Assembly (NCBI GenBank): GCA_027021705.1
Contig: JALUTT010000048.1
Location: 1 to 64,000, forward strand
Direction of reading: 5' to 3'
Source: Anaerolineae bacterium
Lineage (GTDB): Bacteria; Chloroflexota; Anaerolineae; S140-20
Length of the DNA stretch: 64,000 bases
How positions within the stretch are numbered: the first letter of the stretch is position 1; each line of letters begins with the position of its first letter. A program made the translations under genes and the position numbers. Below are positions 1 to 64,000 of this stretch, in pieces. The notes beneath the pieces are model-generated. The model was not told the origin of the DNA. It did not search any database and saw only the letters and a program-made list of their open reading frames with translations.

Positions 1-1
1 G

Positions 2-118
2 TGCCCGCTGGAGTTGGCCGGCTACGACATCAGCCAGGTGCCGATGGCTTCCCTTTGCGCCGGCCTGAGCGTTGTCTGGCCTTTGGAGGCAACTCAGAAT
101 GATGTCCCAAACTCGTGA
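2..118 (+). CDS. 3' end of a gene entering the window (CPLELAGYDISQVPMASLCAGLSVVWPLEATQNDVPNS*); unknown, possibly a transposase C-terminus
   Basis: Open frame from position 2 to TGA at 116-118; product guess is a weak resemblance only. Confidence 0.35.
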   Translation, partial: CPLELAGYDISQVPMASLCAGLSVVWPLEATQNDVPNS

Positions 119-155
119 CGGTCGCGGAAGCTCCCTTTTTCAAATTTCCACAACG

Positions 156-164
156 TGCTATAAT
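156..164 (+). promoter_or_regulatory. extended -10 promoter element (TGcTATAAT) upstream of the SARP-type regulator
   Basis: tgctataat about 150 bp upstream of ATG 313 in an AT-richer patch. Confidence 0.55.
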
Positions 165-312
165 GGCTTTATCTGCCAGGGAGGGGAGCTCCTGCGACTC
201 ACACCCCGTGCTTCCTCACCAGAGTGTGGTCAGGACGGGCTAGTGGGGGGCGGTCTGCAGACCGCCCGTCCACCACCCAGCAGATTCCGGTGATCTTCGG
301 AAGAGTTTACCT

Positions 313-3300
313 ATGACGACATCGCCACCGCTCCGAATCCGACTCTTCGGTATTCTCGAGGTGGAGTGGCAGGGACACCCCCTGCCCCTCCCCTCGTCGG
401 CAGCAGCGCGTTCCCTGCTAGCTTACCTCTTCCTCCACCACGACCGGCCGACCCCCCGCGATCGGCTGGCGGGCATCTTCTGGCCCGAACGGCCCGATGC
501 CGCGGCCCGCCGGGCCCTCTCCCAGGCCCTCTGGCAGATCCGGCGGACCCTTGGTCCGGCTGCCGGGCGTCTGGAGACCGAGCAGGACACCGTTGCCCTC
601 CTCCTGCTCCCCGACGACTGGCTCGACGTGGAAGCCTTCCGGCAGCTCTGTGCCCGCCGCCTACCGTCCTCCTCCTTGGAAGAGGCCCGCCGACTCCAGG
701 AAGCGATCGCCCTCTACCGGGGCGATCTCTTGGAGGCGATCTACGAGGATTGGGTGCTGCTCGAACGGGAGCGGCTGCGCGAAACCTACCTGGATGCCTT
801 GGAGCGGCTGATCACCCTGCACAAGCAGCGGAAGGACTACGCCCAGGCGCTAGCCTACGCCCAGCAGTTGGTCACCGCCGACCCGCTACGGGAAGAGGCC
901 CACCGAGACCTGATGCGCCTCTACCACCTGGCCGGACGGCCCCAGGCCGCTCTGGAGCAGTACACCCGCTTGCGAGAGCTGCTGAACCGGGAACTGGGCA
1001 TCAAGCCCACGGCAGCAACGACGGCCCTGGCCCAGGAGATCGCCGACCAGGCCGGCCTTGCCCCGCTCCACCTGCCGATGGCCGACACCGCCCCACCCGC
1101 TCCCCTCTTGGAGGAGAGTATCCTCATCCCCTTGGTCGGCCGTCGGGAGGAGCGGGCCACCCTCCTGACCTACCTGGACGCCGCCATCGCCGGTCGCGGA
1201 GGGCTCGTCCTCGTCGAAGGTGAGGCCGGCGTGGGCAAGACTCGTCTGTTGCAAGAGATCGCTCAAGACGCCTCGTGGCGGGGGGTCCAGGTCCTCTGGG
1301 GCCAGAGCCCCGAGACCACCCCTGCCCATCCCTACCACCCTCTGGCGGAGGCGATGCTCGCCGCCCTCTCCCCGCTGCGAGCCGAGCAACTGGCCGCCCT
1401 GGTTGAAGATGTCTGGCTGCGTGAAATCAGCCGGTTGATCCCCCAACTTGCCGTCTGGCTGCCGGACCTCCCTCCACCCATCCCCCTCGAGCCCGGCCAG
1501 GAACAAGCCCGCTTCCTGGAGGCCCTGGCCCGCACCTTCCAGGGGCTGGCCCAGATCGCCCCCCACCTGCTGATCCTGGAGGACCTGCACTGGGCCGACG
1601 AGGATACCTTGGCCGCGCTTACCTACCTGGCCCCCCACCTGGAGGAGAGCCGTCTGTTGATCATCGCCTCCCATCGTCGGGAGGAAGCCTGGGAGGCCCC
1701 CCACCGCTGGCAGGCCCTCCAGGCCCTGGATCAGGCAACAGGGGGCCGGCGGCTGCTCCTGCGTCGCCTCAGCCGGGAGGAGACGACCGAACTGATTCAG
1801 CGCAGCCTGGGCCTCACGGCAACCGCTCCGCTGTTCAGCGAGCGGATCCACCAGGAGAGCGAGGGCAACCCCCTCTTTGTCCTGGAGATCCTGCGGACAC
1901 TCCACGGCGAGGAACTCCTCTATCGGGACGAGACCGGCGCTTGGCACACGCCCTGGGACGAGACCACGACGGACTACGCCGAGATCCCCTTGCCGCCGAC
2001 CATCGAACAGGTGATCCGGCGACGGCTGGCCCGCCTGGACGACGATGCTCGGACCGCCCTCGACGCCGCCGCCGTCCTGGAGCAGGATGCCACCTTCCGC
2101 CTCCTGCTTTCCACCACCAGGATCCCTCAGAGGAGGCTCCTGGCCGCACTGGACGAGCTACGGCAACGCCACCTGTTGGTGGAGACGCCGGCCGGCTACC
2201 GCTTCAGCCACGGGAAGGTCCACCAGGTCGTCTACACCGGGATGGATGAGGAGACCCGGCGCCATCTGCACCGGCGGGCAGCCTTGGCTCTGGAGGCCGC
2301 TGCCCCCCGCCAGACCATGGCCCTCGCTTTCCACTTTGAGCGGGGCGAGATGTGGGCAGAAGCTCTGCAGTACCATCGCCAAGCGGCAGAGCGGGCGGCC
2401 GCCGTCCACGCCCACGCCGTTGCCGCTCGGCACTACGAGCGGTCGCTGGCCCTGGCCGACCGGGTGGGCCTTTCCGACGAGGAGCGATTCAACTTGCTCT
2501 CGGCCTACGAGACCACCTTGAGCGTCCTCGGCCGTCGAAGCGACCAGATGGCCCATCTGGAGACGATGGCCCGCCTGGCCCACGGTGACCTGCGCCGCTT
2601 GACCGATGTGCATAGCCGCCGAGCCTGGGTCCTGGTGCAGACCAGCCGCTATCGGGAGGCCGAGGAAGCGGCCCTGGAAGCGATTCGGCTGGCCCAGGAG
2701 ATCGGCGATCAACAGGCCGAGGCCAGGGCGCACATCGTCCTGGGCACCGCTTTGGGTATCCAGGGGAAACGGGAGCGGGCGGCCGAGCACCTCCAGGCAG
2801 CGATCGAGATCGGCTCCCACTTGGATGACCCGATGGTCGAGGCCGATGCCTACGCCCTCCTGGCCAGCCTCCTCCTCACCGCCAACGAGCACGGACCGGC
2901 CCGCCGCCACGCCGAGACGGCTTTGCGACGCTACGAGGCTCTGGACCACAGGAAGGGTGTGGCCGGCATTCTGAGCACCCTGGGGCGGATTGATGCCCTG
3001 GAGGGCGATCTTTCCCAAGCAGAGGCCTACTACCGGCGCTCCCTGGAGATCTGCCGGGCCATCGGATACCGCCACGGAGAAGCCCGCAATCTGACCAACT
3101 GGGGCCTCATCCTCATCGAGCAGGGTCGGATCGGCCAGGGGCTGCACCTTTACCGGGAAGCGCTCCAGGTTTATCAGAGCATAGGGGACTCGCGCGGTGA
3201 GGCCCTGGTCATGGGCAACCTGGCCGATCTCTACCACCGTTTCCTGGGCGACGACGATCAAGCCGTCCGATACGCGCGGGCAGCCCTCCAACGCTGCGAA

Positions 3301-4182
3301 GCCATCCGTAATCCCGACCGGGGAGACGCCTTGGTGACGTTGGGCCGCGTGGCCTGCCGCCGGGGTGAGTACGACGAGGCCCGCGCTTTGCTGGAGGAGG
3401 GGTTGGCCGCAGCGCAGGCGATGCGCAAGCGTTATGGTGAGGTAGAGGCCTATCGAGCCCTCGCCGCCCTGGCCCTGACCCAGAGCCGCCCTGAGGCTGC
3501 GCTGGAGTGCCTAGAACGGGCCGAAGACCTCTGTCAGCAGGCGGGGCTAGCCCCTCTGGTGGCCAATTTGCTGGCGAAGAAGGGATTGGCCTTGCTGGCC
3601 TTGAACCGCCGGGAAGAAGCGCTGGAGGCCACCGGCCAAGCGATGGCCCGGCTGGGGCCCGGCGTCAGCCAGGGCTACCTGATCCTTTACGCCCACTACC
3701 AGGTGCTGACCGCCCTGGGCCGGTCTCAGGAAGCCCGGGAGGCCATCGCACAGGCCCATCGGATGCTGATGGAGGTCCTGCAGAGCCTCTCCCCTGAAGA
3801 GCGGGAGATGAGCCTGGAGCGGGTGCCAGAGCACCAAGCCATCGTGGCCGCCTGGCGGGCTGCCCAACCCCGGCGCCTCACCTTCCGCCTCCCCCGCGCC
3901 GATGCGCCCACGGGACGCCCCCTTTACGAAGATGAGTGGGTTGAGGTGACCTGGACAGTAGCTGCCCCCGAGGACGAGATGATCCGGGGCAAGGTTGCCC
4001 GCCGCCGCCACCGGCTGCTCCGGTTGCTGCACGAGGCCATCGCTCAAGGTGCCACCCCCACTGTCGGTCATCTGGCCGAAGCGCTCCAGGTCGGCGTGCG
4101 CACGGTGAAGCGCGACCTGGCGGCCCTCCGCGCCGCCGGACACGCCACCCCCACCCGAGGGCACGTGAAGCGGGGGATGTAA
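313..4182 (+). CDS. SARP/AfsR-like regulator: OmpR-type wHTH + BTAD + AAA/STAND ATPase + TPR repeats + C-terminal DUF1670-like HTH
   Basis: N-terminal IRLFG...RDRLAGIFWPE...ALYRGDLL...DPLREEAHRDLMRLY; Walker A GEAGVGKT; Walker B LLILEDLHWAD; GNPLF; TPR helices; tail RRHRLLRLLHEAIAQGATPTVGHLAEALQVGVRTVKRDLAALRAAGHATPTRG. Confidence 0.9.
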   Translation: MTTSPPLRIRLFGILEVEWQGHPLPLPSSAAARSLLAYLFLHHDRPTPRDRLAGIFWPERPDAAARRALSQALWQIRRTLGPAAGRLETEQDTVALLLLPDDWLDVEAFRQLCARRLPSSSLEEARRLQEAIALYRGDLLEAIYEDWVLLERERLRETYLDALERLITLHKQRKDYAQALAYAQQLVTADPLREEAHRDLMRLYHLAGRPQAALEQYTRLRELLNRELGIKPTAATTALAQEIADQAGLAPLHLPMADTAPPAPLLEESILIPLVGRREERATLLTYLDAAIAGRGGLVLVEGEAGVGKTRLLQEIAQDASWRGVQVLWGQSPETTPAHPYHPLAEAMLAALSPLRAEQLAALVEDVWLREISRLIPQLAVWLPDLPPPIPLEPGQEQARFLEALARTFQGLAQIAPHLLILEDLHWADEDTLAALTYLAPHLEESRLLIIASHRREEAWEAPHRWQALQALDQATGGRRLLLRRLSREETTELIQRSLGLTATAPLFSERIHQESEGNPLFVLEILRTLHGEELLYRDETGAWHTPWDETTTDYAEIPLPPTIEQVIRRRLARLDDDARTALDAAAVLEQDATFRLLLSTTRIPQRRLLAALDELRQRHLLVETPAGYRFSHGKVHQVVYTGMDEETRRHLHRRAALALEAAAPRQTMALAFHFERGEMWAEALQYHRQAAERAAAVHAHAVAARHYERSLALADRVGLSDEERFNLLSAYETTLSVLGRRSDQMAHLETMARLAHGDLRRLTDVHSRRAWVLVQTSRYREAEEAALEAIRLAQEIGDQQAEARAHIVLGTALGIQGKRERAAEHLQAAIEIGSHLDDPMVEADAYALLASLLLTANEHGPARRHAETALRRYEALDHRKGVAGILSTLGRIDALEGDLSQAEAYYRRSLEICRAIGYRHGEARNLTNWGLILIEQGRIGQGLHLYREALQVYQSIGDSRGEALVMGNLADLYHRFLGDDDQAVRYARAALQRCEAIRNPDRGDALVTLGRVACRRGEYDEARALLEEGLAAAQAMRKRYGEVEAYRALAALALTQSRPEAALECLERAEDLCQQAGLAPLVANLLAKKGLALLALNRREEALEATGQAMARLGPGVSQGYLILYAHYQVLTALGRSQEAREAIAQAHRMLMEVLQSLSPEEREMSLERVPEHQAIVAAWRAAQPRRLTFRLPRADAPTGRPLYEDEWVEVTWTVAAPEDEMIRGKVARRRHRLLRLLHEAIAQGATPTVGHLAEALQVGVRTVKRDLAALRAAGHATPTRGHVKRGM

Positions 4183-4535
4183 GGGGAGAGGCACTGAGGG
4201 ACGAGGCACCGAGGACTGCCTGACCGACCGCCGACCACCCGACCAAACTGGCCCCAAGGTTTCCCCCTCTCGCTTCCCCCCCAGAGACACTCAAAAGACA
4301 TCTCTGTGGTATGCTGCGGCCATCCTGATGATGCAGCCTCTGTCCAGATCACGGAGGTTGACACGGTGTACGTCAGGGATGGCCATCCCGTCGTTGCTAC
4401 GCTCGCTCCCGCCGCCACTACCCTGGTCCGCACGATGCGGGTGCAGAGCCCTCAACGGCAGCCCGCGCGGAAGCGAGTGAGACGGTTTATCGGCAGAAAC
4501 CTACCACGTCCCGAATCCTGAAGAGAGGGAGGCCC

Positions 4536-4742
4536 GTGATCGAGGCACGACGGCGAAGTGACTCCTTTGTTCTGCGCATTTGGTGGGAGGAAGAGGAACG
4601 AACGTGGCGAGGATGGGTGCAGCATGCCGGCACGGGCCAGATCACCTACGTGCAGAGTCTGGGAGAGTTGCTGGCCTTCATCCAGCAGTACACCGGCGAT
4701 CTCACGACCAACCCCCGGATCCCGGAGGAGGATGATCGCTGA
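4536..4742 (+). CDS. small hypothetical protein (SFVLRIWWE...WRGWVQH...LLAFI type)
   Basis: GTG start with GGGAGG RBS; motif pattern I associate with small Chloroflexota proteins near BTAD regulators. Confidence 0.7.
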   Translation: MIEARRRSDSFVLRIWWEEEERTWRGWVQHAGTGQITYVQSLGELLAFIQQYTGDLTTNPRIPEEDDR

Positions 4743-4814
4743 GACGACGGACGGTTGACCGTTCTACGGCAGAGATTCCAATCGCGTATGCTGATGACTA
4801 CAGGAGGAGTAACG

Positions 4815-6803
4815 ATGTACGGCAAGAGAAAGATCGGGGTTATCGTTCTGACGTTGCTGGCTGTGTTGGTCTCCGCCTGCGGTGGAGGAGGTGCCCAGCC
4901 TCCCACACCGACGACGGCTCCCACAGCCGCCGTCCAGCCTTCGCCGACGGTACCACCGACCCCGACGGTGCCGCCGGCATCTCCCACACCGGCTCCAACC
5001 CCCACACCGGCCGAGCGATCTGTCCGGGTAGATGCCCTCGCCTTCGCCCAGGGGACCCAGGGGGCCTATGGGGTGACCACCCCCACCCGCATCCAGATCC
5101 GCCCGGCCGCCCAGCCAGGTGAGTTGCGCGTTGGCTTCTTCGAAGAGGAAGTGGGCGGCATCGGTCCTCAGTGGCACGCCTCAGGTTGGATCGCCGTCCT
5201 GTTGGGATCAATGCTGGAGGGTGTGGACCCCACCGACTACGAATTCTCCTTCAGCGTCGGGGGGTACATTGATGGCCCTAGCGCCGGGGCTCTGATGACC
5301 GTCGGGGTGCTGGCTGCTCTGCGGGGTGACACGGTCCGCGAGGATGCCTCGATGACCGGCACCATCAACCCCGATGGGACCGTCGGCCCTGTCGGCGGCA
5401 TCCCCCACAAGCTCCAGGGGGCTGCAGAGGCGGGCAAGAAGCTGGTCCTGGTCCCCGTCGGTCAGCGTTACGACTACGACTACAACCAGCAACAGTACGT
5501 AGACCTGGTAGACGTGGGCAGGCAGCTGGGCATCGAGGTGCGGGAGGTGAGCAACATCTACGAAGCCTACGAACTGCTCACCGGCTCCCCCCTTCCCCGC
5601 CCCCAGGTTTCGACCAGCACGCCGGCCTTCCCCCAGCAGGCCTACAACCGGCTGGAAGCCAAGGCTAAGGAGTGGTACAGCCGCTATCAGAAGGCCCGTA
5701 ACGAGTTCCTGGCCTTCCCTGAGGAGATTCAGCAGGTGCTGGCTGACCAAGTGCTGGAGGCCGACCAGGTAGCCGGTGAGGCCGATCAGGCGCTGGGACA
5801 GGGGCTGGCAGCCGTCGCCTACAGCAAGGCCGAAGAGGCGGCTTCGATGATGGAGCAGGCTAACCTGACCGCCGGCATCCTGGAACGCTACCTCACCGGC
5901 GGCCTGAACGACGCCGTGGACTACCTCCAGGCGACGATGGCGGTGGAGACGGAACTGAGCGCTGTGGTGGACTTGCTGCAGGCGGAGTCGCCCCGCACGG
6001 TGAGCGATCAACTGGCCCTCTTCGACGCTTACAGCGAGATCGGCATCGCCGAGGGGCTGCGGCTGGTGGGCAACAGCATCGTCAACGACCTGATCCAGAA
6101 CGCCGGCTACTACTCCGAGGAGGAGCTGGTGACGAAACTGGCCACCGCAGCGGCCTACTACACGCTGGCCAGCGACTTCGTCCAACTCGCTCGGGATGCT
6201 GTGGACATCGGAATGGGCTTCGGCTCGGCCCCCGCCGTGGAGCCGGAGAAGGCGATGCGGATCGCCGAGACGATGCGTCGGGCGGCGGAGGCGAACATGG
6301 CCCTCTTCGAGTCCACCATCGTCGAGCCCTGGGCCCAGCAGTACGGGCTGAGCCTGGACACCGCCAAAGGGGTCTGGCAGAACGCAGAGATCTACTACCT
6401 GCTGGCGGAGGCTGCTCGGCTGGGCATCAACACGCTGGGTCAGCAGGTGGGGAGCGGCCCCGAGTCGGCCGGGCTGGTCTTCGGCCACTCCCAGAGCGCC
6501 TACACCCTCTCCGCTATGCTCATCGCCAAGCACTACTCGCTGGGGGCCCAGGTGGATCAGGACTTGAACATCGTGGGCTACCAGAACGAGAAGGCGCTGG
6601 CGGAGATGCTGGACTTCGCCGATCGGCGGGCGCGGGAGCTGATCAACCTGGCCGGTGACAATGCGTCCATCTCAGCTCTCTTCTACTACGAGAACGCCCG
6701 GATGCTGCGCCAGGGAGATGCCGACGACCAGATGACGGCGCTGTCCTACTACTGGCAGGCCGCTCTCTTGGCTCAGTTGGGCGCCTATATGGCGGGGAAG
6801 TAG
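4815..6803 (+). CDS. lipoprotein with S16 (Lon-C type) Ser-Lys protease domain and long helical C-terminus
   Basis: AGGAGG RBS before ATG 4815; lipobox LVSAC; Pro/Thr linker; IDGPSAG (Ser), MTGTINPDGTVGPVGGIPHK (Lys); no AAA domain. Confidence 0.88.
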   Translation: MYGKRKIGVIVLTLLAVLVSACGGGGAQPPTPTTAPTAAVQPSPTVPPTPTVPPASPTPAPTPTPAERSVRVDALAFAQGTQGAYGVTTPTRIQIRPAAQPGELRVGFFEEEVGGIGPQWHASGWIAVLLGSMLEGVDPTDYEFSFSVGGYIDGPSAGALMTVGVLAALRGDTVREDASMTGTINPDGTVGPVGGIPHKLQGAAEAGKKLVLVPVGQRYDYDYNQQQYVDLVDVGRQLGIEVREVSNIYEAYELLTGSPLPRPQVSTSTPAFPQQAYNRLEAKAKEWYSRYQKARNEFLAFPEEIQQVLADQVLEADQVAGEADQALGQGLAAVAYSKAEEAASMMEQANLTAGILERYLTGGLNDAVDYLQATMAVETELSAVVDLLQAESPRTVSDQLALFDAYSEIGIAEGLRLVGNSIVNDLIQNAGYYSEEELVTKLATAAAYYTLASDFVQLARDAVDIGMGFGSAPAVEPEKAMRIAETMRRAAEANMALFESTIVEPWAQQYGLSLDTAKGVWQNAEIYYLLAEAARLGINTLGQQVGSGPESAGLVFGHSQSAYTLSAMLIAKHYSLGAQVDQDLNIVGYQNEKALAEMLDFADRRARELINLAGDNASISALFYYENARMLRQGDADDQMTALSYYWQAALLAQLGAYMAGK

Positions 6804-6826
6804 GCCAAACCGCTTCTCCGGGAATC

Positions 6827-6874
6827 AGGGATACAGGACGCCGGCTCGGGAGACGGGCTGGCTCCTGTATCCCT
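6827..6874. terminator. intergenic stem-loop after the protease gene
   Basis: agggatacagga ... tcctgtatccct inverted repeat; no U-tract. Confidence 0.5.
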
Positions 6875-6926
6875 ACGAATGGCAAGCTGTGAATTGCAAA
6901 TGACAAATGGCAACCGAGGAAGTACG

Positions 6927-9893
6927 ATGATGCGTGCTCCGATGCGTTCCTTATTGGTAGTCCTAGGGGTTGGTTTGGGATTGGTTCTCTGGCTGCTGGT
7001 GAATCTAAGCAGGGGAAGCGCCCCGGTCTCCCTGGCCGCCCCGACGGCCACGACCTGGTACGTCTCCCCGGCGGGGGACGACAACAACGACTGCCAGACG
7101 CCGGCGACGGCCTGCAAGACGGTCAACGCAGCGGTGGGCAAAGCCTCCGACGGGGACACGATCCAGATCGCCGCCGGCACCTACGTCGAATCCTCGACGA
7201 TCAACCTGGGCGCCTACCTCACGCTCCAGGGGGCCGGGGCCGGTCAGACGATCCTGGACGGCGGCGGCAGCCAACGGGTGTTCTCCGTGGCCAGCGGCGC
7301 CATCGTTACCATGACCGCCCTCACCATCCGCAACGGCAAGGACAATTACGGTGGCGGCGGCATTAGCAACGACGGCACGCTCATCCTGGAGGACGCCGAG
7401 GTCGTCAGCAACACGGCCAGCTATGGTGGGGGGATCTACAACAACGGCGTGCTCACCCTCACCCGGACCACCGTGGCCTCCAACCAAAGCGATCAAGGAG
7501 GAGGCATTTATCACGAAAGCGGAGCGCGCCTGGTCATTCGTGAGAGCACCATCCGGGACAACGCGGCGACCAACGGCGGATCGGGGGGAGGTCTGTTCGT
7601 GAACGGCGGAACCGCCACCGTCGAGAGGAGCACCATCAGCGGCAACCAGGCGGATGACCAGAGCGGGGCGTTCCACGTGCAGGGCAGCGCCACGGTCACC
7701 CTCACCAACACCACCGTGAGCGGCAACCAGACGCTCGGTTCGCTTGCGAACGCTATCTATATCGTCAGCGGCTCCACCGTGAAGCTGTTCAACAGCACGG
7801 TGGCCAACAACAGCCAACCGGGGGCAGCTTTCGAGAACACTTACGGGACGCTGATCGTCCAAAACAGCATTCTGGCCAACGCCTCGAACTGCTCCTCCGG
7901 GGCGACCAGCCTGGGGAACAACCTGGCCGACGACACCTCGTGCAATTTGACCCAGAGCACCGACCAGGAGTCCACCGATCCCAAGCTCGGCCCGCTGGCC
8001 GACAACGGCGGGCCCACCCTCACCCACGCCCTGCTCTCCGGCAGCCCGGCCATTGACGCGGGCAACAACGCCGCCTGCCCGGCCACGGACCAGCGGGGCT
8101 ACAGCCGGCCCTACGACGGGAACAACGACGGCACGGCCACCTGCGACATCGGGGCCTTCGAGTTCCGCCACCAGCTCGCCATCGCCGACACCACGGTGAC
8201 CGAAGGGGACAGCGGCACCGTCTCGGCCGTCTTCACCGTCACCCTCTCCCCCACCCGCACCCAGGCGGTCACCGTGACCTACGCCACGGCCGACGGCACG
8301 GCCACGGCCGGCCAGGATTACACGGCGGCCAGCGGTACCCTCGTCTTCAACCCCGGCGAGGCGAGCAAGTCCATCACCGTCGCCGTCCTGGGGGACACCA
8401 CGGATGAGCCCAACGAGACCTTCACCGTCACCCTGAGCAACGCTCAGGGGGCCGACATCGTGGACGCCCAGGGTGTGGGCACCATCGTGGACGACGACGG
8501 CCTGCCCTCGCTGACCATCAACGACGCCACGGTGACCGAGGGGGACAGCGGCACGGTCAACGCCGTCTTCACGGTGACCCTCAGCCCGGCCAGCGGCAGC
8601 CTCGTCACGGTGGACTACGCCACGGCCGACGGCACGGCGACGGCCGGCCAGGACTACACGGCGACCAGCGGTACCCTCGTCTTCAATCCCGGCGAGACGA
8701 GCAAGACCATCACCGTCACCGTCCAGGGGGATCAAGTGGACGAGGGCAGCGCCGAGACCTTCACCGTCACCCTGAGCAACGCCCAGAACGCCACCATCTA
8801 CGACGGCCAGGGCGTGGGCACCATCACCGACGACGACACGGCCACCCTGTCGGTGAACGACCCGGCTCCCGTGACCGAGGGGGACAGCGGCACCAGGCCG
8901 GTCTCCTTCGAGGTGACGCTCTCCACCCCCAGCGCCTTCACCGTCACGGTGGACTACGCGACTTCGGACAACACCGCCACGGCGGGCGAGGACTACATCA
9001 CGGCCACGGGCACGCTCACCTTCACGCCGGGCATGACCCGCACGACGGTGACCGTCCAGATCATCGGCGACACAGTAGACGAACCGGACGAGGCCTTCTA
9101 CTTATACCTGAGCAACGCCCAGAACGCCGGTATCCAGGATAACTCCGGCACAGCCTACATCACCGACGACGACGGGCTCCCGACCCTCTCCCTCTACCCG
9201 CCGCTATCGCAAAACGAGGGGGACAGCGGTACCTATACCGTCGCCTTCAACGTGCTGCTCTCGCCGGCCAGCGGCCAAGTTGTCACGGTGGACTATACCG
9301 TGACCGACGGCACGGCCAAGGCCGGCGAGGACTACACCGTCGCCAGCAGCAGCGGCACACTGACCTTCAACCCGGGTGAGACGTCCCGGTCCATCACCAT
9401 CACCGTGATCGGGGACCTCGACGTCGAGCCGGACGAGACCCTCACCGTGACGCTGAGCAACCCGGTGAACGCCAACTTAGACGCTGCGCCTTCGGCGAGC
9501 TTCACCATCCTCAACGACGACGGGGCGGTCCCCAAACTGGTGATCGGCGACGCCACGGTGACCGAGGGGGACAGCGGCACGGTCAACGCCGTCTTCACGG
9601 TGACCCTCGGCCCGGCCAGTAGCCAGGTCGTCACGGTGGACTACACCACGGCCGACGGCACGGCCAAAGCCGGCCAGGACTACACGGCGACCAGCGGTAC
9701 GCTGACGTTCAACGCCGGCGAGACGCAGAAGACCATTACCGTCCCGGTCCTCGGCGACACGGCCAGCGAGGGCGATGAGACCTTTACCGTCACCCTCTCC
9801 AATCCCACCAACGCCAACGTCGCCGACGCCTATGGGGTTGGGACGATCCGGGATGACGACTTCGTCGTCTACCTACCGTTGGTGCTCCGATAA
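6927..9893 (+). CDS. secreted beta-helix (choice-of-anchor-Q-like) protein with five Calx-beta repeats and C-terminal VYLPLVLR motif
   Basis: Signal peptide; GGGI.N repeats; [29 protein letters not shown]...CDIGAFE; five EGDSG...GTA..G.DY...GTL.F units. Confidence 0.88.
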
Positions 9894-9940
9894 GAGATGG
9901 AGTAGACCGCAGGAGTAAACGAAGCAAACAAGGAGGAAAA

Positions 9941-11257
9941 GTGATGCGACAAAAGCCGTTACGTCATCCGCTGATGGGTATAGGTCTCGCTCTGACTCTG
10001 CTGGCTCTGGTGATTGGGCTCCCCCTGGCCGCCCGTGCCCAGGGGCCGTCGCCCCAGAGCACGGCGGCCGCCCTGGGTACTGCCTTCACCTACCAAGGCC
10101 GGCTGACGAAGAACAATACGCCGGTGAACGGGACCTGCGACTTCCAGTTCAGCCTGTGGGATGCGGCCTCCGGCGGCTCCCAGGTGGGCAGCACCGTGAC
10201 CAAGAGCAGCGTGAACGTGCAGGACGGCATGTTCAGTGCGACCCTCGACTTCGGAAGCAGCGCCTTCACGGGCGACGCTCGCTACCTGCAAGTGGAGGTC
10301 AAGTGCAGCGGCGAGAGTTCCTACACCGACTTGGGGCGCGTGGCGCTGAACGGCACGCCCTACGCCTTGGGGTTGCGGTCGGGCATAACCGTCCAGGGGA
10401 GCGAGAGCGGGCGCGTGTTCGGTGCCATCAACACGGACAGCAGCGGCAGCAACGCCGCTCTCTACGGCGAAGCCACCTCCAGCAGTGGTGCCGGCGTTTC
10501 CGGCTGGAACACGGCCAGCAGCGGCGGCTACGGCGTCTACGGGCGCAACACGGCCAACGCCGGCACGCCCTACGGTGTGTACGGCCTGGCCTCCGGCAGC
10601 TCGGCTACCTCCTACGGTGTCTACGGCAAGAGCGAGAGCTATCTGGGCAGCGGCGTTGGCGGTGAGGGCCACACGGGCGTCTACGGCAAAGCCGCCGGGG
10701 GCACGCTCATCAATCCCAGTTATGGTGTCTATGCAGAGGCGGAGTCGGATTCTTCCGTGAGTTACGCCATCTATTCCAAAGGGGATACCCACGTGGACGG
10801 TCTCCTTACCTGGAAGCCCATCACCGGTTACCTCTCCATTCCGGCGGCGGCGTTCGTGCCGGCGGACAACTACAGCAGCAACACTCTGAACAGCGGCGCG
10901 TTCATTCGCCCAAACGGGACGCTTCCCGAAAATGTCTACGCCGCTGTTCACCTGCCTCACAACGCCAGGATCACCAAGATGACCGCCCATTGGAAGGACA
11001 ACGATCCCAACAACGATGGGACAATCACGCTGTACCGCTCCACTTCTGCCGGCTCCTTGGCCCAGATCGCCCAAGTGTCCACCAGCGGGAGCAGCGGTAA
11101 CGGGTCGTCCACCGATTCAAACGTCAATGCCAGCTACGCCCAGGTAGACAACGCCAACTTCTTGTATTACGTGAACGCCTATCTGCCTACCGATGGCACC
11201 AATTACGTGGGCCTCTACGGTGTGATCATCGAGTACACCATTGGCCAACCGCACTAG
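9941..11257 (+). CDS. secreted fibre-like protein, N-terminal FTYQGRL domain plus YGVYG repeats
   Basis: AGGAGG RBS; signal peptide ending [16 protein letters not shown]; repeated YGVYG strands. Confidence 0.8.
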   Translation: MMRQKPLRHPLMGIGLALTLLALVIGLPLAARAQGPSPQSTAAALGTAFTYQGRLTKNNTPVNGTCDFQFSLWDAASGGSQVGSTVTKSSVNVQDGMFSATLDFGSSAFTGDARYLQVEVKCSGESSYTDLGRVALNGTPYALGLRSGITVQGSESGRVFGAINTDSSGSNAALYGEATSSSGAGVSGWNTASSGGYGVYGRNTANAGTPYGVYGLASGSSATSYGVYGKSESYLGSGVGGEGHTGVYGKAAGGTLINPSYGVYAEAESDSSVSYAIYSKGDTHVDGLLTWKPITGYLSIPAAAFVPADNYSSNTLNSGAFIRPNGTLPENVYAAVHLPHNARITKMTAHWKDNDPNNDGTITLYRSTSAGSLAQIAQVSTSGSSGNGSSTDSNVNASYAQVDNANFLYYVNAYLPTDGTNYVGLYGVIIEYTIGQPH

Positions 11258-11264
11258 CCGTTCG

Positions 11265-11292
11265 GACGTTGGCTGCCCCGGCAGCCAACGTC
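11265..11292. terminator. stem-loop after fibre gene
   Basis: gacgttggctgcc-cc-ggcagccaacgtc. Confidence 0.55.
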
Positions 11293-11302
11293 TCCTGGCC
11301 GG

Positions 11303-11362
11303 CCATCGGAGCCGAAAGCGCCCTCCACCGGTGACCTGCGGGAGGGTGGGCTGAATAGATAC
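11303..11362 (+). repeat. partial copy (right half) of the dispersed ~110-bp CCCTCCCGCAGGT element
   Basis: ccatcggagccgaaagcgccctccaccggtgacctgcgggagggtgggctgaatagatac matches 33652-33711. Confidence 0.8.
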
Positions 11363-11403
11363 CTCAGGAGAAGGCACAGTATAGTGGTAAAGGAGAGGAG
11401 ACA

Positions 11404-13131
11404 ATGCGACACAAGCCATTCCATCACCTATTGATCGGTATAGGTCTCGCCCTGGCCCTGGTGGCCTTGGTGGTCGGGCTCCCCCTGGCCGCCCGCGCCC
11501 AGGGGCCGTCGCCCCAGAGCACAGCAGCCGCCTTGGGCACCGCCTTTACCTACCAAGGCCGGCTCACCGAGGGCAGCGGCCTGGCCAACGGCACCTACGA
11601 CTTCCAGTTCAAATTGTACGACGCTAGCACGGGCGGCTCCCAGGTGGGCAGCACCGTGACCAAGAGCGGCGTGAGCGTGAGCGAGGGTCTCTTCAGCGTG
11701 GAGTTGGACTTTGGGGATGTCTTTGACGGGACGGCCCTGTGGTTGGAGGTGGCGGTGAAGAAGCCGTCGGAGAGCAGCTACACGACGCTGGGCCGGCAGA
11801 AGCTGACGGCGGCCCCCTACGCGGCCTACGCCCGGAAGGCCCCCTGGAGCGGGCTGACGGGGGTGCCGGCCGGCCTGGACGACGGTGATGACGACACCAC
11901 TTACAGCCCGGGCACAGGGCTGACACTAAACGGAACGACCTTCAGCGTGGACACCGGCACCATTCAAGCCCGCGTCTCCGGTACCTGCCCGGCCGGGCAG
12001 AGCATCCGCCAAGTCAACCAGGACGGCACGGTGGTCTGCGAGGTAGACGATGGCACTACCTACACTGCCGGGGACGGCATTACCGTCACCACGGGTAACA
12101 CCATCGCCGTGCGCTTCGCCGGCAGCGGCAGCGCCACCACCGTTGCCCGCAGCGATCACAACCACGATGACAGCTATCAGAAGAAGTACGTCCGCACGAT
12201 CGTGGTCAGTCCCGTGGGGGACGGGTCCAACCCCACGGCCAACGGCACGGCCCTCCTGAACGCCCTGAGCAGCATCACGGCGACCACCAACATGACCTAC
12301 GCCTACCTGATCAAGATCGAGCCGGGCATCTATGACCTGGGGAGCTCCCCCCTCCAGATGAAGCCCTACGTGGACCTGGAGGGCTCCGGCCAAAACGTGA
12401 CCCTGATCAAAGGGGCAGGGCAAAACGCCACCACGACCGGGGTGATCGTGGGAGCCTATGCGGAGATCCGGAACCTGTCCGTGGAGAGCTACGGGGGTGC
12501 CACCTACGCCATCGCCATCTACAACCCCTACACCCTCACCCTGCGGAACGTCACCGTCGGTGCTTACAACGCCAACACGGAGAACGTCGGCATCCTGAAC
12601 ACCGGCGTGCTGGATGTCTACCACAGCTACGTGTACGCGGACGGAGCCACCTCTGATGGTTACACGGCGGCCGACGCTGTGGGCATCCGCACCACGGGCA
12701 ACTTCACCACCCTGCGGCTCTTCGACAGCCAGGTTGACGCCACCGTAGACACGGCCGGGAAGAACGGGCGAGGGATGGACGTGCAGTCCTCGTACGCGGA
12801 GGTATATGGCTCTCAAATTGATGCTTTGAGCTTGGGGGGCGGCACCACCACCTACGGGATCTACAGTAATGACTCCGCACTCCGCCTCCGCAACACCGTC
12901 GCAGGCTGGTCTGCCGACTACGGCGTTTGGTTCCAGGGCAGTGGACCCACCCTCAACGTTGATGCTTCCAAGCTCGAAGGCTCCGCGTACAGCCTGTACA
13001 ACGACGGTGGCATCGCCAGGATCGGGGCTTCCCAATTGAGCGGCCCCATCACCAACACGGTGAGCGGTGGGGGGAACTTGGTCTGCATTTACGTCTACAA
13101 CGCCAGCTACACGGCGGCAGCCTGTCCGTGA
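11404..13131 (+). CDS. secreted FTYQGRL-domain protein with C-terminal pectate-lyase/tailspike-like beta-helix
   Basis: Signal peptide; [20 protein letters not shown]...[14 protein letters not shown] beta-helix cap motif. Confidence 0.8.
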
Positions 13132-13161
13132 TGGCAAAGAGAAAGCAGGAAGGAGGCACAG

Positions 13162-13452
13162 ATGGTTAGGAGTCGTGTGGGCATTCCGGTGATGCTGGTG
13201 CTGATCGCCCTGCTGGTGGTGGGGAGTGTCGCCTACGCCCAGGGCGGCAGCGGATATGACCTCTCCTGGTGGACGGTGGACGGCGGCGGCGGCTCGCTGA
13301 GCAACGGCAGTTACGCCCTCAGCGGCTCCGTCGGCCAGCCCGATGCCGGCACCGCCCTCACCGGAGGAAACTACACCCTGGTAGGTGGCTTCTGGGGAGC
13401 CGGTGCCGCCGGCTATCAGGTCTACCTACCTGTCGTCTTGAGGAACCGGTAG
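13162..13452 (+). CDS. small secreted protein (YDLSWWTVDGGGG...GQPDAG...GGFW) with C-terminal VYLPVVLRNR
   Basis: AGGAGG RBS; signal peptide AYA-Q; paralog at 23466. Confidence 0.85.
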   Translation: MVRSRVGIPVMLVLIALLVVGSVAYAQGGSGYDLSWWTVDGGGGSLSNGSYALSGSVGQPDAGTALTGGNYTLVGGFWGAGAAGYQVYLPVVLRNR

Positions 13453-13458
13453 AGGACA

Positions 13459-14956
13459 CGGATTGAACGGATGGGGGACAACCAATCCGTTCCATCCGCT
13501 CCCCGAATCCGTTGGCAGCCGTCCGTTGGGGAACGGAGAGCTGTCAGCGGATTGAAGAACGGATTGAGCGGATGGGGAACAGTCAATCCGTTCCATCCGC
13601 TCCCCGAATCCGTTGACAGCCATCCGCCGGAGAACGGAGAGCTGTCAGCGGATTGAAGAACGGATTGAGCGGATGGAGGACAACCAATCCGTTCCATCCG
13701 CTCCCCGAATCCGTTGACAGCCATCCGCCGGAGAACGGAGAGCTGTCAGCGGATTGAAGAACGGATTGAACGGATGGGGGACGATCAATCCGCTCAATCC
13801 GTTCCCTGAATCCGTTGACAGCAGTCCGTTGGGGAACAGAGAGCTGTCAGCGGATTGAAGAACGGATTGAACGGATGGGGGACGATCAATCCGCTCAATC
13901 CGTTCCCTGAATCCGCTGACAGCCATCCGTTGGGGAACAGAGAGCTGTCAGCGGGTTGAAGAACGGATTGAACGGATGGGGGACGATCAATCCGCTCAAT
14001 CCGTTCCCTGAATCCGTTGACAGCCATCCGCCCGAGAACGGATTGAACGGATGGGGGACAACCAATCCGTTCCATCCGCTCCCCGAATCCGTTGACAGCC
14101 ATCCGCCGGAGAACGGAGAGCTGTCAGCGGATTGAAGAACGGATTGAACGGATGGGGGACGATCAATCCGCTCAATCCGTTCCCTGAATCCGTTGACAGC
14201 AGTCCGTTGGGGAACAGAGAGCTGTCAGCGGATTGAAGAACGGATTGAGCGGATGGAGGACAACCAATCCGTTCCATCCGCTCCCCGAATCCGTTGACAG
14301 CCGTCCGTTGGGGAACAGAGAGCTGTCAGCGGATTGAAGAACGGATTGAGCGGATGGAGGACAACCAATCCGTTCCATCCGCTCCCCGAATCCGTTGACA
14401 GCAGTCCGTTGAGGAACGAATAGCTGTCAACGGATTGAAGAACGGATTGAACGGATGGGGGACGATCAATCCGCTCAATCCGTTCCCTGAATCCGTTGAC
14501 AGCAGTCCGTTGGGGAACAGAGAACTGTCAGCGGATTGAAGAACGGATTGAACGGATGGGGGACAACCAATCCGTTCCATCCGCTCCCCGAATCCGTTGA
14601 CAGCAGTCCGTTGAGGAACGAATAGCTGTCAACGGATTGAAGAACGGATTGAACGGATGGGGAACAGTCAATCCGCTCAATCCGCTCCCCAAATCCGTTG
14701 ACAGCCATCCGCCGGAGAACGGAGAGCTGTCAGCGGATTGAAGAACGGATTGAGCGGATGGGGAACAGTCAATCCGTTCCATCCGCTCCCCGAATCCGTT
14801 GACAGCCATCCGCCGGGGAACGGAGAACTGTCAGCGGATTGAAGAACGGATTGAACGGATGGGGAACAGTCAATCCGCTCAATCCGCTCCCCAAATCCGT
14901 TGACAGCCATCCGCCGGGGAACGGAGAGCTGTCAGCGGATTGAAAAACGGATTGAA
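13459..14956. repeat. tandem array of 15 units of a 101-bp double-hairpin repeat (one unit deleted to 75 bp)
   Basis: Units start at 13459, 13560, 13661, 13762, 13863, 13964, 14039, 14140, 14241, 14342, 14443, 14544, 14645, 14746, 14847, with a partial at 14948; motifs CGGATTGARCGGAT/ATCCGYTCMATCCG and AATCCGTTGACAGC/GCTGTCAGCGGATT. Confidence 0.97.
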
Positions 14957-15004
14957 GGGTGAATTACAGACCAAAGCCTATCAAGCGATGAGGAGGTGAA
15001 CACA

Positions 15005-17908
15005 ATGCGAACTGGAAAGGTGAAACATCTGCTGGTCGGTCTAAGCTTTGCTCTGGCTCTGGCTCTGCTGGCTCTGGTGGTCGGGCTCCCCCTGGCCGCC
15101 CGCGCCCAGGGGCCGTCGCCCCAGAGCACAGCAGCCGCCTTGGGCACCGCCTTCACCTACCAAGGCCGGCTCACCGAGGGCAGCGGCCTGGCCAACGGCA
15201 CCTACGACTTCCAGTTCAAATTGTACGACGCCAGCACGGGCGGCTCCCAGGTGGGCAGCACCGTGACCAAGAGCGGCGTGAATGTGAGCGAGGGTCTCTT
15301 CAGCGTGGAGTTGGACTTTGGGGACGTCTTCGACGGCACGGCCCTGTGGCTGGAGGTGGCGGTGAAGAAGCCGTCGGAGAGCAGCTACACGACGCTGGGC
15401 CGGCAGAAGCTGACGGCGGCCCCTTACGCGGCCTACGCCCGGAAGGCCCCCTGGAGCGGGCTGACGGGGGTGCCGGCCGGCTTCGCCGACAACACGGACA
15501 ACGACACGCTGGCCGGGCTCTCGTGCAGCAGCGGCCAGATCGCCAAGTGGAACGGCAGTGCTTGGGCCTGTGCCGCCGACGACACCGGTGGAGGTGGTGG
15601 CAACGCCTGGTTGCTGACCGGCAACGCTGGCACCAACCCGAACACCAACTTCCTAGGGACCACTGACAACGTGAGCCTGACCCTGGCCGTCAGCGGCACG
15701 GCCGCCCTGCGCCTGGAGCCCACGACGGGCACGCCCAACGTGATCGGCGGCTACGGCGGCAACCGCGTGACGAGCGGGGTGGAGGGTGCGACCATTGGTG
15801 GGGGCGGTGCCAGCGGAGCCGTCAATCAGGCATCCGCCGACTATGCCACCGTGGGCGGGGGCCTGGACAACACCGCCAGCGGCAACTACGCCACCGTGGG
15901 CGGGGGTGCGAGTAACACCGCCAGCGGCGACTTCGCCGCCGTGGGCGGGGGCTGGAGCAATACCGCCGGCGGCTCCTGGGCCACCGTGGGCGGGGGCGTT
16001 GGCAACACCACCAGCGGCTGGTACGCCACCGTGGGTGGGGGCCAAGGCAACACCGCCATCGGTGACTCGGCCACCGTGGGTGGAGGCAAGGACAACTGGA
16101 CCATTGGTAACTACGCCACCGTAGGCGGGGGCCAAGGCAACACCGCCGGCGACTACGGGGCCACGGTCGCCGGGGGCATCACCAACACGGCCACGGTGAC
16201 GGGCACCACCATCGGCGGCGGCTCCGACAACCTGATCACGGCCACCTACGGCACCATCGCCGGCGGCTACAACATCACCGTCACCGGCCAGTACGCCGCC
16301 GTAGGTGGAGGCAAGGATAACGCCGCCAGCGGCTGGTACGCCACCGTGGGCGGGGGCCAGAGCAACACCGCCAGCGGCCTCAGAGCCACCGTGGGCGGGG
16401 GCGACGGCAACACCGCCAGCGGCATCAGAGCCACCGTAGGCGGGGGCGGCAGCAACACTGCCAGCGGCACCGAAGCTACCGTGGGCGGGGGCGCCGGCAA
16501 CACCGCTAGCGGCGACGACGCCACCGTGGGCGGGGGCCTGGTCAACACCGCCAGCGGCTGGTACGCCACCGTGGGCGGCGGCAAGAGCAACACCGCCAGC
16601 GGCTGGTACGCCACCGTGGGCGGGGGCCAGAGCAACACCGCCAGCGGCGACGACGCCACCGTGGGCGGGGGCCAGAGCAACACCGCCAGCGGCGACGACG
16701 CCACCGTGGGCGGGGGCCAAGGCAACACCGCCGGCGACTACGGGGCCACGGTCGCCGGGGGCATCTCCAATATGGCTACGGTGACGGGCACCACCATCGG
16801 CGGCGGCTCCGACAACCTGATCACGGCTACCTACGGCACCATCGCCGGCGGCTACAACATCACCGCCACCGGCCAGTACGCCGCCGTAGGTGGAGGCAAG
16901 GATAACGCCGCCAGCGGCTGGTACGCCACCGTGGGCGGGGGCCAGAGCAACACCGCCAGCGGCCTCAGAGCCACCGTGGGCGGGGGCGACGGCAACACCG
17001 CCAGCGGCATCAGAGCCACCGTAGGCGGGGGCGGCAGCAACACTGCCAGCGGCACCGAAGCTACCGTGGGCGGGGGCGCCGGCAACACCGCCAGCGGCGA
17101 CGACGCCACCGTGGGCGGGGGCCTGGGCAACACAGCCAGCGGCTGGTACGCCACCGTGCCGGGCGGCCAAGGCAACGTCGCCGCCGGTAGCTACAGCTTC
17201 GCCGCCGGGCGGCGGGCCAAGGCCAACCACACTGGCGCCTTCGTCTGGGGTGACAGCACGGACGCCGACATCAACTCCCCGGCGGACGATACCTTCATCG
17301 TGCGGGCCAGTGGCGGGATCACGATGTATACCAGCGGCAATCTGAGCACAGGGGTGACGCTGCAAGCGGGCTCGGGAACCTGGTCAAGCCTGAGCGACCG
17401 CAACGCCAAGGAAAACTTCGAGCCGGTGGACCCGCAGGAGGTGCTGGAGAAGGTTGCCCAACTGCCCATCACCACCTGGAACTACAAAGCTCAGGATGAT
17501 GCCATCCGCCACATGGGGCCGGTGGCCCAGGACTTCTACGCCGCCTTCGGCCTGGGCAATTCGGACACCTCCATTGCCACCGTGGACGCCGACGGCGTGG
17601 CCCTGGCCGCCATCCAGGGGCTCTACCGGCGGGTACAGGCCCTAGAGGCGGAGAACCGGGCGCTGCGGGAGGAGAGCGCCGCCCAGCAGGAGCAGATTGA
17701 CGCCCTGCGGCGGGAGAACGGGGAGCTCCAAGCGCAGATCGAGGAGATCAAGGCGCAACTGGCCGAGCTGGGCGCTTCGTCGGGCTCGACGGGCGCCGTC
17801 CGCCCCACTCAGGGCGGCCTCCTGCCCGGCTTCGGCACCCTCCTGGTCGGCCTGGGCCTCGTCTGGGCCTGGCGACGGGGCAGCGGCTCCGGCCCATCCC
17901 AAGGGTAA
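15005..17908 (+). CDS. trimeric fibre adhesin-like protein: FTYQGRL domain, 15-aa ATVGGGxxNTASG repeats, peptidase S74 chaperone, coiled coil, C-terminal TM segment
   Basis: GAGGAGG RBS before ATG 15005; SDRNAKENF...HMGPVAQDFYAAFGLG S74 signature; tail LLPGFGTLLVGLGLVWAWRR. Confidence 0.88.
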   Translation: MRTGKVKHLLVGLSFALALALLALVVGLPLAARAQGPSPQSTAAALGTAFTYQGRLTEGSGLANGTYDFQFKLYDASTGGSQVGSTVTKSGVNVSEGLFSVELDFGDVFDGTALWLEVAVKKPSESSYTTLGRQKLTAAPYAAYARKAPWSGLTGVPAGFADNTDNDTLAGLSCSSGQIAKWNGSAWACAADDTGGGGGNAWLLTGNAGTNPNTNFLGTTDNVSLTLAVSGTAALRLEPTTGTPNVIGGYGGNRVTSGVEGATIGGGGASGAVNQASADYATVGGGLDNTASGNYATVGGGASNTASGDFAAVGGGWSNTAGGSWATVGGGVGNTTSGWYATVGGGQGNTAIGDSATVGGGKDNWTIGNYATVGGGQGNTAGDYGATVAGGITNTATVTGTTIGGGSDNLITATYGTIAGGYNITVTGQYAAVGGGKDNAASGWYATVGGGQSNTASGLRATVGGGDGNTASGIRATVGGGGSNTASGTEATVGGGAGNTASGDDATVGGGLVNTASGWYATVGGGKSNTASGWYATVGGGQSNTASGDDATVGGGQSNTASGDDATVGGGQGNTAGDYGATVAGGISNMATVTGTTIGGGSDNLITATYGTIAGGYNITATGQYAAVGGGKDNAASGWYATVGGGQSNTASGLRATVGGGDGNTASGIRATVGGGGSNTASGTEATVGGGAGNTASGDDATVGGGLGNTASGWYATVPGGQGNVAAGSYSFAAGRRAKANHTGAFVWGDSTDADINSPADDTFIVRASGGITMYTSGNLSTGVTLQAGSGTWSSLSDRNAKENFEPVDPQEVLEKVAQLPITTWNYKAQDDAIRHMGPVAQDFYAAFGLGNSDTSIATVDADGVALAAIQGLYRRVQALEAENRALREESAAQQEQIDALRRENGELQAQIEEIKAQLAELGASSGSTGAVRPTQGGLLPGFGTLLVGLGLVWAWRRGSGSGPSQG

Positions 17909-17922
17909 GCCAAGTCACGCAG

Positions 17923-17957
17923 TGGCCTCCCGCAGGGTTCAACCCTGCGGGAGGCCA
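17923..17957. terminator. near-perfect palindrome built on the CCTCCCGCAGG core
   Basis: tggcctcccgcaggg-ttcaa-ccctgcgggaggcca. Confidence 0.65.
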
Positions 17958-17971
17958 AAGGGAGACAGAGA

Positions 17972-20227
17972 ATGCACAGCAAACAGGGGGTCTTGCCATT
18001 GGCGTTCCTGTTGGCCCTGGGATGGGCCGTGCTGGTCCTAGGGCTGTTGCAAGGCTATGAAGCGACCGCCTCAACGACGGTGCGGTACGTGGCTCCCGGA
18101 GGGAGCTGCGGCGGGGCGTCGCCCTGCTACCCCACCCTCCAGGCCGCCGTGGACGCCGCCAGCGACGGCGACGAGGTCCGGGTGGCCGCCGGAACCTACA
18201 CCGGGGTCCAAACCCGTGTGATCCTCAAGCAGGGCACCGCCTACACCTACACCCAGGTGGTGATCATCACCAAGAGCCTCACCCTGCGCGGCGGGTTCAC
18301 GACCACCAATTGGACCACCCCCGATCCGACGGGCAATCCCACCGTCATTGACGCCGCCGGGCAGGGGCGTGGCGTTACCGTCGTGGGCGACGGCTCCCAG
18401 GCGGTCACGCTGGACGGCTTCCACATCGTCAACGGCGACTACACCAACTTGGGCAACCCCTCCGGCGTGGCTCTTTTGGTGTGCCCCACCACTGGCGGCG
18501 ATTGCGGCGGGGGGCTGCTGGCCCGAGACGTCCGCCTGCGGCTCCTGAACACCGTCCTGCAAAACAACACGGCCAGCCGCCTCCGGCAGTACAGCGAAGG
18601 CGGAGGGGCTCTGCTCTGGAACCTGAGCGACGGCAGCCTCATCAGCAACACCCACGTCTTCAGCAACAGCGCTCCGCTCTACGGCTACGGCGGCGGCATC
18701 GCCATCGAGTACGGAGGGGGCATCACCATCACCGCCAGCACCTTCGTTGACAACCACGCCGGCCGCAGTGGTGGCGGCCTCTACCTCTTCCAGCAAGACA
18801 AGACCGTACTCATGAGGCGGACTCGCTTCACGGGCAACCGGGCGGTGGGAGACGACACTGCCCAGGGAGGGGCCATCTGGGCCTCGTTGACGGCCCCCGG
18901 CACAGCCCTGGCCCTGGAGGAGGTGGAGATGCGGGGCAACGTCACCCAGGGCGAGGGCGGCGCTATGTTCTTCGACAAAGCGGGCTCCCAGGACTCGGTG
19001 ATCGCCTTCCGCAACGTGCTCGTGGCCGAGTCGCAGGTGTTGAAGCCGGGTTCCTACAGCGCCGCCATCTTCCTGGACGGAGGCGTTGGGACTGACCTCA
19101 CCCTCCGCGCCGTCCAGACCACGCTGGCGGCCAACCGGACGCCGGCGCTCCTGGTCCTACAGCAGTTTTACGACCAGGCGGCCTTGCAAGCCATCCTGAC
19201 CAACACGCTGGTCTATTCGGCCACCCACGCTTTCGTGGGCAAAGAGGACGCCGGGATGGTAGCCATCACCCACACCAACACGCTGGTGTATCAGGTGACC
19301 AACGTGACGACGACGATCTCCGGCTCCCCGTCCTTCTCGGCCTCGGGCCAGGTGAGCGGCGACCCCAAGCTCGATGAGCTCTACCGTCTGCGGGCCGGTT
19401 CGGCGGCCATTGACGCCGGGGTGAACACAGGCGTGCCCACCGACGTGGACGGCGAGGCCCGTCCCAACGGCTCCGGCTACGACATCGGCGCCGACGAGTA
19501 CAGGAGCTCGGCAGGGACCTTCCGCTTCGCCCAGGCTGGTTATCAGGTGGCCGAAAACGGGGCCTCGGTCACCATCGCCGTGGAGCGGGTGGGGGGCAAC
19601 AGCGGCCAGGTGAGCGTGCAGTACACCACCGAAGACGGCAGCGCCCGGGCCGGCAGCGATTACACCTCGGCCGGCGGCACGCTGACCTTTCAGGACGGGC
19701 AGGCCCTCAAGAGCTTCACCGTCAACATCCAGGATGATACCGCCTTCGAGGGCCACGAGGTCTTCTTCGTCAAGTTGCAGAACCCCGCCGGGGGCGCTGC
19801 GCTGGGGAACCCGGCCGGGGCCCAGGTGACCATCCTGGAGGACGAAGTCTCGACGGCCGGGCAACTCCGCTTCCAGAAGAGCTCGTACACCGTCAACGAG
19901 GCCACGGGGCAGGTCACCATCACCGTGGAGCGGATCAGCGGCAGCAGCGGCCAGGTGAGCGTGCAGTACGCCACCAGCGGCTACAGCGCCCAGCCCAACG
20001 ACGACTTCATCCCCGCCAACGGCACCCTGACCTTCGGCGACGGTGAGACCCAGAAGAGCTTCACCTTGACCGTGCTCAACGACACCCTGTGGGAAGGGGA
20101 TGAGCAGGTCATTGTGGCCCTGTCGGCCCCTACCGGTGGAGCCGTCCTGGGCTCCCCCTCTCAGACGGTGGTGCACATCCAGGACAGCCACAACATCTTC
20201 CTCCCGTTGACGCTGCGGAGCCGGTAG
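17972..20227 (+). CDS. secreted beta-helix protein with two Calx-beta repeats and C-terminal IFLPLTLRSR
   Basis: Signal peptide; YPTLQAAVDAA..GDEVRVAAGTY; GGG repeats; SAAIDAG...YDIGADE; two Calx-beta units. Confidence 0.85.
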   Translation: MHSKQGVLPLAFLLALGWAVLVLGLLQGYEATASTTVRYVAPGGSCGGASPCYPTLQAAVDAASDGDEVRVAAGTYTGVQTRVILKQGTAYTYTQVVIITKSLTLRGGFTTTNWTTPDPTGNPTVIDAAGQGRGVTVVGDGSQAVTLDGFHIVNGDYTNLGNPSGVALLVCPTTGGDCGGGLLARDVRLRLLNTVLQNNTASRLRQYSEGGGALLWNLSDGSLISNTHVFSNSAPLYGYGGGIAIEYGGGITITASTFVDNHAGRSGGGLYLFQQDKTVLMRRTRFTGNRAVGDDTAQGGAIWASLTAPGTALALEEVEMRGNVTQGEGGAMFFDKAGSQDSVIAFRNVLVAESQVLKPGSYSAAIFLDGGVGTDLTLRAVQTTLAANRTPALLVLQQFYDQAALQAILTNTLVYSATHAFVGKEDAGMVAITHTNTLVYQVTNVTTTISGSPSFSASGQVSGDPKLDELYRLRAGSAAIDAGVNTGVPTDVDGEARPNGSGYDIGADEYRSSAGTFRFAQAGYQVAENGASVTIAVERVGGNSGQVSVQYTTEDGSARAGSDYTSAGGTLTFQDGQALKSFTVNIQDDTAFEGHEVFFVKLQNPAGGAALGNPAGAQVTILEDEVSTAGQLRFQKSSYTVNEATGQVTITVERISGSSGQVSVQYATSGYSAQPNDDFIPANGTLTFGDGETQKSFTLTVLNDTLWEGDEQVIVALSAPTGGAVLGSPSQTVVHIQDSHNIFLPLTLRSR

Positions 20228-20260
20228 GAGAACATTCGGCCATGGTGTAGAGGTGCAACG

Positions 20261-22459
20261 ATGACGAAACAGCGCAGACGAAGTGGATTCAAGGCGATTT
20301 TGGCAGGTATCTTCCTCTTCGGGATGATCCTCATCGGGGCTGCCGTCAGCAGCCGACCGGCATCGGCCCAGTTCGGCACCGATGTCTACGTGATCGGGGA
20401 CTTCGTGCGCAACGGCCAGTTCAACGTCTACAACTCCATCAGCGAGACACCCTACGGCTGGTGGTTCGACGTCTCGCCGGGGTACCCCACCAAGGTGGTC
20501 TTCGACGGCACGAACCCGGTGCTGCGGATCCAGCCCTCACTCTCACTCTCGTTCAACCCCTATCTCTTCGTCTGGCAGGAGATCCCCGTGCCCAGGCGCA
20601 CCGAGTTCGCCACCCTCTCGTTCAAGTATCGCCTGGTGCCGGACCAGGGGCAGGCCCGCATCCGGGTCCAGTTCGAGACCGACACGGGGAGGGTGCTGGG
20701 GAACACGACCTTCACCTCTTCCTGGTATTCCAGCGATTCGGGGTGGATCACCGACACGACGGACCTGCCCGCCTCCTTCGTCCAGGAGTTCGACACCGCC
20801 TACGCCAACGGCGAGCGGGTGCGCCTGGTCATCGGCTATGAGCGCTCCCAGGATGACAACTCCTACGTGCTCCTGGACGACATCTCCCTCTGGATCTGGG
20901 GATGGCGCTTCCAGCCCTTCCTGGGCGGGGCCATCGCCTTCATCGGCCAGAACAGCAGCGGGCAGTACACGGTGGAGTGGATTTACCCCGACGGCGACAA
21001 CCGCACGACCGTCTGGACCTACCCGAGCGGCACGACGGTCAAGCTGTGGAAGCCTGCCTGGCGGCCGGACGGCAAGGAGATCGCCTTCGCCAGCGGCCAC
21101 GAGGCCGGGGCGTCCCCCTACCTGACCGACATCTACGCCATCAAGCCCGACGGCAGCGACCTGCGGCGCGTGACCAACCCTCCCGCGATGGCCGACGTCC
21201 AGAGCGGGTACCAGTACGGTACCGTCACCGGCCGTCTGTACAACAACTACGGCTCGGTGACCTCGATGTTCATCTACGTCGAGGGGGCCAAGAGCCTGCT
21301 CCCCCACTATCCGAACGCCTACGGAGATACCACCTCTTTCACCATCTCCAATGTGGCCGATCTGGGCGCCGGCAAGAACCAGAACCTCTACATCACCTGG
21401 GGCGACGGTTCCTGCTCGACGGGGGTCGAGTGGGAGCTGGGCACGACCATTGACGTGCAGCCCGGCCAGACGATAGACATCGGCACCATCACCTTCGACG
21501 GGGACTGTAACAAGTTCGAGGCCTCCAACCCCACCTGGAAGCAAGACGGTTCAGAGGTCGGCTTCTCGGGTGCCGCCTTGGCCAAGCGGGCTCAGGTTGA
21601 CGGCGAAGCCCTGGGCCGCGACCTCTTCAACTCCAGCGCCGGGATGGTGGGCAACGACCTGGACTGGTCGCCCGCTAACGACACCGTTCTCTTCCAAGGG
21701 GAGAGCAGCGGCGTCTTCGGCATCTTCCACGTGGCGGTGGGCGGCAGTTCGGCGACCCAGCGGGTCCTCGATTCCCAGTTCGCGGGAGCGGTCACCGAGG
21801 AGCAGGCTTGGTTACCGGACGGCTCCACCTTCGTCTACTCCACCTCCGACGGCCAGATCTACGAGTACAATCCCAACGGCAGCGATAAGCAGTTGCTGGC
21901 GCTGAACAACGAGTCTGTCAAGGGGCTCTCGGTCTCACCGGACGGGGATTACATCGTCTTCGAGCGGGTGATGCGGACTTCGCACGAGCTGTGGATCCTC
22001 TACCGCCCGCAACCCAACATCTTCTGGCCGCTGGTGACGGACTTCGCCACCGACCCCGACTGGAGCCGGAGCAACCCGGTGCTCCCCACGCCGTCCATTT
22101 CCATCAACGACGTGACGGTGACGGAGGGGGACAGCGGGACCACCAACGCCACCTTCACCGTCTCCCTCTCCAAGGCCGGCAGCAACACCATCACGGTGGA
22201 CTACGCGACGGCCGACGGGACGGCCACGGCCGGCAGCGACTACACGGCGGCCAGTGGCACGCTGACCTTCAACGCCGGCGAGACCAGCAAGACCATCACC
22301 GTCCAGGTCATCGGCGACACGGTGGACGAGAGCAACGAGACCTTCTACGTCAACCTGACCAACCCCACCAACGCCACCATCGCCGACGGCCAGGGCGTGG
22401 GCACCATCCAGGATGACGATGGAGGGCACTCGGTCTACCTGCCGTTGGTGATCCGATAG
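20261..22459 (+). CDS. secreted TolB/PD40-like beta-propeller protein with one Calx-beta and C-terminal VYLPLVIR
   Basis: PAWRPDGKEIAF, IYAIKPDGSDLRRVT, SVSPDGDYIVF; terminal Calx-beta. Confidence 0.82.
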   Translation: MTKQRRRSGFKAILAGIFLFGMILIGAAVSSRPASAQFGTDVYVIGDFVRNGQFNVYNSISETPYGWWFDVSPGYPTKVVFDGTNPVLRIQPSLSLSFNPYLFVWQEIPVPRRTEFATLSFKYRLVPDQGQARIRVQFETDTGRVLGNTTFTSSWYSSDSGWITDTTDLPASFVQEFDTAYANGERVRLVIGYERSQDDNSYVLLDDISLWIWGWRFQPFLGGAIAFIGQNSSGQYTVEWIYPDGDNRTTVWTYPSGTTVKLWKPAWRPDGKEIAFASGHEAGASPYLTDIYAIKPDGSDLRRVTNPPAMADVQSGYQYGTVTGRLYNNYGSVTSMFIYVEGAKSLLPHYPNAYGDTTSFTISNVADLGAGKNQNLYITWGDGSCSTGVEWELGTTIDVQPGQTIDIGTITFDGDCNKFEASNPTWKQDGSEVGFSGAALAKRAQVDGEALGRDLFNSSAGMVGNDLDWSPANDTVLFQGESSGVFGIFHVAVGGSSATQRVLDSQFAGAVTEEQAWLPDGSTFVYSTSDGQIYEYNPNGSDKQLLALNNESVKGLSVSPDGDYIVFERVMRTSHELWILYRPQPNIFWPLVTDFATDPDWSRSNPVLPTPSISINDVTVTEGDSGTTNATFTVSLSKAGSNTITVDYATADGTATAGSDYTAASGTLTFNAGETSKTITVQVIGDTVDESNETFYVNLTNPTNATIADGQGVGTIQDDDGGHSVYLPLVIR

Positions 22460-22543
22460 GGCGGGATACACCACCCGATACCCGTCTGACCACCGGTACG
22501 ATGACCCAATCACGAGACCGTTCTGAAACACGGAGGGAACCTG

Positions 22544-23371
22544 ATGACACACAGACGTTTTGTCCTTTGGATAGCCTTGATCCTGGCCCTCGTAGCGACG
22601 GCCTGTAGCGGCGGCGGCGAGGGCGGCACCGAGGGCGGCGGCGAGGGCGGCGGCAAAGAGGCCGGACTGACCATCCTGGAGGCCACCTTTGCCCAAGATG
22701 TGAGCGAGGATATGGAGCCCATCAACCCGACCACCTCGTTCACACCGGAGCAGACTGTCAACCTGCTGCTCACCATCAAGGGTCGCCCCAAGGAGGGCGA
22801 GGTGCTGGCCCGCTTCTACGTCCGCGATCAGGAGATCGCCTCTGCCACCGTGGACCTGGCCGAAGCCAACGAGGGCGTCATCTTCTCCATCGGCGAGAAC
22901 ACGCGTGTCTACTTCACGCTGACGCCCACCGAACCGCTTCCCGTGAGCCCCAACTACCGTGCCGAGGTTTTCCTGAACGGTTCGCCGGCGGGCACCTACA
23001 CCTTCGCCGTGGTGCCCCCTCCGGAGGCCATCCCCTCCCGCCTCATCGAGGTCACCCTGGCCAAGGGGGTGAAGGAGACGCCGGAGACCTACGAGCCGGT
23101 GGAGCCGACCACCACTTTTGCGTCCGACGATGCGGTCTACGTCGTGGGCGTGGCCGATATGGGCAAGTACTCGCGCCTAGAGGTCAACTGGTACGTGGGC
23201 GGCCAGCTTGTCGAGGATGCCACGCGCTCGCTGACGGCCCAAGAGGACCTGCCGGAGGCCGGTTTCTACTTCGTCTTCCAGCCGGAAGCGGGCTGGCCGG
23301 CCGGGGAGCACCAAGTCGTGCTGCTCCTCAACGACGAGGAGGTGCAGCGGCTGACGTTCACGGTTCGATAG
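22544..23371 (+). CDS. lipoprotein with two similar beta-rich domains, function unknown
   Basis: GGAGG RBS; lipobox VATAC; internal duplication (T.A..V.E..EP..PTT.F). Confidence 0.8.
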   Translation: MTHRRFVLWIALILALVATACSGGGEGGTEGGGEGGGKEAGLTILEATFAQDVSEDMEPINPTTSFTPEQTVNLLLTIKGRPKEGEVLARFYVRDQEIASATVDLAEANEGVIFSIGENTRVYFTLTPTEPLPVSPNYRAEVFLNGSPAGTYTFAVVPPPEAIPSRLIEVTLAKGVKETPETYEPVEPTTTFASDDAVYVVGVADMGKYSRLEVNWYVGGQLVEDATRSLTAQEDLPEAGFYFVFQPEAGWPAGEHQVVLLLNDEEVQRLTFTVR

Positions 23372-23465
23372 GACAAGGGGGAAAGGAGGTGGGAATGCGC
23401 ATTCCAGAGGGTCTTGCCATCGGTCGCCGTTGAGTCCGATAGGACGAGGGGGAAAGGGGGTGTGA

Positions 23466-23756
23466 ATGGCCAGGAAGTACGTGGGAGTTTTGGTGGCGGT
23501 GATGCTGATCGCCCTACCGGTGGTGGGGAGCATCGCCCACGCCCAGGGGGGCAGCGGATACGGCCTCTCGTGGTGGACGGCCGACGGCGGTGGGGGAATG
23601 CTGAGCGGCGGCAACTATGCGCTTGGCGCCACCGTCGGCCAGCCCGACGCCAGCACGGCCCTCGCCGGAGGGAACTACACTCTGGTGGGTGGCTTCTGGG
23701 GGGCCGGCACCGCCGGCTACCAGGTCTATCTGCCCGTCGTCCTGCGGAACCGGTGA
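23466..23756 (+). CDS. small secreted protein, paralog of 13162 (YGLSWWTADGGGG...GGFW...VYLPVVLRNR)
   Basis: Same length and highly similar mature region to 13162..13452. Confidence 0.85.
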   Translation: MARKYVGVLVAVMLIALPVVGSIAHAQGGSGYGLSWWTADGGGGMLSGGNYALGATVGQPDASTALAGGNYTLVGGFWGAGTAGYQVYLPVVLRNR

Positions 23757-23840
23757 GCAGCCGGTGGGTCCGCCGGACAAGGGCGCCGATGAACGAAACG
23801 AGGACGAGGGGACGAATAGGTCAGAAAGAGAGGGAGGGCA

Positions 23841-26800
23841 ATGCAAGCTCAACGTTGGAAGTACCTACTGGTCGGTCTGGGTCTTGTGCTGGCGTTGGTG
23901 GTGCTGGTGGTGGGGCTCCCCCTGGCCGCCCGCGCTCAGGGGCCGGCGCCTCAGGGGGCGACGGCGGCCCTGGGCACCGCTTTCACTTACCAGGGTCGGC
24001 TGACCGAGGGCAACAACCTGGCCAACGGCACCTACGACTTCCAGTTCAAGCTCTACGACGCCGGGACGGGCGGCTCCCAGGTGGGCAGCACCGTGACCAA
24101 GAGCGGGGTGAGCGTGAGCGAGGGTCTCTTCAGCGTGGAGTTGGACTTTGGGGATGTCTTTGACGGGACGGCCCTGTGGCTGGAGGTGGCGGTGAAGAAG
24201 CCGTCGGAGAGCAGCTACACGACGCTGGGCCGGCAGGAGCTGACGGCGGCTCCCTATGCGGCCTACGCCCGGAAGGCCCCCTGGAGCGGGCTGACGGGGG
24301 TGCCGGCCGGCTTCGCCGACAACACGGACAACGACACGCTGGCCGGGCTCTCGTGCAGCAGCGGCCAGATCGCCGAGTGGAATGGCAGCCAGTGGGTCTG
24401 CGGCACGGACGACACCGGTGGGGGAGGGGGCTCCTGGTCGCTGACCGGTAACGCCGGTACCAACCCGAACACCAACTTCCTGGGCACCACGGACAGCCAG
24501 CCTCTGGAGGTCCGGGTCAACAACCAACGGGCTTTGCGCATCGAGCCGGGCAGCAGCCCTAACCTCATCGGCGGCTATAGCGGCAACAGCGTGACCGCCG
24601 GGGTGGTGGGAGCCGTCATCGGTGGTGGTGGTGCTTCAGGTAACATCAATCGGGTCTCCGCTGATTATGCCACCGTGGGCGGGGGTGACAACAACACCGC
24701 CAGCGGCATCAACGCCACCGTGAGCGGTGGCAGCGGCAACACCGCCAGCGGCAACCTCGCCACCGTGGGCGGGGGCACCGACAACACCGCCAGCGACTTC
24801 GGAGCCACCATAGGCGGGGGTCTTGGGAACACGGCCGCCGTCACCGGCACGGTCATCGGGGGTGGTCAGGGCAACCTGATCACCGGGACGGCTCAATACG
24901 CCACCGTGGGTGGCGGCTCTTGGAACACGGCCGCCGTCACCGGCACGGTCATCGGGGGTGGTCAGAGCAACCTGATCACCGGGACGGCCCAGTACGCCAC
25001 CGTGGGCGGGGGCCAGGGCAACCTGATCGCCGGGACGGCTCAATACGCCACCGTGGGTGGCGGCTCTTGGAACACGGCCGCCGTCACCGGTACGGTCATC
25101 GGGGGTGGTCAGAGCAACCTGATCACCGGGACGGCCCAGTACGCCACCGTGGGCGGGGGCCAGGGCAACCTGATCGCCGGGACGGCTCAATACGCCACCG
25201 TGGGCGGGGGCCAGTCCAACGCCGCAGGCGGCGACTACGCTACCGTGGGCGGGGGCGCGTTCAACACCGCCGGCGGTAGCTCTGCCACCGTGGGCGGGGG
25301 CCAGTCCAACACCGCCGACGGCACTTTCGCCACCGTGGGTGGCGGCCTTGGGAGCACGGCCTCCGTCACCGGCACGGTCATCGGAGGTGGTCAGGGCAAC
25401 CTGATCACCGGGACGGCCCAGTACGCCACCGTGGGCGGGGGCCAGGGCAACCTGATCACCGGGACGGCTCAATACGCCACCGTGGGCGGGGGCCAGGGCA
25501 ACCTGATCACCGGGACGGCTCAATACGCCACCGTGGGCGGGGGCCAGGGCAACACCGCCAATGGCGCTTTCGCCACCGTGGGTGGCGGCTCTTGGAACAC
25601 GGCCGCCGTCACCGGCACGGTCATCGGAGGTGGTCAGGGCAACCTGATCACCGGGACGGCCCAGTACGCCACCGTGGGCGGGGGCGCGTTCAACACCGTC
25701 AGTGGCACCCATGCCTTCGTGGGCGGGGGCGAGAATAACACAGCCTCCGCCGAGGATACCACCGTTGCCGGCGGTGTGGGCAACGTGGCCAGCGCCAGCG
25801 GCGCCTTCGTGGGTGGCGGTGGCACGGACGGCGTGCTCCAGGGTGGGAACCAGGCAAAGGCTCCTGCCTCCGCTATCGTGGGCGGCCTGGGCAACGTGGT
25901 TGAGCAAAGCGCTGGAACGTCGTTCATCGGCGGCGGGTTCAGCAACCTGATCACGGCCACCTATGGCACCATTGCCGGTGGCTACAACATCACCGTCACC
26001 GGCCAGTATGCCACCGTGGGCGGGGGTGCTGCCAACACCGCCAGCGACGGTGCTGCCACCGTGGGCGGGGGCGACAGCAATACCGCCAGCAGCGGTTGGG
26101 CCACCGTGGGCGGGGGTGTCGTCAACACCGCCAGCGGCCTCGCCGCCACCGTGCCGGGTGGCCATAGCAACACCGCTGCCGGGGACTACAGCTTCGCCGC
26201 CGGGCGGCGGGCCAAGGCCAACCACGGTGGCGCTTTCGTCTGGGGCGACAACACCAATGCCGACATCAACTCCCCGGCAGCCAACACCTTCGTCGTGCGG
26301 GCTAACGGTGGCATCTGGTTTGGCCGGGCTACAGGGGCCATCACCCCTGTCATCGGGAGCGGCGTCTTCATCAGCACCTCCACCCGCGCCTACCTCTCCG
26401 ACGCCGGCGTCTGGACCGATGTCTCCGACCGCAACGCCAAGGAGAACTTCCGGCCGGTGGACCCCCAGGCGGTGCTGGAGAAGGTAGCCCAACTGCCCAT
26501 CACCACCTGGAACTACAAGGCCGAGGACCCCTCGGTGCGCCACCTGGGGCCCACGGCCCAGGACTTCTACGCCGCTTTCGGCCTGGGGGCCGATGACACG
26601 CACATCGCCTCGCTGGACAGCAGCGGCGTGGCCCTGGCCGCCGTCCAAGGGCTCTACGAGCGCAACCGGGCGCTCGAGGCCGAAAACGCCGAACTGCGCA
26701 CCCGGGTGGAGGCCCTGGAGCAGGAGAACGCCGCCCAACAGGCTCAGATCGAGGCCCTGGAGGCCCGGCTGGACGCCCTGGAGGGACGCCGCTCAGGGCC

Positions 26801-26894
26801 GATGGGCCACCTCACGCCCTCCTTGTCGGCCGGCGCGCTCCTCCTGGTGGGAGCCCTGGCCTGGGTCGAGCGCCGGCGTCGCCCCTCATCGTGA
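23841..26894 (+). CDS. trimeric fibre adhesin-like protein with FTYQGRL domain, 15/17-aa GGG repeats, S74 chaperone, coiled coil, C-terminal TM segment
   Basis: SDRNAKENF...HLGPTAQDFYAAFGLG; tail LSAGALLLVGALAWVERRRR; paralog of 15005. Confidence 0.88.
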   Translation: MQAQRWKYLLVGLGLVLALVVLVVGLPLAARAQGPAPQGATAALGTAFTYQGRLTEGNNLANGTYDFQFKLYDAGTGGSQVGSTVTKSGVSVSEGLFSVELDFGDVFDGTALWLEVAVKKPSESSYTTLGRQELTAAPYAAYARKAPWSGLTGVPAGFADNTDNDTLAGLSCSSGQIAEWNGSQWVCGTDDTGGGGGSWSLTGNAGTNPNTNFLGTTDSQPLEVRVNNQRALRIEPGSSPNLIGGYSGNSVTAGVVGAVIGGGGASGNINRVSADYATVGGGDNNTASGINATVSGGSGNTASGNLATVGGGTDNTASDFGATIGGGLGNTAAVTGTVIGGGQGNLITGTAQYATVGGGSWNTAAVTGTVIGGGQSNLITGTAQYATVGGGQGNLIAGTAQYATVGGGSWNTAAVTGTVIGGGQSNLITGTAQYATVGGGQGNLIAGTAQYATVGGGQSNAAGGDYATVGGGAFNTAGGSSATVGGGQSNTADGTFATVGGGLGSTASVTGTVIGGGQGNLITGTAQYATVGGGQGNLITGTAQYATVGGGQGNLITGTAQYATVGGGQGNTANGAFATVGGGSWNTAAVTGTVIGGGQGNLITGTAQYATVGGGAFNTVSGTHAFVGGGENNTASAEDTTVAGGVGNVASASGAFVGGGGTDGVLQGGNQAKAPASAIVGGLGNVVEQSAGTSFIGGGFSNLITATYGTIAGGYNITVTGQYATVGGGAANTASDGAATVGGGDSNTASSGWATVGGGVVNTASGLAATVPGGHSNTAAGDYSFAAGRRAKANHGGAFVWGDNTNADINSPAANTFVVRANGGIWFGRATGAITPVIGSGVFISTSTRAYLSDAGVWTDVSDRNAKENFRPVDPQAVLEKVAQLPITTWNYKAEDPSVRHLGPTAQDFYAAFGLGADDTHIASLDSSGVALAAVQGLYERNRALEAENAELRTRVEALEQENAAQQAQIEALEARLDALEGRRSGPMGHLTPSLSAGALLLVGALAWVERRRRPSS

Positions 26895-26927
26895 GCGTGA
26901 CCCAAGGAGGTTGATGGAGGCTGAAGG

Positions 26928-26953
26928 GAGGGGCAGCCCGCGAGCTGCCCCTC
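26928..26953. terminator. stem-loop at end of the surface-protein island
   Basis: gaggggcagc-ccgcga-gctgcccctc. Confidence 0.45.
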
Positions 26954-27043
26954 CACACCTTCCAACAGGTTCCGGTCCCACCCTAACGTCAAGCCACCTC
27001 CCTCCGCGCCAACGTGGAGGGGAGCGGATGCCAAGGGGTGTTC

Positions 27044-27072
27044 TTGACGGGTTCCCGTCCCGGTCTTATAAT
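27044..27072 (+). promoter_or_regulatory. sigma70-type promoter
   Basis: TTGACG-17 bp-TATAAT. Confidence 0.75.
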
Positions 27073-27118
27073 CCGCTCAGATCGAGACCGCAGAGTGGGG
27101 GAACCGGAGAGGGTAACG

Positions 27119-27227
27119 GTTCACCCTCCCGCAGGTTAGGCGCGTTTCCGACGCGAAACCGTGCTTCAAATAGCCCATCGGGGCTGAAAGTGGCCTCGAC
27201 CGGTGACCTGCGGGAGGGTAGGCTGAA
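27119..27227 (+). repeat. dispersed ~110-bp REP/MITE-like element with CCCTCCCGCAGGT/ACCTGCGGGAGGG inverted ends
   Basis: Near-identical to 33596-33704 and, inverted, to 53617-53726. Confidence 0.9.
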
Positions 27228-27245
27228 AGATACCGGAGAGGAAGC

Positions 27246-27491
27246 ATGGCAAGCCGATGGAGAAGGCGAGGGAGTGCAGATCTCTTCTGGCACCACGCCC
27301 GGGCGGCCGGCCGGGCCTACATCCGGGCCTGGCGCAGCCTGCTCCCCGATGCTTTTTGGGAGCACCGGAAAGAGGCCCACGCGGAACTGCGCCAGGCGGT
27401 CCAGGTCCTCATTGACACTGCTCTGGTGCGGATGGTGGGGGCACCTCCCCCGAAGAAGGGGCGGCGGCGGGGCAAGATTGACCTGGAGTAG
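27246..27491 (+). CDS. small helical hypothetical protein ending KIDLE
   Basis: GAGGA RBS; downstream of a strong promoter; converges on the ABC1 kinase gene. Confidence 0.65.
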   Translation: MASRWRRRGSADLFWHHARAAGRAYIRAWRSLLPDAFWEHRKEAHAELRQAVQVLIDTALVRMVGAPPPKKGRRRGKIDLE

Positions 27492-27496
27492 GTTTC

Positions 27497-29245
27497 TCAC
27501 TGCCGGGCCAGCCAGAGGAAACGCATTAGGGCAAGGAAAGCGGCGGCGAGTAGAAGCACTCCCAGGTGGTCAAGGCCGGCCCCGTAGCTCTGCACGCCGG
27601 CCAGCAACAACCCCACGAAGCCCACCATCCAGGCCAGCCGGACAATGCTCCGCTCCAGCCGCTCTAGGGAGCGGGTCATCCCCGTCGCCGGCTGCACCTG
27701 CACCGTCAGCTCCCCCCGCACCGCCAGGTCCAGGTAGCGATCCATCCGACCGGGCAACCGCAGGGAAACCTGAAGGAGTTCCCTCAGCGTCTCCAACAAG
27801 GTCAGCAGCAAGGCCGGAACCCTCTCCCCCGCCCGGCCTACCTCCTCCCAGACCAACTCCTGAGCGAAGGGTTGGAGCGCTTCCCAGACGTTGAAGTCGG
27901 GATCGAGCCCCACCGCCAGCCCGCTCAGGATGCCCAGGGTGCGCCCCAGGTAGAGCAAGTCGCTGGGGATCTGAAAGGGCATCTCGAAGAAGAGGTCTCG
28001 AAACTCCCAGGCCAGCTCACGCACTTCATGCAGGTCAATTTGCCGCATCTCCAGCAGGCTCTTGCCCCAGTAACGGTCCATAATCGCCTGCTCGGCCTGG
28101 GCAATGCGGTCCAGGTCTGCTCCGGGCAGGAGCATCCCCAGGGCCTGGTAGGCCCGCACCAGGCGCTGGGCATCGCGGGTGGCCAGGGCGATCACCGCTT
28201 CCCGCAGGTGCTCCCGCATCTCCGGCGTCACCCGGCCCACCATCCCGAAGTCCACGAAGACCAGCCGAAAGGGCTGCCCCTTCTCCCCGCCCCTTCCCTT
28301 CCCATCGTCCGGCGTTAGGGCTCTTCCCCCTCCCCGCCCTCCCTCCGGCCATGGCAGCGGCTGGACGAAGAGGTTGCCGGGATGAGGGTCGGCGTGGAAG
28401 AAGCCGTCCCGAAAGATCTGCTGGAGGTAGGTCTCCATCAGCCGCCGGGCCACCTCTTGGCGGCTGACGCCGGCGGCCTCGATGGCCGCGTAGTCGGTGA
28501 TCTTGATGGCGGTGACGTCTTCCAGCGTCAGGACCCGACGGGTGGTGTGGGACCAATGGACGGCGGGAACCCGAACACCGGGATGGTCCTGGAAGTTGTC
28601 GGCGAACTGCTCGGCGTTGCGCCCCTCGGTCAGGTAGTCCAGCTCCTCGAAGAGGGTGCGCCGGAACTCCTCGAAGAGCGCTTCCAGATCGGCCCGGCGT
28701 CGGATGGGTGGGTAGCGTTGCAGCCAGCCGATGACGGTGCGCAGGGCCGCCAGGTCCGTCTCCACCATCTCCCGAATCCGGGGGCGCTGGACCTTGACCA
28801 TCACCTCCGCCCCGTTGGGCAGGCAGGCCCGATGGACCTGCCCCAGGGAGGCGGCGGCGTGGGCTCGCTCCTCGAAGAGGCGAAAGCGCTGCGCCAGGGG
28901 GGCTTGAAGGTCCTCCTCCAGGATGACCCGGATCTCGGCGAAGGCCTCGGCCGGCACCTCGTCCTGAAGGCCGGCCAGTTCCTGGGTCACTTCGGTCGGG
29001 AGCAACTCCACGTGGACGCTGAGGAACTGGCCCAACTTGATGAGGACACCCCCCATCTCGACGGCCAGCGTCCGAAACTGACGGGCGATGCGCCGGTAGC
29101 GGTCTCGGGCCAGCCGGTTGACCAGGCGTGCGCCCAGCATGCGTCGGACCAGCAGGTCCCACCAGAGGAACGTTAGGATCGCCCGAAGGAAGAAGGTGAG
29201 GATACGCCGATAGCGGTAACGGAGGGATGAGGCCCCGGCTTTCAC
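27497..29245 (-). CDS. AarF/UbiB/ABC1 family atypical kinase
   Basis: GGVLIKLGQFLS, LQDEVP, AAASLGQVHRA, VKVQRP, FHADPHPGN, DFGMVG; C-terminal TM helices. Confidence 0.93.
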   Translation of the reverse strand: MKAGASSLRYRYRRILTFFLRAILTFLWWDLLVRRMLGARLVNRLARDRYRRIARQFRTLAVEMGGVLIKLGQFLSVHVELLPTEVTQELAGLQDEVPAEAFAEIRVILEEDLQAPLAQRFRLFEERAHAAASLGQVHRACLPNGAEVMVKVQRPRIREMVETDLAALRTVIGWLQRYPPIRRRADLEALFEEFRRTLFEELDYLTEGRNAEQFADNFQDHPGVRVPAVHWSHTTRRVLTLEDVTAIKITDYAAIEAAGVSRQEVARRLMETYLQQIFRDGFFHADPHPGNLFVQPLPWPEGGRGGGRALTPDDGKGRGGEKGQPFRLVFVDFGMVGRVTPEMREHLREAVIALATRDAQRLVRAYQALGMLLPGADLDRIAQAEQAIMDRYWGKSLLEMRQIDLHEVRELAWEFRDLFFEMPFQIPSDLLYLGRTLGILSGLAVGLDPDFNVWEALQPFAQELVWEEVGRAGERVPALLLTLLETLRELLQVSLRLPGRMDRYLDLAVRGELTVQVQPATGMTRSLERLERSIVRLAWMVGFVGLLLAGVQSYGAGLDHLGVLLLAAAFLALMRFLWLARQ

Positions 29246-29255
29246 AATGGGTCTC

Positions 29256-30425
29256 TCACGCCGGCTGGAGGAAGGTGACGCGCAGGACGCCTTCCTCGAA
29301 GCGGGCCGAACCGGTGTCCAGGTCCCACAGGGCGCGGGGGAGGATGAAGTTGCGCCGCTGGTTGCCCACCGTGATGGTCAACTCGTCCTCATCCCGCAGG
29401 AGTTGGATCGCCCCTTTCTCGGTGAAGGGAAGGCGGATCTGCAGTTCATATCCTCCCTCGATGGGCACGATACGGTGCGCCCAGCCCTCGAAGAAGATGC
29501 GTGAGGGATCCTCGTCGCCGAAGAGGGCATCGGCCAGGAGGCGCAACATCTCCAAGCCCACGATCTCCTGCTGGAAGAGGGGAGCCGTCAGGACGGGCAG
29601 GGGGGCAAAGCACTCTTCAATGAGGGCGAAGTGAGCTGCCTGGATCGTCTTCCAGGCGGCGAAGTAGGGATCGGAGACCTCGTCGGGGATAAGCCGGTTG
29701 CAGATGACGGCATCGGTGGCGTAGCCGTAGAGGTTGAGGTAGGTGTAGGTCCGCTGAGCCTCTTTGATGACCATCTTCTCGGCGTTGATGACCAGCCGGA
29801 CGGTGGCCTGGGAGGGATCGGTCAGCAGGGTGTGGACTCGCTTGAGCTGGGCAAAGAGGTGCTCCAGCGCCTCCAGGGCCTCGTCGTCGGGGACAGGGAT
29901 CTCGCCCACGATGGAACGGGCCACGGGAGCCAGCAACCGGCCTGTTGCAACCATCGGGAGGAGACGCTCGAACCACCAACGGCTCACGTCGGGAAGGCTG
30001 AGCAGGCGCAGGGTCTCCGCCGTCGGCGCGGCGTCAATGATCACCACATCGTAGCGGCCCTCGTCGGCGTACCGGTTCAGCCAGAGGAGGCTGGCCCCTT
30101 CGTCCAGGCCGGGGATGATGGCCACCTCTTCGGCGACCAACTCATCTATCCCCTCCTGGGAGAGAAGCCCCACCATGTACTTTTGAAAGGTTCCCCAGTG
30201 CTTCTTGATGGAGTAGTGGACGTCCACTTCCTGAGCCCACAGGTTCTCGGCCACGGGACGGGGCTCCGGCCCCAGGGGGAGATCGAAGGAGTCGCCCAGA
30301 CTGTGGGCCGTATCGGTGCTGAAGACAAGGGTGCGGCAGCCCTGCTCGGCGCAGCGGAGGGCCGTCGCCGCCGCCACGCTTGTCTTCCCCACGCCACCCT
30401 TGCCGGTGTACAGGATGATTCGCAT
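29256..30425 (-). CDS. single-domain ArsA/Get3 (TRC40) family ATPase with C-terminal HSP20-like domain
   Basis: MRIILYTGKGGVGKT, STDTAHSLGD, DAAPTAETLRLL, EKMVIKEAQR; tail ELTITVGNQRRNFILP. Confidence 0.92.
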   Translation of the reverse strand: MRIILYTGKGGVGKTSVAAATALRCAEQGCRTLVFSTDTAHSLGDSFDLPLGPEPRPVAENLWAQEVDVHYSIKKHWGTFQKYMVGLLSQEGIDELVAEEVAIIPGLDEGASLLWLNRYADEGRYDVVIIDAAPTAETLRLLSLPDVSRWWFERLLPMVATGRLLAPVARSIVGEIPVPDDEALEALEHLFAQLKRVHTLLTDPSQATVRLVINAEKMVIKEAQRTYTYLNLYGYATDAVICNRLIPDEVSDPYFAAWKTIQAAHFALIEECFAPLPVLTAPLFQQEIVGLEMLRLLADALFGDEDPSRIFFEGWAHRIVPIEGGYELQIRLPFTEKGAIQLLRDEDELTITVGNQRRNFILPRALWDLDTGSARFEEGVLRVTFLQPA

Positions 30426-30442
30426 CTTGGCTACCTGTGTTG

Positions 30443-30476
30443 CCCTCCCACAGGTACCGCGTGACCTGCGGGAGGG
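30443..30476. repeat. short hairpin form of the CCCTCCCGCAGGT element
   Basis: ccctcccacaggt-accgcgtg-acctgcgggaggg between the kinase stop and the ArsA start. Confidence 0.7.
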
Positions 30477-30477
30477 T

Positions 30478-31866
30478 TCATCGTTCCTCCGGGGCCTCCA
30501 GGGGCAGCCAGACGTGGAAAGCACTGCCGACATCCAGTTCGCTCTGCACTTCGATGCGCCCGCCGTGGGCCTCGGCGATCCAGCGGGCGATGGAGAGGCC
30601 CAAGCCGGCCCCGCCGTGGGAGCGGGAGCGGGCTTTGTCGGCCCGGTAGAAGCGGTCGAAGATGTGAGGCAGGTCCTCCGGCGCGATCCCCTTGCCCGTG
30701 TCGTAAACCGTCAGCCGCACCCAGCCATCGGCCTGGGCCTGGCGTAGCCAGATGCGCCCACCGGGCGGCGTGTGCTTGAGGGCGTTGTCCACCAGGTTGA
30801 GCAACAACTGCCGGAGACGGTCGGCGTCCCCCCGCACGATGGCCGGTCCGTCCACCGTCAGCGAGACCTTCACCCGCTCTCGGGCCAGGAGCTGGGCCTG
30901 ACGGGCCAGGTCGGCCATCAGCAGATCCACTTCGACGGGCTCCTGGGCCAGGGGCAGTTGTCCGGCATCGGCCCGGGCCAGTAGGAGCAGGTCCCCCACC
31001 AGCCGGGTCATTCGCTCCGTCTCCGCCTGGATGGCGTCCAGACAGGCCGGGTCGGCCTGGCCCATTCGGCGCAACAGGTCCACGTTGCCTCGAATGGTGG
31101 TCAGGGGGGTGCGGAGTTCGTGGGAGACGTCGGCGACGAAGCGCTGCTGGGCCCGGAAGAGACGCTCCAGCCGCTCCAGCATCTCGTTGAAGGCGCCGGC
31201 CAGCCGCCCCACCTCGTCGAAGGGGTCGGCCTGGGGGATGCGTCGGCTCAGGTCGTCGGCCCGGGTGATCTGAAGGGCGGTCTGGGTGATGTCGTCAATG
31301 GGGCGCAGGGCCCGCTCGGCCAGGAGTGCTCCCAACACCGCCGACAGGATGATCCCGATGAGCCCGCCGCTGATCAGGATGACCAACAGCCCCCGGCGGG
31401 CGTTGTCCAGCGTGCGCAGCGAGGTGGCCACCTGCAGGTGGCCCACCAGCACGCCATCGGACTCCTGATAGAGGGGTGTCGTCAGCACCCGCAGGTGGGC
31501 CTGACCAATGAGCACGTCGCGAAGGGTCTGCTCTTCCCTCTGGAGGGCCTCACCGTCCAGGGAGGTGCGCAGGGAGCGCAGGTTGTCGGTGCGGGCCACC
31601 AGCCGCTTGTGGACGTCCCAGACCTGGACATAGATGGTGGAAGCGCTGAAGGCGTCCAACTGAGGGATCTCCAGGCGCGGCTGATCCCAGAACGAGGAAA
31701 GCACCCGGCTTCCCCCGATGATCCCCTCGGCCGTCTCGTGCAGCCGCCGGTTGACCTGGTTGTTGAGGGTCAGGCTGAGGAGGACGTAGACTGCCAGGCC
31801 GAAGAGGAGGAGGATCGCTGCTAGAACACCGGTATACCAGAGGGTGAGACGAATGCGGATGGGCAT
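30478..31866 (-). CDS. membrane sensor histidine kinase (HAMP-HisKA-HATPase), MprB/BaeS-like
   Basis: Two TMs; FVADVSHELRTPLT; NLVDNALKHT; DTGKGI; GGAGLGLSIA. Confidence 0.95.
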   Translation of the reverse strand: MPIRIRLTLWYTGVLAAILLLFGLAVYVLLSLTLNNQVNRRLHETAEGIIGGSRVLSSFWDQPRLEIPQLDAFSASTIYVQVWDVHKRLVARTDNLRSLRTSLDGEALQREEQTLRDVLIGQAHLRVLTTPLYQESDGVLVGHLQVATSLRTLDNARRGLLVILISGGLIGIILSAVLGALLAERALRPIDDITQTALQITRADDLSRRIPQADPFDEVGRLAGAFNEMLERLERLFRAQQRFVADVSHELRTPLTTIRGNVDLLRRMGQADPACLDAIQAETERMTRLVGDLLLLARADAGQLPLAQEPVEVDLLMADLARQAQLLARERVKVSLTVDGPAIVRGDADRLRQLLLNLVDNALKHTPPGGRIWLRQAQADGWVRLTVYDTGKGIAPEDLPHIFDRFYRADKARSRSHGGAGLGLSIARWIAEAHGGRIEVQSELDVGSAFHVWLPLEAPEER

Positions 31867-31868
31867 CT

Positions 31869-32558
31869 TCAGGTTATGGGCTCTTCCTCCCGCAGGACAT
31901 AGCCCACACCGCGCACGGTGTGGATGAGGCGCGGTTCGCCGGCTGCCTCCATCTTGCGCCGCAGGTAACGGATGTAGACCTCGATGACGTTGCTCTCGCC
32001 GCCGAAGTCGTAGCCCCAGACCCGGTCGTAGATGACCTCGCGGGTGAGGACCTGGCGGGGGTGGCGCATGAAGAGCTCCAACAGTTCGTACTCCTTGGCC
32101 GTGAGGTCAATGACCCGCTTCCCCCGCCGGGCCCGCCGGGTGCCGGTGTCCAGGACCAGGTCGGCGAAGTGGAGCACCTCCGCCGCCGGCGGCCCCGCCC
32201 GACGCAACAGCGCCCGGATCCGGGCCAGCAGCTCGTCGAAGGCGAAGGGCTTCACCAGGTAGTCGTCGGCGCCGGCGTCGAGGCCGGCCACCCGGTCGGA
32301 GACGCTCTCCTTGGCCGTGAGCATCAGGATGGGGACGTTGCTGGCAGCCCGGAGCCGCCGACAGACCTCCAGCCCATCCAGACCCGGCAGCATCCAATCG
32401 AGGATGACCAGGTCGGGCGGGTAATCGCGAGCCGCTTCCAGCCCTTCGGGCCCATCGTAGGCCAGGGTGACCCGATACCCCTCGTAGACGAGCCCCCGCT
32501 GAAGGGTGCTGGCGATACCGGTGTCGTCCTCGATCACCAGAATACGCTCACCGGTCAT
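31869..32558 (-). CDS. OmpR-family response regulator, MprA-like
   Basis: [42 protein letters not shown]. Confidence 0.95.
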
Positions 32559-32581
32559 AGTTCCCCCCTTTCGCAAGGGGA

Positions 32582-32610
32582 ATTATAGCCGGAAGTGGGG
32601 GGAGGGGCAA
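32582..32610 (-). promoter_or_regulatory. sigma70-type promoter of the two-component operon
   Basis: Minus strand TTGCCC-17 bp-TATAAT; the -35 lies inside a GGGGCAA repeat unit. Confidence 0.7.
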
Positions 32611-32738
32611 GGGGCAAGGGGCAAGGGGCAAGGGGCAAGGGGCAAGGGGCAAGTGACTACCTGACCACCTGACCAAGTGACCACGTGACCAAGTGACCAC
32701 GTGACCAAGCGACCACCCGACCACCCGACCAAGCGACC
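32604..32738. repeat. compound short tandem repeat: (GGGGCAA)x7 followed by about 11 degenerate NNGACCAM octamers
   Basis: Read directly: 32604-32652 heptamers, 32653-32738 octamers. Confidence 0.92.
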
Positions 32739-32744
32739 GGATGC

Positions 32745-33551
32745 TCAGGGGCGAGCGCTGAGGGCTTCGCGGCGGAGCAGGTTCAGGAACTCCACCGATT
32801 TCAACTGCCGCTCCAGGTGGTGGACGATGTAGCGCCGGAGGACCCGCTCCAGTTCGGCGTGGCGGGAGCCGGAGAGCCGGAGGCGTGAGGCGGCCTCCCC
32901 CCTGTGGGTCTGCAGGTACTGGAGCACCTTCAGGCCGGCCGTGGAAAGGGTTAGCGGTGGGGGGCGATGGATGGTGCAGACGGCACAGACCACGCCTCCC
33001 TCGGCCGGGCTGAAGCCCAACGGGGGTCTGCGCTCCTCCCCGTTCACGTCCAGGTGGGTCAGGAGGCGGCCACAGCGGACGCAGGCGTGCAGTTCGGGGC
33101 GAAGCCCGGCCTCCCCCAGCAGGTGAAGCTCATAGGCCCGGGCCACGGGCCGCAGGTCAGGAGCCGTGCAGAGCAGGTCGAGGGTCTCCGTGAGCAGGTG
33201 GAAGAGGGCCGGCTCTTCCTCGCCCTCGGCGGTGAACTGGTTCAGGAGTTCGGCGACGTAGTGGGCGTAGGTGGCCCGCACCAGGTCCTCCCGCAGAGGT
33301 AGGTAGGCGGCGACCGTCTCTGCCTGGCTGATGAGGTCCAGGGAACGCCCCCGGGCGAGGAGCAGTCGGACGCGGGTAAAGAGTTCCAGGTGGCCGGCCT
33401 TCCGGCTGCGGGGTTTGCGGACGCCCTTGGCCACCGCCCGCAGCTTCCCCCGCTCTCGGGTGAAGAGGGTGAGAAGCCGGTCGGCTTCCTGCCAGTTCTG
33501 GCGTCGCAGGACAACGGCCTCGACGCGATAGAGGCGTATCCGTTCGGGCAC
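32745..33551 (-). CDS. recO: DNA repair protein RecO
   Basis: EAVVLRR..W.EADRLLTLFTRERGKLRAVAKGVRKPRSRKAGHLELF; CxxC...CxxC zinc site. Confidence 0.96.
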   Translation of the reverse strand: MPERIRLYRVEAVVLRRQNWQEADRLLTLFTRERGKLRAVAKGVRKPRSRKAGHLELFTRVRLLLARGRSLDLISQAETVAAYLPLREDLVRATYAHYVAELLNQFTAEGEEEPALFHLLTETLDLLCTAPDLRPVARAYELHLLGEAGLRPELHACVRCGRLLTHLDVNGEERRPPLGFSPAEGGVVCAVCTIHRPPPLTLSTAGLKVLQYLQTHRGEAASRLRLSGSRHAELERVLRRYIVHHLERQLKSVEFLNLLRREALSARP

Positions 33552-33595
33552 GGTCCTCTCAGCTTTCTAGCGATCCATAGTCCGCGGTCCGTAGT

Positions 33596-33711
33596 GTTCA
33601 CCCTCCCGCAGGTTAGGCGCGTTTCCGACGGGAAACCGTGCTTCCAATAGCCCATCGGGGCTGAAAGCGCCCTAGACCGGTGACCTGCGGGAGGGTAGGC
33701 TGAATAGATAC
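33596..33711 (+). repeat. dispersed ~110-bp REP/MITE-like element
   Basis: Near-identical to 27119-27227. Confidence 0.9.
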
Positions 33712-33712
33712 G

Positions 33713-34105
33713 CTAGGGGAGCTTATCGGCACCAAAGGGGGCCGGCAGCAGTTGATCCAGCGTCGTCTCCCGATAGGCCCCGCTCGCGTCGGCGATGATG
33801 ACCCGCAGGTGGGGGGCGAACTCGTGCAGGATCTGGCGACAAGAGCCGCAGGGGGTCCCCCCGTTTGAGGTGACGACGGCGATGGCCTCGAACTCCCGCT
33901 CCCCTTCTGAGACCGCCTTGACCACCGCCGTGCGCTCTGCACAGGTTCCCAAGGGATAGACGGCGTTCTCCACGTTCGCCCCTGTGTAGACCTGTCCTGA
34001 CCGCGTCAGCAACGCCGCCCCTACCCTGTACCCCGAGTAGGGGGCGTAAGCCCGCTCCCGGGCCAGGGTGGCCCGGGCCACCAGGTCCTCAGCGCTCATG
34101 GTCAT
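33713..34105 (-). CDS. cdd: cytidine deaminase
   Basis: AYAPYSGYRVGAA, GANVENA, CAERTA, PCGSCRQ. Confidence 0.95.
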   Translation of the reverse strand: MTMSAEDLVARATLARERAYAPYSGYRVGAALLTRSGQVYTGANVENAVYPLGTCAERTAVVKAVSEGEREFEAIAVVTSNGGTPCGSCRQILHEFAPHLRVIIADASGAYRETTLDQLLPAPFGADKLP

Positions 34106-35426
34106 CGTCCTGCCCCTCACTCGTTGGAGGGCCGGCCCTCCGGTGCACACGCACCTTGCGGATGCGCCGACCGGCTACCGACACCACTTCGAACCGCAAC
34201 GGACCGAAATCGAAGGCCTCCCCCTGGACCGGCACTCTCCCCAACCGGCTGTAGACGAACCCGCCCAGCGTGTCTCCCATCTCCGTGGGCATCTCGACGC
34301 CCAGCAGGTGTCCCACATCATCCAGGGCGATGCGGGCGTTGAAGATGTACTCCTCCTCCCCCACCTGCTCGTAGAGGGGCTCCTCCGCATCATACTCATC
34401 CTGAATCTCGCCCACGATCTCCTCGACGATGTCCTCCACCGTCACCAGTCCGGCCGTCCCCCCATATTCGTCCACGACGATAGCCATATGGGTCCGCTGC
34501 TGCTGCATCTCCTCCAGCAACTCGTCCACCTTCTTGGACTCAGGGATGAAGTAGGCCCCCCGCAGCAACTGCCTCAGAGGGAGGTCACGCCGGTTGTCCC
34601 GCCACAGCGGCAGGAGGTCCTTGGCGTAGAGGATACCGACGATGTTGTCAATGGTCCCTTCGTAGACAGGGATGCGGGAGTGGCCCGCTTCGATGATCTT
34701 ATTCACCGCCTCGTCCAGGGGGGTGTGGACCTCCAGGGCCACGATGTCTATCCGGGGCACCATGATCTCGCGGGCGATGGTATCGCTCAGGGCGAAGACG
34801 GAGTGGATCATCTCGGCCTCGTCTTCCTCGATGGTCCCCTCTTCCTCGCCGGCATCCACCAGGGTCATAATTTCCTCTTCCGTGATGAAAGCCATCCCCC
34901 CGACAGACTCGCCCCCCATCAGGAGCGAGAGGCGATCGCTGATCCAGATGGTGGGGCCGATGAGGGGAAGGAAGAGGGTGGACAGGAGGGAAAGAGGACG
35001 GGCGAAGAAAGAAGCGATCTCGTCGGCGTAGCGGGCTGCCACGGCCTCAGGGACCAGTTGGCCCAGGATAAGCAGGGCGAAGGCCAGGATGAGCACGATG
35101 AACCCCACCGCCAGGGGCTGAGCGATGGTCACCGGCACCCCGAGGTCGGTCAGGTACTGCCGCAACGGCGGAGTCAGGGTCAGGGCGGCGACGGCCACCG
35201 CCATCGCCGCCGTCAGCACAATGCCGATCTGCGTCGTCGCCAGCAGCCGGCTGGGCTTTTCCACCAACCGAGCAACAATAGGCGACTCCGCCCCCCTCTG
35301 TCCGATCCGCTCGCCCAGCCGCCCTCTACGCAGGTTGATCAGGGCCGAACGGCCGGCGGAGAAAAGCGCTTCGATCAGGACGAGGAGCGCGATCAGGAGC
35401 AAGCCCCTCGTACTGTCAGGATCCAC
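34089..35426 (-). CDS. hemolysin/CNNM family protein (DUF21 + 2 CBS + CorC/HlyC)
   Basis: GTG start with GAGGAG RBS; AREIMVPR, GHSRIPVY, MAIVVDEYGGTAGLVTVEDIVEEIVGEIQDEYD, TLGGF. Confidence 0.93.
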   Translation of the reverse strand: MDPDSTRGLLLIALLVLIEALFSAGRSALINLRRGRLGERIGQRGAESPIVARLVEKPSRLLATTQIGIVLTAAMAVAVAALTLTPPLRQYLTDLGVPVTIAQPLAVGFIVLILAFALLILGQLVPEAVAARYADEIASFFARPLSLLSTLFLPLIGPTIWISDRLSLLMGGESVGGMAFITEEEIMTLVDAGEEEGTIEEDEAEMIHSVFALSDTIAREIMVPRIDIVALEVHTPLDEAVNKIIEAGHSRIPVYEGTIDNIVGILYAKDLLPLWRDNRRDLPLRQLLRGAYFIPESKKVDELLEEMQQQRTHMAIVVDEYGGTAGLVTVEDIVEEIVGEIQDEYDAEEPLYEQVGEEEYIFNARIALDDVGHLLGVEMPTEMGDTLGGFVYSRLGRVPVQGEAFDFGPLRFEVVSVAGRRIRKVRVHRRAGPPTSEGQDDDHER

Positions 35427-36801
35427 GGTTCTCCTCGCTTCCCGGTGCCCCCGCACCCTCTACCGACCGGCGCACCCGGGCGGGGACGCCGTAGGCCAGG
35501 CTACCGGGGGGAATGTCGCGGGTGACGACGGCCCCCGCTCCCGTCCTGGCCCCCTTGCCCACCCGCACGGGAGCGACCAGCATCGTATCTGAGCCGATGA
35601 AAACGCCGTCCTCGATAACGGTCGGGTGTTTGCGCTCCCCGTCGTAGTTGCAGGTGATAGCTCCGGCCCCGATGTTGACGTTGGCTCCGATGGTCGCATC
35701 CCCCACATAGCTGAAGTGGCCCATCTTGGTGCCCGGCCCCAGATAGCTGTTCTTCACCTCGCCAAAGTTGCCCATATGCACCCCACGGGCCAGGTGAGCC
35801 CCCTTGCGTAGGTGGCTGAAGGGGCCGACGTCCACCCCCTCCTCCAGCGTCGCCCCCTCCACGACCGAGGCCAGGACGATGCACCGGTCCCCCAGGGTGG
35901 AGTCGCGGATGATGGCGCTGGGGCCCAACCGGCACTCCGCCCCGATCCGGGTCTCGCCCTGGAGGTGAGTGTGGGGGTAGATGACCGTGTCCGGTCCGAT
36001 CACGACGTCGGCTTCGATATAGGTGGTGTCCGGGTCCACCAGCGTCACGCCGGCGAGCATCCACCGCTCGTTGATGCGGCGGCGCAGGGCCGCCTCCGCC
36101 TCGGCCAAGTGCACCCGGGTGTTGATCCCCAGCGCCTCCGTCGGGTCCTCCAGAGGAACCCCCTCGACCCGTCTCCCCTCAGCCACGGCCATCGCGATCA
36201 AGTCCGTCAGGTAGTACTCCCCCTTCACGGGATTCCGTCGGAGATGGGGAAGGTGTTCCCAGAGCCAGGCCGCGTCGAAGCAGTAGGTCCCGGTGTTCAA
36301 CTCCCGGATCGTGGCCTGCTCCGGCGTCGCGTCCAGTTGCTCCACGATGGCCCGGATACGCCCCTGGTCATCGCGCACGACACGGCCAAAGCCTCGGGGG
36401 TCATCCCGCTCAACGGTGAGCAACGTCACGGTGGCCTGGCGGTCCCGGTGCACCTCCATCAGCTTCCGCAGCGCTTCCGCCGTCAGGAGGGGCATATCGG
36501 CATAGGTGACCAGCAGGGTGTCCACTTCCGGGTCCACGGCTGACCGGGCCTGCCGGACGGCGTGCCCGGTGCCCAACTGGGGCTCCTGGACCACGTAGCG
36601 CGCCCGCTCGCCCACAACCCGGCGCACGGCGTCGGCCCCATGACCGACGACGAGGATGGGGGGTAGGGCGGTCAGGGCAGAGGCGGTGTGGACCACGTAG
36701 AGGACCATCGGACGGCCTGCCAGGGGATGGAGGACCTTGGGGAGCCGAGACTTCATCCGGGTCCCCTGCCCGGCGGCCAGAATTACCACGGCCAGGTTCA
36801 T
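35416..36801 (-). CDS. glmU: bifunctional UDP-GlcNAc pyrophosphorylase / glucosamine-1-P acetyltransferase
   Basis: ILAAGQGTRMKSRLPKVLH, QLGTGHAV, GNFGEVKNS, CNYDG, hexapeptide repeats. Confidence 0.97.
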   Translation of the reverse strand: MNLAVVILAAGQGTRMKSRLPKVLHPLAGRPMVLYVVHTASALTALPPILVVGHGADAVRRVVGERARYVVQEPQLGTGHAVRQARSAVDPEVDTLLVTYADMPLLTAEALRKLMEVHRDRQATVTLLTVERDDPRGFGRVVRDDQGRIRAIVEQLDATPEQATIRELNTGTYCFDAAWLWEHLPHLRRNPVKGEYYLTDLIAMAVAEGRRVEGVPLEDPTEALGINTRVHLAEAEAALRRRINERWMLAGVTLVDPDTTYIEADVVIGPDTVIYPHTHLQGETRIGAECRLGPSAIIRDSTLGDRCIVLASVVEGATLEEGVDVGPFSHLRKGAHLARGVHMGNFGEVKNSYLGPGTKMGHFSYVGDATIGANVNIGAGAITCNYDGERKHPTVIEDGVFIGSDTMLVAPVRVGKGARTGAGAVVTRDIPPGSLAYGVPARVRRSVEGAGAPGSEENRGS

Positions 36802-36948
36802 AAAGCCTTCTCTCCTCGGTTCCGAGCCACCCGCCCCACCTCCCGCAGGTGCCCCCCATTGCTGTCTTCGGGCACCACGTGGCCTGCGGGGAGGTGACAT
36901 CGGTCAGGTGGCTAGTCCTCGGTTCAGATCACCGACTGTTCAGAGGTT

Positions 36949-36977
36949 ATTATAACCGGCCTGAGAAAGTTGGACAA
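36949..36977 (-). promoter_or_regulatory. sigma70-type promoter of the glmU-hlyC-cdd run
   Basis: Minus strand TTGTCC-17 bp-TATAAT. Confidence 0.7.
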
Positions 36978-36992
36978 GCCTCCTGGGGGGAA

Positions 36993-38135
36993 TCAGCGCT
37001 GTCGGACCAGGCCGGGAGGACGGCATCGGAAGTCCCGCCCCCGCCACTGGCGTCGGCAAGAGGGGGAGAGGAAATCGTCGGGGCAGGTGAAGCGCTGGGG
37101 CAGGTCCCGCCAGTCCCGAGGCCAATCCTGGGCGTAGAAGGCGGCGTACTCGGCCACGTGGGAGGCCCAATAGGCATCGCTGTGCTCGCCGGGACGTAGC
37201 AGGAACTGATGGGCGATGCCCCGTTCCTCCAGCAGCCGGTCCATCGTCTGGGCACCGCTCCGCAGCCAGTCGGAGCGGCCCACGTCTATGTAGACCTGCA
37301 CCCTCTCGATCCCCGGCGCGTCTGAGGCCAAGTAGAGGGGGTTGTAGGCCGGGATGGCGTTGTCCCAGAAGAGGCCGGGGCTGTGGGCCCCGACGCGGGC
37401 AAAGAGGGTGGGATGGCGCAGGGCGATCTCCAGAGCCCAGAAGCCCCCTCGCGAGAGTCCACCGATAGCCCGCGCCCGACGGGTCTCCCAAGTGCAGAAG
37501 TTATCGGCGATGAAGGGCATCAACTCCTCGACGACGACGGTCTCGAAGGACCCCGGCCCACCGTCGGTCGTGTTGGCGATGCTGCCGGCGTTGGGCATCA
37601 CGATGATGAAGGGGGAAAGCCGGCCCGAACGCACCCCGGCATCCACCGCCTCGTCCAGTCCCAGCACGTCCCACTGGCTGTCGGTGTAGCCCATCCCGTG
37701 GAAGATGTAGAGGACGGGGAAGAGACGGTTGGCCTCGTCGTAGCAGGGGGGCAAGTAGACCCGGTAGCGCATTGAACGCCCCAGCGTCGGACTGTAGAAG
37801 GTGCCCCGAAGCACCTCCCCCTCTTCGTCAGCGCAGACGTCGGCCGCCGTCAGAGGAGACGTCGGAGTAGGCGTCGAAGGTGGCGACACCATCGTCGGCG
37901 TAGGGGAAGGGGAGGGTGTGGACGTCGGCGTCGGCGTCGGCGGCAGGATGGTGGGGGTGGGCGTCGCCGTGGGGGATGAAGTGAGGGTCAGGGAGGGGAC
38001 AAGAGTGGGCACCACCCAGAAGGCCCCCTCCACAGGGTGGGGAACCCGCCCCACCAGGGAGGCGACGCCAATGAGGAGCAGGATGAGCAGGGCTCCGCTG
38101 GTGACCAGAAGGGACTGAGATGACCGGGAGGACAA
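36993..38135 (-). CDS. membrane-anchored alpha/beta-hydrolase (esterase family)
   Basis: N-terminal TM, Pro/Thr linker, YRVYLPPCY, VLYIFHG, GGLSRGG nucleophile elbow, GEH; TTG start inferred. Confidence 0.85.
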   Translation of the reverse strand: MSSRSSQSLLVTSGALLILLLIGVASLVGRVPHPVEGAFWVVPTLVPSLTLTSSPTATPTPTILPPTPTPTSTPSPSPTPTMVSPPSTPTPTSPLTAADVCADEEGEVLRGTFYSPTLGRSMRYRVYLPPCYDEANRLFPVLYIFHGMGYTDSQWDVLGLDEAVDAGVRSGRLSPFIIVMPNAGSIANTTDGGPGSFETVVVEELMPFIADNFCTWETRRARAIGGLSRGGFWALEIALRHPTLFARVGAHSPGLFWDNAIPAYNPLYLASDAPGIERVQVYIDVGRSDWLRSGAQTMDRLLEERGIAHQFLLRPGEHSDAYWASHVAEYAAFYAQDWPRDWRDLPQRFTCPDDFLSPSCRRQWRGRDFRCRPPGLVRQR

Positions 38136-38190
38136 GGCTCCTCTTCCCCCTTTGCCCCTGGAAATACCGGCGTGACGGGGAAACGGCAAT

Positions 38191-38218
38191 AGTGTACCAC
38201 AAAATGGCGGATTGGCAA
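38191..38218 (-). promoter_or_regulatory. putative promoter of the esterase gene
   Basis: Minus strand TTGCCA-16 bp-TACACT with TG extension. Confidence 0.5.
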
Positions 38219-38272
38219 CCCCCCGCTTCGCGGTGATTACCCACAAGGGAGCGAGAGAGTGGTCCGTAGCAG

Positions 38273-38349
38273 GCCGTCCACGAATTTCTCACCAATGCAC
38301 GAATGAGGCGGTCCTTAATTCGTGTATTCGTGCCCCATTCGTGGACGGC
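38273..38349. repeat. nested palindromic element (CACGAAT/ATTCGTG type)
   Basis: gccgtccacgaat ... attcgtggacggc outer inverted repeat with internal cacgaat/attcgtg copies. Confidence 0.8.
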
Positions 38350-38378
38350 TAGTCTCCCTAAACTCCAAGACGCATCCG

Positions 38379-38407
38379 TTGACAGGAAATCGCTTTGGCG
38401 TTAAACT
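38379..38407 (+). promoter_or_regulatory. sigma70-type promoter of yjjX
   Basis: TTGACA-17 bp-TAAACT. Confidence 0.7.
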
Positions 38408-38451
38408 ACCCCTCGCCGAGCGACCAGGCCCTCTATCGCAGGAGACGAAGG

Positions 38452-38982
38452 ATGCGCATCGCCGTAGGGTCCACCAATCCGGTCAAGGTGGCTGCCGTCA
38501 CCCGGGTGGTTCGTCGGCTCTGGGGAGAGGCTCACGTGATCTCGCTGGACGTGCCCTCCGGCGTTCGTCCCCAGCCGATGTCCGACGACGAGGCGATCGC
38601 CGGGGCCCGCAACCGGGCCTGGGCCGCCCTGCGCCGGGCTCAGGCCGACCTGGGGGTGGGGCTGGAGGGGTCGGTCGCCGAATCCCCCTACGGCCTCTTC
38701 CTCACCGGCTGGGCCGTCGTCGTCAGCCGGGAGGGGCGGGAGGGGATCGCCGGCGGAGGGCGGCTGGTGCTGCCGGAGGCGGTCGCCCGGCGGGTGCGGG
38801 CCGGTGAGGAGTTGGGTCCGGTGATGGACAAGTTGGTGGGCGAGCGGAACACCAAGCAGGCGCGGGGAGCCGTGGGCATCCTCACCAACGGGCTGATCGT
38901 GCGCACCGCCGCCTTTGAGCAGATGGTCGCCTACGCCTTGGTGCCCTTTCTGCACCCTGAGTGGTATCCTGGAGGGGAATGA
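38452..38982 (+). CDS. yjjX: inosine/xanthosine triphosphatase
   Basis: MRIAVGSTNPVKV, VPSGV..QP, GARNRA, VGLEG, ELGPVMD, GAVGILT. Confidence 0.92.
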   Translation: MRIAVGSTNPVKVAAVTRVVRRLWGEAHVISLDVPSGVRPQPMSDDEAIAGARNRAWAALRRAQADLGVGLEGSVAESPYGLFLTGWAVVVSREGREGIAGGGRLVLPEAVARRVRAGEELGPVMDKLVGERNTKQARGAVGILTNGLIVRTAAFEQMVAYALVPFLHPEWYPGGE

Positions 38983-39311
38983 TGACAGAGACCCTTACGT
39001 TGTTGGATGAAATGGACATCCTGGTGGAGGAGGGCATCTACAGGGATCGGGAATCCCTGGTTCGCGATGCCTTCAGGGCGCTTCTGAGAACCAAACCGGA
39101 GTTGCGGGGGCGACTTGCGCTGAGCCTCTACAGGCGAGGACAGGTCTCCCTCGCCCGTGCAGCCGAGATCAGCGGGATGGACAGGGAGAGCTTTAAGGAG
39201 TTGCTGTGGGAAGCGGGTGTGTCCCGTTCCATCGCTCCGGTGGGCGAGGAAGCGGTCCGGAGGGAAGTTGAAAGGCTCATCCATCTGCGTGAAGATCAGG
39301 ATCGGCAATGA
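38979..39311 (+). CDS. UPF0175 family protein, putative antitoxin
   Basis: ALSLYRRGQVSLARAAEISGMDRESFKELL; coupled to a PIN gene. Confidence 0.85.
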   Translation: MMTETLTLLDEMDILVEEGIYRDRESLVRDAFRALLRTKPELRGRLALSLYRRGQVSLARAAEISGMDRESFKELLWEAGVSRSIAPVGEEAVRREVERLIHLREDQDRQ

Positions 39312-39808
39312 AGTTCGTGCTCGATACCGACATCCTGAGCATGTTTGCTAAAGCAGAGGCTTTGGGTTGGCTTGGCGAGCTCTTGGGGTGGGAGAACCTT
39401 GTGATGACGCCAGCTATCCGCGATGAGATAGCTGTGCCGTTGCGGTATGGTTATGTCTTTCCTAAAGAAGTGCTCTCTCAGATCGTCGTTATCCCCTTGA
39501 CAGAACGGGCTTTACGCGAGTATGAGCGGTTATGGATGAGCTACCCTTCACTGGGAAGAGGTGAGTTGGAGGCAATAGCACTGTGCAAGACAACCGAGGC
39601 TATCTTCGTCACAAACGACAGGGTTGCGCGGAAAATTGCCCAAAACCAGGGGGTGGAGACCATCTCTTTGCAGACCGTATTGCGGGCATTGTGGGTGAGT
39701 AAAATAGCCAGCAAGGCAGAAGTGCGGGCTTTGTTGGAGCGGCTGAAGATTGTGGATCACCTGGATGTACCGTCGGAGGTGGAAAGGGAGATCTTCTCCG
39801 AGGGCTGA
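39308..39808 (+). CDS. PIN-domain (VapC/DUF3368-like) putative toxin
   Basis: VLDTDIL, LGRGELEAIAL, FVTND; ATGA overlap with the antitoxin. Confidence 0.85.
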   Translation: MKFVLDTDILSMFAKAEALGWLGELLGWENLVMTPAIRDEIAVPLRYGYVFPKEVLSQIVVIPLTERALREYERLWMSYPSLGRGELEAIALCKTTEAIFVTNDRVARKIAQNQGVETISLQTVLRALWVSKIASKAEVRALLERLKIVDHLDVPSEVEREIFSEG

Positions 39809-39819
39809 AGCTCTGCTCT

Positions 39820-40614
39820 TTACTCGGCGGATTGATGAGCCTTCAACCAATGGAGCTCTTCCTCCGACAGAGGGGGCGGTGGGGGTGGCTGGGTATAGTC
39901 AATGGAAAGCTCATACGCAGCCTCGTCGTAGACGGCGTCCAGGGCCTGGCCCAGCTCCAGGGGAACGTCGGGGTCGGGGGAACGGAGAGGAACCGGGAGG
40001 ACGGGCAGCGGGTCCCGCAGGGAGATCGGCCACACTTCCATCGTGCCGGCACCGGCGCGGATGAGCGTGATCCGGTAGGCCGTGTCGGGGATGCGCGGAT
40101 GGGGGAAGGGGCGCTGCCCCCGGCGTATCAGGTCAATTTCCAGGATGTGGACGCCGGCCCGCTGCAACCGTTCGGCCTTCTTGCGGTAGGCGCTCAGACC
40201 GGGTTCGCGCTTGTTGACGGGGGAGAGGATTTCGATGGAAGTCACCAGCTCGTTGTGGGCCACGTCGCGGACTTCCACGGTGACCAGCCGCACCTTCACC
40301 GGTCGTATCACCGGAACAGCGATGGGGGCCGGGGTGATGGCGATGGCCTCTCCCGCCCCCACTCCGGGAGGCTCCGGCATCGCGTCTCGTTCGCCCGGTC
40401 GGCGCGTCGTCACCACCTCGACGTCGGGGTAGAGGATGCCGATCTCCAGCTCCGGCGTCGGGTCCTCCACCAGGTAGATGTCAAGCCGGGCCACGTAGCG
40501 CGGGCGAAGCCGGGGTGTCAGTTGGCGGCTGATCTCGGTGGCGAGGCGGTGGTGGAAATCGGGCCACAGGTAGCCCTCCAGGTAGGGATCCATGCCCGGA
40601 AAGGGTGAGGGCAT
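39820..40614 (-). CDS. DUF4058 family protein
   Basis: MPSPFPGMDPYLE.. WPDFH, IEILSPVNK, EIDLIRRG, IDY...PPPPL. Confidence 0.9.
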   Translation of the reverse strand: MPSPFPGMDPYLEGYLWPDFHHRLATEISRQLTPRLRPRYVARLDIYLVEDPTPELEIGILYPDVEVVTTRRPGERDAMPEPPGVGAGEAIAITPAPIAVPVIRPVKVRLVTVEVRDVAHNELVTSIEILSPVNKREPGLSAYRKKAERLQRAGVHILEIDLIRRGQRPFPHPRIPDTAYRITLIRAGAGTMEVWPISLRDPLPVLPVPLRSPDPDVPLELGQALDAVYDEAAYELSIDYTQPPPPPPLSEEELHWLKAHQSAE

Positions 40615-40685
40615 CGTCGCCTCCTCACGCCGGAAAGTAAGGGCGGCACTGGTGGTCGCCCCCTACTGTGCGATTCGGCCCCTCC

Positions 40686-40714
40686 AGTATACCACGGAAC
40701 GGGGGGCCTTGCAA
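40686..40714 (-). promoter_or_regulatory. sigma70-type promoter of the DUF4058 gene
   Basis: Minus strand TTGCAA-17 bp-TATACT. Confidence 0.65.
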
Positions 40715-40727
40715 CGATGGGAGGGAG

Positions 40728-41930
40728 ATGGACGCGCAGGCTGTTCCACCTCAACTGATCCTGATCCACTACGCCGAGATCGGGCTGAAGGGGGAGAACC
40801 GGCGCTTCTTCGAGCGTCAACTGATGCGCAACATCGAGGCCCAACTGGACGGCCTGGACGTGGCCGGCCTGAAGCGGATGTCGGGCCGGCTCCTGCTCCG
40901 CTTGGGTGAGTCCCGTCCGGTGGAGGCGGTCACCCGGCGGCTGGCCCAGACCTTCGGCATCGCCTACGTGGCCCCCGCCTACGGCCTCCCCCGGGACGTA
41001 GAGGCGATGAAGGAGGTCATCGGCCGGCGGGTACGCCAGCGGGCCTTCGCCTCCTTCAAGGTTGCGACCCGGCGCACCGACAAGCGCTTTCCCCTCACCT
41101 CCGTCGAGCTGAACCGGGAGATCGGCGCCCACGTCCAGCACCTGACGGGGGCGGCGGTGAACCTGCGCCGGCCCGAGCTCACCATCCACATCGAGATCCT
41201 CTACGACAGCGCCTTCTTCTACTTCGAGCGGATTCCGGGGCCGGGCGGGCTGCCGGTGGGGGTGAGCGGGCTGGTGGGGGTCATGCTCTCGGGGGGGATT
41301 GACTCGCCGGTGGCGGCCTGGTACGCCCTCAAGCGGGGTTGCCGGGTGCTCCCCATCCACTTCCACAGCGGCCCCTTCGGGAACTGGATGGCGGCCGCCG
41401 ACAAGGCCCGGGCCCTGGTCGTCCGGCTGGCCCCCTGGGGGGCGGAACCCCACCTCTACGTCGTCCCCATCGGGGAGATCCAGCGGCGGATCACCCTGCT
41501 GGCGCCGGCCGAGTACCGGGTGCTCCTCTACCGACGGCTCATGGTCCGGGTGGCCGGGGAGCTGACCCGTCGCCACGGCGGCAAGGCCCTGGTCACCGGC
41601 GACAACCTGGGCCAGGTCGCCTCCCAGACGCTGGAGAGTCTGACGGTGGTCAACGCGGCGGCCGGCACGATGCCCATCCTGCGCCCCCTCATCGGCCTGG
41701 ACAAGCAGGAGATCATCGAGCGGGCCAGGGCCATCGGCACCTACGAGACCTCGATCCTGCCCGGTGAGGACTGCTGTTCCTTCCTGATGCCCCGCCGGGT
41801 CGCCACCCGCCCCACGTTGGAGGCGATCGAGGAGGCCGAGAGCCGGTTGGACGTGGCGGCGATGGTCAGCGAAGCCCTGGACCGGGCGGTTCTGGAGCCG
41901 ACGCCCCGGCCCCATCCAGCACCCGGCTGA
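40728..41930 (+). CDS. thiI: tRNA 4-thiouridine synthase (short form, no rhodanese domain)
   Basis: HYAEIGLKGENR, THUMP domain, GPGGLPVG, LSGGIDSPVA, TGDNLGQVASQT, DCC. Confidence 0.95.
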   Translation: MDAQAVPPQLILIHYAEIGLKGENRRFFERQLMRNIEAQLDGLDVAGLKRMSGRLLLRLGESRPVEAVTRRLAQTFGIAYVAPAYGLPRDVEAMKEVIGRRVRQRAFASFKVATRRTDKRFPLTSVELNREIGAHVQHLTGAAVNLRRPELTIHIEILYDSAFFYFERIPGPGGLPVGVSGLVGVMLSGGIDSPVAAWYALKRGCRVLPIHFHSGPFGNWMAAADKARALVVRLAPWGAEPHLYVVPIGEIQRRITLLAPAEYRVLLYRRLMVRVAGELTRRHGGKALVTGDNLGQVASQTLESLTVVNAAAGTMPILRPLIGLDKQEIIERARAIGTYETSILPGEDCCSFLMPRRVATRPTLEAIEEAESRLDVAAMVSEALDRAVLEPTPRPHPAPG

Positions 41931-42534
41931 CCCGCCAGACGTGGGCCATCCGCTGCAGCGCGGTGAAGTTGGCCAGCACTGCCACCACCCAGAGGGCCAG
42001 CCGGGGGTAGCCCAGGAGCAGCCCCACCCCCATCACGAAGACCCGCTCAATCCGGGTGAGCAGGCCCACTTTGCAGGGGAGCCCTAGCCCCTCGGCCCGG
42101 GCACGGGCGTAGCTCACCATCAGGGAGCCCACGATGGCCGCGTAGATCAGCAGCACCTCCCCCCTGGCCCCCTGCCCGATGTAGTGGACCAGGAGGCCGA
42201 AGAAGACCACCGCCTCGCTGAAGCGGTCCACCGTCGAGTCCAGGAAGGCCCCGAAGCGGCTCTGCCGGCCCGTCAGGCGGGCCAGCGCTCCATCCAGCGC
42301 GTCGAAGGGGGCCACCAGCAGGAGCAGCAGCCCGCCCAATTGGAGCATCCCCCGGGCCAGCGTCCAGGCCACCACCCCCGTCAGCAGGAACCCCAGCGCC
42401 GTGAGCAGGTTGGGGGAGGCCCCCAGCCGGTCCAGCACGGCGGCGATGGGGACCAGGACGATCTGGGCCTGTCGCCGTAACCAGGCTTCCACCGGTCGTT
42501 CCCGACCCTTCTCACCTTGCCTCTCCCTGTCCAT
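41866..42534 (-). CDS. CDP-alcohol phosphatidyltransferase, phosphatidylinositol(-phosphate) synthase-like
   Basis: SPNLLT, DALDGALAR...S.FGAFLDSTVDR, VSYARARAEGLG; operon with ino1. Confidence 0.88.
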   Translation of the reverse strand: MDRERQGEKGRERPVEAWLRRQAQIVLVPIAAVLDRLGASPNLLTALGFLLTGVVAWTLARGMLQLGGLLLLLVAPFDALDGALARLTGRQSRFGAFLDSTVDRFSEAVVFFGLLVHYIGQGARGEVLLIYAAIVGSLMVSYARARAEGLGLPCKVGLLTRIERVFVMGVGLLLGYPRLALWVVAVLANFTALQRMAHVWRVSRVLDGAGASAPEPPGPGLR

Positions 42535-42567
42535 CGTTCCCTCCGATAACGTGTGACGTGTTGCGCA

Positions 42568-43710
42568 TTACCGGTTGCGTTTGGCCATCGTCGCTTCGTA
42601 GAAGGCCAGTACCCGTCGGGCGATCTCGTCCCAACTGTAGGCGGCCGCCTTGATCTGCCCTTGGCGCCCCATCTCCGCCCGCCGTCGTGGGTCCTGGAGC
42701 AGCCGCACGATCACCGTGGCCAGAGCCTCGGGGTCCTGGGGCGGCACCAGCAGCCCCTGGACGCCGTGGTCCAGCACCTCCCGGTAGCCCTCGATGTCCG
42801 AGGCGACGATGGGGAGGCCGGAGGCCATCGCCTCCAGGAGGACGATACCGAAGCTCTCGTAGCCCGTCGAAGGGGCGCAGAAGAGGTCGGCGGTGCGGTA
42901 GTAGCGGGGCAGCATCTCATCGGAGACAGGGCCGACAAAGCGGACGCCGTGGAGGCGACGTTTGCGGGCGTAGATCAGGAACGGGCGCTTCTGCTTTTTC
43001 GTATAGGCACCCACCACCAGGAGGCGGGCGTTGGGGATCGCCTCCCGCACGAAGCGGAAAGCCCGCAGGAGGTATTTGAACCCCTTCCGCTTCTCCAGCC
43101 GCCCCACGAAGAGGATGTTGGGCCGGCCATCCCGATAGCGGGCGATGGGCCGGATGGTCGGGTCGCCGAAGGCGGCCACGTCAATGCCGTTGGGGATGAT
43201 GACGTATTCGCCGGGGAAGTAGCGGAGGTTGAAGCGCAGGGCGGCCCGCGAGACCGCGATCCGTCCGTCCAGCCGGTCCACCAGGTGGCGAAGCATCGGG
43301 CGCACGTACTCGAGGGCCAGGTTATCGTCGGCCCGGTACTCATGGAAGGTGGCGACCATTGTGGTCCGGGGGGCTACATCGCGCAGGTAGAGAAAGTTTA
43401 TGGAGATGAGGGGGGAGAGGGGGTTGTGCAGGTGGACGATGTCGAAGTTCCCCTCCTCCAGCAACCGGCGCACCCGGGGCAGGCTGCGGGGCGAGAGGCT
43501 GATGCGCGAGCGGGAACCGCCCGAGGGCACGCCGATGATGTGGCCGGAGGGGCTGTAGACCCCCTCGGGGACAGGCGCGTCGGCCGGCACCGGCGCGACG
43601 ACCCGGACCTCGTGCCCCCAGCGGCGGAAGCGCTCGGCCAAGTGGGCCACGTGGTTGTTCACCCCACCGGGGTGCAGGTAGTCGTAGGGGGAGACCAGCG
43701 CGATCTTCAT
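42568..43710 (-). CDS. GT4 glycosyltransferase, PimA-like
   Basis: MKIALVSPYD...PGGV..HV, FVGRLEKRKG, CAPSTGYESFGIVLLEAMA, ASDI. Confidence 0.88.
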   Translation of the reverse strand: MKIALVSPYDYLHPGGVNNHVAHLAERFRRWGHEVRVVAPVPADAPVPEGVYSPSGHIIGVPSGGSRSRISLSPRSLPRVRRLLEEGNFDIVHLHNPLSPLISINFLYLRDVAPRTTMVATFHEYRADDNLALEYVRPMLRHLVDRLDGRIAVSRAALRFNLRYFPGEYVIIPNGIDVAAFGDPTIRPIARYRDGRPNILFVGRLEKRKGFKYLLRAFRFVREAIPNARLLVVGAYTKKQKRPFLIYARKRRLHGVRFVGPVSDEMLPRYYRTADLFCAPSTGYESFGIVLLEAMASGLPIVASDIEGYREVLDHGVQGLLVPPQDPEALATVIVRLLQDPRRRAEMGRQGQIKAAAYSWDEIARRVLAFYEATMAKRNR

Positions 43711-43773
43711 CGGTCGGCCCCGGACGTAAGGCGGTGAGACGCAGACGGTAGATGAGAGACCATAGCGACCTCG

Positions 43774-44652
43774 CTATCGGCTGAGACGCTGGCGGGCGAT
43801 CTGCCAGATGGGGGTGGTCAGCCACCACTGACCCGGCTCCTGAGCGATCGCCTTTTCCATGCGAGTAAGCACCTGCTGGAGGAACCAAGCCGTCCGCTCC
43901 TCCCGGCTGAGCCCCGTCGGCGGGAAGAGGGGGGGGTAGAGGTGGGCCACGGCCCGGCCGGCCGGCAGCCGGTGGGAGACGGCCAGCAGGATCGGCGCTT
44001 GGGCCTGGGCGGCCAGCCGGGCGTAGCCGGTGGGGAGCCAGGCCGGTTCGCCGAAGAACTCCAGCACCTCTCCGCTGTCGGTCGTGTCCCGGTCCATCAC
44101 CAGCCCCACCATCTCCCCCCGGCGCAGCGTGCGGAAGACCTCCAGCACCGGGCCGCCGACGGGGATCAGGCGCAACCCGTGGGCCGTGCGCAGCCGGTAG
44201 ACGTACCGGTAGAGCACCTCCGGCTTCAGGCGCTCGAAGAAGCCGGTGAGCGGCACGCCCAGGGAAGCGACCACGTGGGCGAAGACCTCCGGGTTCCCGC
44301 AGTGGGCGGTCACCAGGACCACCCCGCGACCGGGAGCCATCGCGGCCTCCAGGTGCTCCCACCCCTCTATCTCGATCAACGCCCGGATGGCGGCGACGGG
44401 CAGGGCCGGCAGGCGGAAGAGGTCGTAGTGATTCAGCACCAGGGTGCGGAAGACCTGACGGGCTGCCGCTTCCACCACCTCGGAGCCGGCCCCGGGCCCC
44501 AGGACGTGGCGCATATTGTCCCGCACCGCCTCGGCCCGGGGCGAGATGCGGTAGACCAGGCCGGAGAGCCGCTCGCCCAACCGGTAGCCCCAGTCGAAGG
44601 GAACCCGGGGGGCCAGGAAGCCCATCAGCCGAAACAGGACGTAGGTCAGCAT
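43774..44652 (-). CDS. LpxL/PatA-family lipid acyltransferase
   Basis: GWEHLEAA, VLVTAHCGNPE (HxxxxE), MDRD, FFGEPA..PTG.ARLA, PGQW. Confidence 0.87.
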   Translation of the reverse strand: MLTYVLFRLMGFLAPRVPFDWGYRLGERLSGLVYRISPRAEAVRDNMRHVLGPGAGSEVVEAAARQVFRTLVLNHYDLFRLPALPVAAIRALIEIEGWEHLEAAMAPGRGVVLVTAHCGNPEVFAHVVASLGVPLTGFFERLKPEVLYRYVYRLRTAHGLRLIPVGGPVLEVFRTLRRGEMVGLVMDRDTTDSGEVLEFFGEPAWLPTGYARLAAQAQAPILLAVSHRLPAGRAVAHLYPPLFPPTGLSREERTAWFLQQVLTRMEKAIAQEPGQWWLTTPIWQIARQRLSR

Positions 44653-44760
44653 AGGCTACTCAGGGCTCGAAGGGGGGAAACCACGGATGCTGCGGACGGG
44701 CTATCCCCCGCCAACCCGTTTTCCACGCTCCTGACGAATCTGCGATCCGGTGGGGCGGGG

Positions 44761-45894
44761 CTAGGAAGATGGCTGCTCCAGCGGGAGGGTGATCTCTTCG
44801 TCCACCTGACCGGCGATGAAGGCCTCTAGACGCCGATGGGCCTCCTCGTCGGTGTATTGGACCGGCGGCGACTTCATAAAGCAGGCCGAAGGGGCCAAGA
44901 TCGCCCCGCTCATCCCCCGATCCAGAGCCAGCTTGCAGCATCGGATGGCGTCAATCATCACACCAGCCGAGTTAGGCGAGTCCCACACCTCCAATTTCAC
45001 CTCCATGCTCAGGGGGAGGTCGCCGAAGGTCCGCCCCTCCAGCCGGATATAGGCCCACTTGCGGTCGGTCAGCCAGGGGACGTAATCACTGGGGCCGACG
45101 TGGATGTTCTCCTCGCCGATCTCGTACTCGATCTGGCTGGTGACCGCCTGGGTCTTGGAGACCTTCTTGGACTCCAGCCGGTCCCGCTCCAGCATGTTGT
45201 AGAAGTCCATATTGCCCCCGAAGTTGAGCTGGTAGGTGCGTTCGATGCGCACCCCCCGCTCCTGGAAGAGACGGGCCAGCACCCGGTGGACGATGGTCGC
45301 GCCCACCTGGGACTTGACATCGTCGCCGATGACGGGCAGCCCCCGTTCTCGGAAGCGGCGTTGCCAGTAGGCCTCGCGGGCAATGAAGACGGGGATGCCG
45401 TTGACGAAGCCGCAACCGGCATCCAGCACCTGCTCCACGTACCACTTGGTCGCCATCTCGCTCCCCACGGGCAGGAAGTTGACCACCACGTCGGTCTGCG
45501 TCTCTCGGAGGATCCCCACAATGTCATCGGTCGCTCCAGGGGCTTTGGCGATGGTCTGGGAGAGGTAGCGGCCCAGCCCGTCGTGGGTCATCCCCCGGTA
45601 GACGGGAACGTTCAGGTGGGGGACCTCGGCAAAGCGCACGGTGTTGTTGGGTGGCACGAAGATGGCCTCCGAGAGGTCCTTCCCCACCTTGTTCACGTCA
45701 ATGTCGAAGGCCGCCGTGAACTCGATGTCCCGGATGTGGTAGCCGCCGAGGCGGGGGTGCATCAGCCCGGGAACGAAGGCGTCATCGGGGGCATCTTGGT
45801 AGAAGAAGACGCCCTGGACCAGGGCCGAGGCGCAGTTGCCAATGCCGATGATCGCAACGCGGACCTTTCCGTCGTTCTTGCCCATAGGCTTCAC
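44761..45894 (-). CDS. ino1: myo-inositol-1-phosphate synthase
   Basis: [57 protein letters not shown]. Confidence 0.96.
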
Positions 45895-46229
45895 GCTCCT
45901 TTCTGGTGGGATTGGGGGGGGTGCAGAAGGGACTCCAGGAGCTGCTGGTAGTGGGCGATCTGAGAGCGGTCGAGGGAGTAGTAGCTCTCCCGCCCCACTC
46001 GGCGCACCTGGACGATGCGGGCCTGCCGCAGCCGGCGCAGGTGCCAGGAGACGAGGGGCTGGCTGATGCGCAATCGGTCTGCCAGTTGGGAGACGGTCAA
46101 CTCCTCGGCTGCAGCCAGCGCCCGGATCATCCGCAGCCGCCAGATCTCCTTGAGGGCGTAGAAGTAGCGGGCCAGTTCCCGCAGCTCCGATTCTGTTCCT
46201 GTTCGTCGGACGGTCGAAGGTGGGGACAT
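45891..46229 (-). CDS. ArsR/SmtB family regulator
   Basis: [15 protein letters not shown]...[24 protein letters not shown]. Confidence 0.9.
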
Positions 46230-46247
46230 CTTTGCCTTGGGGGATCC

Positions 46248-46292
46248 ATAAACGCTTGTTTATATGTTACCCCAAAAAGGGAAGATCGTCAA
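46248..46292 (-). promoter_or_regulatory. promoter of the ArsR-ino1 operon with adjacent palindromic operator
   Basis: Minus strand TTGACG-17 bp-TAACAT (46292-46264); palindrome ATAAAC-gctt-GTTTAT at 46248-46263. Confidence 0.7.
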
Positions 46293-46317
46293 GGGCAGGG
46301 GTGGGTCGGTGGGGCTA

Positions 46318-46346
46318 TTGCTTTCCCGGCTGTGCTGAGGTATCAT
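46318..46346 (+). promoter_or_regulatory. sigma70-type promoter of the signalling cluster
   Basis: TTGCTT-17 bp-TATCAT. Confidence 0.6.
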
Positions 46347-46575
46347 AAAGGGGCTTGAGGATTCCCCTTGGGGAGGGCGTCGGATGGCGAAGGGGGCCGG
46401 GTTGGCGGGCACAACAAAGTGGTAATCAAATCGTAACCGAACTGTTACCCTGATGGACCGTCCCCATGTTACGATGAAGGCACCCTGTGGGTCCACCTCT
46501 CTGCTGTGGCGGTGGACTGGGGGGGCACCGAGGTTATCCCGATCGGCACCTATTTCAGGAGAGTGAGGCGGAGCC

Positions 46576-46959
46576 ATGACCGGCGCTACCATCTTGTATA
46601 TCGAAGACAACTTCGAGAACCGCGTTCTGGTCAGACGGGTTCTAGAGGCCTCGGGATACCAGGTCCTGGAGGCGGAGGACGGTCTGACCGGCATAGCCGT
46701 CGCGGAGGAACGCCGCCCGGATCTCATCCTGATGGACATCAACCTGCCCGAGGTAGATGGTTACGAAGTCACCACCCGTCTGAAACAGACGCCAGACCTT
46801 GCCCATATCCCGGTGATCGCGTTGACGGCCAACGTGATGCGAGGCGATCGGGAGAAGAGCCTGGCCGCCGGCTGCGACGGGTACATCCAGAAGCCCATAG
46901 ACGTAGATGCTCTCCCTGACCAAATTGCCGCTTTTCTGAAGCAAAGGAGCGAAGGATGA
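46576..46959 (+). CDS. single-domain response regulator, DivK-like
   Basis: ILYIEDN, LILMDINLP, IALTA, GCDGYIQKP. Confidence 0.93.
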   Translation: MTGATILYIEDNFENRVLVRRVLEASGYQVLEAEDGLTGIAVAEERRPDLILMDINLPEVDGYEVTTRLKQTPDLAHIPVIALTANVMRGDREKSLAAGCDGYIQKPIDVDALPDQIAAFLKQRSEG

Positions 46960-47429
46960 TGCCCCATCCGCAGACGCAGCCACCGTCTTCTTCAGCCTCA
47001 AACCGCCCTCGCCGACGGGTTGGGATTGCTCCCCAGGATGCCCACGTGTTGGTGGTTGAGGACAACCTGAACAACTTCCTGCTCATCACCCGTCTGCTGG
47101 CCTATCTGGGCGTCAAACAGTGTGAGTGGAAGGCTTCGGGGTGGCAGGTTCTCGAATTTGCCGATGCGATGCCTCAGGTGGACCTGATCCTGATGGACAT
47201 CCACATCCCCGATGAAGACGGCTATCAAGCCCTGGCCCGTCTGCGGGCTGAACCCCGTTTCCAGGACACCCTCATTGTGGCCGTCACTGCCGAGGCGACG
47301 GAGGACAACCTGCAGCGGGCCCGGCGGGCCGGCTTCGACGGCTTCATCGGCAAGCCCATTGATCCCGACCGCTTCCCCGATCAGATCCGACGCATCCTGC
47401 GTGGCGAAGAGATTTGGGAGTTGGGCTGA
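46956..47429 (+). CDS. single-domain response regulator
   Basis: VLVVEDN, LILMDIHIP, VAVTA, GFDGFIGKP. Confidence 0.92.
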   Translation: MMPHPQTQPPSSSASNRPRRRVGIAPQDAHVLVVEDNLNNFLLITRLLAYLGVKQCEWKASGWQVLEFADAMPQVDLILMDIHIPDEDGYQALARLRAEPRFQDTLIVAVTAEATEDNLQRARRAGFDGFIGKPIDPDRFPDQIRRILRGEEIWELG

Positions 47430-47448
47430 CCCCGCCGGGAGACAGGGC

Positions 47449-49926
47449 ATGGGCGACTCGGTGACGGCTCATCGGTCTTCCTCCCCTACGGCCAGAGCCG
47501 GGATGCGGGGGGGGCTGGGGCGCACACTCCTCAGCGCTTTTCTTGTTCTGGCTATCGTCCCGCTCAGCGTCGTCAGCTTCCTGGCCTCCGTCCAGGGGCG
47601 GCGCAACTTGGAGCGGGAGTTGAGGGAGCGGCTGATGGCCGTCACCACCCTTCGGGAGCAGCAGATTCAGGACTGGGTGACTGCCCAGCAGCAAGTCCTC
47701 GCCATGCTGTGCAGTGAGCCCACATTGATCGAGGCCGCTGAGGCTCTGGCAAACCCGCCCAGCGATCCAGAAATCCGGACCGCGATGCGCCGCCGTTTCC
47801 TTCAGATCATCAACCAGTACCCTGATCTTGAGCGCTTGCTCCTCCTCTCCCCCGAGGAAGGGCGGGTGCTGGTTGCTTCTGAGGCCTGGAAGGAAGGTCG
47901 GCGCTACAACGATGCGGCCCTGGTGGCAAAGGGGGGCGCTGGGCCCTACACCTACATCTCTCCGGGGACCGACTCCGGTGCCCCTACCCTGGTCCTGGTC
48001 CGGCCCGTCCGGGATGGGGAGCATCGGCGGGTGGGAACCCTGGTAGCCCACCTGCGTCTGGAGGCCCTGGGCAGGATCTTGGCGGAGAGCGTTGGGCTGG
48101 GCAGCACGGGACGCACCTATCTGGTGCTCCCTTCGGGGGAGATCCTGACCCAGGAGGGCTTTCTAACCGGTCAGGATGGTCGGCCGGCCATCCTCAATCC
48201 TGCCGTGGAGGCCGCTTTGCGGGGGGGGAACGGTATCGCCACCTACAAGAACGAAGCCGGTATCCTTGTGATCGGGGTTCACCGCTGGCTGCCCGACCCG
48301 GGGATCGCTCTGATCACGGAGCAGGCCCAGTCGGAGGCCTTCTCCCGCTCTGACGACCTGGCTGCAGCCCTCATCGCCACGGCCCTAGGTGCGGCTCTGC
48401 TGACTGCCATCATCGCTACCGTTGTCACTCGCCAGATCACCCGTCCCATCGTCCGGTTGACGGAGATGGCGGTTCAGATCGCCTCTGGTGACCTGGATCA
48501 GCGGGTCCCGGCCACCCGCCGCGACGAGATCGGCATCCTAGCCCGCGCTTTCAACATCATGACCGCCCGCCTCCAGGTCCTCTACGAGAGCCTGGAGCAG
48601 AAGGTCGCGGAACGAACCCGCCAACTCCAGGAGGCCAACGCCGAAATCCGCTACCAGGCGATCCAGTTGGCCACCAGCGCCGAGGTCGGGCGAATCGTCA
48701 CGTCCATTTTGGACCTGGAGAGCCTGCTTCCCCAAGTCGTTGAACTGATCCGCGATGCCTTCTCCGCCTATCACGTTTCCCTCTTCCTGACGGACGAAGA
48801 TGGGAAGTGGGCCCTCTTGCGGGAGGGGACGGGCGCGCTGGGAGAGCGGTTGAAGCGGGAGGGGTATCGCCTGCCGCTGGATGAGAGCAACTTGGTGGGA
48901 CGGGCCATCAACCGACGTGAGCCCTGCTTGGCCGTTGGGGAGGAGCGCCGAATCTTGGCCGACGTCGAGACCTTTCCTTACACCCAGGCCGAGTTGGTTA
49001 TCCCCCTCATCGTCCGGGATCGCCCCATTGGGGCGCTCAGCGTGCACAGCCTGGAGGAGGATGCCTTCGCTGGCTCCGAGGTGATGGTCCTGCAGACGCT
49101 GGCCGGCCAGGTGGCCATCGCCATCGAGAATGCTCGGGCCTATGCCCTGGAGCGGGAGGCCGCCGAGCAACTGCGGGAGCTAGATCGCTTCAAGACCCGT
49201 TTCCTAGCCAACATGTCCCACGAGTTGCGGGAACCCCTTAACACCATCATCGGCTTCTCCCGGGTGTTGCTCAAGGGGATTGATGGCCCCCTCAACGAGA
49301 TCCAACGGCAGGACATTACCTTTATCCACGACGCGGGCCAGCACCTGCTGGGCCTCATCAACGACATCCTGGACATCGCCGCCATCGAGGCGGGCAAGAT
49401 GGAACTGACGATCCGGGAGGTGAACCTGCGTGCGCTGTTGCAGAGCGTGATGGCGACGGCCAGCGCTCTGGTGCGCGGTCGCCCCATCGAACTCCAGTAC
49501 GACGTCGCCCCCGACCTGCCCGTCGTCCACGCCGATCCCCAACGGCTGCGTCAGGTGATCCTCAAGCTCCTCTCCAACGCAGCCCAGTTCACCGAAGAGG
49601 GAAGCATCACTCTGCGGGCCTGGAGTGAGGACGAGCAGGTCTTCATCAGCGTCAGCGACACGGGCATCGGCATTCCTGAGGCCGATCGGGATCGGATCTT
49701 CGAGCAGTTTCAGCGCCTGGACGGGAAGGGATCCCCCCACCTGGGGGGGGTTGGGCTGGGCTTGGCCCTGAGCAAGGAGTTCGTAGAGATGCACGGCGGC
49801 CAGATCTGGGTGGAGAGCGGCGTGGGCCGGGGTTCTACCTTCACCTTCAGCCTTCCCGTCCGCCCCATCCGATCGGGGGACCAGACCGTGACGGACGGGG
49901 TCCAGAGAGACGGGGTGTCCCTATGA
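47449..49926 (+). CDS. sensor histidine kinase: TM-Cache-TM-HAMP-GAF-HisKA-HATPase
   Basis: DEIGILARAFN; GAF; FLANMSHELREPLN; DTGIGI; GVGLGLALSKEFVEMHGG. Confidence 0.92.
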   Translation: MGDSVTAHRSSSPTARAGMRGGLGRTLLSAFLVLAIVPLSVVSFLASVQGRRNLERELRERLMAVTTLREQQIQDWVTAQQQVLAMLCSEPTLIEAAEALANPPSDPEIRTAMRRRFLQIINQYPDLERLLLLSPEEGRVLVASEAWKEGRRYNDAALVAKGGAGPYTYISPGTDSGAPTLVLVRPVRDGEHRRVGTLVAHLRLEALGRILAESVGLGSTGRTYLVLPSGEILTQEGFLTGQDGRPAILNPAVEAALRGGNGIATYKNEAGILVIGVHRWLPDPGIALITEQAQSEAFSRSDDLAAALIATALGAALLTAIIATVVTRQITRPIVRLTEMAVQIASGDLDQRVPATRRDEIGILARAFNIMTARLQVLYESLEQKVAERTRQLQEANAEIRYQAIQLATSAEVGRIVTSILDLESLLPQVVELIRDAFSAYHVSLFLTDEDGKWALLREGTGALGERLKREGYRLPLDESNLVGRAINRREPCLAVGEERRILADVETFPYTQAELVIPLIVRDRPIGALSVHSLEEDAFAGSEVMVLQTLAGQVAIAIENARAYALEREAAEQLRELDRFKTRFLANMSHELREPLNTIIGFSRVLLKGIDGPLNEIQRQDITFIHDAGQHLLGLINDILDIAAIEAGKMELTIREVNLRALLQSVMATASALVRGRPIELQYDVAPDLPVVHADPQRLRQVILKLLSNAAQFTEEGSITLRAWSEDEQVFISVSDTGIGIPEADRDRIFEQFQRLDGKGSPHLGGVGLGLALSKEFVEMHGGQIWVESGVGRGSTFTFSLPVRPIRSGDQTVTDGVQRDGVSL

Positions 49927-50783
49927 CCACCGTGATCGCGGTAGCCAACCACAAGGGCGGGGTTGCCAAGACCACCACCTGCCTCTCGTTGGGGGGAGGG
50001 TTGGTGGAGCAGGGACAACAGGTGCTGCTGGTGGACTTGGATCCTCAAGCCCACCTGACCGCCTCCTTGGGTATCAAGCCGGAGGGACTGCGCCGTAATG
50101 TGGGCGATGTTCTGTTGGGGCAGCGCTCCCTCGTGGCCGTCAGCCGGGAGACCTCTGTCCGAGGGCTGGATCTGGCCCCGGCTAACCAAGAACTCTTCGT
50201 CCTCGACAAGGTCCTGTACGGACGCCGAGGGTACGAATATCGGCTGCGCGAGGACCTGGACCGGATGTCCGAGCACCTTTACGACGTGATCCTGATAGAC
50301 TGTCCACCGACCTTTGGGACGTTGACCCTCAATGCCCTCACGGCCGCCGATCTGCTCATCGTTCCGGTCCAGTGCGAGTACTACGCCGTCCGCTCGCTCC
50401 ATCAGGTGCTGGAAATGGTCACCCTGGTGCGGCGCAAGACCAACCCCCGGCTTGGCTACCGGCTGCTGGTGACGCTCTTCGACGTGCGCAACAAGGTCCA
50501 CCGGCTGCTCCTGGAGCAACTGCGGGCCCGGTTTTCGGAGACGCTCTTCCAAACCGTCATCCAGGTGGACACGAAGCTGCGGGAGAGCCCGGCCTTTGCC
50601 TTGCCGGTCACCCACTACGCCCCCCGTACTCGGGCTGCGCATCAGTACCGGGCTCTGGCTCAGGAGACGATGGAGGTGGTGGCCCCTCGGACCTCCAGCG
50701 TCCCGACCGTAGCGCAGCCTGCCCAGCCAGAGCCGTCGTCGGTGCGTGAGCCGGTCATCGTGGGAGGCGGGATCGAACCGTAA
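49923..50783 (+). CDS. orphan ParA/Soj family ATPase
   Basis: NHKGGVAKTTT, VDLDPQA, IDCPP, VPVQCE; no parB in the window. Confidence 0.94.
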   Translation: MTTVIAVANHKGGVAKTTTCLSLGGGLVEQGQQVLLVDLDPQAHLTASLGIKPEGLRRNVGDVLLGQRSLVAVSRETSVRGLDLAPANQELFVLDKVLYGRRGYEYRLREDLDRMSEHLYDVILIDCPPTFGTLTLNALTAADLLIVPVQCEYYAVRSLHQVLEMVTLVRRKTNPRLGYRLLVTLFDVRNKVHRLLLEQLRARFSETLFQTVIQVDTKLRESPAFALPVTHYAPRTRAAHQYRALAQETMEVVAPRTSSVPTVAQPAQPEPSSVREPVIVGGGIEP

Positions 50784-50842
50784 GATAGGGGCGCGGGATA
50801 CGAGCGTGCGACGAGAGGCGCGAGCTTAGGAGTGAAGAGGCA

Positions 50843-53605
50843 ATGCCTGACGATCGGTTAAAGCGTTCCTTGGAAGAGCTCTTCTCCGATCTAACCCCAC
50901 CGGCCCCGGAGGGGGAGCCCGAGGCGGCCATCCCCCCATCTCTGCCTCCTGAGGAACCGCCCTCGAGGCCGGAGGTTGCCCTCCCACCGACTCCGTCGCC
51001 GGAGCCTATATCCGTTGCCCCCATCGAGGAGCCTTCCCCACCCCCCGGATGGATGCAGCGCCTCTCCCCCCGCCACTGGCGGCTACCGGCCCGGCTGTTG
51101 AGCCTTATGCTGCTGGTCACCCTGCTGCCCCTGATGATCCTCTCACTGCTCTTCTTCCGTGAAGGGGCGCGCGTCGTGGAGAACAGCGAGTTGCGCAACA
51201 TGGAGGCCATTGCCACGGGCCTGGCTCACCAGATAGACCAGTTGCTCTCTGATATGACCAGTGTGACCTCTATACCTGCTGATGAGGCTCCTGAGTTCCT
51301 CGTCCGGCTGCCTGCTGACCGAACGGACCTGATCGAGACCCTGCGGATCTTCTACAACGTGCCGGAGGATGTCGAAGCGTACCGGGAGGCTCGGGCCCGC
51401 TTGGAAGCTCTGGGCTTGTTAAAGCCTCTGAAGGCCGTGCATAGGGAGTTCCGAGCGATCCAGGAAGCCTATCACACCTTTGAGTCTATCTGCATCCTGG
51501 ATGACGCTGGCTACTGCCTGGCCGCCACCGACCCCAAGCTGGTTGGCCGTTCCTTTGCCACCAAGCGTTTCTACCAGATGGCGATGGAGGGCCAGGCTTT
51601 TACCTCCGACATCGAACCGGAGCTAGCGACCGGGCGCTTTGGCGTCGCGTTTGCCCGGCCCATCGTCGCCGACGATGGACGAATTCTGGGGGTTCTTGTC
51701 GCTCGCCTGGATGCCACCCCCATCTGGCGGATTCTGGAGGAGGTCTCCCTGGAGCCGGGGAGCTACGCGGTCCTGGTCAACCGGGACGGCATTATCATCG
51801 GCCACTCCGAGCGGGGGAACATCTATCAGAGCCTAGGGCCACTGTCCTCTGCCGTGCAGGAGGAGATCCGTCAGAGCCGCCGTTTCGGCGTGGAGGCGAT
51901 GCGGGACCTGGGGTTGCCTCAGGTTGCCGAGGCGCTGGCAGCCGCCAAGGGTCCTGGGCACATCCAATACCAGCGGGGAGATCAAGTGGAGTTCATGGGG
52001 TTCGCTCCCCTCCAGCAGCACACCTGGGTGGTGGGTGTGGTCAAACCCCAAGCCCAGTTGCTGGCCCCGCTGGGCGCTTTGGCCAACCGAGCGCTGGTGA
52101 TCGCCCTGGTCGTCGGGCTGATCGCCGGCGGTCTGGCCCTCCAGTTCAGTCACACGATCACCCGCCCTATCCTCCGGCTAACCGAGGTCGCCACCGCCAT
52201 CGCCAGCGGGGACTTGCGGCGAGAGGTGCCCATCGAGCGGGAAGATGAGATCGGTCTGCTGGGTCGGGCCTTCAACCGGATGGCGGCCCAACTGCGGGAG
52301 TTGATCGGAGGGTTAGAGGCCACGGTGGCCGAACGGACTCGGGCCCTTCAGGAGGCCAACTACCACCTCCAGAAGCGGGCCATCTACCTGGAGGCCAGCG
52401 CCGAGGTAGCCCGGGCCATCACCTCCATCCTCGACGTGGACCAGATGCTCCAGCGGACGGTAGACCTGATCCAGGAGCGGTTTGGCTTCTACCACGTTTC
52501 CATCTTTTTGGTGGACGAGGCGGAGGAGTGGGCTGTGGTACGGGCCTCGACGGGAGAGGTGGGGCGGATTATGATGGAAAAGCCCCACAAGCTGCGGGTG
52601 GGTGGACGCAGTATGGTGGGATGGACGGCGGCCCACCGGCAGCCCCGCATCGCCCTGGACGTGGGGGCCGATGCGGTCCACTTCGACAACCCGCTGCTGC
52701 CTCACACCCGTTCGGAGATGACGCTCCCCTTGATGATGCGGGGGCGGCTCCTGGGCGTGCTGGACGTTCAGTCCACCGAAGAGGCGGCCTTCGACGAGGA
52801 TGACGTGCGGGTGCTGCACAGCCTGGCCGACCAGATCGCCATCGCTCTGGAAAATGCCCGCCGGGTCTCCGACGAGGCAGCCCTGCTGGAGGCGACCAGC
52901 CCTCTCTACCGAGCCAGCCGCCGGTTGACGGAAGCGGTCTCCGCCGACCAGGTGGCAGAAGCCTTCATCGCCTCGGTGGTTGCCACCGAAGCCGATGGAT
53001 GCCTCGTCGGGCTTCTGGAGCCGCCGGATAGCGAAGAGCCGGATGCGGTCCACTTCATCGGCTCCTGGGGACGGGATGGAGTGGCCCCTGTCCCCGCCGG
53101 CTCCCGCTTCCCCCTCTCGGCCAGCCCTATCTCCGTCGCCTTCCTGTTGGAGCGTCAGGTGCTGTCCGAGATCGTCGAGGCTACCTCGCTCTCGCCCGAT
53201 CAGATCGCCTACCTGCAACGGGTGGGGGTGCAGGCGCTGATCAACATCCCCCTTCAGGGCGGCAAGAGGAAGATCGGCTTCGTCACCATCTTCCGAAAGC
53301 GCTCAGGCTCTTTCTCGGAGGCCACCCTGCGCCTGTACGAAGCCCTGAGCGGTCAAGTGGCAGTGGCCCTGGAGCGGGTGTGGCTCCTAGAGATCGCCCG
53401 TCGGCAGGCCGAGGAGGAGGCGGCACTGCGCGCCCTCGGCGATCGCCTGGCCCGGGCGGTGGATATGGAAGTGCTCCTCCAGAGCGCCGCCGAGGGGTTG
53501 GAACAGGCCCTGCGGGCCGGAGGGGTCTACATCGAGCTAGGCCCGGCACCGTTGGATGCGGACCTGCCGGGAAATGGGCGGGGAGGGGACAAGCGCCCAT
53601 CTTGA
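50843..53605 (+). CDS. membrane receptor: Pro-rich N-terminus, Cache, HAMP, two GAF, terminal GAF fragment; no catalytic output
   Basis: Two TMs; EDEIGLLGRAFN; RFGFYHVSIFL...PRIALDVG.DAV.FDNP.LPHTRSEM. Confidence 0.88.
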   Translation: MPDDRLKRSLEELFSDLTPPAPEGEPEAAIPPSLPPEEPPSRPEVALPPTPSPEPISVAPIEEPSPPPGWMQRLSPRHWRLPARLLSLMLLVTLLPLMILSLLFFREGARVVENSELRNMEAIATGLAHQIDQLLSDMTSVTSIPADEAPEFLVRLPADRTDLIETLRIFYNVPEDVEAYREARARLEALGLLKPLKAVHREFRAIQEAYHTFESICILDDAGYCLAATDPKLVGRSFATKRFYQMAMEGQAFTSDIEPELATGRFGVAFARPIVADDGRILGVLVARLDATPIWRILEEVSLEPGSYAVLVNRDGIIIGHSERGNIYQSLGPLSSAVQEEIRQSRRFGVEAMRDLGLPQVAEALAAAKGPGHIQYQRGDQVEFMGFAPLQQHTWVVGVVKPQAQLLAPLGALANRALVIALVVGLIAGGLALQFSHTITRPILRLTEVATAIASGDLRREVPIEREDEIGLLGRAFNRMAAQLRELIGGLEATVAERTRALQEANYHLQKRAIYLEASAEVARAITSILDVDQMLQRTVDLIQERFGFYHVSIFLVDEAEEWAVVRASTGEVGRIMMEKPHKLRVGGRSMVGWTAAHRQPRIALDVGADAVHFDNPLLPHTRSEMTLPLMMRGRLLGVLDVQSTEEAAFDEDDVRVLHSLADQIAIALENARRVSDEAALLEATSPLYRASRRLTEAVSADQVAEAFIASVVATEADGCLVGLLEPPDSEEPDAVHFIGSWGRDGVAPVPAGSRFPLSASPISVAFLLERQVLSEIVEATSLSPDQIAYLQRVGVQALINIPLQGGKRKIGFVTIFRKRSGSFSEATLRLYEALSGQVAVALERVWLLEIARRQAEEEAALRALGDRLARAVDMEVLLQSAAEGLEQALRAGGVYIELGPAPLDADLPGNGRGGDKRPS

Positions 53606-53616
53606 TTCCCTCGATA

Positions 53617-53726
53617 TTCAGCCTACCCTCCCGCAGGTCACCGGTGGAGGGCGCTTTCAGCCCCGATGGGCTATTGGGAAGCACGGTTTCGCGTCGGAAA
53701 CGCGCCTAACCTGCGGGAGGATGAAC
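53617..53726 (-). repeat. dispersed ~110-bp REP/MITE-like element, inverted
   Basis: Reverse complement of 27119-27227 and 33596-33704. Confidence 0.9.
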
Positions 53727-53945
53727 CGTTGCGAATCGTCGGTGTCCGTATCGCGTTAAATCCGGTAGTGGTAGATGAGGGCCCCTTGGGAACGGGAGGT
53801 AGCGGCATGGGGGCGACAGCGGTTATCATCCTCCCGCAGGTCACGCGCTGCCCGGTGGTAGCAATAGCTCATCGGCGGCGGCCTGGGATGCCCTTCAGGC
53901 CGTGGGGAGGACCTGTGGGAGAGTCCCTGAAAAAGGAGCTGTCCC

Positions 53946-54605
53946 ATGATCTCTCGTCCCCTGTCTCGAGAACGATACGTCCTGCTCACCCTCGCCCTGG
54001 TGCTGGCTTACAACTTCTCGGCCTCGCTTGTGGGATGGGGGTGGATCACCGCAACGGTCATCTCGTTCGGCGTGGTCGCCCTCAACGTTGCCTACACCTA
54101 CCGGTATCGGGATGGGCTGATCGGTCGCCTCGTGCTCTTCGGCCTGGCCGCCGGGTTCACGGAGCTGCTGGCCGATTGGTACCTGGTGGTCTTCACGGGT
54201 ACCCTTGTCTACAACCCAGGGGGACCCTTTCTGGTGCGTTCACCGCTCTACATGCCCCTGGCGTGGAGCGTGGTGCTGGTCCAGTTGGGGTTCATTGGCC
54301 ACTGGCTGACCCGGCGGATCGGGCTACCGGCAGCGATGCTGGCCAGCGGCTTGATCGGCGCGGTCAACATTCCGCTTTACGAGGAGTGGGCCCGGAGCGC
54401 CCAATGGTGGACTTACCAGGATACGCCGATGTTCAGCGCGACGCCCTACTACATCATCCTTGGCGAGTTCCTCATTACCCTGGTGCTTCCCTTTATCCTG
54501 AGGGAAGTCGAGCGTCGTTCGCCCCTCCAAGTGGTGTTGCTGGGGATCGGACAGGGCTTGTGGATCTGGTTTTCGTATGCCTTGGCCTTCGGGCTGGTCG
54601 GCTGA
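53946..54605 (+). CDS. multi-pass membrane protein of unknown function
   Basis: About 7 hydrophobic segments; AGGAG RBS; conserved-looking ELLAD, PLYMPLAW, PLYE.WA. Confidence 0.8.
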   Translation: MISRPLSRERYVLLTLALVLAYNFSASLVGWGWITATVISFGVVALNVAYTYRYRDGLIGRLVLFGLAAGFTELLADWYLVVFTGTLVYNPGGPFLVRSPLYMPLAWSVVLVQLGFIGHWLTRRIGLPAAMLASGLIGAVNIPLYEEWARSAQWWTYQDTPMFSATPYYIILGEFLITLVLPFILREVERRSPLQVVLLGIGQGLWIWFSYALAFGLVG

Positions 54606-54651
54606 TGGGGTCGTGTTGATGGGGTCTTGATGGAGCCGTTGGAGACGACGC

Positions 54652-56361
54652 ATGGCTACAGGACCGCGATTTCACTCGCTCTCACCTGAAGAAGAAGAAA
54701 GGCGTCTGGAGCTGTTGCAGATCATTCTGATCGGTCAGGCCGTCGGGGCTGCCCTCATCGGGCTAGCGGTGATCGCGGTGTGGTACTTCAACCCCTCCCC
54801 GCTCACCTTCATCACCATCTTCCCGCCCTGGTTGGCGCTGCCCATCTGCGCCTTTGCCTACTGGCTGGCCCGACGAAAGCGCCTTTACCTCGCCACCTAC
54901 TTCTACATCATCACCACCGTCTTCCTGGTGGCCAGCGGCATCTACCTGGTGGGAGGCGCTCAGGGGCCGATGGCCTACTTCTTCATCTGGTTCATCCTGG
55001 TGGCCGGGATGCTCATTGACGTGCGGGCCGCCTTTGAGGTCGCTGCCCTGGTCACCGCCATTTACCTCTTCTTCACCTTGGGGGAGTTGGGAGGATGGAT
55101 TGTGCCACCGATGGACGTCTACCAGCGGGTGGCCGAGTACATCTTCCCCGGCTTCGCGATGTTGCTCTTTTGGCTGGTGGCCCTGCTGACCCGTCTCTTC
55201 AGTGGCAGCTTGCAATCGGCCCTGGACAAGGCTCGGCAGTTGACCGCTGAGTTGCAGGCCCACCGGGAGGAGCTGGAGGAGCAGGTCGCCCTGCGCACGG
55301 CGGACCTGGAGCGCCGGGCCGTGCAGATCCAGGTGGCGGCGGAGGTCGCCCGCGATGCCACGGCGGTTCTCGACGTTGAAGCGCTGATGCGCACCACGGT
55401 GGAGCGGATTGGCGAGCGTTTCGGCTTCTACCATGTCGGTATCTTCCTGCTGGACGAGGGGGGCGAGTACGCGGTGCTGCGGGCAGCCTCCTCGGAAGGG
55501 GGCAAGCGGATGCTGGCCCGGGGCCACAAGTTGAAGGTGGGGGAGGAGGGCATCGTCGGTTACGTGGCCGAGACCGGCCGGCCCCGCATCGCCTTGGACG
55601 TGGGGGAGGATGCGGTTTGGTTTGACAACCCGGACCTGCCTCACACCCGTTCGGAGATGGCGTTGCCGCTGAAGGTGCGCGGGCGGGTCATCGGCGTGCT
55701 GGACGTGCAGTCCACCCAGGAAGCCGCCTTCAAAGAGGAGGACATCCCGGTGCTCCAGCTCCTGGCCGATCAATTGGCTACCGCTCTGGAGAACGCACGC
55801 CTCTTCGCTCAGGCCCGGTCGAGCCTGGAAGAGCTGAGCCGTCTCTACCAGGCGATGACGGGAGAGGCCTGGCGACGGTTCACAACCTCCTGGCCGGACC
55901 TGCGCCGATTCCAGCGGGGAGCCGACGCGGTGCCGGAGGAAGCCTGGCGGGACCTCTTCGCCCAGGCCCGTTCCCAGGGACAACCGGTGAGGGGGTTCTG
56001 GGAGAATGGTGAGGGGGGCTGGTACCTGTTGGCTGTGCCGGTCAGGCTGCGCAACGTGCCCATTGGGGTGGTGGGATTCCATCGTCCTCAAGAGGCCGGC
56101 GAGTGGCGCAGGGAGGAGATCGTCTTCGCCGAGAGCTTGGCCGAACGGGTTGCCCTCTCCCTGGAGAACGTTCGACTCTTCGAGGAAGCCCAACGCCGCG
56201 CCCAGCGGGAGCAGTGGATCAGTCAAGTGACCGCGCGGATGCAGCGTTCTCTGGACTTGGAAACGGTGATGCGGGCGGCCGTGCGAGAGATCGGTCAGGC
56301 CATCGGGGCTGCCAAGGTGCAACTGCGGTTGAGGACGGATGGTCTGGAGCAGGAAGGGTGA
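54652..56361 (+). CDS. multi-TM receptor with coiled coil, GAF and split-GAF tail; no catalytic output
   Basis: About 6 TMs; RTADLERRA; conserved GAF; LAVPVRLRNVPIG...ALSLENVRLFEE. Confidence 0.88.
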   Translation: MATGPRFHSLSPEEEERRLELLQIILIGQAVGAALIGLAVIAVWYFNPSPLTFITIFPPWLALPICAFAYWLARRKRLYLATYFYIITTVFLVASGIYLVGGAQGPMAYFFIWFILVAGMLIDVRAAFEVAALVTAIYLFFTLGELGGWIVPPMDVYQRVAEYIFPGFAMLLFWLVALLTRLFSGSLQSALDKARQLTAELQAHREELEEQVALRTADLERRAVQIQVAAEVARDATAVLDVEALMRTTVERIGERFGFYHVGIFLLDEGGEYAVLRAASSEGGKRMLARGHKLKVGEEGIVGYVAETGRPRIALDVGEDAVWFDNPDLPHTRSEMALPLKVRGRVIGVLDVQSTQEAAFKEEDIPVLQLLADQLATALENARLFAQARSSLEELSRLYQAMTGEAWRRFTTSWPDLRRFQRGADAVPEEAWRDLFAQARSQGQPVRGFWENGEGGWYLLAVPVRLRNVPIGVVGFHRPQEAGEWRREEIVFAESLAERVALSLENVRLFEEAQRRAQREQWISQVTARMQRSLDLETVMRAAVREIGQAIGAAKVQLRLRTDGLEQEG

Positions 56362-56364
56362 GAC

Positions 56365-58596
56365 GTGGAGCGTGAGGAGAGAGAGCCTATGGAGGAGGCT
56401 GTGAATCGGTCGCCTGTGCGCCTATCCTTCGGATTACACGGGACCCTGGCGGTCAGGTTGGTCATCACCTTCATCCTCTTCGCCATCGTGCCCGTTCTTG
56501 TGGTGGGGGTGCCGGCGGCCTTCTGGTCCATCGCCCGCACCGAGCAGGGAGCTCTGGCCTCCCTGGAGGCCAGCGCGGTCCGGCAGGCCGAGGCACTGGA
56601 GGGCGCTATCCAGGATTGGCAGGCAGCGGTGGATGCCCTGGCGGCGGACCCAAAGGTGGCCATCAACCTTCAGGTTATGATGGGAATGGTAGAGGCCGAT
56701 GCACGCAAAGAGGCCCACGACAACCTGGTCTATCGCCTCGAACAGTTCCTGGCCGGCCACCAGAGCTTCCAGGATGCGATCATCGTGGATCTCGAGGGCA
56801 CCGCTCTCCTCTCCACGGCCTCCTATCGGGAAGGGGAAGACCTGAGCGCCGATCCTGCCGTGGCGTGGGCGCTGGGCCTGCCCATTCTCTCCAAAGCCGC
56901 CGTTCACTGGGGACCTGAGCAGCGGACCCCCGTCGTTGCTGTGCCGCTCCGCTTCTCCGCCGGTGATACTCGGGCCATCTTCGTGGCCTGGCTGGACGAC
57001 GATGCCGTGGCCCGTCTGCTCCAGGGGGCTGCCGTCACCTCGTTGTCCAGCCGGACCTATCTCTTCAGTCGCGAGGGGATGGTGGGGGCTGTGCCCGCCC
57101 TCGGCCCATCGGCGGCCGTCTCCTTTGGCTCCCCGGAGATTATGAGGGCTGCCCTGGTCGGCGGGTCAGGCGTTGCCAAGTACCGGAACGACGATGGGGT
57201 GGTGATGCTGGGGGCTTACCGTTGGCTGCCCACCTTGCGGATGGGGCTCCTGACGGAGGTCCCCCGCCAGGTGGTCGTAGAAGGCGTGATGGGCGCCATC
57301 GGCCGGGCCGTTGGTCTGCTCTACGTAGTCGGTTGGATAGGGCTGGTCGTCGCCGTCGCGATGGCCCGCAGCATCTCGATGCCTCTGGTGCGGCTGGCCC
57401 AGGCTGCCGAGCAGGTGGCTCAAGGGGACTTGAGCGTGCGCGTGCCCAGCGGGGGCCGGGATGAACTGGGGCTGCTGGTCCGAGTCTTCAACACGATGAC
57501 GGCCCAGTTGGAGCAGAGCGTCGGTGCCCTTGAGGAAGAGGTGGCGGCTCGCACGGCCAGCCTGCAGCGACGCACCTCCCAACTGGAGGCCACCATTGAG
57601 GTCACCCGTGTAGCCGCCTCGACGTTGGAGATGGACCACCTCCTCCAGCGCGTGGTGGACCTCATCTCCGAGCGCTTTGATTTCTATCACGCTGGCATCT
57701 TCTTGCTGGACGAGGGGGGCGAGTACGCGGTGCTGCGGGCAGCCTCCTCGGAAGGGGGCAAGCGGATGCTGGCCCGGGGCCACAAGTTGAAGGTGGGGGA
57801 GGAGGGCATCGTCGGTTACGTGGCCGAGACCGGCCGGCCCCGCATCGCTTTGGACGTGGGGGAGGATGCGGTTTGGTTTGACAACCCGGACCTGCCTCAC
57901 ACCCGTTCGGAGATGGCGTTGCCGCTGAAGGTGCGCGGGCGGGTCATCGGCGTGCTGGATGTGCAGTCCACCCAGGAGGCTGCCTTCACCCAGGAGGACA
58001 TCACCGTCCTCCAGGTGCTGGCCGACCAGGTGGCCATCGCCATTGACAACGCTCGCCTCTTCCAGGAGGCCCAGGAGAACCTGCAAGAGCTGGAGAGCCT
58101 CTACGGGCGTTACAGCCGGGAGGCCTGGGAGCGGTTGGGGCAGACCTACCCCATCGTCGGTTATCGCTACGACCCGTCGGGCCTTTCGCCCATCTTCGGC
58201 GACGGTGCCGGGGAGGGTGAGGCCGACGAAGAGGCTCCGATCCGCATCCCTCTAGAGGTGCGGGGGCAGGTGATCGGGACACTTGAGGTCTGGCCCGAGC
58301 AGGAGGCCCTGATCTCCGATCAGATTACCCTGCTCAAGGCGGTTGGGCTTCGGATCAGCCAGGCGCTGGAGAGTGCCCGTCTCTTCCAAGAGACGCAGCA
58401 GCGGGCCTGGCGCGAGCAGATGCTCCACCAGTTGACCGCCCGGTTCGCCCGTTCCATTGATCTGGATACGGTGCTGCAGACGGCGGTGCGTGAGTTGGCG
58501 CAGTTGCCTCACGTCGCCGAGGCCTCCATCCACGTGAGCCCCCCGGAAGTCCCTCCCCCGGCGAATGGGGGTGAGGAGGTAGCCCAGGATGAGTGA
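56365..58596 (+). CDS. Cache-HAMP receptor with GAF and split-GAF tail; no catalytic output
   Basis: Two TMs; GRDELGLLVRVFN; conserved GAF; GYRY...IPLEVRGQVIG. Confidence 0.88.
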   Translation: MEREEREPMEEAVNRSPVRLSFGLHGTLAVRLVITFILFAIVPVLVVGVPAAFWSIARTEQGALASLEASAVRQAEALEGAIQDWQAAVDALAADPKVAINLQVMMGMVEADARKEAHDNLVYRLEQFLAGHQSFQDAIIVDLEGTALLSTASYREGEDLSADPAVAWALGLPILSKAAVHWGPEQRTPVVAVPLRFSAGDTRAIFVAWLDDDAVARLLQGAAVTSLSSRTYLFSREGMVGAVPALGPSAAVSFGSPEIMRAALVGGSGVAKYRNDDGVVMLGAYRWLPTLRMGLLTEVPRQVVVEGVMGAIGRAVGLLYVVGWIGLVVAVAMARSISMPLVRLAQAAEQVAQGDLSVRVPSGGRDELGLLVRVFNTMTAQLEQSVGALEEEVAARTASLQRRTSQLEATIEVTRVAASTLEMDHLLQRVVDLISERFDFYHAGIFLLDEGGEYAVLRAASSEGGKRMLARGHKLKVGEEGIVGYVAETGRPRIALDVGEDAVWFDNPDLPHTRSEMALPLKVRGRVIGVLDVQSTQEAAFTQEDITVLQVLADQVAIAIDNARLFQEAQENLQELESLYGRYSREAWERLGQTYPIVGYRYDPSGLSPIFGDGAGEGEADEEAPIRIPLEVRGQVIGTLEVWPEQEALISDQITLLKAVGLRISQALESARLFQETQQRAWREQMLHQLTARFARSIDLDTVLQTAVRELAQLPHVAEASIHVSPPEVPPPANGGEEVAQDE

Positions 58597-60820
58597 TGGG
58601 AAGAAGACCAAGGAGCAGCTGATCGGAGAACTGCAGAAGCTACGCCGGCAGATCGCCGAGCTGCGAGAAGAGCGTCAGCGGACCGAGACGGAGCTCCTCC
58701 AGTGCTATCAGAGCCAGGAGGTGCTGAACGCTCTCTTCCAGCTCTCCTTGGAAGAGGCGACGTTGGAGGAGCAACTGGAGCGCGCTCTGGATGTCATCTT
58801 CACCACGCCCTGGCTCTCTATGTTGCCCAAGGGCAGCATCTTCCTCGTCGAAGATGATCCGGAGGTGCTGGTCCTGAAGGCGCAGCGGGGGCTGCCCCCA
58901 TCGCTGCAGACCAAGTGTGCCCGGCTTCCCTTCGGGCGCTGTCTCTGTGGCCGGGCCGCTGCCAGTGGCGAACTCCAGTTTGCCGACTGCGTGGACCACC
59001 GCCACGAGCACACCTACGAGGGCATCTCACCCCACGGGCACTACAACGTCCCGATCCTGCTAGAGGGTGAGGTGGTGGGTGTCCTCAACCTCTACGTCGA
59101 GGAAGGACACCGGCGGGATGAGCGGGAAGAGACTTTCCTGAAGGCGGTGGCCGGCACCCTCGCCAGCCTGATCAAGCGCAAGCGCGAAGAAGAAGAGCTG
59201 CGGCGAAGCCACCAGAGCCAGGAGGTGCTGAACGCTCTGATGCGCCTCTCTCTGGAGGAGACCTCGCTGGAAGAGCAGTTGGAGCGAGCCCTCGACGTGA
59301 TCCTCTCCACCCCCTGGCTCCCCGCGCTGCCGAAGGGGGGCATCTTCCTTGTGGAGGGGGATTCCGGCGAAATCGTGTTGAAGGCCCAGCGGAACCTAGA
59401 CGATCCGTTGCTGACCCTGTGCGCTCGGGTGCCCTTTGGCCGCTGCCTCTGTGGTCGGGCGGCGGCGAGCGGCAAGATCCAGTTTGCGGACAGGGTGGAC
59501 GACCGCCACGAGATCCACTTTGAGGGGATGGCCCCTCACGGCCACTACAGCGTTCCCATCGTCTTGGACGATAGGGTGGTGGGCGTGATCGTCGCCTACG
59601 TGGAGGAAGGGCACCGGCCGAACAGACAGGAGGAAGCCTTCCTGGAGGCAGTGGCGAACACGCTGGCCGGCCTGATCAAGCGCAAGCAGGCGGAAGAAGC
59701 GCTGCAGCGGGCTCACGATGAGTTGGAGCGACGGGTCGAGGAGCGCACCCGCGATCTGGAGCACAGAGCTGTACAGCTTCAAGTGGCCGCTGAGGTGGCC
59801 CGCGACGCGGCCACAGCCTGGGAACTGGATACCCTGTTGGAGCGGGCCGTCAACCTCGTTCGCGACCGATTCGGCTTTGACCACGTGGGCATCTTCCTGA
59901 CGGACGAGCGGGGCGGGTATGCTCTCTTGAAGGCGGCGACGGAGGAGATGGGCCGCCAGTTGCTGGAACAGGGATACAAGCTGAGGATCGAAGATGGGGG
60001 CCTCGTCGGATCCGCCATCGCTACCGGCGAACCCCAGGTCGCCCTTGATCTCGAGGCGGACGGCGAAGCTGCTGAGGTCCCCTTGCTCCCCCACACCCGG
60101 TCGGAGGTGGTCCTGCCGCTCAAGGTGGGGGATCAGATCATCGGTGCCCTTGATGTGCGCAGCACCGATAGCGCCGTCTTTGGGCAGGATGACGTGGCGG
60201 TCCTGCAGATCGTGGCCGACCAGTTGGCGGTGGCCATCGAGAAGGCGCACCTGCTCCACGAGATGGAGCAGACGGTCCACGAACTGGAAGCGGCCTATGG
60301 GCGTTACACCCAGGAGTCGTGGCGTGCCTTCGTCCAGAGCGCTGGACAGCCCTACGGCTACCGGTACCGAGGGTTGGATGTCGAACGGACCACGGAGCTG
60401 CACCCGGAGGCGCGGGAAGCCCTGCAGCAGGGCCGTTCGGTGGTCACCATCCTCCAGCCAGAGGTGGAAGACGGTCAGCAGAACGCCGTCAGCGCTCTGG
60501 CTGTGCCCGTCAAGCTGCGCGGTCAGGTGATCGGGGTCCTCAACCTGCGCTTCGAGGACAAAACCATCCTGCCGGAGACCATTTCGCTGGTAGAGGAGGC
60601 AGCCGGTCGGTTAGCCCTCGTGCTGGAGAGCGCCCGCCTCTTCAGCGAGGCCCAGGCCCGTGCTGAGCGCGAACGCCTGATCGCCGACATCACGCACCAG
60701 GTGTGGGCGGCGCGGGATTTCCAGCAGATTGTCGAGACGACCTTGCGTTCTTTGAGTCAGGTGCTCGGGGCCTCAGAGGCCGTCGTCCGTCTCCAGACCA
60801 ACGGGCAGCAAGAGGGGTGA
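58589..60820 (+). CDS. soluble receptor with two Cys-rich GAF repeats, conserved GAF and split-GAF tail
   Basis: No TM; two CARxPFGRCLCGRAA repeats; RFGFDHVGIFL GAF; GYRY...LAVPVKLRGQVIG. Confidence 0.88.
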   Translation: MSDGKKTKEQLIGELQKLRRQIAELREERQRTETELLQCYQSQEVLNALFQLSLEEATLEEQLERALDVIFTTPWLSMLPKGSIFLVEDDPEVLVLKAQRGLPPSLQTKCARLPFGRCLCGRAAASGELQFADCVDHRHEHTYEGISPHGHYNVPILLEGEVVGVLNLYVEEGHRRDEREETFLKAVAGTLASLIKRKREEEELRRSHQSQEVLNALMRLSLEETSLEEQLERALDVILSTPWLPALPKGGIFLVEGDSGEIVLKAQRNLDDPLLTLCARVPFGRCLCGRAAASGKIQFADRVDDRHEIHFEGMAPHGHYSVPIVLDDRVVGVIVAYVEEGHRPNRQEEAFLEAVANTLAGLIKRKQAEEALQRAHDELERRVEERTRDLEHRAVQLQVAAEVARDAATAWELDTLLERAVNLVRDRFGFDHVGIFLTDERGGYALLKAATEEMGRQLLEQGYKLRIEDGGLVGSAIATGEPQVALDLEADGEAAEVPLLPHTRSEVVLPLKVGDQIIGALDVRSTDSAVFGQDDVAVLQIVADQLAVAIEKAHLLHEMEQTVHELEAAYGRYTQESWRAFVQSAGQPYGYRYRGLDVERTTELHPEAREALQQGRSVVTILQPEVEDGQQNAVSALAVPVKLRGQVIGVLNLRFEDKTILPETISLVEEAAGRLALVLESARLFSEAQARAERERLIADITHQVWAARDFQQIVETTLRSLSQVLGASEAVVRLQTNGQQEG

Positions 60821-60851
60821 GTGGCAACGGGGCGTGTGAAGGGGTGATGTT

Positions 60852-63806
60852 ATGACGCTGACCGATACCGTCATTCTGTGGACTATTGCAGCGGCCAACC
60901 TCTTGCTGGGGGGGTACATCTTCGTGATGGACCCGCGTCATCGGGCCAACCGCTATCTGAGCGGGATGCTCCTGCTGGGGGCTCTCTACAATTTCGCCCT
61001 GGGGAGCATGGCGCGAGACCTCTTCCCAAAGCCCCAGCTTTGGCCCTTCTACGTGCTGGTGATTACGCTGCCGGTCATCAGCCCGATGATGGTTTTGAGC
61101 ACCATCGCTCTTTTGCAACCGATCTGGTTGGACAGCGGATGGGGGCGATGGATGGCGCGTCTCCTGCACCTCCTGATCCTGCTCCCTCCGCTGCTGGTTC
61201 TGCGCGATGAGCTCGGCCCTGGCCGCCTCTACTTCGCTCCTCCCGCTTCCTACGCCGGGGGCTACGTCGCTCCTCGGGCCTACCTCCAGCAGCCCTTGGG
61301 CTGGATGCTCTTCCTGCTCAGTGAGCGCTGGATCTCGCTGATCGCCCTGGCCACCATCCTCGTCACCCTCCTCTCGAGACGGGCATCTCCTCGTGTCCGA
61401 CGCCTGGCCAGCGGGCTGCTCGTCACCCACTTGGCCGTCACGGCACTCTTCCTGGGAGGACGCAGCCTTCTCCCCATCCCTTCCTTTTGGATTGCCTCGT
61501 TGGGCAGCGCCATCCTGGCCCTGATCTACACCCTGGTGGCCCTCCCTGGCTACCTCTCGAATGCCTTCTTCGAGCGATGGATCGCCAACATCCCGGTGGG
61601 ACGCAAGATGCTGTTGGTTAACAGCGTCCTGTCGGTGGCCGCCATTCTGATGGGGATCGGGGTGATGTGGAGCACAGAGGCCAGTCGCCGGATCCTCCGG
61701 GAGAAGCTGGATGCCGAGCAGACCAAGCTCTACCGGCTTAGCAAAATCGAGTCGTCCCTGCGGGAACTCCAAGGGCTCCACCTGCGCTTCTACGACCAGT
61801 GGCTGACGGCGAACCCCGATGTCCAGAATTTCGATTTCCTGCTGGTCCGCTATCAGGTACCTATGGGGAACGTCCTCGACCTCCTGGATCAGGACCTGGA
61901 GTGGCTCTACGGGGTGGAGGAGGATGAGCCGGCCGACGTGATGGAGATCGCTGCGATAGAGTCCCGTATGCAAGCCTATCGCCAGAGCCTGGCCGGCCTG
62001 ATTCAGAGCATGCGGATGGTGGGGCGGGTTGGACGGGAGGGGACCGCACGGCTACAGGCTATGAGCGACCTGGTGGAGGCCAACGGGTTGAGCACCATCT
62101 TGGAGACGGTGCACAGGGTCTGGCACTACCAGGATGCCTACCTGTTGAATCCGACGGACGATCAGGCCGAGGTGATCCAGGACGAGGTGGACCGGTTGAC
62201 GACCAGCATAGCGGCCCTCTCGGCGGATCAGCTTTCCGATCAGGATCGCGCCCACTTGAACACCTTGCTGATCGAATACCGCCAGCAGTTCCAGCAGTTC
62301 ATTGAGCTCCGTGCGGATGCCTCAGCGCACCTGGCCAGTCTGGAACGCGACAGCGAAGAGGCTCTTATGGCCCTGGAACGGCTGCGTTCCTACGAACAGG
62401 CCGAGTTCAACGAGTTGATGCGGGCCCTCAACGCCCGTCAATTGACCACCCGAGCCATCGTGCTGGGTATCCTGGCCCTGAGCCTCATCGCCACCTACTT
62501 CTTCAGTTGGAACATAGCCGACCAGATCAGCCGGCCCGTCCAGGTCCTGGCCGAGGTTGCTTCCCGGCTGGGGGCCGGGGAGCTGGACGCGCGGACCGGG
62601 ATGCGGCGGCAGGACGAACTGGGGGTGGTGGCCCTCCGGCTCGATCAGATGGCGGATCAGCTCCAGGGTCTCTTGAGCGACTTGGAGATTCAGGTGGCCG
62701 AGCGAACCCGGGCCCTGGAACGGCGGGCTACCCAGATCCAGGCAGTGTCCGAGGTGGGACGGGCTGTGGCTGCAGTGCGCCATCTGGATCAGCTGCTGGA
62801 CCGGGTCGTCCACCTTATCTCCGAGCGGTTCGGCTTCTACCATGCCGGCATCTTTCTGATGGATGAGGAGGGCCGCTGGGCGGAACTCCGCGCTGCCAGC
62901 AGCCCTGGCGGTCAGCAGATGCTGGCCCGGGGCCATCGGCTGGCGACGGGTGACACCAGCATCGTCGGTTGGGTGGCTCAGCACCGGCAGCCCCGCATCG
63001 CTCTAGACGTGGGGGAGGATGCCGTCTGGTTTGACAACCCCGACCTGCCCCAGACGCGCTCGGAGATGGCCCTGCCCCTCATCGCTGGTGGGGAACTGCT
63101 GGGCGTGCTCGACGTGCAGAGCACCGAGGCAGGGGCCTTCAGCGAGGAGGACGTCGAGGTTCTCCAGCTTCTGGCCGATCAGGTCGCCATCAGCATCGTC
63201 AACGCCCGCCTCTTCGTCCGGATGCAGGAGGCGCTCCAAGAGGTGGAAACGCTGAACCGGCAGCTTACCGGGCGGGCGTGGGAGGAGTTCGTCCGCGCCA
63301 CGGGCCTTCCCCCTGGCTACCGCTATCGGGCAACCCGCCTGGAGCCCCTCCGCGACGGTTCGGAGGATCCCGTCCTGGACCAGGCTGCCAAGCGCCAGCG
63401 CGTCGTAGTGGTCCAGCAGGATGGGCAGGCGGAGATGGCACTGCCCCTGGTGCTGCGAGGGCAGGTGATCGGTACCCTCGGCTTCCGGCGTCAGGACGGT
63501 CAGAGTTGGGATGCGAGAACCGTAGAGGTCGCCCAGGCTATCGTCGAGGAGATGGTTCGCGCCCTGGAAAGCGCCCGCCTCTTCGAGGAAGCCCAGGCCC
63601 GCGCCGCCCGCGAGCAGGTGACGGCTCGGGTCGTCGCCCGCATCCGCGAGTCGTTGGACCTGGACACCGTGCTGCGGACGGCCGCTCAGGAGATGCAGAG
63701 GGTGCTCAACCTGGCGGAGGTCGAGGTGCGAGTCGGCGGGGACAGGACGTCAGGACAGGCAGAGGATCAGCCCCCTGCTGAGCGGGGCGAGGGAGGGACC
63801 CGATGA
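60852..63806 (+). CDS. multi-TM (HisKA_7TM-like) + helical-bundle + HAMP receptor with GAF and split-GAF tail
   Basis: About 8 N-terminal TMs; helical extracellular region; RQDELGVVA; conserved GAF; GYRY...LPLVLRGQVIG. Confidence 0.87.
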   Translation: MTLTDTVILWTIAAANLLLGGYIFVMDPRHRANRYLSGMLLLGALYNFALGSMARDLFPKPQLWPFYVLVITLPVISPMMVLSTIALLQPIWLDSGWGRWMARLLHLLILLPPLLVLRDELGPGRLYFAPPASYAGGYVAPRAYLQQPLGWMLFLLSERWISLIALATILVTLLSRRASPRVRRLASGLLVTHLAVTALFLGGRSLLPIPSFWIASLGSAILALIYTLVALPGYLSNAFFERWIANIPVGRKMLLVNSVLSVAAILMGIGVMWSTEASRRILREKLDAEQTKLYRLSKIESSLRELQGLHLRFYDQWLTANPDVQNFDFLLVRYQVPMGNVLDLLDQDLEWLYGVEEDEPADVMEIAAIESRMQAYRQSLAGLIQSMRMVGRVGREGTARLQAMSDLVEANGLSTILETVHRVWHYQDAYLLNPTDDQAEVIQDEVDRLTTSIAALSADQLSDQDRAHLNTLLIEYRQQFQQFIELRADASAHLASLERDSEEALMALERLRSYEQAEFNELMRALNARQLTTRAIVLGILALSLIATYFFSWNIADQISRPVQVLAEVASRLGAGELDARTGMRRQDELGVVALRLDQMADQLQGLLSDLEIQVAERTRALERRATQIQAVSEVGRAVAAVRHLDQLLDRVVHLISERFGFYHAGIFLMDEEGRWAELRAASSPGGQQMLARGHRLATGDTSIVGWVAQHRQPRIALDVGEDAVWFDNPDLPQTRSEMALPLIAGGELLGVLDVQSTEAGAFSEEDVEVLQLLADQVAISIVNARLFVRMQEALQEVETLNRQLTGRAWEEFVRATGLPPGYRYRATRLEPLRDGSEDPVLDQAAKRQRVVVVQQDGQAEMALPLVLRGQVIGTLGFRRQDGQSWDARTVEVAQAIVEEMVRALESARLFEEAQARAAREQVTARVVARIRESLDLDTVLRTAAQEMQRVLNLAEVEVRVGGDRTSGQAEDQPPAERGEGGTR

Positions 63807-64000
63807 GCCAAGCGCAGCGTGGTCGTCGCCATCCCATCGGTGTGATCCGCCGGATGCTCAACCGTTTCCCCACCCTGACGGTTCGTTTCCGGCTACGACT
63901 GCTCTTCATCAGCATGGCCATCGCCCTGGTGGTCGCCGTGGGGAGCGGTTACCGGGCCTTCAATCGGATGCACAGCGACGTGACGGCCATCAACGTCGCC
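63803..64000 (+). CDS. 5' part of next receptor, probably NarX/PilJ-like sensor domain (truncated by window end)
   Basis: ATGA overlap; MSQAQRG...TM helix...DVTAINVA resembles the start of the NarX/NarQ P-box (AINxAG). Confidence 0.7.
   Translation, partial: MSQAQRGRRHPIGVIRRMLNRFPTLTVRFRLRLLFISMAIALVVAVGSGYRAFNRMHSDVTAINVA

Follow-up and report, generated by a model that had tools for sequence, protein, structure and literature searches.

The locus studied here, a 64,000-nt window at the start of contig C48 of an Anaerolineae bacterium, raises the question of where a row of receptors without output domains send their signals. The signalling gene cluster that begins in it belongs to a type that is conserved, and apparently undescribed, in Anaerolineae (Chloroflexota), and no published description of a GAF-receptor/ParA cluster was found in the literature. 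The features within the window are as follows.

46576..46959, +, RR1, single-domain receiver of 127 aa (Pfam Response_reg, 7e-28)
46956..47429, +, RR2, single-domain receiver of 157 aa (Pfam Response_reg, 2e-20)
47449..49926, +, membrane histidine kinase, dCache_1-HAMP-GAF-HisKA-HATPase_c (Pfam)
49923..50783, +, ParA/MinD-family ATPase (Pfam AAA_31, 6e-49)
50843..53605, +, R1, 920 aa: tag, linker, TM, dCache_1, TM, HAMP, GAF1, GAF2, stub (Pfam)
50843..50893, +, R1 tag MPDDRLKRSLEELFSDL, predicted ParA-interaction peptide (N-terminal alignment)
50894..51085, +, R1 Pro/Glu-rich linker, cytoplasmic, before the first TM at residues ~81-109 (sequence, hydrophobicity scan)
52346-52867, +, R1 GAF1 (GAF1 HMM)
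53351-53542, +, R1 stub (HMM)
53946..54605, +, DUF6989 multi-pass membrane protein of 219 aa (Pfam PF22497, 1e-40; GC3 0.81)
54652..56361, +, R2: multi-TM input, coiled coil, GAF1, headless GAF2 and stub (Pfam, HMMs)
55282-55806, +, R2 GAF1; 55810-56334, +, its headless GAF2 and stub (HMMs)
56365..58596, +, R3: dCache-HAMP-GAF1, GAF2 and stub (Pfam, HMMs)
57538-58065, +, R3 GAF1; 58066-58539, +, its GAF2 and stub (HMMs)
58589..60820, +, R4, soluble: two duplicated Cys-containing GAFs, GAF1, GAF2 and stub (Pfam, four GAF stretches)
59732-60259, +, R4 GAF1; 60260-60796, +, its GAF2 and stub (HMMs)
60852..63806, +, R5: multi-TM, helical region, TM, HAMP, GAF1, GAF2 and stub (Pfam, HMMs, hydrophobicity scan)
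62691-63215, +, R5 GAF1; 63219-63734, +, its GAF2 and stub (HMMs)
63803..64000 and on to C48:65698, +, start of R6: PilJ-HAMP-GAF-GAF2-stub, 631 aa (Pfam, HMMs)

An earlier note on this DNA had described five receptors with differing inputs, a common ending and no output domain, and the open reading frames and Pfam searches agree with it. None of HisKA, HATPase_c, GGDEF, EAL, PP2C and MCPsignal was found by Pfam in R1-R5, and R1-R9 and a 1603-aa membrane multi-GAF protein were free of output Pfam domains. The inputs across the cluster include dCache, PilJ, PAS, MASE11-like and other membrane domains, and Cys-GAF; that of R2 is a weak PilS-like 6TM match (Pfam), while R4 has an internal duplication of 504 nt and a CLCGRAA motif in its first two GAF stretches. 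The gene at 63803 does start where the earlier note placed it, but it encodes an output-less PilJ-HAMP-GAF-GAF receptor of 631 aa and not a NarX-type kinase. The four junction overlaps claimed at 46956, 49923, 58589 and 63803 are real (-4, -4, -8 and -4 nt). The DUF6989 gene between R1 and R2 had been overlooked; a homologue occupies the matching position in the relative G005 (4e-69), and a longer open reading frame in another frame (53666-54619) was judged spurious.

The operon-like cluster extends beyond the window to about C48:90027, and this part encodes five further stub-ended receptors, a multi-GAF hybrid kinase of 2599 aa and a fusion of a threonine-synthase-like enzyme with a receiver (ThrC-like-REC). 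HMM searches found ten stub-ended receptors on the contig. In the whole genome (94.9% complete), all 10 proteins ending 7-23 residues past the stub map to this single cluster, and outside it the stub motif occurs only as an internal GAF-GAF junction. The receptors are framed by fixed neighbours, namely the two single-domain receivers and the membrane dCache-HAMP-GAF kinase upstream, and the giant soluble hybrid kinase followed by the enzyme-receiver fusion downstream, the latter two being the most constant.

The ending shared by R1-R5 consists of a coiled coil, a GAF, a "headless" second GAF and a stub of ~60 residues. The C-terminal modules align across ~370 columns (33-40% identity to R1; mean column identity 49%), GAF1 being the best-conserved part, and the motifs RFGFYH and PRIALDVG.DAV.FDNP.LP.TRSE quoted in the earlier note are found in this alignment. 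According to AlphaFold2 models of the R2 ending (pLDDT 91 and 88.9), the module is a tandem GAF and not a catalytic domain. The 375-residue model retrieved with Foldseek only GAF, PDE tandem-GAF and phytochrome GAF-PHY structures (best 8w26, E 5e-10; others 3lfv, 1ykd and 1mc0). When only the second domain was submitted to VIA, the GAFs retrieved aligned through their C-terminal two thirds (2xss_B, Z 8.8, rmsd 2.7, 79 aligned; 2vks_A, Z 8.7; 1mc0_A), and GAF2 model residues 42-143 matched 3mmh_B 67-167. On the question of whether the tail resembles a known catalytic domain, both searches pointed to GAF-type folds. The tail previously taken for a separate tip domain corresponds instead, in HMMs and models, to the opening helix and strand of another, truncated GAF, and the stub resembles the start of the following GAF at internal junctions of multi-GAF proteins (HMMs). 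No strand was modelled for the last ~18 residues of the monomer, with block mean pLDDT of 46 in one model and 68 and 47 in the other.

When 40 relatives were searched, ParA orthologues were detected in 7 (47-71% identity, the next tier being at most 44%). In all seven the ParA position is identical and receptors adjoin it, and in six the ParA stop overlaps the following gene's start; where contigs permit, RR1, RR2 and the histidine kinase lie upstream and the hybrid kinase and ThrC-like-REC downstream. ParA and receptors occurred together in 7 genomes, receptors alone in 6, ParA alone in 0 and neither in 27, counts that overstate independence because the relatives are kin. On public genome contigs, 8 of 80 ParA loci had at least 61% identity; six of these carried 1-4 stub-ended receptors in the flank and the remaining two contigs were 7.1 and 3.4 kb, while none of the 69 loci whose ParA reached at most 44% identity contained such a receptor. 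The earlier note had suggested a synteny check, and both data sets show the receptors repeatedly accompanied by ParA, this kinase and the receiver pair. ParA is nevertheless optional, since G011 (93% complete) and G031 (98% complete) have receptors and kinases in smaller clusters with no orthologue. In the ParA-less clusters of G011, G031 and G033, the receptors still immediately precede a giant or GAF hybrid kinase, which is followed by ThrC-like-REC in G011 and G033. Receptor genes lie immediately 5ʹ of the hybrid kinase in all clusters whose contig reaches far enough (our genome, G001, G005, G011, G031, G033 and G018).

The cluster had been credited with a single kinase, whereas at least two were found, the membrane kinase at 47449 and the 2599-aa hybrid kinase. 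The former has two hydrophobic segments (hydrophobicity scan), a likely start at 47449 in a frame open from 47212, and orthologues in G018 (E 2e-210), G001 (6e-229) and G011 (5e-203); its GAF is related to that of the receptors, as noted before (28% identity; E 4e-47 against the GAF1 HMM). The giant kinase is soluble, with a HisKA-HATPase-REC-REC output, three GAF1-type domains (E 3e-69, 3e-67 and 1e-64) and a full GAF2 and stub unit (3e-33). RR1 orthologues head the cluster in G018, G001, G012, G011, G031, L045, L048 and L049, and RR2 orthologues were found in G018, G001, G012 and G031 (E 1e-66 to 4e-75). RR1 and RR2 are generic receivers and not CheY equivalogs; in NCBIfam they matched hybrid-kinase receiver domains best, far under cut-offs. 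No Hpt gene was found in the cluster, though the hybrid kinase has two receivers; the sole Hpt match in the genome is on a different contig.

The ParA has a deviant Walker A motif, with K11, G12, G13, V14, K16 and T17 invariant in 17 sequences, and it is an orphan, as the earlier note held, with no ParB among the cluster ORFs scanned (Pfam). A quick ML tree places the 15 cluster ParAs in a single clade (SH-aLRT 98), sister (95) to those of L053, L054 and L055, and splits the joint group from 69 other ParAs (100). L053 and L054 are che operons with the order ParA-[peptide, Pro linker, CheW]-CheY-CheA-CheC-CheD-CheY-CheB-CheR-CheX. These sequences support a real evolutionary link of the cluster ParA to the ParAs of Anaerolineae chemotaxis operons, and of the R1 N-terminus to ParP-like adaptors. 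Across 15 aligned N-termini, two of them from ParP-like CheW proteins, L10, L13 and F14 of the tag are invariant and S15 is at least 90% conserved, and Pro-rich linkers come after the tag in the aligned relatives. At all 14 cluster loci that could be read, the gene following ParA opens with the tag. None of 322 ORFs from ParA-less cluster fragments carries it, and in our genome only R1 does. Its carrier is a membrane receptor here and a soluble multi-GAF protein in G012, G038, L046, L050 and L052; therefore R1 itself is not special.

The available part of PMC5706961 describes ParP as having a CheW-like AIF domain that a long proline-rich linker connects to an N-terminal ParC-interaction domain, and that of PMC7993993 presents short positively charged N-terminal peptides as common to ParA/MinD activators. 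A complex prediction of two ParA copies, ATP and Mg with R1 residues 1-45 lends weak support to docking on the tag. It scored 0.48 (runs 0.48, 0.50 and 0.48; best of three controls 0.02), with at least 75% of contacts shared between runs and partner pLDDT of at least 58, in a job that differed from the calibration in its own alignments and ligands. Of 157 solved complexes 116 passed the calibrated mark, as did 2 of 215 mismatched pairs, and scores up to 0.60 comprised 18 of the 157 and both passing mismatches, a band more often wrong unless the pairing is likely beforehand.

We propose, at about even confidence, that the receptors signal in trans via the GAF module to shared kinases and that ParA positions the assembly. 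Signalling in trans is suggested because the receptors have no transmitter of their own; the N-terminal region of the giant kinase consists of repeats of the GAF1-GAF2 unit. Judging from gene order, the receptors would pass their state through the constant module to the shared kinases, which would phosphorylate RR1, RR2 and the enzyme-linked receiver. ParA may be a ParC-like positioning or partitioning factor; by docking on the ParP-like basic N-terminal peptide of R1, held on its Pro-rich tether, it would place or segregate the receptor-kinase assembly. The cluster points to an undescribed wiring in which many output-less receptors feed one signalling pathway.

GAF domains are classic small-molecule binders, and the receptors could be autonomous. 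GAF1 would then bind the same second messenger or other small molecule in all of them, or the proteins would act on non-kinase targets, and their clustering would be due to tandem duplication and co-regulation. The fold matches include cNMP-binding PDE, CyaB2 and Lcd1 GAFs and free Met-sulfoxide reductase; GAF1 is the best-conserved part, the 94% nucleotide identity of R2 and R3 GAF1 across 300 nt fits concerted evolution under a common function, and the enzyme of ThrC-like-REC could make or remove a ligand. We nevertheless consider such autonomy rather unlikely, as receptor genes directly precede the hybrid kinase in every sufficiently long cluster, this kinase is composed of the same GAF1-GAF2 units, Pfam detected neither a cyclase nor a phosphodiesterase domain in the cluster ORFs scanned, and ligand binding by GAF1 alone gives a membrane receptor no output. 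The contact itself might be a plug and socket, with the stub, a GAF head, inserted into the headless GAF2 of a neighbouring receptor or multi-GAF kinase and dimers linked into chains or lattices, which if true would explain physically how an array is held together. Several observations favour this idea: GAF2 lacks a counterpart to the N-terminal third of solved GAFs, the stub matches the opening of the following GAF where multi-GAF proteins have internal junctions, all 10 receptors end just past the stub, and the strandless, low-confidence last residues could be an element awaiting a partner. It is improbable, however, because in multi-GAF proteins a complete GAF follows the headless GAF2, which evidently folds without a swapped head.

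It seems very unlikely that ParA merely partitions DNA in the ordinary way, with its place in the cluster a coincidence and the R1 peptide irrelevant. Its best NCBIfam matches are plasmid/chromosome partition families, but all lie far under cut-offs (RepA 112 bits against 348; ParA_partition 99.5 against 180), and a separate ParA (41% identity) is encoded on contig C132; the missing ParB, the position and overlap kept in relatives, the kinship to che-operon ParAs and the joint occurrence with the tag all speak against this reading. It is scarcely credible that the receptors are decay products or artefacts, created where a frameshift or misassembly broke up a giant multi-GAF kinase gene, even though their endings are homologous to the giant-kinase repeats and stop within a GAF. 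Each has its own start, input and membrane domains and a GC3 of 0.80-0.83 (R1-R5), the short gaps or 4-8-nt overlaps are typical of coupled genes, and the identical truncation point recurs in 10 genes here and at least 34 genes of six relatives. In addition, the R2 ending has matches in 1291 database proteins (312-996 aa), and 107 of the best 120 listed have no HisKA or HATPase_c Pfam entry.

Among known systems, ParA-like ATPases position chemosensory arrays in Vibrio and Pseudomonas (ParC-ParP) and in Rhodobacter (PpfA-TlpT). Like those arrays, the cluster joins many variable-input receptors (dCache, PilJ, PAS, HAMP) with one constant cytoplasmic ending to shared kinases, single-domain receivers and a dedicated ParA without ParB. 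R1 resembles ParP, as the available part of PMC5706961 describes it, in carrying a basic N-terminal peptide on a proline-rich tether. In contrast to the arrays, the cluster has a tandem GAF in place of a four-helix hairpin as its constant module and uses HisKA-type kinases; its tag is on a receptor or multi-GAF protein instead of a CheW-like adaptor, and its conserved last gene is an enzyme-receiver fusion. The window lacks che genes, as the earlier note stated; no CheR, CheB, CheC or CheD was found by Pfam among the cluster ORFs scanned, and the genome, at 94.9% completeness, gave no match to the MCP signalling domain, CheA or CheW. The non-MCP array analogy drawn earlier is partly supported: the synteny, the kinship of ParA and tag to che operons and the constant non-catalytic ending uphold it, while the one kinase and the separate tip domain fall away.

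PDE2/5/6, the cyanobacterial CyaB adenylyl cyclase and phytochrome GAF-PHY modules have the same fold, with two GAF-type domains and long connecting helices, but they regulate a catalytic domain in the same chain, whereas nothing follows the tandem GAF in the receptors. NarX/NarQ-type kinases (sensor-TM-HAMP-signalling helix-GAF-DHp-CA) share the order of input, HAMP, coiled coil and GAF with R1, R3, R5, R6 and R9, in which it is identical to that of the cluster kinase at 47449; they end in DHp and CA, whereas the receptors continue after GAF1 with a headless GAF and stub and cannot autophosphorylate. Kinase-less or kinase-inactive sensors can act on a partner kinase, as RetS does on GacS in Pseudomonas, and the receptors are proposed to control another protein's kinase activity by direct contact in a like manner. 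RetS-type sensors, however, are single proteins with degenerate transmitter domains, whereas here families of 5-10 paralogues with a GAF ending are combined with ParA and a giant multi-GAF kinase.

The window covers the first 64000 of the 147,653 b of its contig (C48), and the gene cluster extends past it. At 46576-64000, eleven genes lie in one direction with high GC3, spaced by -8 to +59 nt except for a 340-nt gap after R1, the first of nine receptors without an output domain (R1-R9).

Genes of the cluster within the window (coordinates, strand, product), with Pfam assignments for the first ten
46576-46959, +, RR1, one receiver domain
46956-47429, +, RR2, one receiver domain
47449-49926, +, kinase, dCache_1-HAMP-GAF-HisKA-HATPase_c
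49923-50783, +, ParA, ParA/MinD-type ATPase
50843-53605, +, R1, dCache-HAMP-GAF-GAF
53946-54605, +, multi-pass DUF6989 membrane protein between R1 and R2 (1e-40)
54652-56361, +, R2, multi-TM-GAF
56365-58596, +, R3, dCache-HAMP-GAF
58589-60820, +, R4, soluble, four GAF stretches
60852-63806, +, R5, multi-TM, helical region, HAMP, GAF
63803 to C48:65698 (beyond the window), +, R6, PilJ-HAMP-GAF

The receptors named in the earlier note were all present, but its gene list had overlooked the DUF6989 gene, whose product has no NCBIfam match; a homologue in the relative G005 also sits between receptors. A 317-aa ORF overlapping this gene (53666-54619) is Arg/Pro/Gly-rich and looks spurious. The first GAF domain of the shared receptor ending (GAF1) is 94% identical in DNA over 300 nt between R2 (55398-55697) and R3 (57654-57953), compared with 64-71% between these regions and GAF1 of the other paralogues, which suggests recent gene conversion between neighbours. 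Within R4, an internal tandem duplication (58691-59705, 504-nt spacing, 72-74% identity) yields two GAFs that have a CLCGRAA motif and resemble GAFs of the free methionine-sulfoxide-reductase type; the input may be redox. The gene of an ArsR-family HTH regulator (45891-46229, -) lies 346 nt upstream of RR1 and is transcribed away from the cluster; its product may act as a local regulator.

Genes of the cluster beyond the window
C48:65695-67422, R7, PAS-GAF (Pfam)
C48:67447-69243, R8, MASE11-GAF (Pfam)
C48:69385-70659, periplasmic binding protein
C48:70663-72933, R9, dCache-HAMP-GAF (Pfam)
C48:72934-73890, 318-aa protein with no Pfam or NCBIfam match
C48:73969-75540, terpene-cyclase-like gene, 524 aa (SQHop_cyclase_C, 2e-16)
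C48:75562-80373, 1603-aa membrane protein with eight GAFs and the stub that ends the receptors
C48:80443-88242, 2599-aa soluble hybrid kinase with twelve GAFs, HisKA, HATPase_c and two receivers
C48:88255-90027 (L002:13255-15027), threonine-synthase-family PLP enzyme with a C-terminal receiver (ThrC-like-REC)

The 318-aa and 524-aa genes (L001:12934-15540, numbered on a stretch of the contig beyond the window) separate R9 from the 1603-aa protein. Because its GC3 (0.58) is below that of the cluster (~0.8), the terpene-cyclase-like gene may be an insertion. The PLP enzyme scored 262 bits with NF006050 (cut-off 303) and 163.6 with TIGR00260 (cut-off 167.1). HMM searches of the giant kinase gave three domains of the GAF1 type (E 1e-64 to 3e-69) and one full unit of the second GAF domain plus stub (GAF2+stub). 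No Hpt was found within the cluster; the sole match in the genome (L131; G000:C34:22257-22538, -) is a 108-aa ORF adjoining an 846-aa multi-GAF protein on another contig, and it may serve the relay of the hybrid kinase.

Elsewhere in the window, 6879-22459 (+) encodes a series of large proteins of secreted type that carry Calx-beta and right-handed beta-helix domains; two ORFs in this stretch, at 9941-11257 and 11404-13131, have no Pfam match. A separate OmpR-type pair (HAMP-HisKA-HATPase kinase and REC-Trans_reg_C regulator) adjoins an ArsA-HSP20 ATPase at 29256-32576 (-). DNA nearly identical to 46576-56575 occurs in sequencing runs X2 and X3 (shares 0.80 and 0.76; study P2) of a hydrothermal vent metagenome; run X1, with a share of 0.98, may be the source of this DNA. 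None of the runs listed for this stretch is an RNA run.

Pfam and alignment bore out the earlier description of five receptors with varied inputs, one common ending and shared motifs within it. The C-terminal ~370 residues are 33-40% identical to R1 in the alignment of R1-R5, and the Pfam families matched are GAF, GAF_2 and GAF_3. As also described there, Pfam detected no HisKA, GGDEF, PP2C or MCP domain in R1-R5, that is, no transmitter, cyclase, phosphatase or MCP domain; a DHp domain (HisKA or similar) and HATPase_c are absent from R1-R9 and the 1603-aa protein by the same scan, whereas both cluster kinases, at 47449 and C48:80443, have HisKA/HATPase_c. An AlphaFold2 model of R2 195-569 (58 aligned sequences, pLDDT 91) comprises a long helix, a complete GAF, a 50-residue helix, a three-strand small domain, a 45-residue helix and a short helix, with low confidence for the last ~18 residues. 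Against the PDB, Foldseek returned only GAF, tandem-GAF (PDE5, PDE2, CyaB2) and phytochrome GAF-PHY structures for this model. The second domain, modelled alone (pLDDT 88.9), was matched by VIA to 2xss_B (Z 8.8, rmsd 2.7, 79 aligned) and 2vks_A (Z 8.7), the matches spanning the C-terminal two thirds of solved GAF domains; since the VIA rows span model residues 41-143, the long helices and stub are barely tested by fold. The second domain is a GAF without its N-terminal third ('headless'). An HMM of the last ~64 residues matched the places where one GAF passes into the next in multi-GAF proteins that this genome encodes, and the 'tail' is therefore the end helix of GAF2 plus the first helix/strand of a further, cut-off GAF. 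A known catalytic domain in the tail, the outcome that the earlier note said would overturn its proposal, is rejected, as Pfam, NCBIfam, Foldseek (whole module) and VIA (second domain) yielded GAF-type matches only.

Such a truncated ending might suggest split-gene artefacts, a very unlikely reading of the receptors. This reading has to be weighed with how often the ending recurs. Ten proteins in the own genome, all within this one cluster, end 7-23 residues past the stub element, and the R2 ending matched 1291 database proteins of 312-996 aa at E <= 1e-3, of which 107 of the best 120 have no HisKA or HATPase_c entry. Where named, these matches are called 'GAF domain-containing protein', alone or beside other names ('HAMP domain-containing protein', 'PAS domain S-box-containing protein', 'signal transduction histidine kinase', 'hypothetical protein'), and the named NCBI records are mostly Anaerolineae, Chloroflexota or Thermoflexia MAGs. 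A count of the module, which the earlier note had proposed for Chloroflexota, did give totals in a 1.84-billion-protein library (module profile: 86,378 proteins at E <= 1e-3, 37,183 at 1e-10 and 10,861 at 1e-30), but these do not count receptors, because multi-GAF proteins match through the generic GAF-GAF junction; the best 150 matches were mostly giant multi-GAF proteins with 5-21 matches each via that junction. Less probably, the receptors might be autonomous ligand binders, a reading that has to accommodate the kinases beside which they are found; less probably still, the stub of one might insert into the headless GAF of the next and polymerise them, as the two incomplete GAFs would allow. 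Among 40 relatives, the GAF2+stub profile (E <= 1e-20) had matches in 13 and none in 27. The positives were seven with ParA, three fragmented assemblies with 9-14 matches each (G002, G003, G033), G011 with four, G031 with two, and G025 with a single partial internal match. In G011, G031 and G033, the receptors lie immediately upstream of a giant or GAF hybrid kinase, followed in G011 and G033 by ThrC-like-REC, and no ParA occurs in these three clusters. Receptors and hybrid kinase (with the enzyme-receiver) therefore make up the constant core.

ParA, in turn, is very unlikely to be in the cluster by coincidence. It is dispensable in small clusters; in this sample of 40 relatives it goes with larger receptor sets. 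ParA at 47-71% identity was found in 7/40 relatives (next tier <=44%), and stub-ended receptors adjoin it in all seven. Synteny with kinase, receivers and ParA, on which the earlier proposal depended, is kept: long contigs of ParA-bearing relatives retain the entire gene order. G001 has RR1-RR2-HK (the kinase)-ParA, eight stub-ended proteins interspersed with one GAF protein without a stub match and one binding protein, then hybrid kinase and ThrC-like-REC; G018 and G005 resemble it, and G005 also retains DUF6989. ThrC-like-REC, the last gene of the cluster, also follows the hybrid kinase in G001, G005, G011 and G033, and is a candidate enzymatic output. On public contigs, 8/80 ParA loci reached >=61% identity; six of them were flanked by stub-ended receptors, and the remaining two lie on contigs of 7.1 and 3.4 kb; at <=44% identity, none of 69 public loci had such receptors nearby.

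The deviant Walker A of ParA, KGGVAKTT, is invariant in 17 sequences, and no ParB was found by Pfam among the scanned cluster ORFs. The gene right after ParA opens with a conserved peptide, the tag (here, in R1, MPDDRLKRSLEELFSDL), followed by a Pro-rich stretch of 40-80 residues. It was present in 14/14 readable cluster loci: on a dCache receptor in the own genome, G018, G001, G021, L045, L048 and L049, on another membrane protein in G005, on soluble multi-GAF proteins in G012, G038, L046, L050 and L052, and also in G027. L10, L13 and F14 are invariant across 15 aligned N-termini. The tag is unique in the own genome, where its bearer is the membrane receptor R1, whose topology places it in the cytoplasm; the other receptors lack it, and it was not found in ParA-less cluster fragments. 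Complex prediction for ParA x2 + ATP + Mg + R1 1-45 scored 0.48 (0.48, 0.50, 0.48; best control 0.02), on a scale whose mark is reached by 116/157 solved versus 2/215 mismatched pairs and where passing scores of <=0.60 include only 18/157 solved complexes and both mismatches. The runs agreed in >=75% of contacts with partner pLDDT >=58, and the result lends weak support to the predicted binding of the tag by ParA.

ParP, which serves as adaptor for ParC, an ATPase that positions arrays, is described as an N-terminal interaction peptide, a Pro-rich linker and a CheW-like domain (PMC5706961). Of the 80 ParA loci, two of the three with intermediate identity (46-51%; L053, L054, L055) matched this arrangement. 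L053 and L054 are full che operons, in which ParA is followed by a protein with tag peptide, Pro-rich linker and CheW domain, then CheY, CheA, CheC, CheD, CheY, CheB, CheR and CheX; this protein has the published ParP architecture. These Anaerolineae operons (L053:2112-10728, L054:10001-16323) have HDOD and HD-GYP-type receiver proteins upstream. L055 has no tagged neighbour, and a phmmer search with the two ParP-like CheW domains as queries, of such low sensitivity that even CheA P5 domains were unlisted, gave a ParP-like CheW neighbour of ParA only in L053 and L054 of the 80 loci. The tagged proteins also fit the general rule that activators of ParA/MinD ATPases act through N-terminal peptides that are short and basic (PMC7993993). 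In a quick ML tree of 87 ParAs, which did not include Vibrio ParC or Rhodobacter PpfA, the 15 cluster ParAs form one clade (SH-aLRT 98), sister to L053, L054 and L055 (95), and the two groups together split from 69 other ParAs (100). Since L052/L053 and L050/L054 each come from the same MAG, che-type and GAF-receptor systems can coexist.

Starting from the demonstrated architecture, gene order, non-catalytic fold, and co-occurrence and ancestry of ParA and tag, we infer that the receptors would use the constant GAF module to signal in trans to the giant multi-GAF kinase, the membrane kinase or both, that these would phosphorylate RR1, RR2 and the enzyme-linked receiver, and that ParA would dock on the tag, placing or partitioning the receptor-kinase assembly. 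By analogy, the cluster would combine two-component signalling with ParA-positioned receptor arrays. Against this mechanism stand the missing Hpt, the small clusters that dispense with ParA, and the generic type of the receivers RR1 and RR2; RR1 shares 32% identity with a che-operon CheY, and their assignment as CheY is unsupported. Taken jointly, the data might mean that prokaryotes have a third type of multi-receptor signalling machine, in addition to chemosensory arrays and classical two-component systems, a reading that we regard as rather doubtful. Transmitter-less receptors with GAF 'tips' and a giant multi-GAF scaffold kinase would form a supramolecular complex, possibly held together by stubs that dock into headless GAFs; a motor derived from ParC/ParP would place it and pass it on, and the output would be a phosphorylation-gated PLP enzyme, not a motor or promoter.

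If the receptors report to shared kinases, many inputs would enter one phosphorelay without MCPs, CheW or CheA, in an organism whose genome shows no MCPsignal or CheW match. If true, this would also define a new cargo class for ParA/MinD ATPases and offer a function for a large family whose sole name is 'GAF domain-containing protein' (one receptor ending has 1291 matches). A 2024 review lists chromosomes, microcompartments, the divisome, flagella, chemoreceptor arrays and secretion/conjugation machines as ParA/MinD cargos, with no GAF-receptor assembly among them (PMC11407121), and neither clusters of kinase-less GAF receptors nor a ParA linked with GAF sensors are described in the literature covered, in part and outside subscription journals. 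Of the new findings, the ParA link to chemotaxis tells most: as the tag is common to ParP-like CheW proteins and receptors, evolutionary re-use of an array-positioning module is directly testable.

The analogy with chemosensory arrays drawn in the earlier note holds for architecture, synteny and ParA/tag ancestry, but not for MCP, CheW or a CheW-like AIF partner domain. In MCP-CheW-CheA systems, receptors carry an MCP signalling domain, which the cluster receptors lack, and CheW/CheA provide scaffold and kinase, whereas the cluster kinases are of the HisKA/HATPase_c type. The absence of che genes noted earlier now extends beyond the window: MCPsignal (PF00015) was found by Pfam in no cluster protein and, like CheW (PF01584), had 0 matches in the own genome (94.9% complete), the MCPsignal search having matched in 8/14 control genomes, and no CheR/CheB was detected among the ORFs of C48:1-95 kb by Pfam scan. 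Compared with the ParC/ParP module, ParP integrates via a CheW-like AIF domain, whereas R1 has no CheW domain and carries dCache-HAMP-GAF-GAF. In both, however, a ParA/MinD ATPase has a deviant Walker A and no ParB, and its partner, in the cluster putatively the R1-type tagged proteins, has an N-terminal peptide and Pro-rich linker; the ATPase of that module is a chemotaxis-operon ParA, and the cluster ParA is phylogenetically sister to the che-operon ParAs of L053 and L054.

Follow-up and report, generated by a model that had tools for sequence, protein, structure and literature searches.

Five adjacent genes in the window, a 64,000-nucleotide stretch of an Anaerolineae genome (Chloroflexota; contig JALUTT010000048.1), encode receptors that all end in a stub of about 48 residues resembling the beginning of a GAF domain. 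This raises the question of what the start of a sensor domain does at the very end of a sensor. The five genes (50843-63806) are co-directional and encode sensors without an enzymatic output; no output domain was found in P0001-P0005 with Pfam and NCBIfam, and the neighbouring P0006 has HisKA and HATPase domains. The methyl-accepting signalling domain is absent from all five receptors in a Pfam scan, and neither CheA nor CheW was seen in the scanned parts of the window. The features of the locus are as follows.

46956..47429 (+): single-domain response regulator (Pfam Response_reg, E 2.4e-20)
47212..49926 (+): histidine kinase P0006, with dCache, HAMP, GAF, HisKA and HATPase, without a stub
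49923..50783 (+): ParA/MinD-type ATPase (Pfam AAA_31, E 6.3e-49)
50843..53605 (+): receptor P0005, 920 aa, with TM, dCache, HAMP, GAF, complete second GAF and stub
53396..53539 (+): stub of P0005, about residues 852-899 (tail alignment; coordinates counted from the translation)
54652..56361 (+): receptor P0001, 569 aa, multi-TM, with GAF, AW module and stub
55807..56190 (+): AW module of P0001, residues 386-513 (hhalign and AF2)
56191..56334 (+): stub of P0001, residues 514-561 (hhalign and AF2)
56365..58596 (+): receptor P0002, 743 aa, with TM, dCache-like, HAMP, GAF, AW module and stub
58063..58395 (+): AW module of P0002, about residues 567-677 (Pfam and tail alignment)
58396..58536 (+): stub of P0002, about residues 678-724 (tail alignment; coordinates counted from the translation)
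58589..60820 (+): receptor P0003, 743 aa, soluble, with coiled coil, three GAFs, AW module and stub
60260..60652 (+): AW module of P0003, about residues 558-688 (AF2 and Foldseek)
60653..60796 (+): stub of P0003, residues 689-736, or 128-175 in tail numbering (two-copy prediction)
60852..63806 (+): receptor P0004, 984 aa, multi-TM, with helical region, HAMP, GAF, AW module and stub
63216..63593 (+): AW module of P0004, about residues 789-914 (Pfam and tail alignment)
63594..63734 (+): stub of P0004, about residues 915-961 (tail alignment; coordinates counted from the translation)

The listed start of P0006 overlaps the receiver ORF, so its true start is probably further downstream. A tail HMM, run against all 380 window ORFs of at least 80 aa, matched the five receptors and, partially, the kinase, and revealed no further tail-bearing gene. 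The 1 kb gap between P0005 and P0001 (53606-54651) contains small repeats only, with no Pfam, NCBIfam or Rfam family.

Profile comparisons identify the stub as a homologue of the segment of a phytochrome/CBCR-type GAF domain that comprises the connecting helix, the first helix and the first strand. It aligned to the signalling helix, alpha1 and beta1 of GAF1 (P0001 220-270) with a profile-profile (hhalign) probability of 92% (E 6.5e-7). A profile of the five tails, searched against the PDB, matched both the N-terminal ~47 residues of constructs with an isolated GAF (2lb5_A, E 1.7e-10; 8k9o_A, E 1.7e-6) and GAF-GAF junctions (8w26_A, E 3.2e-18; 6oap_A, E 1.4e-13), and at the sequence level this likeness to the GAF N-terminus exceeds chance. 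The stub sequence corresponds to the ordinary junction between successive GAFs of tandem-GAF proteins. The stub of P0001 consists of the connecting helix, an alpha1-like helix (536-551) and a beta1-like stretch (555-560), as placed by hhalign and AF2.

The original prediction had read four of the tails as the C-terminal part of a GAF followed by its missing N-terminal half. All four intervals do fall in the C-terminal tails of P0001-P0004, where a GAF C-terminal part is followed by an N-terminal-like fragment. The likeness of this fragment to a GAF N-terminus stood up in the hhalign and PDB comparisons, but a half it is not, as it covers the connecting helix, alpha1 and beta1 only, with beta2 and the middle helices absent. 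It was also correctly noted that the 50843 protein (P0005) keeps the fragment despite a complete second GAF (GAF_2 profile 3-136, tail residues 29-173). A complete GAF likewise precedes the stub in 13 of 40 sampled relatives, and the stub was found after three different kinds of last domain.

The tails of P0001-P0004 carry an "AW" module which, in Pfam, matches the C-terminal part of GAF profiles only. The isolated tails of P0001, P0003 and P0004 match positions 90-133 (of 133), 48-132 and 30-132 of the GAF profile with 34.4, 37.9 and 29.4 bits, respectively, while that of P0002 scores 22.5 bits with GAF (cut-off 22.4) and 24.7 bits with GAF_2 (positions 80-136), under the GAF_2 cut-off. By gathering score (PF01590, PF13185 or PF13492) the modules belong to the GAF families, but the match is partial, covering PF01590 from position 30, 48 or 90 to 133 only. 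The AW linker has a Trp that all five tails share and that is conserved to at least 90% across 95 homologues. In P0001 the hhalign match to the C-terminal half of GAF1 (probability 98.8%) is limited to residues 48-126 of the module.

The AF2 models modify this picture. The P0003 module is modelled with its own N-terminal helix and beta-hairpin, and its elements (tail H2-23, E29-33, E36-40, H45-53, E57-61, E73-82, E85-94 and a helix from 101) follow the normal GAF order of helix, two strands, helix, three strands and helix. Foldseek aligned this tail model sequentially to ordinary GAF domains, which made up all of its top matches (4g3k_B, E 3.3e-4, 123 columns, target TM 0.43), the modest TM-scores being due in part to the long helix. 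The P0001 module model has helices and only three strands (446-479). A GAF reduced to its C-terminal half is thus a correct description of the sequence, and in the model the P0003 module appears compact and GAF-like. An ordinary, unpermuted GAF tail, named beforehand as the outcome that would count against a split domain, is in part what is predicted, since the P0003 module lies in normal GAF order. Both monomer models keep the stub apart from the module, either on a long helix or behind one, and leave its last residues unstructured. In P0003 it sits on one continuous helix (101-165; pLDDT 82.9), and in P0001 two helices (487-533 and 536-551) are followed by coil.

The position at which the chain ends is conserved. 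Of 95 homologues, 90 stop 1-25 residues past the stub strand, and 272 of the 285 full tails in Chloroflexota loci end no more than 61 residues past it. A profile search of 1.84 billion proteins found a stub ending in 35 of the 150 top representatives. Among 34 non-overlapping orthologue pairs the median dN/dS of the stub was 0.082 compared with 0.166 for the module; the stub value was below 0.3 in 33 pairs and below that of the module in 30. Poor conservation of the terminal fragment, which would also have counted against the original prediction, was therefore not observed. The stub is under selection and is best explained as a non-autonomous piece whose hydrophobic face would need a partner.

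Of 79 related Chloroflexota loci, gathered with a three-tail alignment and 10 kb flanks, 78 contained stub-ending ORFs, 415 in total. These are all co-directional within their own locus and form arrays of up to 10; fifty of the loci contain 5 to 10. The receptor family is large and, in the genomes searched, confined to the Chloroflexota. The tail profile matched 9,659 representatives at E 1e-30 or better, many of which are general tandem-GAF proteins, and the giant relatives are tandem GAF arrays of 6-21 repeats. There is no curated family for the tail in NCBIfam. The ESM Atlas contained essentially only GAF-domain clusters, mostly from Chloroflexota, and the only database names seen for relatives were "GAF domain-containing protein" and "hypothetical protein". 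A search for stand-alone tails or stubs gave 18 short matches and no convincing free-standing form; all 18 are on contigs of 900-6,024 bases and are probably cut genes. Relatives of the ParA-like ATPase (best E 1.9e-106), the catalytic part of the kinase P0006 and the receiver (best E 2.9e-70) were present in 22, 28 and 37 of the 79 loci, respectively, and in the gene maps the ATPase often lies between the receptor array and the kinase.

A candidate partner for the stub came from the prediction of two copies of the P0003 tail, which placed each stub on the last domain of the other copy above controls, with ipSAE values of 0.42, 0.41 and 0.43 and a best value of 0.00 among three controls. In a calibration of the tool, 20 of the 30 proteins whose structures are pairs of one chain attained this ipSAE mark, as did 1 of the 23 with single-chain structures; these counts apply only roughly because a custom alignment served as input. 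Contact agreement between the runs was at least 88% and the partner pLDDT at least 72. Tail residues 149-176 contact residues 28-34, 86-95 and 103-121 of the other copy, so that each predicted stub lies on the partner's beta5, alpha5 and first strand. The pairs 165-103, 161-107 and 157-110, together with 171-92/30/31, indicate a stub helix antiparallel on alpha5 and a stub strand on beta5 and beta1'. The predicted interface is symmetric and forms a closed reciprocal pair, not an open polymer. Completion of a GAF in trans was the second possibility raised originally, together with polymerisation and a role of the 50843 protein as initiator or cap. It gains support as regards docking on another copy from a single in silico test (ipSAE 0.42 compared with 0.00), but only as a closed pair. 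The two-copy score supports docking in trans without proving it. It lies exactly at the pass mark, comes from one predictor applied to isolated tails, and may reflect a memory of solved GAF dimers.

Taken with the conservation and the arrays, this prediction suggests that the sensors probably hold on to each other by the stub, which would then be a handle and not a rearranged domain. The more specific reading, a reciprocal handle acting in trans to join receptors and not the permuted half of the stub's own domain, is given slightly less than even odds (roughly 0.45). The receptors would be sensors without output whose last GAF-type domain, either the compact AW module or an ordinary GAF, is followed by a stub cut off just after the first strand of a phytochrome/CBCR-type GAF. 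The stub would most likely pair with another receptor chain, on whose last domain its helix would pack antiparallel on alpha5 and its strand would lie beside beta5 and the first strand. In the GAF topology this is the site occupied by a domain's own alpha1 and beta1. The outcome would be a reciprocal tail-to-tail handshake. As 4-10 paralogous receptors with varied sensors and a common stub are encoded beside an ATPase, a kinase and a receiver, the handshake would most likely join receptors, building homo- or hetero-oligomers and passing the state of the receptors to the kinase. The analysis shows the homology, the conservation, the gene arrays and the predicted folds; that the stub binds at all, that it does so in this geometry in full-length proteins, and that kinase and ATPase are linked to it, we infer.

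Several points sit uneasily with this reading. The antiparallel pair puts the N-termini at opposite ends, whereas these receptors would be expected to form parallel dimers in the membrane. The AW module can do without a stub for folding, as copies inside giant proteins have no free stub next to them, and coevolution among the tails showed no excess of stub-module pairs. Where the stub lies behind a complete GAF, the alpha1/beta1 site is already occupied, so one acceptor site cannot serve the whole family. A wider version, in which the handshakes knit 4-10 receptors into a mixed lattice that is positioned by the ParA/MinD-type ATPase and read by one kinase, with the members that have a complete GAF acting as donate-only caps, is unlikely.

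The alternative that survives best is possible but doubtful. It supposes that the receptors form a parallel dimer along a helical spine and that the two stubs pair mutually, as the end of a coiled coil, two helices and a two-stranded sheet, closing and stabilising the spine with no contact to the last domain of another receptor. The identity of the stub with the ordinary inter-GAF junction of tandem-GAF proteins is consistent with this, as is the straight helix on which the AF2 monomers hold the stub. The three kinds of last domain that precede the stub also fit a partner that is always present, namely the other stub. Mean-field DCA of 416 tails (an effective number of 341) gave mostly gap artefacts and noise; stub-module pairs made up 5 of the top 45 long-range pairs, where about 15 are expected by chance, and two weak pairs, 134-172 and 131-172, joined the stub strand and the connecting helix. 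These two pairs would suit mutually paired stubs, but the signal is weak, and the two-copy prediction put the stub on the other copy's domain and gave no confident contacts for residues 122-148.

The stub could instead be a docking tag recognised by a shared cluster protein, either the ParA/MinD-type ATPase, the kinase or the receiver, much as a C-terminal tether might recruit one factor to every receptor. The same stub is present on all array receptors whatever their sensor part or last domain, these receptors have no output domain of their own, and the three candidate partners recur among the loci. They do so, however, in a minority to half of the loci (10 kb flanks), and giant tandem-GAF proteins outside the mapped loci (35 of 150) also end in the stub. 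This reading is improbable.

Circular permutation in cis, in which the stub would turn back to the AW module of the same chain and provide the alpha1 and beta1 that the module lacks, was the first possibility raised originally and now appears very improbable. The sequences favour it, as the module matches the C-terminal part of a GAF and the stub the N-terminal part, so that N-terminal elements do follow C-terminal ones in the chain (hhalign), and the P0001 module model has only three strands. Against this, neither AF2 monomer (P0001 or P0003) folds the stub back into its own domain, and the P0003 module, with its own N-terminal helix and hairpin, matches GAF folds sequentially. Stubs also sit behind complete GAFs, as in P0005 and the 13 sampled relatives. 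In addition, 45 of 150 representative giant proteins contain the AW module at internal positions (55 matches), and in 19 of the 55 the module is followed directly by a near-complete GAF which keeps alpha1 and beta1 for itself; as no free stub is adjacent to such internal modules, the module does not need one to fold.

As a last alternative, the stub would be a functionless relic, left behind when truncation removed the rest of a GAF. This would account for its homology to the segment of tandem arrays where one GAF is joined to the next and the next begins, but it is practically ruled out by a median stub dN/dS of 0.082, below that of the module, by the recurring cut point (90 of 95 homologues, 272 of 285 tails), and by the retention of the stub in 415 genes across 78 loci.

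The tails show similarities to several known systems. The stub and the preceding helix match junctions and N-termini of tandem GAF phytochrome- and cyanobacteriochrome-type sensor kinases (8w26, 6oap and 4bwi, Cph2; E 2e-8 for 4bwi with the five-tail profile). Those proteins continue into a whole GAF and usually then an enzyme domain, whereas here the chain stops 1-25 residues past the first strand with no output domain. In CyaB2 (PDB 1ykd; a weak match to the five-tail profile, E 0.0052) and PDE2A, as here, long helices join GAF domains and build the dimer. The CyaB2 dimer is antiparallel, that of PDE2A parallel. In both of these, whole GAFs pair, unlike the predicted placement of a GAF fragment on the whole domain of another chain. 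The proposed handshake may resemble 3D domain swapping or the donor-strand complementation of chaperone-usher pili, as a non-autonomous element would be given to a neighbour's sheet. There is, however, no homology to the pili, the acceptor module seems to have no gap, and the model is a closed pair and not a fibre. The gene arrays, with many paralogous receptors that lack a kinase domain beside a ParA-type ATPase, a kinase and a receiver, are also reminiscent of ParA-positioned chemoreceptor arrays. ParC and PpfA are ParA-like ATPases that position such arrays. The five receptors differ in having no methyl-accepting domain, and an assembly of the proteins into arrays is purely an inference.

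No description of a conserved, selected GAF fragment that ends a protein was found in full-text literature searches. GAF domains are among the commonest sensor modules, and the family raises the question of how a signal leaves receptors that have no output domain. Docking in trans by the stub, if it occurs, would be a new mode of sensor assembly and would account for the grouping of up to ten such genes in Chloroflexota next to one kinase and a ParA-type ATPase. Should the lattice version be true, these receptors would form a GAF-built counterpart of the chemoreceptor arrays.

Five co-directional receptor genes occupy the window's final 13 kb, preceded by genes for a receiver, a histidine kinase and an ATPase.

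Genes of the receptor cluster
46956-47429, + strand, single-domain receiver, directly upstream of the receptor genes
47212-49926, + strand, histidine kinase P0006, with a dCache-HAMP-GAF front end as in the receptors
49923-50783, + strand, ParA/MinD-type ATPase, adjoining the receptor genes on the upstream side
50843-53605, + strand, receptor P0005: dCache, HAMP, GAF, GAF
54652-56361, + strand, receptor P0001: multi-TM, GAF
56365-58596, + strand, receptor P0002: dCache-like, HAMP, GAF
58589-60820, + strand, receptor P0003: soluble, three GAFs
60852-63806, + strand, receptor P0004: multi-TM, HAMP, GAF

No output domain was recognisable in the five receptors with Pfam or NCBIfam, and an HMM of their tails (last domain plus a C-terminal stub of ~48 residues) matched, among 380 window ORFs of at least 80 aa, only these receptors and, partially, the kinase. 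The longest kinase ORF, which starts within the receiver ORF, opens with ~100 low-complexity residues; the true start is probably downstream of 47212. On its N-terminal side P0003 has two near-duplicate GAF domains (residues ~40-370; 58589-59700); the Cys/His-rich stretch in each, with several His and an RCLCGR motif, suggests metal or redox sensing.

The ~1 kb between P0005 and P0001 (53606-54651) contains no recognisable gene and no Rfam match. An Arg/Gly/Pro-rich ORF of 317 aa (53666-54619) belongs to no Pfam or NCBIfam family and has weak matches only, in one of 79 related Chloroflexota loci (L001-L079); the gap also holds a 23-nt inverted repeat (53702-53848). Gaps of ~1 kb between receptor genes also occur in several of these loci (e.g. 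L001, L006, L008). The content of 313-26894 is unrelated to the receptor tails.

Genes in 313-26894
313-4182, BTAD-AAA-TPR regulator
6879-9893, 17972-20227 and 20261-22459, three Calx-beta proteins (two with beta-helix, one with PD40 repeat)
14996-17908 and 23841-26894, two large proteins with a Peptidase_S74 intramolecular-chaperone domain

The four stretches originally predicted to be split or permuted GAF domains are the C-terminal tails of P0001-P0004. Scanned alone, these matched GAF models in their later part only, from profile position 30, 48, 80 or 90 to the end. The tail of P0005 has, as predicted, a complete second GAF (profile 3-136) and yet ends in the same fragment; the Trp of the (E/S)AW linker is invariant across all five. 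In profile-profile comparisons (sub-alignments from 95 homologues) with GAF1, the preceding GAF of P0001, only residues 48-126 of the AW module, the last domain after the linker, aligned, to the C-terminal half (probability 98.8%), while the stub aligned to the signalling helix, alpha1 and beta1 (probability 92%, E 6.5e-7). A five-tail profile matched the first ~47 residues of the isolated GAF constructs 2lb5_A (E 1.7e-10), 8k9o_A, 6oza_A and 3oov_A, and GAF-GAF junctions in 8w26_A (3.2e-18), 6oap_A (1.4e-13) and Cph2 4bwi_A (2e-8). Because partial Pfam, GAF1-profile and independent PDB matches agree, the GAF-like terminal fragment is real, beyond chance. By sequence, the stub is the counterpart of three elements of a phytochrome/CBCR-type GAF (connecting helix, first helix, first strand) and ends right after the last of them.

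We infer that a conserved amphipathic helix and strand carried at the tip of a long exposed helix should need a partner. Two P0003 tail copies predicted together gave ipSAE values of 0.42, 0.41 and 0.43 (best of three controls 0.00), which lie at a threshold reached by 20/30 proteins solved as one-chain pairs and 1/23 single chains, counts that are only rough here because a custom alignment was used; the predictor may also remember solved GAF dimers. Contact agreement between runs was at least 88% and partner pLDDT at least 72. Contacts are symmetric: in each copy, residues 149-176 meet the partner's first strand (28-34), beta5 (86-95) and, with heptad spacing, alpha5 (103-121), the closest pairs being 165-103, 161-107 and 157-110, and 171 with 90, 92, 30 and 31. 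The stub helix is thus predicted to lie antiparallel on alpha5 of the other chain and the stub strand alongside its beta5; in the GAF topology a domain's own alpha1 and beta1 sit on this alpha5/beta5 face. The two-copy prediction favours docking in trans without proving it. A coevolution analysis of the tails (416 sequences, effective number 341) was dominated by gaps and noise, and stub-module pairs were not enriched in it.

We favour, at a probability of roughly 0.45, a stub that would act as a trans-docking handle and link receptors through their tails, as homo- or hetero-oligomers whose joined state would be read by the kinase. Of the predicted completion in trans, the placement of the stub on a second chain's domain (ipSAE 0.42) is supported, and the need of the module for the stub is not: the AW module folds without it in internal occurrences. 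Also weighing against the handle, complete GAFs, whose site is already filled, carry the stub too, and the complex score is borderline. The antiparallel pair of isolated tails needs reconciling with the parallel dimers expected of membrane receptors; a parallel dimer closed by a stub-stub end cap is the next candidate, clearly less probable than the handle. An elaboration of the handle into a mixed receptor lattice, positioned by the ParA-like ATPase and with complete-GAF members as chain ends, seems unlikely.

Chloroflexota (Anaerolineae/Anaerolineales, Thermoflexia/Thermoflexales, Caldilinea) account for all 79 related loci, and the identity of the window's tails to their best matches is at most 52-58%. 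Stub-ending ORFs number 415 in 78/79 loci and are all co-directional within a locus; the stub is preceded by an AW module in 268 and by a different last domain in 147.

Stub-ending ORFs per locus
1/2/3/4/5/6/7/8/9/10 ORFs, in 8/6/5/9/11/9/14/8/7/1 loci

Within 10 kb flanks, relatives of the ATPase were found in 22/79 loci (best E 1.9e-106), of the receiver in 37/79 (2.9e-70) and of the kinase in 28/79 (1.2e-101), with receptors, ATPase, kinase as a recurring order. What is conserved is thus an array: paralogous receptors that lack an output domain, have one C-terminal stub in common and are encoded next to a single kinase, a single receiver and a positioning-type ATPase. That the stub is a common docking tag for one of these three neighbours is improbable. 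In many Anaerolineales loci (L009-L021) the order is fixed: receiver, three stub receptors without a recognised AW module, two with, one without, two to three with. Because many loci share it, the paralogues look like old, individually conserved members, not recent duplicates. A fusion of PALP (PLP-dependent enzyme) and receiver adjoins the arrays in 13/79 loci, e.g. L043:15396-17159.

Folding of the stub onto its own module in cis was also proposed. For the P0003 tail, AlphaFold2 (95-row alignment, pLDDT 82.9, pTM 0.64) predicts a module of helix, two strands, helix, three strands, helix; a single helix (101-165) then continues along the stub, leaving residues 166-182 as coil. The top Foldseek matches in PDB were all GAF domains in sequential alignment (4g3k_B, E 3.3e-4; 3o5y; 5w10; 2xss), with modest TM-scores of at most 0.46 on target. 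The normal GAF order of P0003 is less well seen in full-length P0001 (pLDDT 80.9), whose poorer module has three strands only and whose stub forms helices 487-533 and 536-551, then coil; in neither model does the stub fold back. Internal matches to the module profile, 55 in all, occurred in 45 of the top 150 representatives, 19/55 being followed within ~25 residues by a near-complete GAF; matches starting at profile positions 15-30 may be ordinary GAFs, and in the cleanest (start at 1-3) the downstream alpha1/beta1 are part of the next domain. Besides P0005, the stub follows a complete GAF in 13/40 relatives, one more being borderline, sampled from the 132 non-AW stub-ending ORFs of at least 300 aa (147 in total). 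Sequential GAF order, a straight stub helix, internal modules before GAFs and stubs after complete GAFs led us to reject permutation in cis, which is very improbable.

The tail profile gave 83,254 matches at E<=1e-3 (9,659 at <=1e-30) among 1.84 billion representatives. The top 150 are giant tandem-GAF proteins (1,140-3,952 aa, 6-21 matched stretches), of which 35 end in the stub and most others extend 150-800 residues past the last matched stretch. Poor conservation of the fragment, which would have refuted the original prediction, is not what the homologues show: 95 of near-equal length conserve the stub about as well as the module, and 90/95 chains end 1-25 residues past its strand. Of 285 complete, stop-terminated tails in the 79 loci, 272 finish within 61 residues of where the profile ends; the remaining 13 ORFs run on for at least 183 residues, and in them the stub-like sequence presumably opens a genuine additional domain. 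Across 34 non-overlapping orthologue pairs (70-93% identical; median dS ~1, so saturation is a caveat) median dN/dS was 0.082 for the stub vs 0.166 for the module, the stub value being below 0.3 in 33/34 and below that of the module in 30/34. The stub is thus kept under selection, and this low dN/dS with the recurrent chain end is the ground for rejecting a functionless GAF relic, the least probable reading.

The homologues examined bear generic database names throughout. In a full-text literature search, judged by listings and abstract openings, neither a terminal GAF that is permuted, split or truncated nor receptor arrays like these in Chloroflexota came up. GAF-array sensors are of a known kind; the selected terminal GAF stub seems new.
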